A stretch of 64,000 bases of DNA from NCBI GenBank assembly GCA_000708835.1, contig DF237217.1, forward strand, positions 53,188 through 117,187, in the 5' to 3' direction. This DNA is from Klebsormidium nitens (Eukaryota > Plantae > Klebsormidiophyceae). Shown here piece after piece: positions 1 through 64,000 of the stretch (position 1 is its first letter; each line of letters begins with the position of its first letter). The translations under genes and the position numbers were made by a program. The notes beneath the pieces are model-generated. The model searched no databases and was not told the DNA's origin. It saw only the letters and a program-made list of their open reading frames with translations.

Positions 1-2295
1 GAGTGCTGCTCGCTGTGCGGGCCTCATCCCAAGGTGAGCTCGTCAAGGCCCACTAGACTTCATCAATCTTGGACACGAGACTCTCATGTCTGTGCCGTCT
101 CTGCTGTCACCCAGCTCTCCTGCAGACCAAGGACATTAAGTAGAACGTTGTGCGGCCGGCCATACCCTCCCTCATCATACGTGATGATGTACACGAATTT
201 GAAAGTACACTTGTGCACACACGCAGGTGCTGCTTTGCGACGGCATCGTGGGGTTGGCGAGCACCGACGGCGCACAAAAGCCTAGGGGGCTTGGCAGCTC
301 CTCGCTCGACGCACGGCGCACGTTCTGCCACCCGAGCCGTCACTCGACCGGGGAGCTCCTCGAGAAGCGATCGATCTCGGGGCGCGACTACTGTGGGTCC
401 GGCCTCCATGGGGGAGGGATAAAGCGCAAGCTTTTGTTGCAACCGGAGCTACGAGAGGCGCTCGCACGACTGTCTCAGCATTGGCGGAGGGACGAGAAGC
501 TCGGGAAGAGGTTGTCAAGGGTGGATTTTGGGAACCTCATTGCCGGCTTGGCTCACGGAGACACCACAATCGTGAAGCCCTTTGGCGCCGAGGAGGCCGA
601 AGGCCCGCTCTCGGAGGACGGCAAAAGGCGAATGCTTGCTGAGCAGCTGTAAACGATTGTGCGGGACCGCAACCTGGCCGTCTTTGAGCTGCTGACGGGC
701 ATCCAGGCCGACTTCGAAAAGCGAGGGTTGAGCCCAGACCTGTGGGACCATTGGGTCGGCGAGTGGACGGAGCTCCTCTACTCCCTCGGCGCGCACGATT
801 CGGACGAGGACCTGATCGGAGTTGGCGCGCTGCACGTGGTGCGGAAGCTCTTGCTGGGCGGCGAGGCCTCTCTCAAGGACCGCCGCGAGTTGGGACGAGA
901 TGCGCCCATCTTGCGGCGGCTCTTGGACTTATATGGAGGGCTCACGTTTCCGGCCTTCTTCATGCGCACCCTCCATCACCTGTACCTGCTCGCGCTCCTC
1001 GCGCGGGGGGCAACGGGGTTCGAATCCGAGGGGCGGTTTGGTTGGGTGCACGAGGCAATCGACTCATTTGAACGAGCTGTCGTCCTTCTTGCGGAGGGCC
1101 GAAGGCGCCCCCTTAGCATTGAGGAGCGCCGACGGCTGGACGAGGCTCGAGGGTTGGCGAACGAGCTGCTCCCAGGAGTTGAGAGGCTGGAGCCGAACGC
1201 GGAGCAATGGGAGAGCATGAGCAACCACGAGCGCTCGCTTTTGAGAGAGAGGCTAGGACGAGACGAGGAGGGAGGCGGCCTGCATCCGCTTCCGTCAGAG
1301 CATAGCTTCCGTGCCGAGCAAGACGCTCTTGCGTGCTACAGCCTTCTCGGTTGGGAACAGAAGCGGGGCTTGCCGCACTACTCGAGCTTCGAGCATCCGG
1401 ACGGCCGGAGCAAGAGCTCAGAGGAGTTCAAATGCGCCACGGGAAAGACCGTGACCCAGTGGGATGCGGAGAATGTAGTCGGGTTGGTGAAAGCGGCCGG
1501 GAAGCTCTCGGGAAAGAAGGGAAACGCCAGCAAGCGGCCGAATAGAAGCAGAGGGGTCTTTGTGTTTTGTTGCCCCCACAGAGTGATCTACGGGTTCCAC
1601 ACAATGCTGCGCGGGGAGAGCCCTCGAGACCCATTTACGGTCCTTTTCACGCGGCTCAGACGCGAGGACTTGCCCGAAATCCTCGTATACGACAACGCGT
1701 GTGCGCTTCGCAACTACTGCATGCGCCGGGCGCCGGCTCACTTTGCCAAGGTTCGGTTTGTAGTCGACAGGTGAGAAGTCGCCCTTTCAAGTATTGGTAT
1801 GGGGCTTCAACAATTCGTGTACATTCGGACTTATTTGCAGTGGGCGTTGTTGCAGAGCCTTTTGTCATCCAACGTTTGCGTGTACATTGGAACACATTTG
1901 CAGTTGCGCCGGGATGAGAGTTGTGATCGTTGGATCGAAATGTGTACATTGATTCCAATTTTGCGAATAAAGACCGATGTACACTTTCCATGTACAGGTT
2001 CCACTATGCAAAGGCTGGAGCAGAAGTACACAAGTGCGGCCCCTCCAATTGTCCAGAGAGCTACTGCGGACTACACTGGGTGAACACGTCGGCCGTGGAG
2101 TCAGTTAACAGCTTTCTCAAGGGCTTTAGGGGTCTGGGGTGGTATTCAGGGCTTGACAACCTCATGGTGATACTGCCTCTGCTCCTCGGCGGCTATAACA
2201 GCTCTTTAAGACGAGTCGACAACGCCAAGCTTAGCATCGCGATTGGAGCGGCTGTTTGGGTGGTTGGGATTCGAAGAAGACTCTTGCTAGGCTAG
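1..2295 (+). pseudogene. KDZ-superfamily (HMGXB3/Zisupton-like) transposase, 5'-truncated by the window edge, with an in-frame stop
   Basis: Exons 1-33, 227-1770 and 1998-2295, joined by GT-AG introns 34-226 and 1771-1997, give CSLCGPHPKVLLCDG ... FCCPHRVIYGFHTMLRGESPRD ... VYDNACAL ... VVDRFHY ... NTSAVESVNSFLK. These motifs match KDZ/HMGXB3-type transposase domains. In-frame TAA at 650-652. Confidence 0.7.
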
Positions 2296-2329
2296 CACGA
2301 CGTTCTGCCGTACTTGTGGCTTCTCTTAT

Positions 2330-2810
2330 TTATGATACAAAGATTGATACAAGATTTGAGTACTGTATCAGGCTGTAAACGATACATAATGTGTCTTTTG
2401 ATGCCGTCAAAATGTTTGCAATGGGTGTGGTGCGGTGTCGACGGGGAATGAATTTTGATTTTTGGGACAAGATCATGTCGAAAATGGCGATTTTTTTCCT
2501 GATACAAGTGATACAAATGATACACAAATTGGCGGCTTGTGGCTCTCTATATAAGACTTTTTTTTTTTCCCAAAAAACTTTCATATACTTATGTGTGTAT
2601 CATGTATCATTTGTATCACGCCAAAAGGACGCGTCTCCCACCAACTAACCATTGCAAGGAGTGATGTGTCCTAACTACTTCGTTTTTTGCACACCTTTGA
2701 CAACCAAAGTCCATCACAATTGCATCAAAAAGAAAAGATGAACGACGTTCGAGAGCTGATACACGCCCGTTTGAAATGGGCATTATCTTGTATCACCGTG
2801 TATCACGCCC
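2330..2810. repeat. Cluster of about 12 TGATACA/TGTATCA heptamers in both orientations, some as 9-bp-spaced tandem copies
   Basis: For example TGATACAAGTGATACAAATGATACA near 2500-2525 and TGTATCACCGTGTATCA near 2790-2805, in an AT-rich spacer between the convergent transposase and primase-helicase genes. Confidence 0.75.
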
Positions 2811-2865
2811 CAATTTGCCCCCCTTCTTCTTTATCCGTTGGCACTTTTTCTATCTGTTCGTTCAT

Positions 2866-5769
2866 CTAATCTTTGTCGGTCATCGGATCTTTGTCGGTCC
2901 TCAAACGGATTCCAAAGAACCCTCTTCCTCGATCACTTGGAGACTTATTCAGCTTTTGAATCATTCGGCCCGTCCCCTTTGGAGGATCCTGCGGGAACCC
3001 CTTCAAGAGCATTGCTCTTGCCAAGCCATCGCCCGCCAGTCTCGTATCATGTCGACCAGCATACAGAAAGTTCATAAAGGCCTCAACAAAATCAACCTTA
3101 GCAACACTCTCGTTGCTTCCTTTGATGCAAGCCTCGTCTATGAAAGCTTGAAGTTTATCATTCTCCTCCGCATACTCCTTGGCAGCCACATTGAATTCTT
3201 CGGGGATAGGTGAGAGAACTTTTGAGGCAGGGGCAAGTGCCTTTTTGGCATAATACATGGCCGCTCCCTGAACGCAAAAGTCCAGAGTGTCTGCTGCACC
3301 CTCGTCCGATTCAAGGTATGGCGTGAGGCTCAAGTCAATGGGCTTGTGCCATTTGTTGCTTTTATCGAGCTTGTCGGGGTTTTTGAACGTGTAGTTGAAC
3401 ATGATGAGTACAAGTCGTCGGATCAATGCAGCATCGTCGCTTGGAAAATGCGGCCTATAATTTGTAAACAAGCAGAGCTTGAATTGTGGCATGTAGGTTT
3501 GATGCTTGCAAAACAGTTCGCGTGCATTGAGTCTGCCGCCTCCACTTGTCTGCTTCACAAAGGATGTATTGAGCTCTTCGACTCCTTCCGATTCGTCGTG
3601 TGTGACAAACCTCTTCGTTCGGATCTGCATGAGGTGAGTTGATGCCGTGGATGCGTTGGCCCTGAAGGAGGGCTTGATGAAGATTGCCTTCTCCCCAACG
3701 CAAGAGTAGCCTCCTAGTGCCCTTTCGAGTGCTCGCAACAGCGTGGTTTTACCATTCGCTCCACTGAAGCCGTTTGCGATGACAAAAAGCTCCTCCGATG
3801 TCTCGCCCGTAAGACAATATCCCAAGAACATTTGAAGCCACACAATCGCCGATGGTGGTAGAACATCCATCAGAAATGTCCGGAATCTGGCAGTTGATCG
3901 TGTGGAAGCACCCGGGATGTACTTGCACGTCTGATTGTTGCAGAGGTTCTGGGGGTGATGGGGCAGAAGTTTTCCCGTTCGAAGATTAATCAAGCCATTT
4001 GGGGCGTTGGCAACCGCACGATCCTGATCAAATTTGTCAAGCAAACCGGGCACGTGCAATTCGTTGAACGCGGAGTGCATACACTTGCGCACGTCGACAA
4101 TATCTTGCACATTGATCTTGCCAAAGTCGGGCATGCTCTCGTCACGCTCCTTCATGCACGCTTCTGTAGCCAGCTTGATCTTTCTCAGCTGCTTTGAATT
4201 AAGCTCGTCTATCTTGAGAGGCCTCAAAACGCCATCCACCACAAAACCCTCCAAATCCGGATGCTTTGAGTACAGAGCCCCCAGAGCTTTCTCCCGCTGT
4301 CTCTCATACCATGATAGCAAACAACCCATCTGATTTGTGAACACGCTGGTAACAAGGTTCGACGTGTCTTGCACCCACGAGGAACCATTCCATGCAAAAA
4401 AGAGCTGGTCTCGACTCTTCTCCACCTCGTTGGTGGTTGCAAGGATACGGCCCTCGATCATGTACAGGTAGGCGAACAGGCGTCCGAGATTGGCGTATGC
4501 CTTTGGAGCCGCATGCTCAACAACGTTTTTGAGCAACAAATTCTGGACTTCTCGCGTTCCTCTCGTGTATTGAGTGACAACTTGCATATCGTCGTAAGGA
4601 TCCACGGGCTCTGTGGTTGCATCTTGCAAGGCAGCCTTGAGGTCGTCCAAGACCCCAAGCTTTTTGACCGGCTTGTGGGAGCATTCGTTGCCATGACAGC
4701 GATAGTAGACATTCAGGCCTCTTTTGAGGAGGTTGAAATTGTTGCTTCCCGAGTGCATATGGCCAAGGAAGCACCTTCGAGGCCCATGCGTTCTGTAGCA
4801 ATAGTACGTCCCATAAAGGCCGTGTGACAGCGACCCTGCGTATGTGCTCGTCGTATCGCCGACCTCTTTGAGCATCTCAGCCAGTTTAGCCAGGAAGAGG
4901 TCTTTGCTGTGTGGCGACCCAGAGCTCACGGACGGCGGATTGAGCTCAATGCTTGAAGCCTCAACGCCCTCTAATCCTGATGCATCCACGAACCCTGCCA
5001 ACTCGGATCCAACGCTTGAGCTCTCTTCCTCTTCTTCCGTCGTCGCGCACTTGCCGGCATTGTTGTTTACTAACTCGGTGAGCCATTGAGGCATATTTTG
5101 GCATGCGTCGTAGCTTGGCGGGCCGTTAAGCCACTGGTACGTCTTGAGCTCACCTTGGCCATCCACGTAGCTTGCCGGTTGCGCGAACATCACCCCTCCT
5201 ACGCCACGACCATCCACCCCAAAAACCTTGCCATCAACCTTCATAGTGGAAAAGTTACGTGTGCGTTTGAGGCCCGGTGAATTTGATTTAAAGTAGTAAT
5301 GCAAACCTCCCGATCCACTCTTTGCTTTTAGTGTGTTTGGTTCTCCATGGATAGCGACAAGTCGATTCCAAAGTTCGGTTCCCGGATCCTTTGTGTTATC
5401 GCCGGTGACATCAATATCGATTCCCATGATGCCGCTAGCCTCTGTCAATATCGCAACTCCATTTGCATTTCGAAAATCTCGCAATGTTTTATTGATGGCC
5501 ATCTCCCACGACTCGGGAGTCGTCATATGCGCCCACTTTGGAAATTGAGCAGCCTTTTTGGCTTTTGCGGGTTCCCCCTCGGCATCTTTTTTTCCCTTGC
5601 CGGAATCCCAGTACATGCGTATCGGTATAGCAAACAGGCCGACATCACACAGTCGTTGGATCTTGTCTCCGATGGCTTTCGGCCCTAGGCCTCTGGCCTC
5701 TCTGGTGGCCTGGGGTCCTGGGGCGCTGGCTTGTTCCATGCCTGGTGCGGACATGTTCTTGTGTAGCAC
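2866..5769 (-). CDS. Bifunctional primase-polymerase (Prim-Pol, AEP fold) fused to D5-like SF3 helicase; intact and intronless, about 960 aa
   Basis: Prim-Pol motifs GIMGIDIDV, SGSGGLHYYF, DGRGVGG. Cys/His region CFLGHMHSGSNNF...YRCHGNEC. D5_N-like NAPNGLINLRTG. Walker A GFSGANGKTT, Walker B FVTHDES, motif C LFTNY, ALIRRL, and a wHTH-like C-terminus. First ATG is about 5756. Confidence 0.9.
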   Translation of the reverse strand: MLHKNMSAPGMEQASAPGPQATREARGLGPKAIGDKIQRLCDVGLFAIPIRMYWDSGKGKKDAEGEPAKAKKAAQFPKWAHMTTPESWEMAINKTLRDFRNANGVAILTEASGIMGIDIDVTGDNTKDPGTELWNRLVAIHGEPNTLKAKSGSGGLHYYFKSNSPGLKRTRNFSTMKVDGKVFGVDGRGVGGVMFAQPASYVDGQGELKTYQWLNGPPSYDACQNMPQWLTELVNNNAGKCATTEEEEESSSVGSELAGFVDASGLEGVEASSIELNPPSVSSGSPHSKDLFLAKLAEMLKEVGDTTSTYAGSLSHGLYGTYYCYRTHGPRRCFLGHMHSGSNNFNLLKRGLNVYYRCHGNECSHKPVKKLGVLDDLKAALQDATTEPVDPYDDMQVVTQYTRGTREVQNLLLKNVVEHAAPKAYANLGRLFAYLYMIEGRILATTNEVEKSRDQLFFAWNGSSWVQDTSNLVTSVFTNQMGCLLSWYERQREKALGALYSKHPDLEGFVVDGVLRPLKIDELNSKQLRKIKLATEACMKERDESMPDFGKINVQDIVDVRKCMHSAFNELHVPGLLDKFDQDRAVANAPNGLINLRTGKLLPHHPQNLCNNQTCKYIPGASTRSTARFRTFLMDVLPPSAIVWLQMFLGYCLTGETSEELFVIANGFSGANGKTTLLRALERALGGYSCVGEKAIFIKPSFRANASTASTHLMQIRTKRFVTHDESEGVEELNTSFVKQTSGGGRLNARELFCKHQTYMPQFKLCLFTNYRPHFPSDDAALIRRLVLIMFNYTFKNPDKLDKSNKWHKPIDLSLTPYLESDEGAADTLDFCVQGAAMYYAKKALAPASKVLSPIPEEFNVAAKEYAEENDKLQAFIDEACIKGSNESVAKVDFVEAFMNFLYAGRHDTRLAGDGLARAMLLKGFPQDPPKGTGRMIQKLNKSPSDRGRGFFGIRLRTDKDPMTDKD

Positions 5770-5861
5770 AAGAAAAAAAAGGCGTCAATCAAACGCACCT
5801 CTAATCCAGACCGCGGTCGAGGCACAGCAAAAATAATCTCATATATCAGCAGGACTTAGAG

Positions 5862-6221
5862 ATGGTCCATCAAATGCACGAGAGCTTTTTGAATCCCTCT
5901 GACAAGACCTCGGATATGCATGTTCCATGCCCGTGTCAAGCTTGCCAAAAGCACAGGGAATACGCAAAAACTCATCCGGAGCAGCACAATGCTAACATGA
6001 GGGCATACTATCATCGACATCACGAAGCAATTTTACTACGCAAGGCGTATCAGAGGTATGTGAGTGGTCGAACAAAGAAGCTTCATAAGACCACAACTCA
6101 ACGATTGATTGATGCTGGCTTTGACATGCCTCAAGTAATGGCCTCTTTGAATACGCTGGATGAATCCAGAGTACCAACCGTTCCAATGAGCTCGTTCACA
6201 GCAGGTATCGAAGTTTCCTAA
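5862..6221 (+). CDS. Small hypothetical protein (119 aa), virus-like basic helical motif
   Basis: ATG-initiated ORF divergent from the primase. It has CPCQACQKH and REYAKTHPEQ...RAYYHRHHEAILLRKAYQRY, resembling small DNA-binding proteins of large DNA viruses. This resemblance is by eye only. Confidence 0.5.
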   Translation: MVHQMHESFLNPSDKTSDMHVPCPCQACQKHREYAKTHPEQHNANMRAYYHRHHEAILLRKAYQRYVSGRTKKLHKTTTQRLIDAGFDMPQVMASLNTLDESRVPTVPMSSFTAGIEVS

Positions 6222-6260
6222 ACGAGCTGTTCAAGTGGCAAGTGGACGAATTTAAACCGT

Positions 6261-6720
6261 TCAAAATTTAATACGCGATCCGTCCGGTAAAAATTTGAGC
6301 TCATAGTGGCGCATCGCTATTGGCGCTGTGTGCAACATTGACTTGGCAAGCTGGTCCCTTTCATAGAGGCTTGGTGCATCCTTCATTGCATTGCTGACCG
6401 TGATTTTTCTCAAAAGGCACGAACCCAGATTCGAATCCGGATAAATGGCCGCCAAGAATTTTGTGAGATATCCTGATCCCATTGGGGCGTCTGGTGTCCT
6501 CATTCGACTGAGCAGGTACTTTCGCGGGAAGATAGCAAGGCTTTCAGCAATCACGTTGCCCAGTCGGACCGGTATGTCAAAAACCTGCGGCCCGTGTGCC
6601 TTGTCGGTCTTGTACGAGTTCAGATGGAGCCTATAGCTGCCCTTTGCATACTCCAGGAGGTAGTTGCGAGATCCAGACATTAGCTCACGTGCGGCGGTGC
6701 TCCCAACCTCTTCAAAGCCC
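6261..6720 (-). CDS. Tyrosine recombinase, C-terminal catalytic half (N-terminus lost in the gap)
   Basis: LNSYKTDKAHG (catalytic Lys region), GSCLLRKITVS (xxxR), LAKSMLHT (His) and MRHY (Tyr nucleophile), in the order expected for the tyrosine-recombinase fold. Confidence 0.75.
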
Positions 6721-7027
6721 NNNNNNNNNNNNNNNNNNNNNNNNNNNNNNNNNNNNNNNNNNNNNNNNNNNNNNNNNNNNNNNNNNNNNNNNNNNNNNNN
6801 NNNNNNNNNNNNNNNNNNNNNNNNNNNNNNNNNNNNNNNNNNNNNNNNNNNNNNNNNNNNNNNNNNNNNNNNNNNNNNNNNNNNNNNNNNNNNNNNNNNN
6901 NNNNNNNNNNNNNNNNNNNNNNNNNNNNNNNNNNNNNNNNNNNNNNNNNNNNNNNNNNNNNNNNNNNNNNNNNNNNNNNNNNNNNNNNNNNNNNNNNNNN
7001 NNNNNNNNNNNNNNNNNNNNNNNNNNN
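6721..7027. other. Assembly gap (run of N)
   Basis: 307 consecutive N. Confidence 1.
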
Positions 7028-7383
7028 TGGTTTTCGTGTCAAATCATCAAACACGTTGCGGAGCAGCTGTTCTGTTGACAACGAGGTTCTTATAACCTTT
7101 GTGGTTGCATCTGAAGCTGTCATGCCTAGGGTATCTAGATACTGAGGAAAAAAAGATGAACGGCATCTGGCCGCGAAGTGCTCAGATACCGAATTTCCGT
7201 GTTCATCTTTCTTTTCACGGTTTTGGTGCGTCTAGGAGCTTTTCATGGTTATCTCACACGCAAAGACTTCTAAAACCCGGCATAGGGGCTTTTACGCCAC
7301 TCCACTATCGGCCGATATCTGAATATTGCCAGATACACGAATATGGGTGTACAGAATCTCTAAAACGGGGCCTTTTCAGCAAT

Positions 7384-7944
7384 TCAGTATGTGGGAGAGG
7401 CATTGCCATGTGGGGATTCGGTGGCATGGCGAATTTTGTTGGGATTTGCAAGCGCCTCTAATTCCAAGATTGGTGCCTCACTCCACACGATGCTAGGGGC
7501 ATATTGGGCACTCGATGGAGAACGGGCTCGGATGTCTGTGCAAGCGGTTGCAAGATCCGACTCTCGTTCATGCAACATGTTCTTTGATTGGGATTCCTTT
7601 GAGCGTAGCTTCTTTGCTTGACGTTGAGCGCGAGACGCGTTCTTAAGGGCAACCCGCCAACTGACCTTGACAGCAAATGGACCATGGATGCCGCTTCGAT
7701 CCCAGTAAGAGTGAAACCCTTCAGCATTTAGGGATCGTGCTAGCGCTCGAGTGATGTGACGCAGATTGAACGGTTCGGCGAGGGCGCGGATTCCCGCTAG
7801 GGCTGCTGGTTCAAGAATCGTTTCAAGCATCCCAAACTCTCTATAGAATCTCACTATTGCGGTCTTTCCACTCTCAAAGACAGCTCGATCCATCTGCTCG
7901 ATTGCAAACGTTGTTGGAGGACGATAGCCCAAGATTGCATCCAT
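7384..7944 (-). CDS. Hypothetical protein (186 aa)
   Basis: ATG-initiated open frame with protein-like composition, co-oriented with the HIRAN ORF. No family recognised. Confidence 0.45.
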   Translation of the reverse strand: MDAILGYRPPTTFAIEQMDRAVFESGKTAIVRFYREFGMLETILEPAALAGIRALAEPFNLRHITRALARSLNAEGFHSYWDRSGIHGPFAVKVSWRVALKNASRAQRQAKKLRSKESQSKNMLHERESDLATACTDIRARSPSSAQYAPSIVWSEAPILELEALANPNKIRHATESPHGNASPTY

Positions 7945-7989
7945 CGTGAGGCTATAGTACGTTCGACAAAAGAAATGTTACACGCTTGC

Positions 7990-8418
7990 TCATTCTTCTT
8001 CCAAGCCCCGTGATTCTCCTGGTCTCTTGATGACAATCTGACAAATGGATGTAACATTTAGAGAAGGAGCCATCTTGCTGCAGTCTGCAGAGTCCGCAAT
8101 GATTGCTATTGTGAAACCCCATGGCCCGCGGCCGCCCCTGCCTCGGTTGATACGATAGACTCTTGCTGGCAACCCCAGACCCGCACGAACAGGCTCGAAA
8201 ACTCCGTGGTGCTTATCACCGCGTCCAATGAAGCCGAGTGGCATACTGCAATCGGCCGAGTGGAAGATGGCAATTGCATATGAGTCGAAGCCGTTTCCCA
8301 AATGCTTCAGGAGCACGAGCTCTTGGCCGACCCTCAAATTACGAACTGCATCCTGTCTATTGTTGAAGGTCACTCTAACCGCTCGGCATAGCGTGTGGCC
8401 ATCGGGGAGCTGCTCCAT
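7990..8418 (-). CDS. Stand-alone HIRAN-domain protein
   Basis: VRVTFNNRQDAVRNLRVGQELVLLKHLGNGFDSYAIAIF...LGFIGR fits the HIRAN pattern (G..l.L.rE..N..D..Ai.V....lGy). ATG at 8418. Confidence 0.65.
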   Translation of the reverse strand: MEQLPDGHTLCRAVRVTFNNRQDAVRNLRVGQELVLLKHLGNGFDSYAIAIFHSADCSMPLGFIGRGDKHHGVFEPVRAGLGLPARVYRINRGRGGRGPWGFTIAIIADSADCSKMAPSLNVTSICQIVIKRPGESRGLEEE

Positions 8419-8429
8419 TGCAAGGTCGA

Positions 8430-9020
8430 GAGATGACGTTCTTTGGTCCAAGCGTTGGCCCTAAGTGTATAAGCGTCGATAAAACCGTTAAACTAATGGC
8501 ACGAAGGTGTTTGAGTCTCCGAGTTAGGCTCACATACCTTTTTGGGTCGAGCGGCATGCTTGATGACATTAGCAGCCATGCCAACAATATTGCACCATAA
8601 TGAATGGTACAAAGGTGTCCGAGTGTCCGAGTTTCTCACGTACCTTTTTGGGTCGACCATGCTTGATGACGTCAGCAGCCATGCCAGCAATATTGCATCG
8701 TAAAGAATGGTACAAAGGTGTGTCCGAGTTTCTCACGTACCTTTTTGGGTCGACCATGCTTGATGACGTCAGCAGCCATGCCGCCAACGATCCATTGTAA
8801 TTGACGGTGCAAAGGTGTCCGAGCGTCCGAGGTTTTTACGTACCTTTTGAGAGCGACCCCCTTGATGACGTCAGCAGCCATGCCGCCAATGATCGTTGTA
8901 ATCCATGGCGCGAAGGTGTCCGAGCGTCCGAGTTTCTCACATACCTTTTTGAGTCGAGCATGCTTGATGACGTCAGCGTCCATTCCCCCAACCCTTCCAC
9001 AATGATTGACGGCGCGAAGG
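8430..9020 (-). repeat. Family A tandem array 1 (5-6 units, ~100 bp)
   Basis: Repeated GATGACGTCAGCAGCCATG at about 8560, 8665, 8761, 8863 and 8965, alternating with GGTGTCCGAGTGTCCGAGTTT. Confidence 0.9.
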
Positions 9021-10489
9021 TTTAATTTGGCAAGGCTCCTGGCTCGGTTGACGATAAGCCGCAGTTCAATTTGCAACCGTAGGCCTGGCCTATGGCTGTT
9101 AAAAGTAGTGCAACTATGCTACTCGAGTTTTAGACCAAGACTTTGACATGGGGCATCAGCCATTCCATTCCACTCGAAAAACATGGGGTTGTACACGAGG
9201 TTTACAACCATGATGTGTGGTATTGTAGACCTACTAATTTGACATTACGTGCAAATCCAATTGGCTAAAGCAAAGAGTCTTTGAGAGTTGTCAATGTACA
9301 TTGGTACATCCGCAGGGTTGGTAAGGTTCTTCCCAAAGGCATACAAAATAAATACCAAAGTGAGGGTGTTACTACAAGTCACACCTAGGGCATCTAAGCT
9401 TTCTCTAAAAAGGAGGGCAATATGTACATCTCAGAACCTGTGCTCTACCAATTCAAGCAAGGCCAAAAGAAAGACGGTAATTGGCTCTAAGGGCGGGCGC
9501 AGATCGTCAATCATACTCGCACTTGAAGCCTACGTAGCATGAGCTCCGCTGGGATGACCCGTCATAACGGCCGGCTCGCTTCGTTCTCGCCAAACCCTTC
9601 TCTCGCATCTGCCTAGCCAACTCCTCCTTGGCAATCTTGACCCCCGTGAATCTCTGGAACTGCGTCCAGAACTCGTCCTCCCATGTGACGGTCTTGGCAT
9701 TGTCGGGCGTCTCCGGCAGGTCGTGCACGCAGTGCTCCGACTGCAGGAAGATCTGCAGCTTGTCTCCGCGCCCCAGCCATGCCATCGAGGCCGCCTGGAC
9801 GGCCGGCGGATGCGTGCGCAAGACCGTGGGGTCCTCGTACCAGGCCCGACTTCCCTGGACGAGGAACGTAAGGAACTCCTCGCGGACCGCCTGACTCTCC
9901 ATCCGGTCCTTCAACCCAATGTCCACGTGCCTGTGGTTTGGGTTGGTCTCGTCAAACTTGTTCTCGGTCACGTACTCGTTTGGGAAGCGGACCACGATGA
10001 GGCGGCGGTCGATGTTTGGCTGCTTGGCTAGGGTCGGGGGGATTTCGGGGTCGTAGTTGGTCTGGATGAAGGGCGTGTGGGTGAAGCGGAAGGAGACGTT
10101 GTTTTGGTAGAGGAGCCGGGAGGAGACCTTGCCCCCGCCGGTCATCATGAGCACGTTCCCTAGGTCAACGCGCTCGCCCGGGCTCGTCTCGTCCGTCACG
10201 GCCACCCGCTTCCCCTGGAGCTCGGCGAGGTAGCCCGTGGCGGCGCCCTTGGACGGCGGGTGTTGTCCGGGGGCCTTGACCACGGCGTCCTTGGACATGA
10301 CGCCGTAGTAATCGCCCAGCGTGGTCTCCAGCATCTGCTTGCATACTCCTTTGCCATTCCCTGCACGAGAAAGGGGATGAAAAGCACGTGAGCGGGCATC
10401 TGAAATGGAGCTAGAGGATTCGTGATGGACAAACAAATGAAAGCAAAATGGGCGTGATCATTTATCCCAGCACATCATCGGTCAAGGAT

Positions 10490-11235
10490 GGTTGGTGACA
10501 TCATTCTAGAGCAACGAAAGGAAGGCGAGTGCTCAACAAATTGGGACACTCGAAACGTTCGCGCCACCAATCACAGTGGACTATTGGTGGAATGGCTGCT
10601 GACTCATAAAGGGGGTCGACCTCAAAACTTTCGTCCAAAACTCGGACACTTGGACACCTTCGCGCCATCAATTACACTCGAAAAGTGCAGGGAATGGCTG
10701 CTGACGTCATCAAGGGGGTCGACCTCAAAATTTTCGTAAAAAACTCGGACACTTGGACACCTTTGCGCCATCAATTACGAGCGAAAAGTGCAGGGGTTGG
10801 CTGCTAACGTCATAAAGGGGGTCGACCTCAAAACTTTCGTCAAAAAACTCGGACACTTGGACACCTTCGCGCCATCAATTACAAGTAAAAGTGCAGGGAA
10901 CGGCTGCTGACGTCATCAGGGGGGTCGACCTCACAACTTCGGTCAAAACTCGGACACTTGGACACCTTCGCGCCATCAATTACAAGTAGAAAGTGCAGAG
11001 AATGGCTGCTGACGTCATCCAAGGGGGTCGAAATCTATTGTCCTAGGCTGAGCCTAGGACTCGGACCTACAATCTAAAAGGATGCACAGAAGGTGTGTTA
11101 AAAAAGTGGAGACACTGGAGCATCTTCTCACCACCAGTCACAGGGGTTTTTGTGGAAACTTTGCTCACGTCAGCAGAGGGGTCGACCTGGAAAGGGCGTC
11201 CAAGACTCGGATACTAGGACACGTTCGCGCCATCG
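10490..11235 (+). repeat. Family A array 2 (6-7 units) inside intron 11317-10361 of primase-helicase copy 2
   Basis: GCTGCTGACGTCATC-like cores at about 10596, 10698, 10800, 10903 and 11005, each with AAACTCGGACACTTGGACACC. Confidence 0.9.
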
Positions 11236-12479
11236 ATCTCAGTTGACAAACACGGCCAAAAGAAAAAAAGGAGCAGTTGGACGAAGACAATCGGAGCCAA
11301 AGGAGGGAAAGACGTACCGCCGCTTCCGAGTAATAACACAATGATCTCCTCCGAGGTACGTCCGTTGATGGCATAACCCCAGAGCCTCTGCATGAAGTCG
11401 ATCAACGCTCGGTCCCCGTTGAAGATGTCGTCCAGGAAGCCCTTGAGGATGGGCGTCGGGTGATGTAGCCCCTGCAAAGAACGATTTGGACTGCTCGGTC
11501 AAATTCGTATTGGCATCCCTTGAGTCAAAGAACGTCTGCCTCTAACCGGGACTCCTTTGAAAGACGCCGCGCGGACAAGCGCAATTGCAATCAAGCACAA
11601 AGACACGTAAGAAAGCACAAATACGCCGTGAAGCATCAACGCCTTGCCTTGAGATTCAGGCGTTGCGCTGATGCATGTACATACCAGGCAGAAATATGGT
11701 CAGCACTTGAGGAAGGGACGCCAACCTGAACCGAAAAAATCAAGAAATAGAGCGCTAAGCCTCAACACAAAACGTCTGGACTCTTTTTGGTAAGTTGGTC
11801 CCCAAGTGACTTGCACGGATGCTTGTCCTGAGAAGGAGCGATCGCAAGGACAAAAGAGAGACTCAACAAGTATTTCTCTCTCACAATTCTTTTCTGCACC
11901 AGAACTTCGACGATATGCCATCCTGAAAAATTGCATGAAGACGGAAACAAGCCACAACGTGCAAGCAAAACACCTTGTAGTTGATGTCAGCCAGCTTCGT
12001 GCACAGGTACTCCGGCCTGTGGATGTCCAGCTCGCCGGTGCGCAGGTTTATGACCCCGTTTGGACGTTGAGGATGTCTGGATTGGAGTCCAGCTCCCCAA
12101 CCAGATCCAGAGCCATCTCCCCCGTCATGATCGTCAGGGTCGAACTGATCTCGCCAGCGTCGTAGTATCGTCTTACTTTGTCAAGAGCTTTCTTGAGCTC
12201 CATCTTCTCCTCCTCGTCAATAGTTACGCTCAATTGCTCTTTCAATTCGGCTCGAACTCGAGCATACACGGTGCTGAGCTGGTGGACGCAGACGAACTTG
12301 ACCCTCTCGACAGGAGCCTGCTTGAAACGCTTCCCATCCCACATCCACCAAGTCTTCCCGTCGTTCCAGATCCTGCAACTCATAAAAAGGTGTCATTCTT
12401 GGGGCTATAACGCCGTCAATGCCTTCTCAAAAGTCAGCGCTTACAAGCCGTAGCGTTCGACATAACGGAACGTTCAACG

Positions 12480-12970
12480 GCCGGTGGCTGCTGACGTTAT
12501 CCCGAGCTCCTAAACAGAAAACGTTTTGACACATGGACACGGTGCAGGCTCTCTACTACGACGAACTTTAGGTAGAATTGCTGATGGCGTCACCCCGAGC
12601 TCCTGAAGAAAAGAGGTTGGCAGCAATCGAACACTTGGAACGGTACACAGTGCAGGCTCTCAATTTCAGTGAACGTCTGGTGGATTAGATGCTGACGTCA
12701 TCCCAAGCTCACGACCCAAAAAGGTTCGCTGAAACTCGGACACTTGGACACATGACACAGTGCAAACTCTCAGTTATGACGAACCCCAGGTGGAATAGAT
12801 GCTGACTTCATCCCAAACTCACGACCCAAAACGGTTCACTGAAACTCGGACACTTGGACACGGAACACAGTGCATGCTCTCAATAACAACAAACGCCAGG
12901 TGAAAGAGATGCTGGCGCCATCCCGAGCTCCCCACCCAAAAAGGTAAGCTGAAACTCGGACATTGAGACA
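12480..12970 (+). repeat. Family A array 3 (~5 units) inside intron 13146-12373 of primase-helicase copy 2
   Basis: TGCTGACGTCATCCC...GAAACTCGGACACTTGGACA units with ~105-110 bp period. Confidence 0.85.
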
Positions 12971-14827
12971 AAGGAGACAATACGAGACAATGGTTACAAC
13001 AAGGATTGAGCGAGATGCACTCAGACACTTTCTCCCAAAAATGAGCTAGAAGGCAACAGGATGGAAACAATGGCTGCAGCTTTGTTCATATTAAGTTTTC
13101 CAACGTCGCAACGGCTACCACAGAGAAAAGGAGTGGTTGATACCACCTGTGGCACCTCGAGTACATCTGTGCGACGATCCGACTGCCGCCCATGTCACCT
13201 CTGAACGCCCAGTAGTCCACGAATGGCTTCGTCAGCTCCTTGTACACGGTCGGGTCGTCCTCAGAAACTGGGGCTGTCTCGCCCCCCATCATGCTCTCTT
13301 TTGCCGTGAGCTCAACGATCTTGCGCGGCGGGTGAATGTCACAACATTCTGGGCTGTTGCACTTGTAGAGGAGGTTGCGACCCCGCACGAGGACGCAAAA
13401 GTTGTTGGAGCCGCTGTGATTGGCCTCGTACGGACACACGCGTGCGCCATTGACGCGGAACACGTACATGTCGCCCCCAGAAGACCTCTTGAGCTTGTCA
13501 AAGCATGAGTTGGAGTCTCCAGCGGCCGCGAGGCTTTTCTGAATGCGCTCCAGAACAGCTGGCGGAGGGGGCAGCTCGATCTCGTCCACACCGGAGTCGT
13601 CAGTTGGTCGAGCTGGGGGCCCAAATGCCGGTCTGCAAAGAAATACAACGGAGAATGGTAGTTGAAACGGAAGTAGATGTAAGCCTGGCTCGAAATGATG
13701 CTCGTTGCACGGAGCTCATACTGTCAACTTTTGCTTCAAGCAGCTTGCGAATCCTTGTCAACCCATTCGCTCGACCTCAGATTCACGGCAAGAAGCTGAC
13801 TAGCTTGTTTCAATGCAGTTCTTCCTAGAATTAATCAAGTCTGCCAGCGCAGGCCTGTGCACTAGGGTTCAAAAGCAAAAAGTGAATGCACAGAAAATCC
13901 AGATGTAGGGAGCAGTTGTAGCTCTCCGGCTACGATGGCTACCGACCTCCGAAAGGATTCATGCACACCAAAACAGAAGGCTGCTCAGAATGCCACACGG
14001 CAGACCGTGCGTGTGAAAACAAGCATCGACAAGCACTGAATGCCGGATGTTGGCACACAGGCATGGAACCTGACTTCGACCCGTTACAGGCTTCTTGTCC
14101 TACATGAGAAAGTGATGTACCTCGATGCAGCTGGAGGCGCGCCGCTTGCATTGACGATCTCGATCAGCCACTCCGGCATGGCCCGGAGGTTGGAGCGTTC
14201 TGGGGCGATCTCCTGCACCCACTCGTACCGCCGGACCGTGCCGTCCAAGCCCTTGTAGCTGCTGGGGCTCACGAAGAGCATACCCCCCTCGCCGCGCATG
14301 TCGGGCCAACCCTTTTGGCCATTGTAGATCAGACCCGTTCTTCCGGCGCCACTCAGCAAGCCAGCGGCCTTTGTTTGCGACAAAGAGAAGAGAAAGTGTT
14401 TCCCAGGCCGCTTCCCCGACCACTCCCAGGGGGTGTCGTCGGGCAAAGGGCCGTGCTCTGCCAGCAATCGCTCGAAGGCTTCCGCCCCGTTGTCCCGTAT
14501 CGACGTCAAGGGCATAGATGTCGGAGGGCTCCGTCAGGATGGCGAGGCAGGTTTTGCCAAGCCGGACCCCTTCGCGCAAGCAGTTGCCGAGGTCAACCTT
14601 TTGCCAATTGCGCATGAGGCCGGCGGCCGCTTTCTTCTCTTCGCCCTTCTCGTTCAAAAAGAGCCTCATGTTGAACGTCAGTGACGCCACGCCCAGCGAG
14701 TGAAAGTGATGAGCGGCGGCCACGATTGGGGTTGACTCGCGACGGGTCCCCCGCGTCAGCTGGGGTCGGTTCCGGCGGCCCAAGGAAGCATTTGAAATGG
14801 GCTACTAGCTTGGCAAAACCATTTTGG

Positions 14828-15415
14828 GGGATGGCTGCTGACGTCATGGAAGAGGCCCCCTTCAAGAACGTTTATCGGAAACTTGGACACTCAGACACCT
14901 TCGTGCCATCAATCACAGGCGAAAAAGTGCCAAGGATGGCTGTTGACGTCTTGAAAGAGGGCCCCTTCAAGAACGTTTGTCAGAAACTCGGACACTCGGC
15001 CACCTTCGTGCCATCAATCACAGGCAAAAAGTGCCGGGGATGGCTGCTGACGTCATCGAAGAGGGTTCCTTGAAAAACGCGTGTCAAAACTCGATCATTC
15101 GGACACCTTCGTGCCATCAATCACAAACGACAAGTGCGAGGGATGGCTGCTGACGTCATCCAAGAGGCTCCCTTGAAAACGTTTGTCAAAAACTCGGACA
15201 CTTGGACACCTTCGTGCCATCAATTACAGGCGAAAAGCGCCACCGATGGCTGCTGACGTCATCCAAGAGGCTTTCTTCAAAACGTTTGTCAAATACGGAC
15301 ACTCGGACACGTTCGTGCGCATTGATCACAGGCGAAACAATCCGAGGGATAGCTGCTGACGTGATCAAAGAGCCTCCTTCAAAAAACGTTTGTCAAAAAC
15401 TCGGACACTCGAACA
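14828..15415 (+). repeat. Family A array 4 (6 units, ~103-104 bp period)
   Basis: GGATGGCTGCTGACGTCATC...AAAACTCGGACACTTGGACACCTTCGTGCCATCAATCACAGGCG repeated six times with substitutions. Confidence 0.9.
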
Positions 15416-15761
15416 GCCGCTGCCATCTAGACTCAACATTGCAAACCGCTTGGAGCTGTCCGATCCTCAAAAGCTCGAGATTCGCTTCGGCTTTCGTGTA
15501 CATCAATTATTAAGTTGGCGATTGAATGGCTATGTACACGAAGTGTATGGCTATGTACACGAACATTAGCCATCAGTTTTTGCTGAATGCATGGAAATGT
15601 ACACGAATGCATTAAAGATTTTCCTACTCTTCTGCAACTTTGTTGCACTTTGCACGCTTACTTTCTAGGCACGCAACAAGGCCTTAATGCCAGCAGCTAG
15701 GTGCCCAAAAAGCTTTTAACTCCAAGATCGTGGCCGCATGAAATCGGAGGAGGGTGCTTAC

Positions 15762-16360
15762 CCGGTTGTTGGCTCCGCGCGGTTGCGGCACAATCGCGCA
15801 CGATTTGTCGAACGCGTCCTCCAGCCTCCAGTCAGATCCATCGTCCAGCCAGTCCACCTCCTCCGGCTCTGGCGGGAGGTCGTCCGACCAGTCGTCGTCC
15901 TCGGGCAACGGAGGGAGGTCGTCTGGCATGGGGCACTCCATCACGGGCACGTCCCCTTTGACTGGCACGGGGAGGTGCCCGGCGCTCGCAACGTGCCTGC
16001 GACCCGAAGACGGGCTGTCATCCTCGTCCGAGAAGTCGGGCGATGAGTACACCACGCGACGGCGGCGGCGATTTTGGAGGGGCTTGGTCGCCCCATCAGG
16101 CGCGCGCCGCTTGAGCTTCGCCAGGACCTGGGAGAGGCCCTCATTCTCGGAATCCGTCTCCAAAGCGGCGTTCATCTGACCGTACCGCACCACTTCATTC
16201 ATCCTCTTTCCGGGGCGCGTCATCAATCATCGCGCGATCCTCGGGGGTCTCCTCGTCCGACTCCGTCCCGGGGCTCATATTCTGCCCCCTCGATGTTCTC
16301 GCCCTCCCCTTCCGACTCCGTCTCCTGCGCCTCGTCCTCGCTGGAGGGGGGCAGCGCCCG
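15762..16360 (-). pseudogene. Acidic low-complexity exon A1 (frameshifted), paralogue of A2
   Basis: ESEGEGENIEG, ESDEETPEDRAMIDDAP, NEVVRYGQMNAA...DSE, W-rich DDGSDWRLEDAFDKSCAIV. Ends in a phase-0 donor CGG|GTAAGC at 15761. Frame changes near 16265 and 16200. Confidence 0.6.
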
Positions 16361-16489
16361 CCGGTCAATGCTGCTACTCGCCTGCACGGGTATGCATGCG
16401 CTGAAATTAGAAGAATCAATGAAGCAGGTGACCCGCTACTGGTTTCAAAACACGTCTGCGACTGATCGATAGAACCTTGCCTTATAAAT

Positions 16490-16740
16490 GGACCTGCTTT
16501 GTCACGTCAACGACTATCATGGCAAGCTAAGTTGCACACGAAAGGGCTGCCAACACCCCTGTCCGAGTGTCCGAGATCTTGACGTGCCTTTTGGAATCGG
16601 GCCTGCTTTGTGACGTCAGCAAGTTTACATCAGGCAAGATTGCGAGATGGGCTGAGAATACACTGCCAACACCCCTGTCCGAGTGTCCGAGATTCTGACG
16701 TGCCTTCTGAGTCTCGGGCCTACTTTGTGATGTCAGCAAA
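16490..16740 (-). repeat. Family A array 5 (2-3 units, ~120 bp subfamily)
   Basis: CACCCCTGTCCGAGTGTCCGAGAT...CTTTGTGACGTCAGCA, near-identical to array 6. Confidence 0.8.
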
Positions 16741-17205
16741 CATCAAGCCAAGCCAAGCCGTTAACAAACGGGAACAATGACGCCAGATCGTTCTTTCTGT
16801 CGCCGCCACACCAGTTGCCGCCCCCTTTCAGCTGAAGGCCTCAAAGTAGAAGAAAATGTGGTTGGCTCCCCATGAAAGTGTTCCACAACAGAAGTAATCC
16901 TCCTGTGTATACGACACTCACCTCATCTATTGGTGTCGCCTGCTCGCCGCCGTCCTCGCGCGCCCGCGCATCGTCCTCGGGACTCCTCGCGTCCAAGGAC
17001 CGCTTCCGGCCTTGCAATTGTGACGCTGGTACCTGCAAATGGACGGTGCTCATGAGAATGAAGACACGCTTGCGCTGCGAAGCAAGAGAGGGGTCGGTTC
17101 ACATTTCAAGGCTCCCTCCATGGCGTCGACCTGCGGGGGTCTCCGCTCAGTTAACGCGCACTTAGGAGAACGCTTTCGCCGCCGATAGCACCAATTCCTG
17201 AGCTG

Positions 17206-17550
17206 ATGGCTGCCAAAGCAGATCAAGCCTTGTCGGACGAGCAGATCAGAGCTCTATTTCAGATCATCGAAGACGAAGAAGGTGCTTGCGAGTCGGCCAG
17301 GATGTTCGTCGATGTTGTCACGCAGGCAGTCGAGGCCGCTTCCCAACGGTACCTATGCGGCGCTTGGCCAAGAAGGCTCGATTGGCCGGCCGTGTTCCAG
17401 GGCTGGAGAAAGGGACGGGATATCAAGGTGGAGGGCCCTGGCCAGATGTTTGGGGTGCACTTCCTCGCAGGTTATGACACCGAGGGTCGTCTGTCTCTTG
17501 ACTATGCAATCGAAGACTCAGATGAGCTGCAGGCCTTCTACGAGGAGTGA
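17206..17550 (+). CDS. Hypothetical protein (114 aa)
   Basis: ATG-initiated GC-rich ORF with protein-like composition. N-terminus LSDEQIRALF resembles the ORF at 19614. Confidence 0.5.
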   Translation: MAAKADQALSDEQIRALFQIIEDEEGACESARMFVDVVTQAVEAASQRYLCGAWPRRLDWPAVFQGWRKGRDIKVEGPGQMFGVHFLAGYDTEGRLSLDYAIEDSDELQAFYEE

Positions 17551-17959
17551 TGAGCTACGAGCGATGCTGGTGGCTGCACTAAAGAGTGAGTGCTCACATC
17601 GGTACGTGCGGTAGCAAGAGTAGCCAGCCCCTCTTGAGGCAGAAGTTTGGGCAGGTTGGCGAGCTCGCCTCTGGAAGGAGGGGATGATGTAGGCGCGCCA
17701 CGCATAATCTGCAAAAGGGACGATATGAGAAAGATCACTAGGATGCAAGCTCAAGTAATCGGGTTGTCATGCAAGGCCGGCCGTTTTTCCATCAAGAACT
17801 GTAATTGACGATGTTGCACCAAAGGAACGTGACGTTCTCGAACAAGAAGGCAAAACAAATCAAGCCAGTACAATCAGGCGGGCTGCCCTCATATAAGGAA
17901 CATACTGCTCTCATTGGCAAGCAACGGGTCCTCGAAAAAACCTACTTTGTCTTCTGAAT

Positions 17960-18160
17960 CTGGGCTCGGGCATACTTTGTGACGTCAGCAGACATCCGAG
18001 GCAAGATTGCGAGATGGGGCCAAGAAAACACCGGTTGCCATCACCCCTGTCCGAGTGTCCGAGATTCTGACGTACCTTTTGGGCTCGGGCCTACTTTGTG
18101 ACGTCAGCAGATTCCTTGCCAAGATTGCGGGATGGGGCCAAGAGTACACTGCCATCACCC
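17960..18160 (-). repeat. Family A array 6 (2 units, same subfamily as array 5)
   Basis: CTACTTTGTGACGTCAGCAG...CAAGATTGCG(A/G)GATGGGG...CACCCCTGTCCGAGTGTCCGAG. Confidence 0.8.
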
Positions 18161-18461
18161 TTGCCCAAGGATGGGCGTGTAGGCACTGACCTAGGCAACT
18201 TGTTGGCCGGGTTCAAAAACAGTTCAAATTTCTTCACTAACCTGTGAAACGTTGGTGCCTGCTTTCAGCTGCTGCGAAGTCGCCACTTCCTCTCTGAGCT
18301 AGCGTTGAAAGTCGCGGAAGTAGCTGGGGTCGAAGAGACCATGTAGCCAGGTCCGCGCGGTTCGGGGATCTCATGGATCTGCAAACAAATCGGACACTTG
18401 GTTGGAATTCTTGGCAAAGAGAGGGAGCCTTTTCAGCCGCTCGGCGCTTGATACATATCCT

Positions 18462-21400
18462 TCAAGTTGCCGTGTGGAGTGATCGGGCACAAGTTTCGAC
18501 CAAAGAGTCATCGATTAGGTACCTAAGGAGGCGGGCGACGGCAGTGACTTGCTTCGTTTGCCGACCATTGCAGTGTCGTGCTCGAAAAAGCCACCTCTGC
18601 TTCACTGAAGATGGACACTTCTCGAGCCGATTCTTGGAACACAACAAATCCAACAGGCTTTTAGAGTTCTTGTTGGAGTTCTTATCCGCGCTGCGCCTCC
18701 ATGTGCGCATGCTCGCAAAATATTCTTCATTCAACATTCTATCGACAAACTGAACCTGTGTTTGACAAGGAAGCAGGTTTTGCCCCTCAACTATAGTAAG
18801 GCGTGACAAGAATTCAAACACTTGAACAAAGTCTGCGCCACCAACCACAGTGGATCCTATCGTGGATGGCTGCTGACGTCATCCAAGAGCTCCCGTCTAA
18901 AAATGTGTGACAAGAACTCGGACACTCGGACACCTTCGTGCCATCAATCACGGACAAAAGATGCGGGGGGATGGCTGCTGACGTCATCAAAGAGGCTTTC
19001 TTCAAAAACGTTTGTCAAAAACTCGGACACTCGGACACCTTCCTGCCATCAACCACAGGCAAAAGATGCCGGGTATGGCTGCTGACGTCATCCAAGAGCT
19101 CCCGTTAGAAAAGGTGTGACAAGAACTCGGACACTCGGACACCTTCGTGCCATCAATCACATGCATAAATGCCGGGGATGGCTGCTGACGTCACCAGAAA
19201 CGAGCGCCCAGAAAGTCTGCCAAAAGCTTGGACAACTTGGACAAGAAAAAAGGCTGCTGACGTCATCAAAACCTCCACTTTCCGCACCCAAACAACCAGA
19301 AATAGTACTTTTGGCAATCATGGCAGCGTCATTGCAACCTTGAGGCACGCCACATGTTTGTAGCATGCAGTGTTGTCCGTCGTTGCTGGAACCGTCTGAA
19401 AATTGCTCTCCTGGCGCTCTGACCTCGCAATTTAGAAGATTTTAGCCTTGGTCATGAAGGGGGTGGACTCACCACGACGGGCGCCGGCTCCGCAGCAGCC
19501 GGACGGGGAGCGCTAGCGGGACGCGAGGCGCTGGACGAGGGGCCGGGGTCCTGTAAGGCGAATGCAAAGGCGATGAGCTTAAGAACAGGGAACACAGAGC
19601 TAAGGCAGCTTCGATGGACTGTGGTGCGGTTTCTACCGACGAGCAAGTCAGAAACGTCTTCGCTCTCAGCGCTATGATTGATCAAGAGACTCTGAAGGCG
19701 GCAGCGAGGTTTCCAGACGCAGCAGCTGCTGCGATCGCACACCTCCGCAACAGGGGTGCATGCGACGACCCGAGGGCTTTATCTCGGCCGTGGCTGTTTC
19801 GGTGGTTCATGCACGTGGGGGGATTCTCAAGCTGGTCGAGCGACAATGTCATCGAAATCTTCCAGGAGTTTCTGGATGAAGACTAGGACAAACTCGGGGA
19901 GCTCAAAGGCGCGCTTTTGAGGCGCATCTGCGCCGAGGCAATCCAGGATTGCAAGACACTAACCTCCCTGGCGCCGGCGCTCGGCGGAGTCGGCGGTTGA
20001 GTTGGTCGTACCGTAGAGCAGGCCATGACCTCTGTGCCCCACACCGGGTTCGATTGCTGAAGGAGAAAGGAGTGGACGAAAGTCAAGAAGCGACCTATCA
20101 AAATCTTACAATTACAAACACTCAAAGCAGATTTCCAATTCATGTTTTATTTCTGCTTTTTGAATGGAGTACTAGAATGTCCGGCATGGCTTTTGAGCGG
20201 GCTGACTGACGGTTAGCTGGCTCCTTGTCCAAATTGTCCAAGCTTTTGGCAGACTTTTTTGAAAGCGAATTGTGATGACGTCAGCAATCGTCCACCCCCA
20301 AGTAGAATGCACGTGCAGTCGACAGCATAGACCCTCCCCTTGTCCAAACCGTCCGAACTCTGTGCAAACTTCTCTGGAGTCCATTCTTGATGACGCCATA
20401 CTCAAAAGCTCACACGAAAAAAAGACGTCATCCCCAGCACTTTTTGGCGTGGGCAGCAGCGCGGAAAGAGCGAGCGAACATGGACGCATCTAGGTCAAAG
20501 TCCCTTACCACGGGGGCTTTTGAACGGACGGAATCGCCAGGTTCTCCGCCTAGCTTGAAGGCGGAGGCCTCGGGAGCTGCGGCCGCCTGTGCAGTAGGGG
20601 GAGGGGTGGCGGCGCTGTCACCGTCTACCGCGGCCGTGGTGGAGGCTGGGGGAGATGCGCCCTGCGAAAAGGCCAGGGTGAGAAGAGACGTCAGGCGCAA
20701 CTGTCGGAAGCGACAGGCGACCATATGTCCCTCCCCTTGTCCAAACTGTCCGAGCTCTGGGCAAACTTTTCTGAAGTCCATTCTTGATGACGTCATCAAG
20801 CAAAACGGACATACTCAAAGCCCGCACGTCAGCGCTTTTTGGTGTGGGGAGCGGCGCGGCGCGGGAAAAGCGGACGACCTCAACGGCTTGCCAGCCTGCG
20901 AAGGGACGGACATTTACGCATCCAGGTTGGAGTAAAGCGAAAGGCGAGGATGTGTTGCCAGAGCACTTTTGCGAGTTCCCCCATATGTTCTCAAAACTCT
21001 GATGAAGATGGATGTGGAGGAGAATTGTTGCGTCCAGAAGACCGATCGTGTACATAAGAAAGCAATCGACAAAATACTAGTTGCAAATGTACATCAATCA
21101 AAAAGAACTTGAGGTTGTAGGTGAGATTGTACACGAAGTCTACCACCACTTTTACCACGATTCCACTAGAATCAACAGATGATGACTCCTCCTGATTGGT
21201 GAATGTAAGGACACGTGAGCTATCTTTGAAAAAGGGGGGTGATCTGTACATCTTGTGTGCTCTACTCGACAAAACGAGACCGACGGTGCCTGAAGCAAGA
21301 GAACTTTTTGATGGGGGGCAACATCTATCAAACGCACTCGTGCGCCGCTCATCCAAAGATCGATGGAGACTCACCCGCCCGGCCTTTGGCGGAGGTGGTC

Positions 21401-21941
21401 ACACGATCATACACTTGTCGGTGAACTCGTCCCTGGAGCCCGGGTCCAGCTCCGCCGGGTCGAGGAGGTCGGGCCAGCCGTCGTCGACCAAGTCGAACGA
21501 CCAGCCGTCGTCGTGCTCCAACGACAAGCGGCCGGCATCCTTACTGCTCACTTCGGCCTCCATGTCGGCCGGAGGGGGGTGGTTCTCGTCGGCGCAGGAG
21601 CTCGAGGAAGAGTCCTCCAGAACTCGAAGTCGACCTCGAGGTGCCCGCGGTTTGAACCTCCGCCTCACCATCTCGGCGAGGACTTCCGAGTCGGAAGCGC
21701 CCGCTGCGCGCTGGAGTAGCCCCAATTGGACCACGGGGTTGGGCTCCTTCAGGGGGGCATCGTCCAGCATGGCTCGGTCCCGAGGGGCTTCTTCGTCTGA
21801 AGATTCTTCATCTCTCTGGAACTCTACCCCCTCGATGTCTTCACCCTCTCCTTCCGATTCCGACCTCGCGGGACCGTTCTCCAAGTCGTTGTCCTGCACT
21901 GAAGATTCGGATGTTGATACGTGTTCTTTTCGTCCAGACAT
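18462..21941 (-). CDS. Cryptic multi-exon gene: acidic exon A2, two Pro/Ala-rich exons and a helical exon; possibly a pseudogene
   Basis: ATG at 21941. Exon 21941-21375 (GTGAGT donor, with an in-frame TGA at 21399-21401). Exon 20661-20509 (153 nt, CAG|...|GTAAGG). Exon 19550-19473 (78 nt, CAG|...|GTGAGT). Exon from 18755 (CAG|GTT). All junctions are phase 0. Confidence 0.5.
18840..19270 (+). repeat. Family A array 7 (4-5 units), in the predicted intron 19472-18756
   Basis: GGATGGCTGCTGACGTCATC(C/A)AAGAG...AACTCGGACACTCGGACACCTTCGTGCCATCAATCAC. The last unit switches to CTTGGACAACTTGGACAA. Confidence 0.9.
19614..19886 (+). CDS. Hypothetical protein (90 aa), antisense within a predicted intron
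   Basis: ATG-initiated ORF, STDEQVRNVF N-terminus, W-rich C-terminus. Confidence 0.4.
   Translation: MDCGAVSTDEQVRNVFALSAMIDQETLKAAARFPDAAAAAIAHLRNRGACDDPRALSRPWLFRWFMHVGGFSSWSSDNVIEIFQEFLDED
20215..20835 (-). repeat. Family A array 8 (GGACAA 9-bp-spacing subfamily), flanking exon 20661-20509
   Basis: CCTTGTCCAAA(T/C)(T/C)GTCC(A/G)A(G/A)CT and GATGACGTCA at about 20225-20285, 20340-20395 and 20735-20795. Confidence 0.8.
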
Positions 21942-21974
21942 CTTGGAGAAGGAGCCCGCATCGCATCCCCCTTG

Positions 21975-22720
21975 GATGGTCAGTTGCTGACGTCCTCAAA
22001 ATTGGGCGCTCAGAAAGTCTGCCAAAAGCTCGGACAACTTGGACAACTTGAAGCGACGGCTGCAGACGTCATCAGAAGCGGGCGGTCAGAAAGTCTATGA
22101 AAAGCTCGGACAACTTGGACAAGAGACGGCTGCTGAATGCACTTGTGTTTCACCGCACATACCCCCCTCCCCTTGTCCAAGCTGTCCAAGCTTTTTGATA
22201 CCCTTTTGGGGACACGGAGGCACTGCGACTGCTGACGTCATCAGATTGGCGCTCGCAAAAAAGCCGTGCACAAGCTTGGACACCTCGGACAAGGGAGGCA
22301 TCTGATGTCTGAGGAGGTTGATTGGAATTGAGGACCTCTGTTGTTGACGTCATCAGAAACGGGCGCCCAGAAAGTTTTCAAAAGCTTGGACAATATGGAC
22401 AAGGAACGGCTGATGACGTCATCCAGATTGGGCGTCCAAAAGTCTTCGTTTGAAGAGCTCGGACAACTTGAACAAAAGAGAGAGGTCTGCGCCATTGGCA
22501 ACCACAACTGAATTCTACCTTGGATGGTCGAAAGCTGCTAACGTTATCAAAACTGGGCACCAAAAAAGTCTTCAAAGAGCTTGGACAACTTGGACAAGAG
22601 GGTCTTCGATCAACTACAGCTCCATTCTACCTCGGATGGTCCGTTGCTGATGTCATCCTCGAGGACTGGCCACCAAAAATGTCCTCCAAGGGCTTCGACA
22701 ACTTGGACAAGCGGGAGTCC
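21975..22720 (+). repeat. Family A array 9 (GGACAA subfamily, ~6 units, one inverted GGACA pair)
   Basis: TGACGTCATCAGA...AAAGCT(C/T)GGACAACTTGGACAA. Inverted CCTTGTCCAAGCTGTCCAAGC near 22170-22192. Confidence 0.85.
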
Positions 22721-23099
22721 GCATTGAACAAGAATCACAGCAGACATGTCGGTGGGAGCTAACCTCCGAAAATGGATTTCCGGAGATGCTGGGATGCCCG
22801 GGCACAAAGAAGCCCTCTTGAAAGTACACCGCATCACCGGTCCGTCGTCCCTTGTCGCTCGCCGCCCGCACGGCCTCGATCTCCTCTGACGTGGGCATTT
22901 TGGTATAGGCGGAACTCGTTGGCTCGTACGTTCTCTCTTCGAGCTGCAATAGGGAGCACGTCTCAGTCCGGGCAATGGCATTGACCAGTCGGTTCAGAAA
23001 AGCGCACGCGTTGCTGCCTGACAAGCAAAGCAGCGGGGCATGGATTGGCTCAAATTCATGTGGGCGCATGCCGCAACTGCTGACCAAACAACGCAACAA
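22653..23099 (-). CDS. Hypothetical protein or exon
   Basis: Open frame with protein-like core (AFLNRLVNAIARTETCSLLQLEERTYEP...). The 3' end runs into repeat array 9. Confidence 0.3.
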   Translation of the reverse strand: MLRCLVSSCGMRPHEFEPIHAPLLCLSGSNACAFLNRLVNAIARTETCSLLQLEERTYEPTSSAYTKMPTSEEIEAVRAASDKGRRTGDAVYFQEGFFVPGHPSISGNPFSEVSSHRHVCCDSCSMRTPACPSCRSPWRTFLVASPRG

Positions 23100-23343
23100 G
23101 CCTCGTGACGACGTCAGCAGAGTCAGAAAAGGACTGCTCAGGCAGGTGAGAGCGGACCAAACCCAAACGATTCAATGAAGGAGACCGCATCACAAGTTGA
23201 GCGTCTCAAGCGAACACCAACGCTGTCCAAATACTTCAAGTTCTTGGCAAAATTTCCCCGATCTGCTGTGATGACGTCGGCAAGTCTAAGCTGCTGCTGG
23301 GGCAAATACACATTTGACCCTTGGAAGGTCTACCGAGCCGGAA

Positions 23344-25606
23344 TCAGCGTGTCCAAATCAAATCGGCCAAAGAGCTATCCTCCATCCTCGAAAACTCCAT
23401 GTTTAAATCTTCTCCTCCACTCTCCAAAGGCGTTGGGCGCAACCGCGACAGAGGAGAGCCTGAGGCTTGCTCCGCACTGCCTGGCAAACCGTCTGATGAG
23501 GGCCCCCGGTTTTTTTCGACGCCACCGATAAACAGGAGGGTCTCTGCAGATGTTGGAGAAGAGGACCGATAGAGGACAGTGCAATGCTCGATCCTTCAGT
23601 GGCTTCAAAAATGGACGGACAAGCATTCACTGCATTCCGCGAGGGGGCAGGCACTGCTGAGGGGGGCCGGGGAAGAGGGGAGCGCACGCGCTTTCAGTCA
23701 CTTACCGAGAAGCGCATGGCTCATGGGCTCCGTGGAGGGCGGGGGGGATTTGAAGGTCGGCTCATCGAACACTGCAAAAGGCGATGAGCGGCGCCAGTCA
23801 TATGCCAGCCCGTCGCCAAAAGAAGATGGCCAGCATGCGGAAGGATGCTGCAGGGGCCAACAAGCTTAAGGACCGATGCAGACAGTTGCAGAGAGGACTT
23901 CACGTGCTGAGAGGACTTCACGTGCTGCTTGCAAATAGGACCCGCATCAGGAGGTACGGGTTGAATTGGAGCTTATTGGAGCCCTCAGGAAAGGAACGAG
24001 GATGGCAGCGGCAAGATCCCCCCACCTGGCGAGGAGCAAGCGCGGAGCGCTGGCGCTTCTGCAGAAGAGCTTTCCTCGTCCATCTTCCGCAGCTCATCCT
24101 CGAGCCTCTCCAACTCCGCTTCCACGCGACGCCACTCCCGCTCTCGAACCCATGCTGCAAAAGGCAATAAAAGCTCTGACAACTTGGACAAGGAGGGGGA
24201 TCTGTGCAATCGATTACAACAACGTTCTACCCCGGATGGTCAGCTGCTGACGTCATCCAGACTGGACTTCAGAAAACCGTTCTCGAAAACCCTTGGACAA
24301 CTTGGACAAAGTGCTCTGTGCAATCGATCACAGCTGCATTCCGCCCGGGATGGTCAGCTGATGACGTCATCCAGACTGGGCTTCAGAAAATTTCTCGAAA
24401 ACCCTTGGACAACTTGGACAAAGCGGGTCTCCGCAATCGATCACAGCTGCATTCCGCCCGGGATGGTCAGCTGATGACGTCATCAAGACTGGATCCCAGA
24501 AAAGTTCTCGAAAAGGCTTGGACAACTTGGACAAGCTGAAATCGATCACAGCTGAACTCAGGCCGGGATGGTCAGCTGATGACGTCATCAAGACTGGATC
24601 CCAGAAAAGTTATCGAAAACGTTTGGACAACTTGGACAAACTGCGGGGCGCTGAAAGGCTTCTGGTGCATCGTAATTGGCCAGTAGATGCGAAGATGGCG
24701 CAGTGCTGCAACAGATCAAATAACCCACGGGCCTCAGTGACGCCGCTCGAGATTGTGACATGCCTTACCTGCGCGGTCTTTGTCGATGCGGAAGCTTCCA
24801 AACGAGTGGTCATGATCTTTGCACGAGTACTCGACTTGCCCCCCGCCCTTGCTTCCTCGAAGGCCCCACACTGCGGTTGCGCCGCACACGTGGCAACAAA
24901 GACTGTGCGGGTCTGCAAGGAGGCGAAGAGAAAGGGGTCGGACCTGGTCCGTTTCGAAGGGATCAGAGCCCTAGAAAGTCCAGGCGAAACTCGGTACTGC
25001 TGGCTTCCTTGGGGCAAAGAACACCCTAGCAACATCATGCAGCAGAATCTTGCGAGAGTGTTCTCCGAAAATCTTGGTACCCCGCGGCGACGGCCAGCTC
25101 ACCCGTCTTTTCGCCTATGGTTGACAATACGTGACAAGATTTACCCCTTAGTTACTCTAGAGAGAAACAAGAAGTCTTCCAACTTCCGAGCAGGTTTTCC
25201 AGATTCATTGGAGTGGAGCCGAGCAAATCGAGGGACATATTGGATCAAAAACAGCCGTTCTCTCACCTGCTTTCGTCTCCAGCTGCTCGATGCCTCTCCG
25301 CCGGCGCGGAGATCTCGGGCTTCCGCTCGCGACCTTAGCTCTACGGGCCCTGCGCGCAGCGCGCACGGTGCCCCGCTGCTTGAGCCCCTCAAGGTGCGCC
25401 GCAGCTGTTGATGCGACGACCCGCCCGAAGCCCTCCAGCAGCTCTGAGTCCGGAACTCCAATCAGCCCCTCCAAACCGCTCACGGCGGCCTCGAATGCCC
25501 CATCCCAGTTGGACCGCGTCCAGAGGAGCCCCGCCGGCCCACACTGCTCTCTCGCCAGCCCGCACACGCGGCCCGCGTTCCTTCGAAAGACGCGCTTCCC
25601 TTGCAC
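23344..25606 (-). CDS. Cryptic multi-exon gene G3 (coiled-coil exon, 2A-like motif in the last exon); 5' end uncertain
   Basis: Exons ...-25267, 24154-24026, 23771-23706 and 23543-23344. Donors G|GTGAGA, G|GTGGGG and G|GTAAGT, and acceptors TTTTGCAG, TTTTGCAG and TCTGCAG, are all phase 1. Spliced product: IEQLETKA-AWVREREWRRVEAELERLEDELRKMDEE...-VFDEPTF...-ETLLFIGGVEKNRGP. Confidence 0.5.
24170..24645 (+). repeat. Family A array 10 (4-5 highly similar units) inside predicted intron 25266-24155
   Basis: TGACGTCA at 24248, 24362, 24475 and 24580 (periods 114, 113, 105), each followed by CTTGGACAACTTGGACAA. Confidence 0.9.
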
Positions 25607-25683
25607 GGACTTCCGCTTAAGCGCGCTCCCAACGAGGATCTTGACGTCCGAGAGGGAGAGCGGCCGCCCACATCGGGAGGGGA

Positions 25684-25740
25684 GCGCTGGGCTGCATCAG
25701 GAGTGCGCTGGGCTGCATCAGGGGTGCGCTGGGCCGGCCC
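25684..25740. repeat. 21-bp tandem repeat (about 2.5-3 copies)
   Basis: G(A/T)GCGCTGGGCTGCATCAGG(A/G) repeated. Reads AQRTPDA on the minus strand. Confidence 0.8.
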
Positions 25741-25864
25741 AGGTGCTTCCATCGTGGGCGCCATGTGCGGATCCTGCGGGAGGAGATAATTGCGAGGTGA
25801 ATGGGCGATCGCAGCGAACCGGCGCCATGCCTTGAGAGCCCCAAGAACTCGTGTGACTAATTGC

Positions 25865-26230
25865 ACACACACTGTCCGAATGTCCGAGATTTGGACACCC
25901 TTTTCAAAGGAAAAGCTCTTGGTGATGTCAGCGTCCATTCCTACAAGGATGCGCTGCAACTGATCGAGCACCCCCCTGTCCGAGTGTCCGACTTTGGATA
26001 CACATCTCAAAATTGAACCTCTTTGATGACGTCAGCGCCCATCCCTCCAAAAATGCGCTGAGACTGACTGCGCGCACCCTATCCGAGTGCCTGACTTTTC
26101 TAAGATGATTTTCGGGATGGTCTTTTTCAGGTGACCTCAGCAGCTACAGCGTGTCCAAGTGTCCGAGGTATTGACCAACCTTTTTAGCTTGAACTTGTGT
26201 CATGACGTCAGCAGCCATCCGAGACAGTGA
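25865..26230 (-). repeat. Family A array 11 (degenerate, 3-4 units)
   Basis: CTGTCCGA(A/G)TGTCCGA and GATGACGTCAGC motifs. Confidence 0.75.
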
Positions 26231-26259
26231 GCTCGGATGAGATCCGAGCTCTGACAACA

Positions 26260-27330
26260 CGTTTTGGAATGCGCGCACCTCGATGGAAGGCGGACCAGGC
26301 TGCTGCAGCTGTTTGTCGACATCCACTGGGGCGGCGGTGATGCCGCCCCCCAGAGGACTTTTTCGAGGCCTTGGAGAGGGGGCGTCTGGGTAGAGCGCGC
26401 TTGCGTCTCCTCCTAGTTCAGCCAGCCGTCGATCCTGCATACACAATGCCCAATTCAGCTTACTTGGTCATATCTGGTGAAGTGATCGAGTGCATTTCTT
26501 TGAACCTTGTTGCCCGGCATGGCTGATGACATCATCGCCAGGAGCTCGGACACTCGGACAGCTTTGCACCATCAAGCACAGGGAACATTGCCCGGCATGG
26601 CTGCTGATGTCATCAAGAAAGTTCGATCTCGAAAGGTGTGACAAAATCTCGGACACTCGGACACGGGCCAGAAAACGTTCACACCGTCATTGCAGCGCAT
26701 CCTGGGTGGGATGGCTATTGCTGACGTCACAAAAGAGCCACTCCAAAAACTGAACGGCCAAGTGGACATTTGGCCAAGATTCAAGCCGTTGGTCACAGGA
26801 GGTGACCCCCCCTCGGATGGCTGCTGTTGTCGTCACAAGGGCACCCCATCAGAAACTGAATGGCAACGCAGCGAGCCTTTCCAAAGCACCCCTCTTGGAC
26901 CAGGGCACTTAAGGTGTGGTCAGAGTTTTTAACACTCGGACAGAGTCAAGCTATCAATTATGGCAGATCATGCCCGGCATGGCTGGTGACGTCACACTGA
27001 GAGTGAGATTGCAAAAGGTTGTGTAAAACCTCGGACACTCCAACATGGTCCCCGAAGGCGATCCTCAACCAACCTGTGACGCTTGATCCGGGGTTGTTCC
27101 CTTTACGCACAAGCAATCTGCACATATGAGCTCTCAAAATCTGAATGCGCGCACCTGGATGGAGGTTAAAGCAGGCTGCTGCAGCTGGTCGTCTACATCC
27201 ATCGAAGTAGCGGGGATGCCACGTGCCGCAAGGCTTGGGGGGGGGCTTGTGAGCGAGCCTCTTCGTGCACTCCCCACCAGCTCTTTGCTGGTAGACAGGG
27301 GGTAAGGGTTAGAGATGTCCTGCAAGGAAG
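26260..27330 (-). repeat. Diverged duplicated segment (~26260-26400 and ~27140-27280) flanking array 12
   Basis: GAATGCGCGCACCT(C/G)GATGGA...CAGGCTGCTGCAGCTG...ACATCCA in both copies. Minus frames read VDVDKQLQQPGPPSIEVRAF and MDVDDQLQQPALTSIQVRAF. Confidence 0.7.
26510..27045 (+). repeat. Family A array 12 (degenerate, ~5 units)
   Basis: CCCGGCATGGCTG(C/G)TGA(C/T)GTCA and CTCGGACACTCGGACA motifs. Confidence 0.75.
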
Positions 27331-27458
27331 TCTGGATGCTTCAAAACCCATGGCACCCGGAGAAGAATGAGCAGACATTCTGAACCTCAAAGTCCAATAA
27401 TGAAGTTTGTAAAAGCCTAAGTGCACATCAGACGTTTCTCAGGGAAGGTGCCCGGCAT

Positions 27459-28710
27459 GGGAGCAGTCAGTCTGCACCAAAACGTCTTTACATCACATCT
27501 TGTCAACCAGTGCAGATTGACTGCCCCCAATCAACCACAATGGAAGTGAGGAAGCGCACAGTTGGGGAGCAGTCAATATGCACCAATCCTTCTTCATATC
27601 TAAGTTTCTCAAACAGTGCAAATTGACTGCCCCCCCTTAACCATAACCACAACCACAACCACAACCACATTGAAGCGCAGGGATTGCTCTGCTGGGGGCA
27701 CACTCCATTTGCACCAGACATTCTTTACACTGAAGCTTCTCTAAAACAGTGCACTTTGGCTGGCCCCTTTCTTTCAACCACAACCACAACGAAGCCCAGG
27801 AATTGCACGGCTGGGGCGCAGTCAATTGGAAGCTGGGTAAGCAACCAGCTGGGGGGGCAATCGACTTCCCCTACCCGTTCTCTTCCAAAAAGGGAGCTTT
27901 CTCAACTGGAGCAGAAATCACAACTTTGATTTGGGGTGGCTGCAGTCCAGAGTCTCACCGCATCAGCCGCGCCAACGTGTGAAGCTTCCCTCCCATCCTG
28001 GATGTCCTCTGCCTTCGCTCCTGCTGCTTTAGACCATACTTTGACCCCTCCCTCGGATCCGCTCTCATGCACCTGAGAAAGTAGACTCGTGCATCAATTC
28101 TTTGCCGAGTGTCAGCTCAAGACTCATCAACATGAAAGCGAGCTTTCCAAGCGCTCTTTCAGCTGAAAAGGACGGTCCCCCCCCAAGCCCACAGTCGCAC
28201 AAGACTGATGCTTGTCTTTCCCAAAACGTAACACTAAGCTCAGATGTTGGACAGCCCACAGCCACCCCGGAATCAACACTACAGTACATGCATGTATGTG
28301 AGCTGAACAGGAAGCGTTAGGTCAGCTCCCAGCGGCCCCAAAAATAGTCCCAAACCAGGACCGCACTCAGCCCACGTCAACCAATGGATTTGAGGAAGCA
28401 AACGGCCGAGGAGCAGTCAATTTGCAATGACTCAGCTTTACATGAAAGCTTCTCAACCAATGCAAATTTGACTGGCGCCCCTTAACCACACTGGAATTGC
28501 CGACCTGGGGGGCAATCAATCTGCACTGCTTTAGAAGCTTCCTTTAAAACAAGTGCTGGTGCAGACTGACTGCCCCTCTTTCTATGGGTTGGAGCTCAGA
28601 AAGCATCCAAGCGTGCGGCCTGGCAGCAGACAATTTGCACCGCGCTGTACTACACATCAAAGCTTTTATGCCATTTGTCCGCTGGAGGAGGCAGTCAATC
28701 TGCCATAGCC
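27459..28710. repeat. Family B: clusters of imperfect hairpin units (GGGG(A/G)GCAGTCAAT.TGCAC - ~32 nt loop - GTGCA.ATTGACTGCCCCC) with (AACCAC)n spacers
   Basis: Arms 27459-27477/27510-27528 (17/19 complementary) and 27564-27583/27616-27635. Further units near 27690-27770, 28410-28480 and 28507-28576. Confidence 0.8.
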
Positions 28711-29248
28711 GTGTTAGACATTTAGCTTCAAAAGCAATGAAAACTTGTCCGCCATCTATCGTGTCCTGACACATTTGCAGAGCGCGCAACAGGTCAAGGA
28801 AAGAACGGGTCTCACCTCAGTTGCTCCCGTGGCTGCCTCTGTCGCAGCCATGCTCTTAGGCGCGTGGCCTCAAAGAGGCCTACTGCTTTCTGCTGCCTCT
28901 CTTTGACCTCTGCTCTCAAACTTGCAAGGCCTGGAACCTGATCATGTTGATTAGCTGGTCTACAACCTTGCCAACCCAAGAAGCCATTTGGCATCCATGC
29001 AAGGGATGCCAGCCCCCGCCGCCTTGCCAGACACCTCTAGAAACTTCCCCAGCTGACACTGATGTTTTGCCACCTGGCAGTCATGCAGGCCATCAGAGGG
29101 CCGCCATTGAGCGCCAAGGTGCGCCATCGCCAGCTCGGCTTCTTCTGTCAACTCCTCTTCTCTCAGGGATGTCTGGTTTCCCTGATATGCCAGGATCTCA
29201 GTCTAGCTAGGCTGTGACCTCAGGCTCGACTTGGCAAGTTCCAAGCTA

Positions 29249-30098
29249 CTGTCCTGTCTGGCATAAACTTCTTGTCCCCTAGAATGTTCAGATAAATATG
29301 TGCATCGGACGGTTCAGAACCAGAGGAAGTGACATCGACGGTCACTTCCGCTGAATCCCCGGGCACTTTCAGCGGTTGCCCAAGACTGACAAAGTTGCTC
29401 AGTAAAACCAAAGTCCCGGAAGTCAAGGCCTAAACCGGAACACCTACAGCCAGTAATTTGAAGCAGAAGACTGCCGCAATGGCTGCCTTGTGCTCAGGGC
29501 TTGAGGAGGCAGGGACGGGCTGTGGGGGGAGAGTAGAAGGTCTTTCTCCACAAACTTTGCATTTCAGCAAGCTAGGATTGCTTTTTGTAGAGCAGTCTTG
29601 CCGTTGAGATTGCAAAATTTGATGTATAGTTGCCCCGGCGACTTTCAACAAAACCTCCATTGCGCCTCCGAGGCTCCTTTTAGGGTTGAAAGGCACATTT
29701 TGGATTTGGGGGGAGAATGTGCATCAAATTTACCTTTGAAAGCAGCTGGTATTCAATTTATAGGTTGCACATAGCTTCAGGTTGCCGTTGGGTTTGAGAA
29801 ATTTTGGTCATGGGTGCTGCTCCCAGCTCATTTCAGCCATGTCGGCAGCCATGGCGGCCAGTCTGAGGTGCTGGGCAAAATAACAATTTTGGACTTCACC
29901 ACTTTCGGGCGCTGTCCCTCCTTTCTGCGACCTTTAGGCGGGGGATGGACTCAGCCTTCTGTTCAGCAAAGGCAATCGGCGTACCGTCCGATCTTAGAAA
30001 ATAGAACGAATTTCACCGTTGGATGCCCGGACTGCGCCCGGTACGCCAAAAATTACTTAACCAGGCCAGCGGACGGAGGTTCATGCCAGACAGGACTG
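29249..30098. mobile_element. Non-autonomous Tc1/mariner-like element (~850 bp) with ~20-bp TIRs and TA flanks
   Basis: TA|CTGTCCTGTCTGGCATAAAC at 29247-29268. The reverse complement of the right end is TA|CAGTCCTGTCTGGCATGAAC (TA at 30099-30100). No intact transposase inside. Confidence 0.6.
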
Positions 30099-30224
30099 TA
30101 GTAGTGCACTGTGCACATGTATGGGAGGGAGTGCTCGGGGCCTCGATGCACGAACCGCCGGCTCCGGCCAACCAGATTACAAATCTCCCAGGCATACCCC
30201 CCACGGCGGTCTGGCCATGCCGTA

Positions 30225-30479
30225 CCGGCGCGCTCAATTCGCACCACCCTGTGCAACATATTTATTTTCGTGCCATTTCTGTTTTCGTATCACGCATCTG
30301 GTAATTTTCAGATTTCCGCATCTTGAACCTGTTAGTAATTGGTCAAGGAGATTTAGCCCCTTAACAGGGCCTTTTAATCAGCCTTTCTGAGATAACGGGA
30401 TTACCGAGTAGTTTGTCATCTCGCATCACCCTCCTTCCAGGCAAAAATGAATTAAGTAGGTGCGAATTGAGCGCGCCGG
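30225..30479. mobile_element. MITE (~255 bp) with perfect 21-bp TIRs flanked by TA
   Basis: CCGGCGCGCTCAATTCGCACC (30225-30245) and its exact reverse complement (30459-30479). TA on both sides, and the match extends to 26 bp including the flanks. AT-rich interior. Confidence 0.75.
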
Positions 30480-30854
30480 TACGGTACGCTGACGCGCCGA
30501 TCGGTGAAAACTTCAGTATTCACGCCGGCCTGGCAGTGGCAGAGTCGCGCTGCTGATGTTGGACCAGGTACCTCTGCGCGTCCTTGGTTGGCGACGCGCC
30601 GAGGCCAATGGTAAATGGCAAACCTGGAAAGCAGATCCACTGAGATACCTACCTAGTCCATACCTGAAATTGCAGCTCTGCTCAAGCCTCAGTGCTATTG
30701 AATCATCCTTTCAAGTCCACATACATACAGTTGGGACAGAAACCAGAACTTCATTTTGCCGGCGCTGGAGTCGTAAGAGACGGTCAGGCGCTTCTCAATT
30801 GGCTTGGAGTTGGCTTGCTGAGTGAGGCGCTGTAGCCTTAGGTGTGGTCTGGTC

Positions 30855-32778
30855 ATGGCGCCGAAAAGAAAGGTAGAGACAGTTTGGGTCAAGGTGAACG
30901 AGAAAAGTCCAAAGCAATGTTTGCTTGCTCCATCTTCAGGAAAGCTGGATGTCAGCAAGGAAGGGCTTCAGCCTGGAGCAGTGGCGATCAACGGGGTCCA
31001 TTACGCTTTCACTCAGAAGCTTCAGACTATTGTCCCGCTGAAGCAACTGGACCTTGCAGCAGATGCAAATGGAGCATTAGACACAAGCCCGATCCTTATC
31101 ACAGGGCCTCTTCGTGTTGAGGAGGCATATGCTCCGGATGCAGATGAAGAAGAAGCAGAGAAAGTTCGGGACCCTCTGAGACTATACAGCGCAGCCGTCA
31201 AGCGCCTGGAGCGTAGGTCAGGAGGCACTACAACCACAGCGGGAACAGTGGTGTTTGTTTCAGCACAGGGACACTTTGTGACGTGTCTGCACAGTGTTCT
31301 GAGGACACAGGGCAAGATTTTTCCGGACACCTTCTCAGTTGAGGGGCGGTCAGTTGAGCATGTTGTCAGCTTCCCAGCTATTGACATGTCGGTCTGGAGG
31401 GTCACCGGTCCCGGCCCTGCTGAGCATCCATACCTCCCCCTCGGGATCGGCCTTTTTGCTGGTGAGCCTGTTTCCATCTATCCAAGCCTGGATCAAAGGC
31501 CTTTTTTCCCATTCATTTCGTGATCACATGTCCATGGTTGTTTCAGTCTGCTAAAAGCTCACTGTTTTCCTTCAATCTCGCTACTTGTGAGGCTTGACAG
31601 AGCTTGCAGAGGTCATCTTGGAATTTGCCAGCTAGCTTTGGAGTTGGATTCCAAAGATCCTGTCATGTGAGCTGTAAACTGGAGCGTTCTGGTGACGAGC
31701 TGTGTTGTGGTCAAGTGTTGATCTTGAGCCTGGGGATTGGTTGCATTTCCAGTGCACAATAGAAGCTTTCTCTTTTGAAGCTTGTGTTGCTTGACCTGTG
31801 GATTGTTGAAATGTGTTCTGTCTGGAGCGTTCTGGCCAAGCTTTGGATCAACAGAGTTGCTCTACAATCCTAACTTCGCACTTCAATGACACTCCTCCTC
31901 TGTATGTTGCTTATGCAGGTGGTTTAGAGTTTGTCTCTGCGCAGGCTGCATCTGAGAGCATGATATCCATCATCCCAATTACAAAGCTCTTATCCTGCAG
32001 GCATGCCCTTTATGCTCGTCCATTATCCGCTGCTTGTTGATCAGGAGGGACAACAGGACTTTGCGAAGCCAACAGTCACTAGTGGTGTTATCTCCGCCGT
32101 CAGCAATGGAACGCAGGTCCTTGGTGATGCCGAGAGCTTCCCCAACAGCTCGGGAGGAGCAGCTTGCGCCGATGGTCAAGTAATCGCCATCAATACCTGC
32201 GGGTGCGTGAAACTTCTTTTAAGGAACAGCCAGATCAGGCAAACCTCTCAGCGTGGTTGAGAGCCAAGACCAGGCTCAGTCTTGATCAGCATCACTTGCG
32301 CGTTGCACAACCTTAGACTGCTCTGGTATTGGTCTTCAGAAATACTTGAGTGTTCCTGCATATGCTCTGATCTATGTTCGTTTTCTGACGCAACTGTGAG
32401 GCTTGCTTCTCTAATGACCAATATCCTTGCAGACTATCTCATGAGGATGTCCCACTGTCCCAAGAAGATGAGGAAGAAGACTTCTCCTCGTTAACATACG
32501 ACGAAGCGTGGGTGGGGCCCAATCATGAACGCCTCTTCTCGGGGGAGGAATCCAGCTGCGATCCAAAGGATGAGTCCTCTAGTCAGCCCTTGTCTCCGAA
32601 GACCTTAACAAGGAAAATGAAGAGGGCAGAGGCGAATGCCCCCCACAAAGGCACTCTTTGTGGCATGGTGCCCTGTAGTCTGCTGCAGCCCATGCTTGCC
32701 AAGTACAAAGTCCTGAAAATGCCTCAGATTACCAACCTTCGAGCCTCGGTCAGTTCTCGGAAGAAGAGAAAAGCATAG
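30855..32778 (+). CDS. Trypsin-like (Trypsin_2/HtrA-type) serine protease domain protein
   Basis: Exons 30855-31461, 32001-32202 and 32433-32778 with phase-consistent GT-AG introns. Triad-like motifs FVTCLHSV (His), IDMSVW (Asp) and FPNSSGG (Ser). Confidence 0.65.
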
Positions 32779-33424
32779 GGGTTTGATCAGAGACGCTTGT
32801 TCATTGATTCCTGCACCACAAAGCACGGCGCAAAGAATATAAATAGGTCCAGCTGTTTAGCGTCATGACAGCGACTTGGATAGAAGTTGTACTTAAGCAT
32901 CTTGAATGCTGTTTGCAGTCACCATGAGCATTGACGAGTCTTTGGCGCTTGATCATAAGCAGTCAATCAATAATTCTCATAGTCTGACGGACATGCATAA
33001 CACTGCGAGCCCATAGGGCCAGGGAAGCAGTGCATCTTAATATTCTTGGTTACAAGCTTTCTCTCAAAGGACTTTTGTGCGAAGTGACCGTCACTAAGGA
33101 TCCATGCATTGCGAACGTTCTCATCCAGTTGTAATCACAATCAAGCTTGTCCGGACAAGCTGTACCGCATCATAGTAGGTAGATCGTTTTTGTGCATGCA
33201 TGGAAAAGCCCAGATTGGTGCTGGCCCCAATGTTATTCTTCAGTTTGGAGCCTTCTACCCGAGAGTTTGCACGCACTTTTGATGAGGACAAGTTTATTGA
33301 CAAATTCAGAAAGTCCATCTGGACCGCGCATTGACGCTCCCTGCATGCGCAAGTGAAAACTAGACACATTTTATTGCAAACCTGATTCCTTGGGTCTTCA
33401 TTCTATAAATACGTATGCATCTTA

Positions 33425-33650
33425 AACCATACCATGAATGATTTTGTAATTGACTTTCCGGAAAAGAGAATATAACGGATTAGTAGTACAGAATATTCTC
33501 CTCGAGGATCTTTCGGTGGCATGTATGTATGTAAGCCAAACCATGCATGATTTGGTAATCGACTTTTTGGAGAAAAAAATATATAACGGATTAGTAGTAC
33601 AGAGTTCTTTTCTTGAGGAACTTTTGGAGATATATATGTATCCAAGGCAC
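33425..33650. repeat. Tandem duplication of a ~112-bp AT-rich unit
   Basis: ATATAACGGATTAGTAGTACAGA at about 33470 and 33580, with flanking similarity. Confidence 0.75.
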
Positions 33651-34893
33651 TTAAGGACGAGGGCTGCATATTCGGCTCTCGTCCTTGAGTACCTGCAGAG
33701 TGCCCGGGTGGCCGGAGCGAGTACACTTGGGTCCAGACCGGGTCGACTTGAGCTTTCGACCTGCGGTTACTACCCTACCGGACAACTTCGCCCTTCTGGC
33801 TCCTGGGGGGTATGCGTTGTCGCTCTCTGATTGACTGCAACTTTACTCCGAACTTCATTTGGTTTGCTGGTTCAATCTCAACGACGTCTCAGTACTGGCA
33901 CGGCCAATGCCGTTTTCTATGTCGCACTCAGCTTCCTCCTGGAGGGTTTATGCCCCCTTCGCTAGTTGCCTCCGTCAGCAGCATTGCTAGCTATAGCTGT
34001 TCTCTGATCCGAATCGCTCTCTGCTCTTGACCGCGTCAGCTGCTCGCCTTGCCACTGTTCCAGGGCTGACTCGGAGAAAAGCAGAGCTGGCGCTCGTGAC
34101 TGCAGCCTCCGAGAACTTCGGAAAGCTGCTGGCACCCCGTTGAAGGCTGCACAAGCAAGGCTGCAAAAGCAAAACAGGCCTCTAAGATCTTGCCTCTCAT
34201 TCCAAATTTTTCATTCTCAACTCTCATTTCCAAAGCAGCTTCAATATCAACAGAGCAAAGCATCATAGCAGCGCCCCAGTCCTCAGCTTCTCTAAGTGCT
34301 CAACCCCGCTCCTTTTCTTGACGACGCACGTCCCCTTCTTGGAGAAGCACTGCTTCACATCAACGCACAACTTGCCGGGCCGCAATGTTACGCTACGGGG
34401 CATTTCATTGAACTTCCGCGGACCTGACCTTGGACAAGGTGAGCTCTGACTTGTTGCAGGAGGAAGTTAACTGCTTGGATCCTGCAGGGTGTCCATATTC
34501 TGGAAACAAACGGGCAGCGTTTGTTCATCCCAACTTTGGTTCTTGTGCATTGGATATGCAGAGAGGTTCAGGAGTAGGAGCGCCACTCACGTCACAAATT
34601 GTCTCCCAGGGCTTTGTTTGCTGGATTGAGCAATTCATGAAAAGTTAGAGGATAGTCTGCTCATTGGTCTGAACTAATTTGCCGTCAAAGACAGCTGACT
34701 AATATGACTTGTTTACCGTCTGGCAGAATTGCTCAAAGCCAAGTGACTGCGCATCTGCTATTCACATACCTGCTTTTGAAATTCCCATTTTGCAGACCTC
34801 TTCATCTTGTACAAATCCGTCAAGCTGACTCAGAAAGCTGATTCACAATGGGGGGACCGTAACTACTTGAGTACCAGCACCCTTAGAGAACAG

Positions 34894-35742
34894 GTGAGCA
34901 CCTCAGTCTCTGGCTCTTTGGTATTGCTTGAAGAGTCCTTTCCTTCTGTTCCCTTTCTCAACTACTTACCAGCTGAGGTTGGGCAGCTTACATACCAGTC
35001 CGGGCAAACAGGGCATCTGCCAGTTACTGACGGACTAAGTCCTCTGTGCGTTCCCCTGGGAGGCTGTCTAGCTCAGAATCTCTTGCTTGTTTTCGTCTTG
35101 AGTCTTGAGTTGGAACGGCTTACATACCGGCACTGGCAATCAGGGCATCGGAGTAAGTCCTCTGTGCGTTCACCTGGGAGGCTGTCCCCGATCAAATATC
35201 GCTCGCTTGTTTTATGTTTGCTTGCTTGTTTTTGTCTGCGAGTTCTTTGATCGGGTCAGCTCACATACCAGAATTGGCAAGCAGGTCATTCGAGTAAGTC
35301 CTCTGTGCGTACAGCCTGGGAGGCTGTGTCCAACTCAAGCTTTGTTGTTAGATCCGTAGTCTAGTTGCTGGTTGAGGCGGGTCAGCTCACATACCAGAAT
35401 TGGCAAACAGGGTGTCTGGCGGGTTATGTTACCGCCAGAGTAATTCTTCTGTGCGTACATCTGGGAGGCTGTTTCCAACTCAAGCTTTCTGCAATCTACT
35501 TTCTGGTTGAGGGGGGTTAGCTTACATTCCAGGACTGGCAAACAGGGTGTCTGGCGGGTTATGTTACCACCAGAGTAAGTCCTCTGTGCGTACATCTGGG
35601 AGGCTGCGCCTGCTTCGCACTGAATTTCGCAACTGTTCTTTAAATAGGATGTTTTTTGAACAAAAGCAGGCAGTGTTTACTCAGTACTGTCACTTGCATC
35701 CAAGGACCAGAGGCTGAGGTGCTCATGTTTTCTCCCTCACAG
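34894..35742 (+). mobile_element. Introner-like intron copy 1 with terminal inverted repeats and an internal tandem array (family C)
   Basis: Begins GTGAGCACCTCAGTCTCTGG and ends CCAGAGGCTGAGGTGCTCA-TGTTTTCTCCCTCACAG. Interior has ~5 units of CAGCT(C/T)ACATACC...GAGTAAGTCCTCTGTGCGT...CTGGGAGGCTG. Confidence 0.7.
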
Positions 35743-36114
35743 GTACACCTACTTCTAGCGCGACAACTACGGTTCACGTTGCAGTTCACGTTCCAAATCT
35801 GCTCTTAGACGAGACCAGTCAAGGCGAAATGGCTGGAACACTCCTGGTAAGCGCTGTGCCTTCTGGAGACAATATGTTGAGCTGCCTTCTGCACTTCTTT
35901 CAGTTTCCAATCAGGAGGTCTCAAAGAGGTAGTTTGAGCTTGCCTTATGCAATGGCGGCACTCCTATGTCTTCCGTTGGCACTACATGCTGATTTGTGTT
36001 TACATTTGCAGGCCTCGACCTACACTGTAATCCATCAAGCTGTTCTGAGAAGCTGCGAGGAGAGTCTTCTTCCTGTGGCAGCAGCGTCCTACCAGCATCT
36101 CTTAGCACAGCAAG

Positions 36115-37011
36115 GTGAGCACCTCAGTCTCTGGTTCTTACTCCGAATCTTGTCAGTTCCTTATTTCAATCGCACTCTAGTTCGTGCCATCTGAGCTTGG
36201 GCAGCTTACATACCAGTCCAGGCAAACAGGGCATCTGCCAGTTAGTGACGGACTAAGTCCTCTGTGCGTTCCCCTGGGAGGCTGTCTAGCTCAAAATTTC
36301 TTGCTTGTTTTGTTCAAGTTGGACCGGCTTACATACCGGCATTGGCAATCAGGGCATTGGAGTAAGTCCTCTGTGCGTTCACCTGGGAGGCTGTCCCTGA
36401 TCAAATATCGCTCGCTTGTTTTCTGTTTGTTCTGTCTGCGAGTTCTTTGATCGGGTTAGCTCACATACCAAAATTGGCAAGCAGGGCATTCGAGTAAGTC
36501 CTCTGTGCGTACAGCCTAGGAGGCTGTGTCCAACTCGAGATTTGTTGTTAGATCCCCAGTCTAGTTGCTGGTTGAGGCGGGTCAGCTCACAAACCAGAAT
36601 TGGCAAACAGGGTGTCTGGCGGGTTATGTTACCGCCAGAGTAAGTCCTCTGCGCGTTCACCTGGGAGGCTCGCTTGTCTAACGTTGTTTTTTAAATCCTG
36701 CTTTTGTCTCTCGATTTTAACGGGGCTAGCTCACATACCAACTCCGACAAACGGGGCATCTGGCGGCTTATGTTACCGCCAGAGTCGGTCTTTTGGCTGT
36801 CCAAATATGCCCCTTTCAGGCCGTTTGGAAGCTCTACAGAACTCGGTCTTCTGGTCAGGAGATTCTTCCTGGACAAAGTAGATACTGATGTTGTCCTTGT
36901 AGGCGGGTTATCCTTGTTGAACAAACGCAGGGACGGTGTAGGTCAACTTAACAGGGTAGTCATCTGCGTGCCAAGGATCAGGACTGAGGTGCTCTTTTCC
37001 TCCTCTCACAG
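36115..37011 (+). mobile_element. Introner-like intron copy 2 (paralogue of copy 1)
   Basis: Begins GTGAGCACCTCAGTCTCTGG and ends GGACTGAGGTGCTC-TTTTCCTCCTCTCACAG. Same internal family C units in the same order. Confidence 0.7.
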
Positions 37012-38391
37012 GTCCACACCGTTCCTGCTAGACCAGAGCTGCCGTTGGTTCTGGCTGGGCAACGTCAAGTACCACTGTTCTGGCTGCACAACATCATGTA
37101 CCGCTGCGCATCCATTCGCTGCTGAAAGTCGTCATTAAAAACGAAAGGGCGGAAAAGCTTCAACAGAGGTGAGCCGACTGGTCTTTGTGGAGGCATGTCT
37201 TAGAGCAAATGACGGTTTCCCCTTATTGGATCATTAGCGTCACATCTGGCATTGCGCAGGCCGGTATTTCTGAAGGGTGTCTTGAGAGGGCAGGACAAAC
37301 GTTGTGTTATCTTTAACAAGAGAGCAGACCTTGCATGCATCTCCCGAAGGTGGTGTCCTGTATGGCTGCGTAATAGGGCTACGGTTTTATCATGATCAGG
37401 GACAGCAGGTCTCCGTTTCGTCATGAGGAACCGTTTTCCGCTCTTTGTGTCTCTTTGAAAAGTGGAAATTGACGTGTTCGGTGATGGCATGCATGGCGTA
37501 CAAGGAGGGCTGGCTTACATTGAAAGGTATAAGCCCTTGTTTTCGCAACCAGGGAAGTTGTCTCGCCAGAAGCTATCTCTCGTGATCGGGAACAAAGAGC
37601 GCCCGAAGCCTTAAATTGCGATGACAGAGGAACCAGAGTAGAAGCACTCGTAGAAGGGTTGATCGCCGCTGAAATCTGAGGCGCTCGTATTCTTGACCCT
37701 TGCAGGTGAGCTGTTTCATGCCGGCGGACGCAGCGTTCTGGTCGGGGCGTCTGCGGTTCTCCATCAACTCGGAAACTCGGACCGGCTGTCCAGTCCGGGC
37801 AGGATGTTTCGGATGTCGCCCTCCGGAGGGCTGGCGAACCAGGCGGGGGACCCTGAGCGTGTTCCGGAACGAGGGTCACCAAAGCGGAGGGCTTCCACTG
37901 CGGCTCTCCGGACGGGCGGTTCGGACGGGCGGTGCGAGCAGCTGCGAACGGTGTTCTCTGTGTTCCGGGCAGAACGGGGCGGAATGGTATGTGTCGTAGG
38001 CGTATCACAGCCGTAGGTGTCTTCCAAGTCTCTACAGATTTCGCTTGATTGGTTTGATGTTCTATGATTCTTTTCTTGATGAACACCTCCGGTGCTAGTT
38101 TTCCAAGCATTCTTTGTCCGCGTCGTTGGTGTGATCTCTGTAAATTTTCGTTTCCATCTTACACGAGAACAAACGGAACGGCTTTGTGGTTCACTATTTT
38201 GTAAAAGAAGCTCGTGACATTCTCTCTTGCTTCTATCTCCTAAGTCTGGGCTGTTAGACTGGAGTGGGCATCTTTTAAAAGGGGCTGTAGCTTAATTGGC
38301 AAAGCGCCAAGCAACTGCGATCGTGGGGCCACATTGCCCGAGTTGTTCGACCCGCTGATGTGCGGAGAGCTTAGCATATGACTGCGCATTG

Positions 38392-38520
38392 ATGTGCGAG
38401 ACGTGGCGCGAGCATGTTGATAGTTTACGTTCAGATGTTGATAGCTTACGGAGCGACGTTGACAGCGTATGAGCTGATGCGGATAGTCTGAGAGACTTTG
38501 GTGATAGCTTATCACTTGAC
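38392..38520 (+). pseudogene. Degenerate heptad coiled-coil coding stretch (VDSLRSD)n
   Basis: Reads MCETWREHVDSLRSDVDSLRSDVDSV*ADADSLRDFGDSL, with a 21-nt repeat at the DNA level and an in-frame TGA at 38470. Confidence 0.4.
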
Positions 38521-39248
38521 GGCTCGCCATATGGAGGGAGCAGGAGAGCTCGATGAGCTCGTTTGACCGGGTGGGACTTTGTGAGTCGCCCGAGGGCTTA
38601 TGCAGCCTAAGCACAGAGAGTGCAGATAGCCATTGTGTGGCTAGAGACAGCCTATGCGGCTAGAGACGGCCTATGTGGCCGGAGCGAGAGTGCTTTGCAC
38701 TGCTGTCGTGGACCTGCACGGTTCTTTGATCGGTGCAGACTAATCCTGGTGCGTTTTGCGCCTGGGAAGTTCTGACCTGGCGCGTTTCGCGCAGTCGAGA
38801 CGCATGCATGTTTCGTGCAGCGCTTAGTTAGCGACACGAGCAGCGAGGCTTAGACGGCCACGGCTTGTCGGAGGATTAGAGGCCAGGCAGCCGCCGTGAT
38901 GCGGTGGGCAGAGTGACTTACGGGCTTTGCTGACGTCAGAGTGGCGTCACTAGGGTGTCATGTTGACTAGCCCTAGTGCAGTTCGTGATGCGATGTTAGA
39001 TGCTGATGCTAGTGTGCGCAGCAGATAGACACGATGCGCAGTTGCTGAGAGATGCGGGTTCGAGCCCCGCCAGCCCCAATATTGAAAATTTGACTGATCG
39101 GTGTTCACTTTTTGGAGGTCTAAGGTGTGCGCTGCTTGCTGTATTTTCGCTTTTTCGAATAAAGGGTTCCAGGCCTGAATTCGGCTTTCAGGTATGGTTA
39201 CGTTCCTCTTTTTTATTGATTCTAGGGCTTGATAACGTGGGGGAAGGT

Positions 39249-39941
39249 CTATTTTGTCTTTTGAAGACTTCTTGAGTAGAAGCGCGTAGGGTCTATTCGT
39301 GCTCCGCAGGTTCCGTCCTGCTGATCATATGTCTGATGATACTGCGTGACTCTGGTTGTGTGTAACGTGAAGTGCGTATGCTCAAAGTTTTCCATTCTTC
39401 CTTTCCGATTAGTTCTTGCTTCCAAATACGACCTTCGTTTTGAAAACATCTGACTCCAGGCCTTGCTGTATATGTGAGGCTGGTTCCTTGTACAGAATAG
39501 AAAGCCGACTAGAGGACTAGACAATGACCAGAACATCAGTTTGAGATTGTTCGATGTGGGGCTAGCAGCCAGGTAATCCTTGAGGCCGTAAATTGTATCC
39601 GCATCTAAGGTAGGAAGATTGGAATCTGAAGATTGAGTGTCACAAGAAGCTCGTGTACATTGAATATGCATCCAAGAATTCTTTGACTTGTTGCGCCAAA
39701 GATCACAACGGGCAATATCACTGCGCATTATTGTGTCCGCTCCAATGTGTGCAAGAAGCCAATCCGATATGGGCTTTATGCCCTTAGCCTTAGTAAGGTA
39801 CACACGCACCGTCATGGCAGCACATGGCATATGCTGAAATGCGATTGGGATCATTGCATGTACTACAGTCGATGCACAGCATACTAATGTACGCGCATGG
39901 TCGTCGATCCCGTGGCCGCATGTGGATGTGACACATATCAA
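39249..39941 (-). CDS. Hypothetical ORF (230 aa), possibly a mobile-element remnant
   Basis: Long intronless open frame in an otherwise gene-free stretch. No family recognised. Confidence 0.3.
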   Translation of the reverse strand: MICVTSTCGHGIDDHARTLVCCASTVVHAMIPIAFQHMPCAAMTVRVYLTKAKGIKPISDWLLAHIGADTIMRSDIARCDLWRNKSKNSWMHIQCTRASCDTQSSDSNLPTLDADTIYGLKDYLAASPTSNNLKLMFWSLSSPLVGFLFCTRNQPHIYSKAWSQMFSKRRSYLEARTNRKGRMENFEHTHFTLHTTRVTQYHQTYDQQDGTCGARIDPTRFYSRSLQKTK

Positions 39942-40239
39942 TACAGTGTGCCGGTGCCGCTCCTGTGCTAATGTGTGCTTACAATCAACGGAATCTAAGT
40001 TAAATAGATAAAAGCAACTTTCTTCACAGCGCGCCGGCTCAGAGGGCGGAGCTCATGGATAAATGTACACAATGAGTCAGCCTGGCAGCTACACTTCTAG
40101 CTAGGCCGCGCAATATTACAAGGATCTGGCTGTTACAAATCCGGTTTGTGATGAACCGTCAAGATTAGAGTCACTTTTTTCAGGTTGCAGCAGAGCTCTA
40201 AATCAGGACTCCCACCGGCTGACTTTATGCCTCGCTACA

Positions 40240-43200
40240 CTACGATCTAAACTCCTGTTTTCGCATTATCTTTGCGATGAAAAGACCTCCTGTCTTCGAA
40301 ACGTCCGGGGTAAAACGGAGCGTGTGCTGAAGTGTTCCCGGGCTGCAAGGCCACGTTGCAGCCTGGGGTATCGCCACCACATCTGCGACGGAGAGGGACG
40401 GGAATGGCTTCGTTCTGTGACTAACTAAATGATGCACGCACATGCTTTTCGCAACAAGCTTTGGTATAGCCTTATGACAATCTCTAGTCACAGACTTTGT
40501 CAGACTACAACGGTGATGTGTGTGGTCTCCAGGAATAGTGTCGCTCTTGAGCATCAGCCGAAATCACGCAATCAGAGGACTGCGAGTCCTTCCAGAGAGG
40601 GAACACGTAGAATGTGACCTCAAAGATACTTCATCTTATACACAAGTACAACTTGGTTGCTTTGATTGGCCAAGGTACGGGTGGTTCGTAGGTAACAAAA
40701 TTTGAACCTTAGAGTAGGAATACGACCCTCCTTTTCCGCGACAAGCCGTCCTTTCACAAAAGGCACAACCTGGGGTGCAACTATGTAACGATTACTAAGT
40801 GTTTGACGACATTTCCCGTCAACGGAGAGTAGCATTCCGGTTCCGATATGCTTCCCTCGGAACCAAAATTTCAGCGCCTCTTACCTGCGTCTGGATGCGC
40901 ATCCAGAAAAGTGGACACCACGTCCTCGTTTTGCGCCCTGGTGAAGCTGCGGCACTGGGCGGCAGCAAATCGTAAGTTGGAGTTCGGTAGCAACCGGGAA
41001 ATCCACCCGGGCACTAAGCAACCGGAGCATCATCAGAAGATTCTGAACGGAAGGCCTATTTGGTCGACGACCCGCTTTTCATATTGCAGCACGGAGCGCT
41101 ACAAGCCCCGTTGAGCCCTCGAAAGACGAAAGGGAACGAGAATGGCAGCATTCACGACAAGGTGACTTTGTTTTGTGTGACAGGCCTTCTTATGAATCGA
41201 CCAGCAGCGAGCCGGTTATTCAGCATGCAGACCAGTCGGGTGTGCGAGCAGCAAGGAAACGCGAAGCTGATGTCGGCACATGACCTACCTGCATGTACTG
41301 TACACGAGGGATCCCCCGGGTTTCAGCAGGCGGAATCCGTTGCTCAGTAACCGGCCCTGCAGCAGCGGACAGAACGGAGCCTTTTGGTCAGGCCGCTGAT
41401 GCGGGGTCAAACAGACGCAGTTTTCACACAAGGGGTGTTTGGTAAGAAGATGTTTCCTGGAAAGAAGCGCCGCAGCAAAAGCTGATTGACTCCAAGTGCG
41501 GGACAGAGAGCAGCAAAGTAGAAACTGTCCCGCCCTTGTAACACTTAAAGAGCGAAGCACGGATTCGGCCAACATGTTCTTGCAGACCGTTATGCGGCTG
41601 CATTCATTCTCAAAGATAAAAGGCTTTCAGGGTCCGTAATGTTGACTTCATGACCCCGTGAGAGAGGTTCCGAATTCTGGGAAACAGATACAAAGGAGCG
41701 GGCCTTCAACGCGCGAAGCAGTCAATGGCTCGCCCGCGGCCCCGCAAGGACAGTGAAACAAAGCAACTTTCACAAACTCTGGGGTTTCCTGTATAAGATT
41801 CCAAGAAGCAAACGCAAGGGAACGGGACTCCAGGCGCCAACCAAAGCGAACCGCATGCAGATCTGTCAGGGCGGGCAGGCGACTCGACAGTCGAAGTGTG
41901 AGTTTTGCGGAAACTGTGGGCAGCTTCAGGGAGTCCAGACAATGATAAACTCAGAAGCGAGGACGGAGGGAAGGCTTGCCTTCGGCACCGCAAAGGCTGC
42001 GGAGCAGTGTGAGTTTCATACGGTATCGCAGTTTAAAAACTGTGAGATTTTCCACCAGAGTCTTTGTTGGAAAACCAACAAAATGAAAAGCTTAAAAATC
42101 GCAAAAGGACGGGTCGCCGGCAGATCCGTGAGGGCAGCAAGGCGGTGCGAGTCCCATGCGATATTGGCCGTTCCGAAGCTGCCAGCTTTTCGAAGTTTTG
42201 AATCTTACGAAAGCTTGAAAACCGCTTAAAGGGCGGACTTGCCTGCAAATCCGTGAGGGCCGCGAGGCGGTCCGGGTCCATGACGCGCCGCTCGAAGGTG
42301 TCCCAGCCCCACCAGTCGTACTTGCGGATGTGCTTCAGGGATCCGTCGTGAGTGCACTCAGCATCCACCAAAACCTGCGGACACGTCATGCTTCCGTCAC
42401 ACTTCTCAAAGTTGCGGATCTGAATTTTGAGAGGGGGGGTGAGTTTGTGTTGAAATCTGATTGCGTGAGACTGTGAAGGATTGTGACGAGTCGGAAGGTG
42501 ACAGTCCGCCCAGCGAGAGCGGTGGGAAGTCCGTGAGTGCAGCCAAAGCTGCGCGAGATTCTCCAATGGTGACATACATTACTACCGAGGGAAAATGCCT
42601 GGAGACCATGATTTTCACTGCAAGATTCGCCACGGCACCGCCTCGAAAAACGTATCAAACGGTCAGTCCTGCTCTCTTCAGTAACAAAGGTTCTGTTGGA
42701 TAAAAAGATTTGGGATACAGCAAGAAACTATAACAGGATTTTCACGCTCACATCAGCCTCCTTACCTTGTCATAAAGCTTTGCACGTCCGGAACCCTCCG
42801 CCGTCTCAAGGACCCGCGGGGTGATCCCCCTCCCAAAGAAGAACAGCTGCGCTTTAGTTTCTGACCCACCAATCGGCCGCCGCCTCCGACGCTCCTTCTT
42901 TCGACTCTCCCCCTCTCGCTCACTTCGCTTTTCGCTGATGTCAAGGGACTCGGAACCTTCGGTCGGGCCTATTTCAGTGCCGCACGCTTCAACGTTCGCT
43001 GGCTGCCTCTCCTCTAGCGCTGTTCCTTCTAATGATTGCACCGGTGAAGGCGTTTTACCCAACTGAACTGCTGCAGTGTCGAGGCTTCTCGAAATTTCGC
43101 ACTCCCTCGCAGTTTGTAATGAATCGGTACCGCTTTTCGGATTGGGAATTGCAATGCGCCCGTCGCTTTTTCGACTCTGTCCCTGCGCTTCGACAGCGCT

Positions 43201-45311
43201 CTCCGTGCAAATTTCCCCGAAACCAAACCCCCGATCCTCGTCCACTTCACAACTTCTCCTCGCCCCTTCCTCGTTGATACTCACGTCAACACCTTCCAAA
43301 TGAATACCACGCCCCTTCGCTTCGCTCCCTTGTTCCAACCCTGTTTGTTTGCTGAACTGTCGGAGTACGTGTCTGGTAGGCGGCCGTTCGCTGAATGTCG
43401 TGCCGTCTGCCAGAAAAAGCCGGCAATTATGCGCAGCCCCGTACTTGCGCAGAAGAGTGCGGGTGGCGGCTAATCGAGGCGGAGAGATGTCGACACCTGT
43501 CGCGGTACCGGAGGGTGACACGTGGTCGGATATCAAGCACAGCTTGGCGCCTGAAGGAGAAATAGAGGAGCGTTTAGATAGGAGGCGTTATGAATCTTTT
43601 CTGCTAGATAGCTCATGCATCGGAAAGTCGATGCTTTTTCCGGGCTTGATAAAAGGCAGGCACCAGGCATCGAGCGCCAGTCTGCAATGCACAAACTGCG
43701 AGACAAAAGGGTTTCAAGCACTCCCAACCATTTAGGAATACGATGAACACCTACTTGAACCTAAAACGTGGTCCCTCTTCTAGGGCGCTCGGGTTTGGTT
43801 GCGTTCCGAACAAAGGCCAAAAAAGCATTTTATGTCAACAAAAAGGTGGACCGACACCCTTTCTGGGCCATATGAGCCCGGCTTCGCATGAATATCAAGG
43901 AAGTTGTGTTTCGAAAGTCCCTTCATGGAAGCTATACAAGGCTGCAAAGGAGCTGCTGGAGTGCGCTCAGAGAAGCTGATCAGATGCAACGAGGCAGACA
44001 ACCAATGACGCAGACCGGAAAGGACAGATGTTCGTACTGTCCGGAAAAAACCAAGACTTCCATCGGGACATTATGAAGGACTCAAAGGCTCCGGCTTAAC
44101 GAAATTGTGACCAAAGAATTTTCTTTGGATTATTGAAAATGGACAGAACCGTCGCTTTCCCGACCGTTAAGAAGTATGACGAAAGAGGTCCCCCGATTGT
44201 TCCTTACACACACTCGAAGGACTCGAAAGGACGCTTGCCTGGTGCGGCACACAAGTCCAGGACGTTGTCTCCTGGTCGCACATCGAGCGCCTCCACCGCA
44301 GCCCCTGAGGAAGCGTCGATGCCAAATATCTGAACGGAACACAGAAGACTAAGTCAGAATTTCTAAAACCTGGACAGCGTTACGGGGAATTTAAGAACGA
44401 GGGCTTAGGCTCTTTTCAAATCTCATTTTAACAGCCACAATTGTACTAATACAGGTCGATCAGAGGAGGAGGAAAACAGTCTCTCCTTCATATGCTTTGC
44501 CGCAACCAAGCAGCATTTCCAGCCTTCAATCAGTGTCCAGAAAGGAATCAAGCTTGAGAACCGGGTCCCTAACAGATTCTCACCTGGCCCTTTTTGTATG
44601 CCTCCGACCCCGCAATCTTTACATTCTGGGGCAGTGCGAAAAAGCCCGGTAGCCAGCGGACTGGCTCCAGCTGCGCCCCGAGCTGCTCGCAGACTGCGGC
44701 GATGATGTCAGCAGACGGAGGCGCTTTGAACCTGCAGTGAGGAAATCCTTGAACTGACTTATCGGTCACGAGCTGCCGACCTTTGTCTTAGCTGTCCAAA
44801 ACTGGGCAATCTACTTGACAGCACAAGACATGACTATTCAAGAGTCTTCATTTCTGAAAGCAGTGTCAACACTCCTCTTCTAATAAGAGGACTTGAAAGG
44901 TGGCCACCTCGAAGAGGCAACAGAAAGTTCCTTTGCTTTGCAGGTATCCTTGCTCAAATGGCGAGTAAGAGTCTGTAGGTCTCAAAGTTGGCATTCCGAT
45001 CATTTGGATCCTTCTTCAAAGCTCCAAAGCTGTAGCCATGACTTCATTTGTCATAGCTGCCTGCTAGAACCACGACTAAATATGGACACGTTTTCTTCTT
45101 GCTAGAACTGCCTTTTTGTTTCTGCTCCAGTCTGGGGCAAGCTTGTCTGCCAGCTCAACGGGCTGCAGGATAGTCTCGGGGTGTCCTACCTTACGTATCT
45201 TGGCAGGTTCTGGTCGGAGCGGTAGATACCTTCATTGATGTTGTTGGCGGCACAAAAGTCTCGGAAGGACTGAGGCAACTGCTGAGGCATTGCAGGATCC
45301 ATAGCCCCCAT
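40240..45311 (-). CDS. RsmB/RsmF/NOP2-Sun family RNA m5C methyltransferase
   Basis: Eight exons: 45311-45190, 44731-44584, 44329-44239, 43550-42766, 42374-42243, 41356-41289, 40946-40885 and 40382-40240. Motifs VLDLCAAPG|AK, VLVDAECTHDG, LVYSTC|SF, QNEDVV and TGGLFIAK. Confidence 0.9.
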
Positions 45312-46268
45312 TATGATTCAACGTCCTCAAGGCACCTAGAATGAGAGAAGACCTTAGAAAATCGAAAGGTCCGCCCAGGGAGGCTTATACCTTCGCCCAT
45401 ATCTTAGCAGTGTCTTGTGGCAGATGTATTTTTTAAAGTTGCTACTGCAGAACGGGGGACGAAGCCTTGAGTTTGGTTGACAAACTTTTGGTATTTGATC
45501 AGTATCTGCATTCAATGTAGACTGCACTTTTCCAACTTTCAATCAGGGAAATACGTTACATTTGTGATCTTTGAGTCGAAGCGGACACGACCAAAATATG
45601 CACTTGCACCACTGGTTGAGTGGTGTTTGAGATTCAGGGTTCCATAGAATGCCACCACTTTTCCTCACAAATGATTAAGTTTCAATGGACTAACGGACAG
45701 TATTCGCTTACCGAGCGCGCATCTCAACTGTCCTCCCGGAGCCTCAGGCTGTATGAAAGTACCACCACCAGATAACCTTCCCGATGCGATTGACGGCGCC
45801 AAACAAAAGAGCAATTGCTGCTAGACACCGCTACCATGCAGTCAGATACTCTTACGTGCTAGAACCGGCACCGGCTCCAGTTCGTTTGTCGCTAAGGACA
45901 CGGCTTGGAGGAAAGCAGAAGCAGAGATGATTATGTTGTATGCCCAGGACCTGGAATCTGAAGCCCCACTGGTGGACGTTTTTGGGGGATGGCGTCGATC
46001 CTCTGTCCTGATGGTCTGCAACCTCAAGATCAAGCTGGAGCTTGAGGCATGGGTACAATATTGCTTCTATCCCGTCATAAATCATTGGCCGGTGGATCTC
46101 ATACCCGGGGAGTGATTCCCGAGAAGAGACCACCTGGTCAACCCAACATGAGCACCGGCGATCCTCGCCGAGGCCTTCGAATACGCTTGGTTGCGGAAAA
46201 GTACCCAGTCATTCTTTCGTTCAGTGCACAGGACTTGTGACAGGTGAATTAAGCCTTTCGAACGCCCC

Positions 46269-46284
46269 ACCTCCTTCCTCTTTC
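46269..46284 (+). promoter_or_regulatory. Pyrimidine-rich tract upstream of RPS21 (possible TOP-like initiator)
   Basis: CCTCCTTCCTCTTTC about 90 bp before the ATG. The transcription start site is not known. Confidence 0.25.
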
Positions 46285-46369
46285 GGTCCCTGCTGTTCTG
46301 TGACCAAGGCTCAGAGGCGGCCCTCCTTCCTGTGGCTCTTCGGCTGTCCGTCGCACGCACTCCGCAACC

Positions 46370-48382
46370 ATGCAGAACGAGGAGGGAGAGAACGTTGATC
46401 TGTACATCCCTAGGAAATGGTGAGGGCGCTTTGCTTCACTCTCGGGCCCTGATGGCAATGCACGTTGAACGATGCCAGTAAAAGATGCGGCTGTTCTGTC
46501 CATTGAAGGAAGTTTGGCAGGCTTCGAGAACCCGGCAAGTGATATAGACCTAGTTTGCTTTCAGAGGCTCCGTGAGCAGTGACTTGGGTTTTGGGCGGTG
46601 GCGCCAGCAGGGGCGCATTGGATAGCGGTGTTGATGGTAATGGTCCTGGTAATGGTTCGCAAGTTCCGCTCATTGCTGGGTGCTCCTGCCACGAGACAAG
46701 CAGTAGCGCCCGCAAGTTTATTCGGCTAGGCTTCTCAATAACTGCCCTTGTTTTATATTGCCCGGTGCACTTCATCCACTGTACTCCTGGGTGCATACAG
46801 GATCTTCTGTAGTGCGTTTACCAGGTTCTGAAAACTCAATAAGTGAAGCTGGTTTATTCTTCATTTCTACGGGCAAAAACTTAGCGGCATGAAAGCAATT
46901 TCAAGCAAGGGGTTCACTTTCACGAAGGAGGCCCTCACATACCAACCTCGTTCGAAATTGGAAGCACATCAGTTGCTCTTTCCATTTTGTGAAAAAAAAA
47001 TTGATTTCAGAGTAGTTGTCTGCTTGTGGCAAGTTTGCCCGTTGGAGTTTTCTGATGATGGGATTTTCTTTCTTTTTCAAGGAGCGCAAACTCTTCTTAG
47101 ATCACAATTTCACTGGGGCAAGGCTTTTTAAAGATCAACCGATCGATCTGAAAGAGTTAATTGTGAAAGCTGAAGGCACCGCAGCACTTCGGTTGCGGCA
47201 AGTGCACTTTTGTCTTCGTAGGGAGGTGATCACGAGTGGACTCTAAGCATGTGGATGCTTTGAACCTTACTCAACCAGGTTACAAAGCAGGCAGTTCTGG
47301 CATCAAGCAAACTGGAATAGCACTAGCAACGCTCGACGTGGCGCCTTGTGCTACTAGGACACCTCCGGGCTGATGGAAAGCTTGAGATGTTCTCCGGAGC
47401 TTTCGCTAAGCCTCAAGGTGCCGCACTCAGGGCGCCAGCAGTTTGTGAAAGAGCTAAGTCAAAAATCAGACAATAAGGATAGGGAAGAAAAGCATGGGGT
47501 CAAGAGGAGAAGGTGGGGTCGAGAGGAGAAGGGGGGGGCGGAGGGGCGATACGGCAGAGCTCTGATGGGTGCGTGACCCGGACCGAAGTTGACTTTGTCC
47601 GTATGCTTCCTCTTGCAGCTCCGCCACTAACCGGCTCATCACCTCCAAGGACCATGCGTCCATCCAGATCAATGTTGGGCACCTAGACGAGAACGGTGTG
47701 TACACGGGCCAGTACACGACCTTTGCTCTTGCGGGACCGGTTAGGGCGCAGGTTAGTACATTTGTCAGTACCTTATTGTAAACGAGCTGGTTGGAAGGGC
47801 TGAAGTTGGAAGAGCTATTGTGTCTTGCTTCCTGGCTTCATGGCAGATGGGCCACCTAGAAGTGTTTCTTCTTGGTAGACTGTTTCGCCCTGTATTTTCT
47901 ATTCAATTGTTTACTTTCCGTTTTTGATGAGTCTGTATTCTGGAGAGTTTAGCGGCTCGAATCTTACTGCTTCGGTTGTTGGCAACTTGTGGACCTTAGA
48001 TGTAAGCTGGGGAAGTTTTCTGCGGGTCAATTCTTCCCACGGATGTTTGAATCTTTTTTTTGAACCGCAGAATAATTGCTGATACGCTTCCCTGTAAAGC
48101 TCGAAGCGAGCTTGCTTTTAGGGCTCCGGGGTCTACTGGACAAAGCTTCTCATCAGGCCTAGAGTTTGGGCGATTGCTTGTTGTATGGACTGTTTAGTTT
48201 CCTCTTGCATCTTTCGAAGAGAAGTTTAGTTTGTGCACTTGGTCCTAACTGAACAAGCCTTTGAATATCATTTTCGAAGTTTCATTCGATTTATTTGTTG
48301 TGCCCTTTGCTTGCAGGGTGATGGGGACAGCGCGCTTGACAGACTTTGGGCGAAGAAGAAGGCTGAGCTTAGCCAACAGTGA
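46370..48382 (+). CDS. RPS21: 40S ribosomal protein S21 (eS21), 82 aa
   Basis: Exons 46370-46419, 47619-47751 and 48317-48382 give [82 protein letters not shown]. Confidence 0.98.
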
Positions 48383-49245
48383 GTGACATGCGCAGACACT
48401 AAACGACTTTTCAAACCAGGCCACTCCTTCTCCCTATCAGCCGCCCGCTCAGTTGTTCATTTGGCATCATTTGGCATCATGGGTACATGCGACACCCAGT
48501 CAGTGCTTCTTAACTGACGATATTTTGCACATGGAGGCTGCATATGTTCACCATCCGATTCGTGTGCCCGTTAAGTCAAAATCAGTGTTGAGGAAGTTCG
48601 CAAGTATATGCTTATGCTTGTCGAGTTGGAACGATGTGGCATGGTGACCGGACTGCGTATCATACGTCTGCGCGGTCATACCACTAAAATCGTCTCAATT
48701 GATGACAGGCTAGTTCTACGAGATGCACATGGAACTAGAGACAGGCGCCTGCATGGATCCATTGTACAGCTTTTCCATGTACATACCCCTTATAGTAGGG
48801 ACTGGCCGCCGGACGTACGGTATATAGTACAGCTATCACATGTCATGATTCCTAGGGAATCCTTGGCTCTCAGAAAAATAATGGTAGGGTAGTAAACGCC
48901 AATGTCATTTTAAGTTTGTGACGGTGGCCGCCAGATAGCTGCAGAGCTGGCCGCTGTTCAGTGGTTTGGTTTTGATTGGCCCGCAATACATCATGCTTCT
49001 GTCGATGCCAGACTCAGGAAACTACTACCTATAGTGAACGGGTCTGGCCGGCCAATGACAATCGAAGGAGTGTCAACAAAACCACTCAAGTTATCCGGAT
49101 ACTTGGACAGCTATACTGCAAGGATTTGACAATATACATAAATTTCGTTGTCAGCGAATTTTTGAGAGTCTTATAAGCATCTCAGTTGATATATCTAAGT
49201 AGAAGGTGCTAGCGTGCAGGACTATGTTATGTACGCCGTATTAAG

Positions 49246-50697
49246 CTATTGATGCGTGTGCCCACTGCCTGAGTAACAACACGTACTGTTTTCAGCAAGC
49301 GCATCTTGCATGAACCCAATCGAAAAGCTGTCTAATCTGTACTCGTCCAGCTGCATGCCAAACGCTGTATTCTTGATATGCGGTAGAGACCCGTCCTGTA
49401 TCCCCGACACCAACTTCTCAACCTGTTGAAGGGCCGTTCTCGCCGGCAGGAAATCGTCGACATGGCCACAGCACATGACAATCGGACTCGCCTGCGAATC
49501 CTTTGCCTCTTCCGACTCGACCAACGTAAGCAGTCTTGACACCGATCCTTTGAATGCGTCCAAACTCTCGCCATCTTTTGGGATGAAGATCGGCTGCCAC
49601 TGGTAGAAGCTGTCCCCAACAAAGAGCCGCCTTTCCTTGGCGTAATACAGCGCGATCTCGTCAGGTGTGTGCCCTGGGGTGTGGATCACTCTGATGTCTT
49701 CGGTAGTGTCGGGCTCGGGACCCATCCTGCATACAGGCAGATCAGTCAAATTACGAAATTACACGAGCCCTGGTTGTTAGCTTTGTTTAAGAACAGGCTG
49801 GCGGGTTTGTAAGAATCCAACCACCAGCTGATCACCCATCTGCATACAGTGCATTTCAGTCATGTGATGAAGTTACTCAAGCCCTGATTATCAGCAGTGA
49901 TTAACCTCACAGGCTGGCCGATTTGCAGCAAGTCGACCACCAACTGATCACATCTTGCAATTCCTCATTGCACCTAGCTTTGAAAGCGAGAAACAATAAG
50001 TGTTTGCAACTGAAAACACTCTCTCAACTCTGTTTTGAAGCTGCGGAAGTCCCTCAATCTTTCAACTTCAGAAAATCATCCTCCAGGGGGGGTCAATTTG
50101 ACATTCAAAAAGCCTGCCTCAGATTGGTGGATAAGGACCACACACACTGCATGCACCTACTTCCAAATGCCCTGTTCTTAACCTACCTCAAGTAGTTTTG
50201 CAACCGCATATCTTTCTATTCGCTGGGATCAAAAGCCAACATTAGGTGACTTACTGAATAGTTTCCCCATCCGCCAGCCACTTCGTGATGGCAAAGTCTT
50301 TGACCTGGTCCCCAAAGATGTTTGCTTTCCAGTGTTCCGTGTAATCGCGCCGGCCCTCCCCAAACGCCAGCTCCACACAGAAGGAAGCCTTCCCCCCCGG
50401 CCCACTAAAGTGCCAGTTGCCGCCAATGTGGTCAAAGTGGCTATGACTACAGACCACATAGACCGGCAGCTTGCGCGGGTTTAGTTCGTGACTGGTCACA
50501 AATCCAGCAAGATCACCCGACCCACATCCCGTGTCTAGCAAGACAAGCTTGTCTTTGCCATGTATGAGATACAGGAAGGGATATTGAGTAAAGGAGTCGT
50601 ACTCCACAACCTTGGTGAGGTTTGGCGAGAGCCTTGAGAAGACATAAGTGGGACGGTCGTGTTTCAGTTCGACGCCTTCGCTATCAGAGGACGTCAT
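49246..50697 (-). CDS. Metallo-beta-lactamase fold hydrolase
   Basis: Exons 50697-50255 and 49726-49246 (phase-2 GT-AG intron). Motifs LLDTG, SHSHFDHIGG (HxHxDH), HTPGHT, LFVGD and CGH. Confidence 0.9.
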
Positions 50698-51586
50698 TGG
50701 ATTGGCGATGCAATGCGGCCTTGTGAGCGTGCTCAAAGATGGTCTAGAGAAACCAGAGTTGTAACCGAGTTTATATAAAGGCAGTTCTTGGATTCTTTGG
50801 AATAAGTTCTTCTGCGTAATGATCTGAACCGTAGGACAAAAAATGCAATGCTGTGACTTTAAATGTACTTGTTTATGGTGGATGCAAAGACGAGGAGCTC
50901 CCAAAAGCGATTGGAACTCTTCATCTGAGCTGCACTAAGCTGGACAGCGCCGTAACGCAGTTCTGAACCTCCCTGCTTTCTTCGAGCACCAAACTTTCCG
51001 AACAGAAAACTTGCTGCACGGGCAGGGAAGCAATGCTTGGCCAGGGGATAGTAGACACAAACGGAATCCAGCAGATCGCAAGAAACTGCTGCCAGCTCCC
51101 TAAAACACTGCGATCAGAACTTCACTGGGTTGCTGCCCTGATCGAGGGAGGCGCCAATTTGTGCAGACGAACGCTGTTCAAACAACTTCAAAGTGGACTG
51201 AGCTCAAGAAAACAGAACTTTGTTAAATAGCGCAGCAGCCAGCTTTTCTTTTCCTTTTTTTTGGCGGATCAATGTTTTGACACTCGAGTATGTTACAAAA
51301 CAATAAGACAATCGTGCGTAAAAGATTGTGTGTCAACCAAAAAGAGCAAAAGAACATAAGAAAGCCCTTTTCAAAAGGATTCCTTGCGGCGCCAAGGTTC
51401 ACAACGACGACAAGCAGCAGGAGAAGAAGCAGCATTTGCTTGAGCGCCCCTCCAAGTTCAAGTCCAAGGTCCAAAGAAGCTGCAGGAAAAGTCGCAGCTG
51501 CAAGAACTCTAATGACATGAACACTGATCTCTGAACTCACTCACTTCTTAAAAAACTCATCCGCTCAGCTTGCGCCAGCTCGCAAC

Positions 51587-54500
51587 ATGTCGAAAGGCTT
51601 CCTTTCAGACAGAGCATTGACCTTCACTCCTTCCGTGATTCAAGAGACCTCGAGGCTTGCGGAGAGATGTGGTGCCATCAACCTAGCGGAAGGTATCGCA
51701 CTCTTCATCCATCACGCCTGTGTCTGCTTGCGCCTGAAAGATGGTGGTAGTGTTCGTGTCGAGGGGGCTAGGACTCACATTGTCATGGTTCAGCTTGTCC
51801 CCCTACAGCACTGCTAAGCCATCTTCGTAACCTCACTTATTGACGTATCTGTATCTTTGAGGGAGCTTGTCCGGGTGGTGTTACTCATGTGCCCTCCAAC
51901 TTGTTGCTGCAAACCCCTTGCAGGCTTCCCTGACTTTGCTGCCCCCAGCCTGCTAAAAGAAGAGGCGATCAAAGCGATCATAGAAGACCTCAACCAGTAC
52001 AGGTGAGTTTATTGCGCCTGAGCTGACATCGTAGAAGCGTGCTTGGAAGCACCATGCGGCCTCCATAACTCTCAGGAAACTGCTTCTTAAGTAAAGGTCG
52101 CTGCGTTTCAGGAGCTTACGAAAGGTGGCTCTTGTCTTGTGGGTCTTTCTGGGCCTAGCACACATCAAAGACACTGGGGACACGGTAATAATATTCTCAA
52201 GGACGTGCATTACCTTGTTCTCTTACTGCTGGCGCTGCGCATCTCAGCGCCGCATCCCCTTAAATAATTCCCTTGGAGAATTCCTGGTCTCAGCTTGTCA
52301 ACGGGAAACATGAGGGAGAAGCGTGAAGGCCTCTTTCAGAAATGGACATTGTTGACCAGATGAGACCATGAGTCGTGGCAGGTCCCTTTATTAGAAACAA
52401 AGGCAGGCACTCCTTTGGCTGCAGGCATGTCCCTCAGCTGTGTGAGCTCATTGCAAAGCGTTTCTCAGCGCGGCATGGTTCTGTGCATCCCCCGCTTCAA
52501 ATAGACCCAGCTACAGAGGTGGTGATCACATGCGGCCAGACAGAGGCAATGGCGGCTGCAGTCCTAGCTGGTGAGGAATGCTACGTCTAGAGCTTCTTCT
52601 GGTCGCGGTTCTTGCTGAAGGAGAGTGGATTCTTCTCGATTTTATGGGAAGTTAGGTTAGCATTGGCAGAAGCATTAGGGACAGAGTGGCTTTACAGGTC
52701 AGCTTGTCTAGGTCCAGATGACCCAGGTTTCCAATTCAAACGTGTCGCTTCTCTTTGAAAACTACCTTCGAAGTCTACAGCCACAGGTAGCTCAATCCCC
52801 TCAGGTTCTCAACAGCAGGCCTGTATTATTCCCATCTTTGCATAGTATTGAAATTTTATTGGAAAAATCTGTATCACGATTGCTTCGTTAACCTCGTGAT
52901 TCCTCGTGTTTTCTCAGTTGTCAATCCTGGGGACGAAGTCGTTCTGTTCAATCCGACATATGAGACCTACCCCGCCAATGTGGCCATGGCCGGGGGGGTC
53001 GTACGCCACTGCCAACTGTACCCCCCGAACTGGAGTTTTCGGGAGGAAGAGCTTTTGGCGGCAGTAGGGCCGCGATGTAAGGCCATCGTCGTAAACAGGT
53101 ACGTTGTGTTGTGAATAGTTGCTGAAAGGCAGTGAGTGATTTTGGGACCGAAGCCCAGTCCAGTCACGGTTCCTATCACCCTCAAGCCTGCCTTTCAATC
53201 GTTAGCCGAGCACAGAAGCACAGCAAGCCGCAACTTCTTTCGAGGAGACCTCACAATGAATAAAGTAAGCTTGCAAGTAGACTCGAATCAAAGGTCGATC
53301 CTGATCTTCCTCTTTGTTGCAGCCCCCACAACCCGACAGGCAAGGTCTTCACCGACGCCGAGCTAGCAATCATAGCTCGAGTGTGCACATCCGAAAACTT
53401 GCTGGCGTTGACGGACGAGGTGAGGGCGCTGACGTCCCCCCCCGTTCGCCGCTTGCCATGGCACTTTTGACGTGCATATTAGGACCTTTGTTCCATCATC
53501 GAAGTTCAAAAGAATAGACGCGCAAGGGAAACTTCCCACTCTAGTTCTTCGAGGGGTTTGCGTAGGAAGCCGCCTTCAGCCGCTGTGCAGGTGTACGAGG
53601 ATCTGACGTATGATGACGTCGAGCACCGGAGCCTGGCCTCCTTCCCGGGCATGCGCGAGCGCACGGTCGTGACGTCATCCTTGTCCAAGACGTTCTCTGT
53701 CACGGGTGAGGCTGTCGCCCGAGAGAAAGAGTTCCGCCCGCCCCGCCGTTCACTAAGATGCTTGAAGCCGTTCTTGGATCTGGATCGAAGGCTTTTTGGA
53801 TCTCGGCACAGCACAACACATGTCAAGAGCTTTCGAAGCTCTTCGTCAAATATGAAATGTTTTTGCAGGTCGAAGCTCTCGTCAAATGTGAACTGTTGTT
53901 TCAGGCCGATGCGAACTCTGAAAGGTGTGTAGCTTGTTTCTAGCTTCGGTACCTTAGCTTGATCTTCCGAGGATCATTCGCACCTGCCAATACGACGCTA
54001 GTCTGCGGTCACGCCGTCGAAAAGGGCTCACCAACCTGTTAATTCCGCTCTTCTCGACCCGACAGCATCTCGCCACGTGTCGCTCTGCAGGCTGGCGGAT
54101 CGGCTGGGCCATCGCGCCGCCCGACATCGCCTCCGCCATCAGCAATCTCCACGTCAAGCTCACCGACTCCGCGCCCGCCCCGTTCCAAGAGGCTGCCGTC
54201 AGCGCGCTCCAAAGTGACGTCAGCTACTACCGGCAGCTACGGCAAGAGTACCAGGAGCGAAGGGACTTGGTTTGTGACGCGCTCGAGGGGGAGGAGTTCG
54301 AGATCGAGACGCGGCCGAAAGGGGGCTTCTTCGTCTTTGCGAGGATCCCGGAGCGATTCCGACACGGTTGTGACGACGTGCGTCTGCGTCTTCCTTCCTT
54401 TCCCTCGTCCTCTTTGTTGCTGCTGTACCAAAGCTGCAATCAAAGCCCGGGAACGTGTTGTGGAGTCGTTTCGAAAGCTGGTTATCGTGTAACGAGATAA

Positions 54501-55266
54501 CGTTTTTGCCCTTGTCCTGTTTTGAGTGGAGATCTTTTGGTGTCCCGTCAAACTTGATATCTGTCGTCCCAACCCCACTGCACTATTGAACGGACGGGAG
54601 TTCGCTTCAAATATAACGGACGCTCAGGTTGCGCAATACGTGCAGCTTACACTGCCCGTTTCAGGTTCGATGTGAAACTCTACTAGGATTCTATTTTGAC
54701 CCGATCTTGTCGGGATGGCGCAGTGGGCTCTTCTCTGAGATATTGGCCGACTGCCTTGGTTCTCAGCCGTCCAAACCGTTTGAGTGGGCAATTGTTCGCA
54801 GGAGAAACCGGCTTTGCATTGATGTACGCTCAACATCCGGCAGAAAAGTGAAGCTTCGTAAGGCCGCCAAGTGTACGGTCAATAATACCACTGCCGGTGA
54901 CTTAGATTTGACAAGAGTGCTTTGTTTGAATTGCAGGTGTCCTTTGTGTCGACGTTGATTGAAGAGGCGGGAGTGGCGATCGTTCCTGGTTCAATCTTCT
55001 TTCATAGTCCATCCCCCCGTGCGTCTGTCACTGGTGGTTCCGCTGTTGCAAATGGTACCCGAACTGCCGGTCCAGGAGATGACGGGTCTCCTCACCTTAC
55101 CGGCCATGCATCGGTCGACGAAATCATAAACGAGAACCAAGATTATTGTTCCACGCTGTCAACTGATTATTCTAAAGAGTACGTTCGTGTTGCTATATGC
55201 AAGAAAAAGGAGACTCTAAAGGCGGCCATTTCCGAACTGCAACATTATTTTGACAACACAGATTAA
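51587..55266 (+). CDS. PLP-dependent class I/II aminotransferase (kynurenine/glutamine transaminase-like)
   Basis: Eight exons: 51587-51692, 51924-52002, 52425-52570, 52918-53098, 53323-53419, 53591-53705, 54091-54377 and 54937-55266. Motifs AINLAEG|FPD, N|SPHNPTGKVF, TDE|VYE, SLSKTFSVTG|WRIG and YVRVAICK. Confidence 0.93.
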
Positions 55267-57929
55267 CATAACGTTACGTTATTGGTTATTTTAGTAAGAT
55301 GACCGATAATTCACGATCCTTTGAATAGTGGATCTTGAAGCAATTGCCAGCATGCCCAAGCTTGCGAAGTTGGCATTGTAGCCGTGGCACACGAAATGAG
55401 CGTGCGGTTCGGCCTGCGCAGCCTGGTAGCGGGATACTTGATAACACCACAAAACAAAGTCAACGCAAGCGGCCGCGCCCATGCCCGGCCATATAGCTGT
55501 GCATACAGGACGGTTCAATATGCATGCATGGCCCGGCCACGATTTGGGTCCGCATATGAAATCATTTGAACATATTGAACGCGGAATATGGCTCGAAGCG
55601 CAGACGTGTACCATGCATGGGCCACATGCCTGAGTATGACCACGTACTGTCCAGCTTTGTCGGATATCACTTACATGTGCATAAAAACAAGTTGACTCAG
55701 CGAGCCCCTTCCACTGAAAACCGCGCAAAGACAGAGGAGAGACGATGTTTGCGGCGGGCATCAGCTATAGTTGTCAGGCTATCAAAGTTGAGCAAGCCTT
55801 ATATTGCTAAGCTAGTTTAGACTGAGACCTAGGCTCGTACTAGTGCCTGAGTCAGCCGTTTTTACGATTAAGTCTTCAGGACTCGACACGGCGCCATGCA
55901 TTTTATGGCGTGTAACCGCATTCGTGATCGGTGACGGTAGAAAGAGTTACACACAAAGTTCTATCTGTCGATCAACTGGCATGTGCCAGGTAACTAGTAT
56001 CATCAAACACTGCCAGTCTGTATGCTTGCCCAATACATGTTGCACTATGTCCTCGACTGTTGCAGGCTCTAGCTATCGTGTCTATTGTCAAATCTACATA
56101 TGCCAATCAAGCCTGCTGCATAGTTCATATATCTAATTCGGCTTTGCGCCAACGCAGGCGAACCTAACAAGCGCTTTAGAAAACGACATTTTAAAGTGCC
56201 TTGTCTAAGTTGAAATCCTGCTGTGAACAACGGCGGGCCGGGTATATGGTACATGCGAGCCTTTCACTCGTGCGCCATGTCTATTTACACCGCTGACGGC
56301 CATTTGGACACCGTCCTGAACCCACCTTGATTCAGGCTGCCGCGTCATTGAAATTTGGGCCGAGAAACGAGAAGTGCATATGCGTATTTACAGCCCACCT
56401 CTGAGTATCTGGGTTGTTCATGTCTGCACGCGACCCTTGGGTACTTCCAGTGACCTGCATCCGAAAACACCCATTTAGTCCGTCGATCACTGAAGAATTG
56501 TGCAGACTCTAAGTGGACCTTGAAAATGACGTTAACCGCCAACCGCAAGTAAGACACTAGATAGAGGACTGTCAGCTAAGACGGAGCTGCTTGACTTGGT
56601 CAAAGCAAGAAAAGTGTGATGGACACACGGGCTGAGCGTTCCTCGCGACCTATTTTGGCTGACATCTTGCTCTCAACCACTAACGCAAGCATCTGTACGT
56701 CTTTGGCAAGCAGGAGAAAACTTAAACAGAGGCGAAACGCTTTCGAGTGACCCGAATGGCAACGGGGTACTGTCTGACCTCGTTGTACCATCTGTTACAA
56801 GCTCAACACGGAAGACCGATTCGCCTGGCTGACTGGAAGCGAGAGTCACGCCTTGTCAACCCCAGATTAACCCGTTGTCAAGCCCCTAAGCCGTACCAGC
56901 AACGCCTTGCAACACCCTAACGAACTCTTCTCTGAACAATTCGCAAAGGTCCTTCTCACCGAAACCACAAGAGCCGATTTTTCGCGAGTACCAAAAGGCT
57001 TTCGAAGGACCATAGCAGGGCGGTAGCGTGTAGAAGTTCGACTACATCGCGACCAGGCTCACATTTTGAGGCTTTTTCCCTTGGCCTGACTGTTAATCGC
57101 CTCCTCCTCCTTGGACTGAGAAGGGACGGAGAAGAAGCGCAGAATTGGAGCAAAAATCGGCTTCTGCGAGACAAAGACTTTTCGATTAGCAAGCGCAGAA
57201 CTGGGATTTCTTGACGAAACGAGCGGAAGCAACAGAGTTAACTCTTGGGTTACGGTTCCGCAGCCTGCACCTTAACCTTTATAGGTAAAGGTGCAGGTCT
57301 CTTTCACGGCAAAGAACCTGTGTCAACCTTGCGCAAGTTGATAGATCAGAAGGATTCACACATGAGCCACAAGTTCCAGGCTGTTGAGTAGAGTACTTGA
57401 AGCAGTTTGTCACCCTTGGTCTATGAATCTTTCTCAACCAGCCATGCATCGACCGGGGCAATTGACGGAACTTGAAACGGGTTCCGTGCCAGAATTCTCT
57501 GGAAAATCGGACGGTCGAGGAAAGATTGAGACCAAGGTTTGTGCGCGAGAGATTGTTAGGCAACTTCGGTATGGAGGGGTGCTTCACGGACGGCCACTTC
57601 TCAAAGGCGACTTAAGAACCGCAGCAAACTCTTGCATCTTGGTGCAAAGAGCTTGCTTTAGTAATAGCCACCGAAAACCGAACTAGGACCTTCTGAATCT
57701 CTTCTTCCATGGCACCCGAGACAGGGGTACCTGCAATCTGCTTTTGGAAAGCTTCAATCCAGGCAACGTTTTCACGTAAAACGATGTATGCGACTCTAAA
57801 TTGGACAGACAGTCGCGAAAGAGAGCTGCACAGGCGCTGAAGGGGTAAGCCTTCCGTTGCGAAATGATTTATGAGATGAATCAGAGAAAAGCAGAGGAAC
57901 AGAATTTGAGAAACCGCCAAACTCCTTAG

Positions 57930-59529
57930 TTACCTGGGAAGGAAATGTCAAACATGCAGATCCGCAAATGCCCTTATTTTGAAGGCTCTTCTCCTGACAA
58001 GTAGACGTGGGAGTGAAAGAAAGTAAAAAAAGCGTCACCATCTGCATCTACGCAAAGCAACTGATAGAGTGGTGTGCAATAAACCTGACTGGACCTTTGA
58101 TGGTAGTCCGTGCATAAGATAAAGAAAGGATGCCACCCCAAAATCGTGTAGAGATTACGAAAGAAAACTCTGCCCAAATCCTCCCAGTATAGCTGGAAGA
58201 TTCTCACCCTGAGAGTGTCCCTAGTCATGGTCTTCTCCAAGTACTGCTTCCCTCTGTCAGTCATCTCCTCAGGGTTGTCGATCTCAGGTACCTCGCCAGA
58301 ACGCCGGTCTTTGTTCAAGCTGCAACATCATATCATGACGCATTGGAGTTACCAATTCACGCTCAATCGTGTTACCCTCCCTCTTTGTCCCCAATTCTTA
58401 TAAGTGTCTTTTTATACAGCTTTTGGCTCTGAACATTGATTGAACTACCTAGTTGACTTGGAAATAACCCTTTGACATTTCAGAAATCTGCGTCTAAGCA
58501 GCTTGGCATCTTTGAACGACAATTTCTCGAAGTCGCACTGCATATTCATACCCATTCCCATCACCTTGAACGAGCCGAACGTAAGGTCAGCTTTGAGCTC
58601 GCAATGCAATTGGTCACTCTACTGCTTTTCCAGGCTCTTTAAGAGCTTTCAACCCTGCTGACTCTGAAGTATCCCTACCCTTCACAGACTGTGCGAGAAG
58701 ACATTCACAACTCAGGAACAACTCTGCAACCTCGCATGAAGCAAGAGTCCCCTTAAACAGAATATGCAAAAGACTCTGACTGATATACCAGTACTCACCT
58801 AGTACGGACCTCGGGTTGTTTGAGCAGCTGCCTGTTCACCGACCAGCCGGCAAGGCTAATGGCTGTCCCAACAGCGAGAAAGAGGGGCAGAACTGGTAAG
58901 AGCTGCACAACAAAACCATGAGATCACTACTAGAGGCGTATGGATCTTCTGTTGCCCTGAATACAAGAATCTTAAAAGAATGTGAGGAGCTATCGTTATC
59001 TTGATGATACTGTTAAGCCTGCATCTGCTGCAGTCTGATTCAGGAGCTGACGACCTCAACAATATGGAGGACTGATCTGCTTCTTAAAAATTAAAGTTAT
59101 TTTCAATAGCCAAAGCATGAGAAGACATGCAGCCAGACGTTAGAGAGGCGAGCTGGCAGTTCACAGCAGAAGTATCAAACAAGCGTTTTCTGAAACCAGA
59201 AGGAAAAAACAGACAAGTGTTATCAAATGTTGTGTTTGCATGAATGACAGCCTTGACGGTTAAGTTACTTAAACAAATGACAATGTATCTATGTTCGCCA
59301 TTTCCAATGTTTGACCAAAAACATTACACATGCGCACACCTACTAGAACACTGAAAAATACGAAAAGAAGATTTTGACAACAAGCTCTTGGACTGTCTTG
59401 AGGCTACCGAAAGCCATTAAAGCTGACGTGTCCTGCGCGTTTAGCTTGTAAGTATCTGAGACTTACCTGGTTCCAACAGCATCCTCTCAGAAGAAGGTAC
59501 TTCAAATAATTGAACCCCTTCCGAAACAT
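57930..59529 (-). CDS. Probable B12D/NDUFA4-like small mitochondrial membrane protein; 3' end uncertain
   Basis: Exons 59529-59467, 58902-58799, 58319-58208 and a likely exon from ~57993. Product contains LPLFLAVGTAISLAGWSVNRQLLKQPEVRT-SLNKDRRSGEVPE...GKQY, resembling the B12D pattern PLF.AvG.A......l.R.....PEVR..K..R. Confidence 0.5.
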
Positions 59530-60251
59530 GGTTGTTTTGGCCGGGCGAAAGCATGCGGTTACTGCCAGCTTTTTCAAAATAGCTGACCCGCAGCAGGCCT
59601 GTGATTGAGTACTTCGACACGGAGGTGATTCAGTGCACCGATGCCGCTTTGGCGTAAGTCTTGCTCCATTCTTCCTCCTCACTGGTCGTGCAATGTGAAA
59701 CTTTCTTTTGCGAGCTCCTGAGCACCTGGGAGCAATCCAGGAATCCCAGACGAGAGGCCAACCTTCTGCTGATCCTGACAGATGACACTATAAACATGCC
59801 AGGAGCTGGTCAGCTGGCATTGATTGAAGCAGTACCTCTCTTTTCATCAGCCGTTTGAAAAGGGGCACCTTAGTCGCTGAGCTCAAGTCCTTTGTGGGAT
59901 GCATGAACTCGCCCCCCCCAGCTGGCTTCCCCCTTGCATCGGGCTTCAGCTCCTTTGCAACGGGGCTGTCTGTGTTGACGTCCGAAGCCATCTTGGACGA
60001 GGAAAGGCAGAAACAAGCAGCTTATCGAGACAGTGACAGGTGTAGGGCTGACTCAACCAATGTGATGCGTTCTCGTCAGGGGCGCAAACGAAGCAAGGTC
60101 CAAAAAACCCAATCTGTGGCCAGCTTTAAAAATTGGCCTGGTGAAAGATGCGCTCGTCCTTCTTCCTGGCTCGCAGAGGACGCCTCCCAGCGCCCTCGCT
60201 GCACCACTGATATCAACAACCTGCATGTAGCTGCATCCATTTCTTCACGGC

Positions 60252-63200
60252 ATGGAGCACACTGCCACTGCATTGCATTGCCGCGGGGGGCATTCACACA
60301 CTCCCTGTTGTGCAAGTTGCGCGTTCACATTGTACGGCATCAGTGACGTTGACTTGCCTGTACCTCAAAAGCGACCGTACGGATCCGATTTATTCGCACG
60401 CAAAATAGGCTGCGTAATTTGCAGCCAAGTGGCACGCTCCCGTGAAGCGCGTGACTCACTGTCCAAGCTCATCATTAGACCATCGCCAACTCAGCGGTCG
60501 CCACTCAAAATCGCGCATAGCTGCACGAGCACCACCTTAGTGAAGTTGCCCACCCCAGATTCCCAGACGCCCAGCTTCACCCAGATTGTCTCCTTCCCTA
60601 GTGATTATGTACCGCAACATGCTTCTTTGGAAGCAACACTGTTAGCCTCAATATTATGCTGCTTAGCGATATGGAATACTCAGGCAAACGACAGGTACTT
60701 TAAGTTGAAGATATACTATGCTGCGCTTTCTCAAAAAGTCACAACCAAACATCGCCTCGGAATTCGGCATAGGCTACACGCATTGCGGCGGCGTAAACAA
60801 AGGCTCTTACGAAGGCAGTCTCGATTGATATTCATCTTTACTATTCTTCTTGTTAGCTCAATCAAATGCTGTCATACAGTGCCAGCTTCATATGTAGTAA
60901 AACGTGTAAGATGGCGTAAACGGTCCCGCTCGGTGCCGTCCCAGATCAGACAGATGGGGGCATCTATCGATGATTTTGTGCATGCAATATATGCAGCAGA
61001 TGACTTTTCGTTTAAAACGTTTTTAGAAGAATTCTACCTTTCATTGCCAATTTACTGGACCACAAAAAACTATGTTGCTCACGCAATATTACTTTTACAT
61101 GTTCTCCCGGATCATGAGTATGCGAATGGGGCTATCATACCCGTTACTCTGGTATCGGCCTACAAGCTGCTTGCAGGCTTTGCAAGAAGAAATTCGAAAA
61201 TGCTCTCATACTGTGGTCGTGTTTTAAAGGCATTCACGGTATCGTCAATACATCTGGTTGCATTATTTGCAGTAGATCATATTCAAAACGAGGCTCGCGC
61301 AGTTAAGCACATTTTGCGACCATACAGACGTTTGGGCCGGCTAGCTTGCATATATTTTATGCTGCAAACAGCTGTGATGCTTTCGTCAATCAAGACGGTG
61401 ATTTCAGCACCCTCAAACTCTATGCTGCTTATACTACTTCTATTATGCGGTGACGTACACCCAAACCCAGGTCCTAAGGTGAACAGGTCTACTTGCGCTG
61501 TCGAAGATGACCATGTACCCCAATGCAAGACTTCGCCCACAGCAATTAGCGAATCACTAAAGATGCTCAATTGGAATGCACGAGGGCTAGGTGGGGCACA
61601 AGATCACAAGCAAAAAGAACTTCTAAATTATATGGATCAAAATAACATTCAAATTTCCATTATAACCGAAACACGAAAGACGGTAGGAAAGCACAGTCAA
61701 TCTGAAACTAAGCATGATGGTTTTACCATCTTCAAAGCTTCCTATTATGACAAATCACATACTGCTAAGTTTATGAACCCTGAACAAATGATATGGGACG
61801 TCTGCCTTATTGTCAAATCCGGTCTTGCTTTCAACATTCAAAAGGTTAACAACGCCATCCTCGGTGCACGTGTTGTGCATGGGACACTTATTGTCCCGAG
61901 CAGGCCGACAGAAAATGATGGCCATGGGCAGTCAACCCCAATGACCATTGACATTATTGGTGTTTACGGTCCCGCCTCAAAAGATAATGAGGTCAATAAG
62001 CCTTTTTGGACGGCATTGAATGAGTACATACAGAAATTCCACAAGAATCATGCTTCAGATTTCGAAAGTGGCAATCGTCATTTTGTTTTGGGTGGCGATT
62101 GGAACAGCTATCAAGATCCCAATATGGACCTATACAGAGAATAGGTATGCTCTATGCAGCTCAGAGCACATAGACTCAAACCTACAAACCCTCTTGACCA
62201 GCCTTTACGACGAGAATGGAATATACCTTACTGATTTAATGGCTGTCTCCAAACTAGGCCCCTACAGTGACTACACATATGCGAAAAAGGATTTGACCTA
62301 CCGTTCTTTTCTTGATCGCGTTTTCACTACAATAAACAAACAACACTGTGAACCGGCACAAGTTTCCGACTTTGGCATCAATTTATCAGACCATCGCCCA
62401 GTTTTAACGTCCATAAATCTCCACTCCCTGTGCGAAGGTTGGTTGGAATACCCGCAAACACAGTTTCGTCTACCCCGAATCAACATTAATGTTGAAAATA
62501 GAAAAAAGATGGACAATCTTTGCCAGCTGGCATACGAATGGACTGAAAAAGCGAAGAAGCGCACATTCTGTGCAATGTCAACCGATACTCTGCCGCTGCA
62601 GGATCACTACGAAAATCTTCAAAGGATTTTTGTAGACCTTCCGGCAAAAGCGTATCCGCCAAGCACAAGGAAACGGAAAGACTGGAAATCACGCGCGCAA
62701 GGACTTGCGGAAGCAAATTTCAGATGGATAATTCGATATCTCCGGGCCGTCAAACATCTTCGCGACTGCAAAATGGGAAGAGTTTGCTTAGGTTTTCGTA
62801 AAGAACAACATATCCAATGTGTTTGGCGAGATTTAAAAACCTTACAATCGCCAATCAACGACTTTGCAATTCTTGATGCAGATATGTATCAAAGCTGGTC
62901 GCTTGAAGTTTGTGAGGATCACATTTTAGCGGCCGAGCGGATCTTGGGTCAGTTGAAATCTATCTATGATAGGGAGGTCCTTGCGGACAAAAAGTTGCAA
63001 AAGGAGGCAATTGATAAGGCGAATAGAACACACCGGCCTAATTCGAAAAAGAGAAGACCCATTCACATGCCGCACAAATATGCTGCTTCCGCACTGCCAA
63101 GTGTGATGAAGAGAAATGATGGAACCGATGGTTTTGTCTCTGGCGAAGAACTCAATGAAAGCTGGGGACATCAGCTTGACCTTAATAGTGCTTTCAAAAT

Positions 63201-63942
63201 GCCTAAAACTCCCACAGAGCAAGCACCGCCTTGGTTGCAAAACGAACTTTGGAAGGAAACCCGAGAGCGTCTAGCTCCATATCAGGCAGCTTTGATGGAT
63301 CCCATCACAAAAGAAGAGCTTTCAACATAAATTAAAAACGTCGGCACTCCCGCGCCTGGTATTGACCGTGTTCAATTTGAAATTATTCGGGTGATGCTCT
63401 ACCATGATCGGCTTAAAAATCACAATTTTGAAAAACTTCTTCTTGACTTTGTCGACTCTGTTCTTGCAGCAAAATCTTTCCCGGGCAGCATGAAGAACGC
63501 ATTACTTGTCTTTATCCCAAAAGATGGTGACCCGCTCTTTCACACCAACTACCGAGGAATAGCATTGCTTTCATCAATATATAAAATTGTAACAGGTGTA
63601 CTAAATTTGCGCGTCTCACAAAAACTTTGCATGATCATGGAGGCATTGAAGTTAATCAAGGCGGTAACAAAAAGGGGGTCAACGCGGCACACAAGGCCGC
63701 AGTATTGCTGAATGTCATATCCGATGCTCGCTATGAGCGGAAACCTCTTCACATCATTTACACGGATATTAAAAAAGCATTCCCAAGCACTCCATATAGC
63801 TTTCCATGATGCCCTTCGTGTCTTAAGGATAAATGAAAATTTTATTGATCTTATAAAAGATTCGCAGACAGATTTCTTCACTACGGCAAAAGGGCCAACC
63901 GGACTGTCCACTCCGCGGAGAAAGGTAGTAGGGGTGCATGAA
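60252..63942 (+). mobile_element. Decayed APE-type non-LTR retrotransposon (LINE): N-terminal extension, 2A-like motif, endonuclease, partial reverse transcriptase
   Basis: EEP motifs LNWNARGL, IITET, GVYGP, LGGDWN, FLDRVF and SDHRPV. RT motifs PAPGID, NYRGIALLSSIYK and DIKKAF. Frameshift near 62140, in-frame TAA at 63328-63330, and further frameshifts near 63620 and 63800. Confidence 0.9.
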
Positions 63943-64000
63943 TGTGACGGTTGGCCGGCTTAAGCGAAGCGCTAGCAGATAACTCAACACACGTTACAAG

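Follow-up and report, generated by a model that had tools for sequence, protein, structure and literature searches.

Head-to-tail copies of promoter-like modules are found in rDNA intergenic-spacer promoters and nuclear-DNA-virus enhancers, where they run in the direction of the downstream gene and change quickly in copy number. Iteron-type origins are compact, occupying a single locus or two, and include an AT-rich unwinding element; their initiators often read DNA through a winged helix. Known as-1-type promoter elements consist of one or two half-sites. Baculovirus homologous regions (hrs) are dispersed repeat arrays that carry CRE/TRE bZIP sites and function both as enhancers and as origins (PMC13513840, citing Landais et al. 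2006). The TGACGTCA palindrome is a representative and preferred site of TGA-type bZIPs (PMC9360754), TGA factors of the bZIP family have been reported in Klebsormidium (PMC6508501), and NCLDV core genes have been reported in K. flaccidum (PMC5294986).

We analyzed the last 64 kb of the Klebsormidium nitens scaffold DF237217.1 (the window). Searching all 64 kb with nhmmer and seven natural units as query resolved 17 repeat blocks (4651 bp total), all within 8489-27051 and with zero matches elsewhere in the window. Merging blocks separated by less than ~340 bp gave 12-13 arrays (Table 1). Array strand was defined as the direction from palindrome to GGACA pair, and the block orientations from left to right were - + + + + - - + - - + + + - - + +. 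These results agree with the sequence-only reading, which had described about 12 arrays in both orientations, confined to this island. TRF reported arrays with periods of 97-113 bp at 8495-8991, 10589-11031, 12627-12970, 14828-15415, 18864-19193, 24178-24640, and 25872-26067. Because the period varies over that range between arrays, the earlier suggestion of ~10 helical turns per unit holds for some arrays but not as a general rule. The palindrome occurred 36 times in the window vs 0.9 expected, a count reached in 0/100 shuffles, with 33/36 copies in 8667-26994. GGACA-N3-GGACA (≤1 mismatch) also had 36 copies vs 3.8 expected, 31 of them inside 8616-26776 on both strands. Both motifs were in register (each ≤1 mismatch) in 36 units; including single-motif and degenerate units raised the total to ~50-58, making the previous estimate of 45-55 a fair one.

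Table 1 Repeat arrays and genes of the element, in window coordinates
Feature	Position	Strand	Remarks
KDZ transposase-like gene piece	224..1775	+	
Type-A primase-helicase	2866..5769	-	one intact ORF, 967 codons; Prim-Pol, D5_N, DUF5906 matches; no array inside or adjoining
Small conserved ORF	5805-6218	+	no Pfam match
Small conserved ORF	6264-7043	-	no Pfam match
Small conserved ORF	7387-7977	-	no Pfam match
Small conserved ORF	7993-8460	-	no Pfam match
Array 1	8489..8991	-	~5 units, period 97
Type-B primase-helicase gene	9510..14801	-	PrimPol, D5_N, SF3 helicase pieces; multi-exon
Arrays 2, 3	blocks 10486-11075, 11150-11251	+	~7 units, period 103
Array 4	12487..12983	+	~4-5 units, period 110
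Array 5	14822..15429	+	~6 units, period 103
ORF-X	15687..16226	-	conserved open frame upstream of type-B gene
Array 6	16552..16750	-	2 units
Array 7	18048..18126	-	one unit
Array 8	18861..19243	+	~4 units, period 105; additional palindrome at 19258
Arrays 9, 10	blocks 20219-20398, 20735-20801	-	variant subfamily
ORF-X'	21402..21995	-	distant ORF-X paralogue; nearest is P0031 of locus L148
Arrays 11, 12	blocks 21978-22143, 22403-22718	+	variant subfamily
Array 13	24170..24650	+	~4 units, period 113; variant subfamily
Arrays 14, 15	blocks 25850-26056, 26145-26224	-	
Arrays 16, 17	blocks 26514-26688, 26970-27051	+	right end of repeat-bearing island

Each ~100-bp unit had four conserved blocks, whose order and spacing were fixed: ~10 nt preceding the palindrome, a perfect TGACGTCA palindrome (8-12 bp in the unit), an A-run and then GT, and a direct repeat of 8-9 bp in tandem that contains both GGACA cores. 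In a variant subfamily the direct-repeat half-sites were each one base longer (9-bp vs 8-bp period). The palindrome (≤1 mismatch) started 43-47 nt ahead of the GGACA-pair start in 29/31 cases, with a gap of 35-39 nt between the two, and it is this spacing within the unit, rather than the array period, that is conserved. Between-array identity was 0.89 for the palindrome and 0.82 for the direct-repeat block compared with 0.33-0.45 for spacers and flanks, bearing out the claim that two motifs and their ~35-nt spacing are kept while the intervening sequence drifts. The pre-palindrome block (0.62) and the A-run plus GT (0.63) played no part in unit selection. Anchoring units on the direct repeat removed ascertainment bias from the motif-conservation test: of the 33 direct-repeat pairs that matched exactly within the island, 31 had a palindrome (≤1 mismatch) at the expected place. 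Per-position conservation of the aligned units showed excess identity in the motif blocks and not uniform divergence, and the same block-wise pattern was present among 93 units from six loci. Units were more alike within arrays (identity 0.53-0.68 vs 0.33-0.45 in spacers between arrays), indicating local amplification. No conserved RNA structure, Rfam family, or tRNA was found. Since the motif blocks were conserved while the spacers were saturated, both in the window and in its paralogous and orthologous copies, the block-wise pattern argues for predicted protein-binding sites, as the sequence-only reading had proposed in rejecting neutral satellite DNA. It points to promoter/enhancer-like sequences rather than junk.

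The arrays resemble baculovirus hrs in being dispersed over one element in both orientations, with ~70-100-bp units, a palindrome combined with CRE/TRE-type bZIP sites, and higher identity within than between arrays. Sequence homology between the two is absent. Unlike in hrs, the Klebsormidium palindrome of 8-12 bp is the bZIP site itself and there is no 30-bp imperfect palindrome; there is no IE1 homologue, and the second conserved motif is the tandem GGACA repeat. A further difference is that the Klebsormidium arrays belong to an endogenous nuclear element in a streptophyte alga, where they occupy introns and 5' flanks. Their density is much higher, at 25% of 18.6 kb, and their orientation is biased with respect to transcription. 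The exact TGACGTCA is shared with TGA/CREB-type (C-box/CRE; as-1-like) sites, and the earlier call of a bZIP-type site matches both the representative TGA site (PMC9360754) and the occurrence of the family in Klebsormidium (PMC6508501). Unlike as-1-type elements, the Klebsormidium site recurs in ~50 copies at ~100-bp intervals and is always coupled to a second motif 35-39 nt away.

The arrays are part of a multi-copy, virus-derived gene cluster of K. nitens comprising a KDZ transposase-like gene, an intact NCLDV-type primase-helicase (type A), small ORFs, and a second, intron-bearing primase-helicase (type B). The KDZ transposase-like gene was syntenic with type A in the window and in loci L002 and L145. 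Type A had the Prim-Pol, D5_N, and SF3-helicase regions of NCLDV D5/C962R-type primase-helicases, and its nearest solved relative was 'putative primase C962R'. A type-A relative with 39% identity lay on a contig with genes for capping enzyme, VLTF3, A22 resolvase, and RFC. Over the 22.6 kb of this contig (L003, the closest true giant-virus-like one) that were examined, no array was present. Unlike it, the Klebsormidium copies are multi-copy and linked to the KDZ transposase-like gene, with one type having gained introns and host-like codon composition. Compared exon by exon, the type-B pieces were colinear with type A (27-50% identical) and had 0.67-0.81 G+C at third codon positions. Purifying selection acts on the type-B helicase exon (dN/dS 0.15-0.16; dS 0.8 vs L002 and 0.42 vs L004). 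Arrays were common to paralogues at these dS values, so the motifs persisted while the spacers saturated.

Within the minus-strand type-B gene, arrays 2 and 3 occupied a canonical GT-AG intron (~10366-11317) and array 4 another (~12374-13145), all antisense. The position of one array-bearing intron recurred in the array-free paralogues L147 (~200 bp) and L145 (~273 bp) and in L002 (~405 bp, 2-3 units); a second was common to the window and L002 (~569 bp and ~3 units in L002). Unit number at shared intron positions ranged from 0 to ~7 among paralogues, and L002 and L148 had units in one intron whose counterpart in the window has none. Array 13 is probably intronic and antisense as well, being flanked by minus-strand coding pieces conserved in L148. 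Array 5 was flanked by ORF-X and the first of the conserved PrimPol coding pieces, antisense to both, in a stretch where public gene models are split on intron status. The anticipated co-location of arrays with primase-helicase genes was found in several copies among the loci compared, but primase-helicase loci L145, L146, and L147 of the K. nitens genome lacked arrays. Copies of the unit unlinked to these elements may also exist elsewhere in the genome.

Every intronic block in the window, L002, L004, and L148 was antisense to its gene, whereas upstream arrays pointed towards a conserved ORF in the window, L002, L004, L144, L148, L149, and L151. These counts are not independent because the loci share ancestry, and they represent ~3-4 contexts for genes and 3-4 for introns. 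In the window, array 1 lay between the type-B 3' end and the ORF at 7993-8460 and pointed to that ORF, and array 6 was upstream of ORF-X and directed towards it. Arrays 11 and 12 were the exception, abutting the ORF-X' 5' end yet pointing away. The last well-formed unit ended 87-197 nt before the ATG at three loci, while arrays in L144 and L149 were >400 nt from it. An assembly gap separates the two arrays of L144. Membership in a multi-copy element, intron location, variation of unit number among paralogues, and this orientation pattern are new relative to the sequence-only reading.

We tentatively favor a reading, possible though somewhat short of probable, in which the arrays are directional promoter/enhancer modules recruiting host TGA/CREB-type bZIPs and a second factor on the direct repeat. 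They would be tandemly multiplied cis-regulatory modules of a giant-virus-derived primase-helicase/KDZ element, multi-copy and presumably resident in the Klebsormidium nuclear genome. The TGACGTCA palindrome would be occupied by bZIP dimers and the direct repeat by a putative host- or element-encoded factor, the two motifs together forming a directional RNA polymerase II promoter/enhancer module. Arrays ahead of genes would drive or boost those genes; intronic arrays would be tolerated solely in antisense and may serve as enhancers or antisense promoters. Unequal exchange would change unit number quickly, with selection retaining the binding blocks. In favor of this reading are the block-wise constraint, the age, the intronic location, and the direction of the arrays, together with the TGA-type palindrome and the precedent of hrs. 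As a further precedent, a triple-palindrome scan turned up true tandem arrays, with 93-96-bp units bearing this palindrome, at three or more places on one 148-kb uncultivated viral contig. Such modules would be like the head-to-tail repeats of rDNA spacers and viral enhancers, but unlike those, which lie upstream of one gene class, the Klebsormidium module is also found antisense in introns and adjoins several unrelated ORFs. Counting against promoter/enhancer modules are the 25% array content of the island, unusually dense for enhancers, the array-free type-A gene and several array-free small ORFs, the direction of arrays 11-12, and the L144 and L149 distances.

Replication origins, in which the primase-helicase (via a winged helix at its C-terminus) or some other protein of the element would bind the GGACA iterons, with palindrome and A-run as auxiliary or unwinding elements, and in which the many arrays would be multiple origins, are less likely than promoter/enhancer modules, and on the whole unlikely. 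The element does encode two primase-helicases, its units place short direct repeats alongside a palindrome and an A-run, and hrs are origins as well as enhancers (PMC13513840). Tandem short direct repeats beside primase-helicase genes also recall phage P4 ori/crr, plasmid, and small-DNA-virus Rep origins, and in two relatives the ORF-X domain is an N-terminal fusion to a Herpes_ori_bp-type helicase. The winged helix expected at the helicase C-terminus was, in type A, a plausible but weakly supported fold (model pLDDT 73.5; Foldseek matches to RFX DNA-binding domains with E-values of 0.06-0.09). Unlike iteron origins, however, the arrays form 17 blocks over 18.6 kb, several in introns of a selected nuclear gene, they have 51% G+C with no AT-rich unwinding region, and their orientation tracks transcription, a feature not needed for an origin. 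Together with the array-free primase-helicase loci and giant-virus-like contig, this speaks against the earlier proposal of origins for the element's own primase-helicase.

Transposase binding sites can take the form of subterminal repeats, as in CACTA-type transposons. We consider it quite unlikely that the arrays are selfish repeats of this sort, either as KDZ transposase sites or as a small mobile or expanding minisatellite that colonizes the element's non-coding DNA. The syntenic KDZ gene and the differences in unit number and presence/absence in the same introns of paralogues would suit such repeats, and the consistent antisense placement in introns could be the usual bias of insertions carrying transcription signals. 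However, no terminal inverted repeats or common terminal sequences were apparent on reading the array edges, the arrays are dispersed across the island without concentration at its ends, and four blocks in fixed order and spacing exceed the needs of a transposase site. Saturation of the between-array spacers also indicates no recent spread.

Tandem repeats attract silencing in plants, and intronic arrays oriented antisense to type B throughout, with units resembling directional promoter modules, might feed host silencing (siRNA, DNA methylation) that keeps element genes down. This role as a source of antisense or small RNA is very unlikely, as neither an ORF nor a conserved structure follows the intronic arrays and CpG is not depleted (observed/expected of 0.88 in arrays and 0.92 in the island vs 0.78 in host flank). 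Purifying selection on type-B exons likewise indicates a gene that is not simply silenced and decaying.

A neutral minisatellite, with motif conservation a by-product of recent amplification or gene conversion, would account for the likeness of units within arrays but appears highly improbable and already contradicted by the block-wise pattern, since either process would homogenize entire units, whereas between arrays and loci the four blocks alone are conserved, in fixed order and spacing.

The repeat arrays noticed in the sequence-only reading were recovered by several methods. TRF found arrays with periods of 97–113 bp, the palindrome TGACGTCA occurred in 36 exact copies in the window against 0.9 expected (33 of them within the island), and the downstream direct repeat, the GGACA pair, occurred 36 times against 3.8 expected. 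An nhmmer search using seven natural units as the query returned 17 blocks totaling 4651 bp, all located at 8489–27051, which resolved into 12–13 arrays with both orientations represented across the 18.6 kb of the island. Both motifs were in register in 36 units, and the count rose to ~58 when degenerate units were included. The palindrome was 8 bp long (12 bp in array 13) and the G+C content of the arrays was 51%. In a self-comparison of the island, the inter-array segments (0.7–1.8 kb) were unique, the arrays matched one another only, and no higher-order repeat of several kb was seen. The period of about 10 helical turns noted earlier for array 4 did not generalize: the period varied over the 97–113 bp range, so the conserved quantity is the spacing within the unit and not helical phasing between units. 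Two short tandem duplications of ~106–111 bp lay outside the island (27459–27816 and 33423–33624) and were unrelated to the unit, with no nhmmer match and no palindrome.

We aligned 47 units and indexed the column shares on the natural unit window:15121-15230:+. Four blocks stood out: ~10 nt ahead of the palindrome, the palindrome with the two bases that follow it, a run of 5–6 A residues then GT ~25 nt downstream of the palindrome, and a 16-nt block made up of a GGACA-containing 8-mer duplicated in tandem. Identity between arrays was 0.62, 0.89, 0.63, and 0.82 for these blocks, respectively, and 0.33–0.45, near saturation, for the spacers and flanks. The excess conservation of the two motifs predicted from the sequence was thus present, and the non-uniform divergence along the unit bears out the earlier argument against a neutral satellite. 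Since the units had originally been picked by their palindrome, we repeated the conservation test anchored on the direct repeat. A palindrome with at most one mismatch lay upstream of 31 of the 33 exact direct-repeat pairs in the island, starting 43–47 nt before the pair in 29 of those 31 cases, and the single exact pair outside the island had no palindrome. The same block pattern was found between 93 units from six loci. Within the orthologous intron shared by the window and the Klebsormidium-like contig L004, identity was 85–93% throughout, so constraint on motif and spacer is inseparable there.

Block-wise conservation with saturated spacers is the pattern that selection on protein-binding sites would produce. 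Amplification or gene conversion would homogenize whole units. In arrays 9–13 each half-site of the direct repeat was one base longer, giving a period of 9 bp instead of 8 bp; either duplication renews the pair or its reader can accommodate both spacings. Among the 19 one-mismatch palindrome variants in the window arrays, 6 carried one of the two CpG-deamination changes (24 variants are possible), a mild excess, though CpG was not depleted overall and the arrays lacked that sign of methylation decay.

The window agreed at every base with locus L001 of scaffold DF237217.1 and corresponds to 53188–117187, the final 64 kb of that scaffold. The host belongs to the charophyte (streptophyte) green algae. 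NCLDV core genes were reported earlier in K. flaccidum (PMC5294986). Right of ~27 kb, the window contained ordinary-looking multi-exon host genes, such as a metallo-beta-lactamase-fold gene at 49–51 kb. To the left, an intact primase-helicase ORF of 967 codons (type A, 2866–5769, minus strand) was 99% identical to KFL_002680110 of K. nitens, had at least 14 K. nitens paralogues, and matched Prim-Pol, D5_N, and DUF5906 in Pfam; its only solved relatives were chains named ‘putative primase C962R’. Compared with a copy on a JGI contig (L005 1349–4306), type A had 88.6% protein identity, 91.8% DNA identity, and a dN/dS of 0.28, and thus likewise appears to be under selection and not in decay. A relative with 39% identity was located on a 62-kb metagenome contig (L003; JGI 3300060285, Ga0590115_0002208) from the same samples as the Klebsormidium-like contigs. 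This contig had a gene set of giant-virus type, including a capping enzyme, RFC, YqaJ, VLTF3, an A22-type resolvase, and AEP_C962R.

A second, divergent copy of the primase-helicase gene, type B, ran on the minus strand from ~14801 to 9510, with PrimPol, D5_N, and helicase pieces colinear in three successive inter-array segments. Its third-position G+C was host-like (0.67–0.81, vs 0.57 in type A). In Pfam searches of 28 island and flank ORFs, the only matches were weak ones to D5_N and DUF5906 within type-B pieces. Homologue searches returned one protein for ORF 21402–21995 and four unnamed proteins for ORF 7993–8418. The conserved ORF 6264–7043 (minus strand) had G+C of 0.31/0.26/0.35 at codon positions 1–3 in an element otherwise at 50–55%, and in the public model P0010 a homologous piece serves as the N-terminal exon for a primase-helicase gene.

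The element was ordered as a KDZ (Kyakuja-Dileera-Zisupton) transposase-like gene, type A, four small ORFs, an array, type B with its arrays, ORF-X (15687–16226, minus strand), and further arrays. We sampled Klebsormidium-like metagenome assemblies for this element through protein look-ups. The layout recurred on L002, another scaffold of K. nitens, and among the Klebsormidium-like contigs from two JGI samples (L004, L148, L149–152); the island thus belongs to an element present in multiple copies and is no isolated case. The KDZ transposase-like gene adjoined type A in three loci (see table), and the element in its entirety may be a large DNA transposon with viral replication genes aboard. 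Our literature search found no paper describing this element, and a paper on K. nitens cis-elements contained nothing relevant to the arrays.

Positions of element features, and the direction of arrays near genes, in the window and the compared loci. Direction is that of the unit, from palindrome to direct repeat.
Feature	Locus	Position	Strand	Observation
KDZ transposase-like gene	window	224–1775	+	beside type A
KDZ transposase-like gene	L002	14671–19118		beside type A
KDZ transposase-like gene	L145	15057–20580		beside type A
Intron with arrays 2 and 3	window	~11317 to 10366	-	GT donor right after conserved codons, CAG acceptor right before next piece
Intron with array 4	window	~13145 to 12374	-	canonical; junctions common to L002
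Array 1	window			points to ORF 7993–8460
Array 6	window			points to ORF-X
Array	L002	45–250		points to ORF-X homologue
Array	L002	7051–7579		points to next gene
Array	L004	3333–4246		points to ORF 7993 homologue
Array	L148	9610–9917		points to P0031
Array	L148	15512–15702		points to next gene
Array	L151	9807–10086		points to ORF 7993 homologue
Array	L149	8496–8766		points to ORF 7993 homologue
Two arrays	L144			point to one gene each; assembly gap between the two arrays

Several arrays lay inside introns of type B. At the junction occupied by arrays 2 and 3 in the window, the intron was ~405 bp with 2–3 units in L002, and ~200 bp and ~273 bp in the paralogues L147 and L145, both without units. 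The L002 counterpart of the array 4 intron was ~569 bp with ~3 units, and a third type-B intron had units in L002 and L148 and was empty in the window. Unit number in these introns changes freely. The array-free intron of L145 (6244–6516) had its own ~70-bp tandem duplication with no recognizable kinship to the unit. We compared the type-B exons singly, without joining them. For the helicase exon, dN/dS was 0.15 between the window and L002 (dS 0.81), 0.16 between the window and L004 (dS 0.42), and 0.15 between L002 and L004 (dS 0.80), and the L004 exon contained one in-frame stop. This exon is under purifying selection, and the arrays have therefore resided for a long time in introns of a gene that has stayed functional. 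Some public gene models unite ORF-X with type B in a single gene and others do not, and array 5 thus lies in either an intron or a spacer.

The direction of the units followed their position relative to genes. All intronic blocks of type B ran antisense to the gene; these were arrays 2, 3, and 4 of the window (and array 5 if intronic) and the intronic blocks of L002, L004, and L148. Every array upstream of a conserved ORF at the loci in the table was aimed at that ORF, with the exception of arrays 11–12, which were aimed away from ORF-X' (21402–21995, minus strand), a distant paralogue of ORF-X. Between the end of the last well-formed direct repeat and the ATG that follows lay 197 nt in the window, 153 nt in L004, and 87 nt in L151; by eye, this distance was ~100–150 nt in L148 and L002, and in L144 and L149 the arrays were >400 nt from the ATG. 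Because these loci share an ancestral layout, the orientation cases are not independent. The pattern fits transcription-signal modules, sense before genes and antisense only within introns, and fits an origin of replication poorly. Two of these loci had other features beside their arrays: in L144, a separate C-rich minisatellite of ~12–13 bp (6600–6810) directly adjoined one of the palindrome arrays, followed by an N-gap at 7131–7150, and in L151, Copia-type retrotransposon pieces (7076–9404; Retrotran_gag_2, zf-CCHC, Pol_BBD) lay immediately upstream of the array.

The most likely reading, by inference, is that the arrays act as directional promoter/enhancer modules belonging to a multi-copy, giant-virus-derived Klebsormidium element. 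Each module would combine a host bZIP site with a second site for another factor. TGA-type bZIPs have this palindrome as their representative site (PMC9360754), and Klebsormidium possesses TGA factors (PMC6508501). Among known systems, the nearest is that of the baculovirus homologous regions, dispersed arrays whose ~70-bp units carry palindromes together with CRE/TRE bZIP sites and which serve as enhancers and origins (PMC13513840). Like those regions, the arrays are a single repeat family in dispersed blocks of both orientations (17 in 18.6 kb). However, the two have no homology, and the ~30-bp imperfect palindrome of the baculovirus repeats contrasts with one of 8 bp here (12 bp in array 13), with no longer dyad in the unit alignments; for these reasons we do not file the arrays as homologous regions. 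Pfam found no transactivator homologue in the ORFs of the element. The arrays probably work like the enhancer side of the baculovirus regions.

If this promoter/enhancer reading is true, a virus-derived element has wired its genes to the TGA/CREB-type bZIP system of its host, one of the earliest-branching streptophyte algae, through two-motif modules. The strategy would be the same as that of insect baculoviruses, having arisen independently in a nuclear, intron-bearing setting. The ~50 units in the window and >90 across six loci would then be a natural set for defining the target of the second factor, the arrays would be a marker for tracing the element family in Klebsormidium genomes, and type B would provide a case of repeat arrays persisting in one direction only in the introns of a selected gene. 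Should the reading be false, the arrays would still be a clear example of selection on short blocks inside a fast-evolving tandem repeat.

The iteron-type origins of replication proposed in the sequence-only reading are a possible but weaker explanation. The tandem 8–9-bp direct repeat with its two GGACA cores, well conserved between arrays, could bind an initiator. When the C-terminal 159 residues of type A were modeled (pLDDT 73.5), Foldseek gave weak matches to RFX winged-helix domains (E 0.06–0.09, probability 0.98–0.99, target-normalized TM-score 0.6–0.69). Another weak match was to the C-terminal part of a solved primase from this family (E 0.02–0.09 including the RFX matches), and the matches are compatible with a putative DNA-reading domain. 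An N-terminal domain related to ORF-X, whose own structure model was poor (pLDDT 57.5, pTM 0.20), was fused to Herpes_ori_bp-type helicases in two relatives, and Herpes_ori_bp-type SF2 helicase genes lay beside one element copy (L144 1–3905; proteins P0040 and P0049). However, origins would be expected at one or a few dedicated intergenic loci and not in 17 blocks, several of them lying in GT-AG introns of a gene that purifying selection maintains. Nor was an AT-rich unwinding element present next to the repeats, where the only A-run is that of the unit and half of the sequence is G+C. The other primase-helicase loci L145–L147 had no arrays, nor did the giant-virus-like contig over the 22.6 kb inspected.

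A bolder combination, which we consider improbable, would unite a KDZ-type transposon and a giant-virus replication module in one element that still functions, with arrays that, like baculovirus homologous regions, act at once as host-bZIP-dependent promoter/enhancers and as iteron origins read by its own primase-helicases, and with the antisense intronic arrays as a built-in brake on type B. If true, it would be the first control system of the homologous-region type known from a streptophyte and from a cellular genome. A reading of the array edges showed no shared termini, terminal inverted repeats, or target-site duplications of the kind that insertions of MITE-like or other small transposons may leave. 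We dropped a structured RNA because RNAalifold predicted 0 conserved pairs (21 units, palindrome-to-direct-repeat direction only), with no matches to Rfam at the gathering score or to tRNAs with ARAGORN in the window, and rejected a spliced-leader gene array, Pol III A/B boxes, and snoRNA boxes, for which the candidate ‘exon’ or box regions were not the conserved parts.

Scanning IMG/VR for the bipartite pattern gave 17 single matches, a chance-like result. A stricter scan for three exact palindromes at 94–116-bp spacing gave nine stretches on seven contigs. One of these, the uncultivated viral contig IMGVR_UViG_3300020048_000031 (148 kb), contained at least three separate true tandem arrays with 93–96-bp units carrying the palindrome. 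In its tandem-repeat tables, which cover three loci (L154, L158, and L161), the units were AT-rich and the GGACA pair was absent from them. Arrays of ~100 bp that bear the palindrome are thereby shown to recur in large viral genomes.
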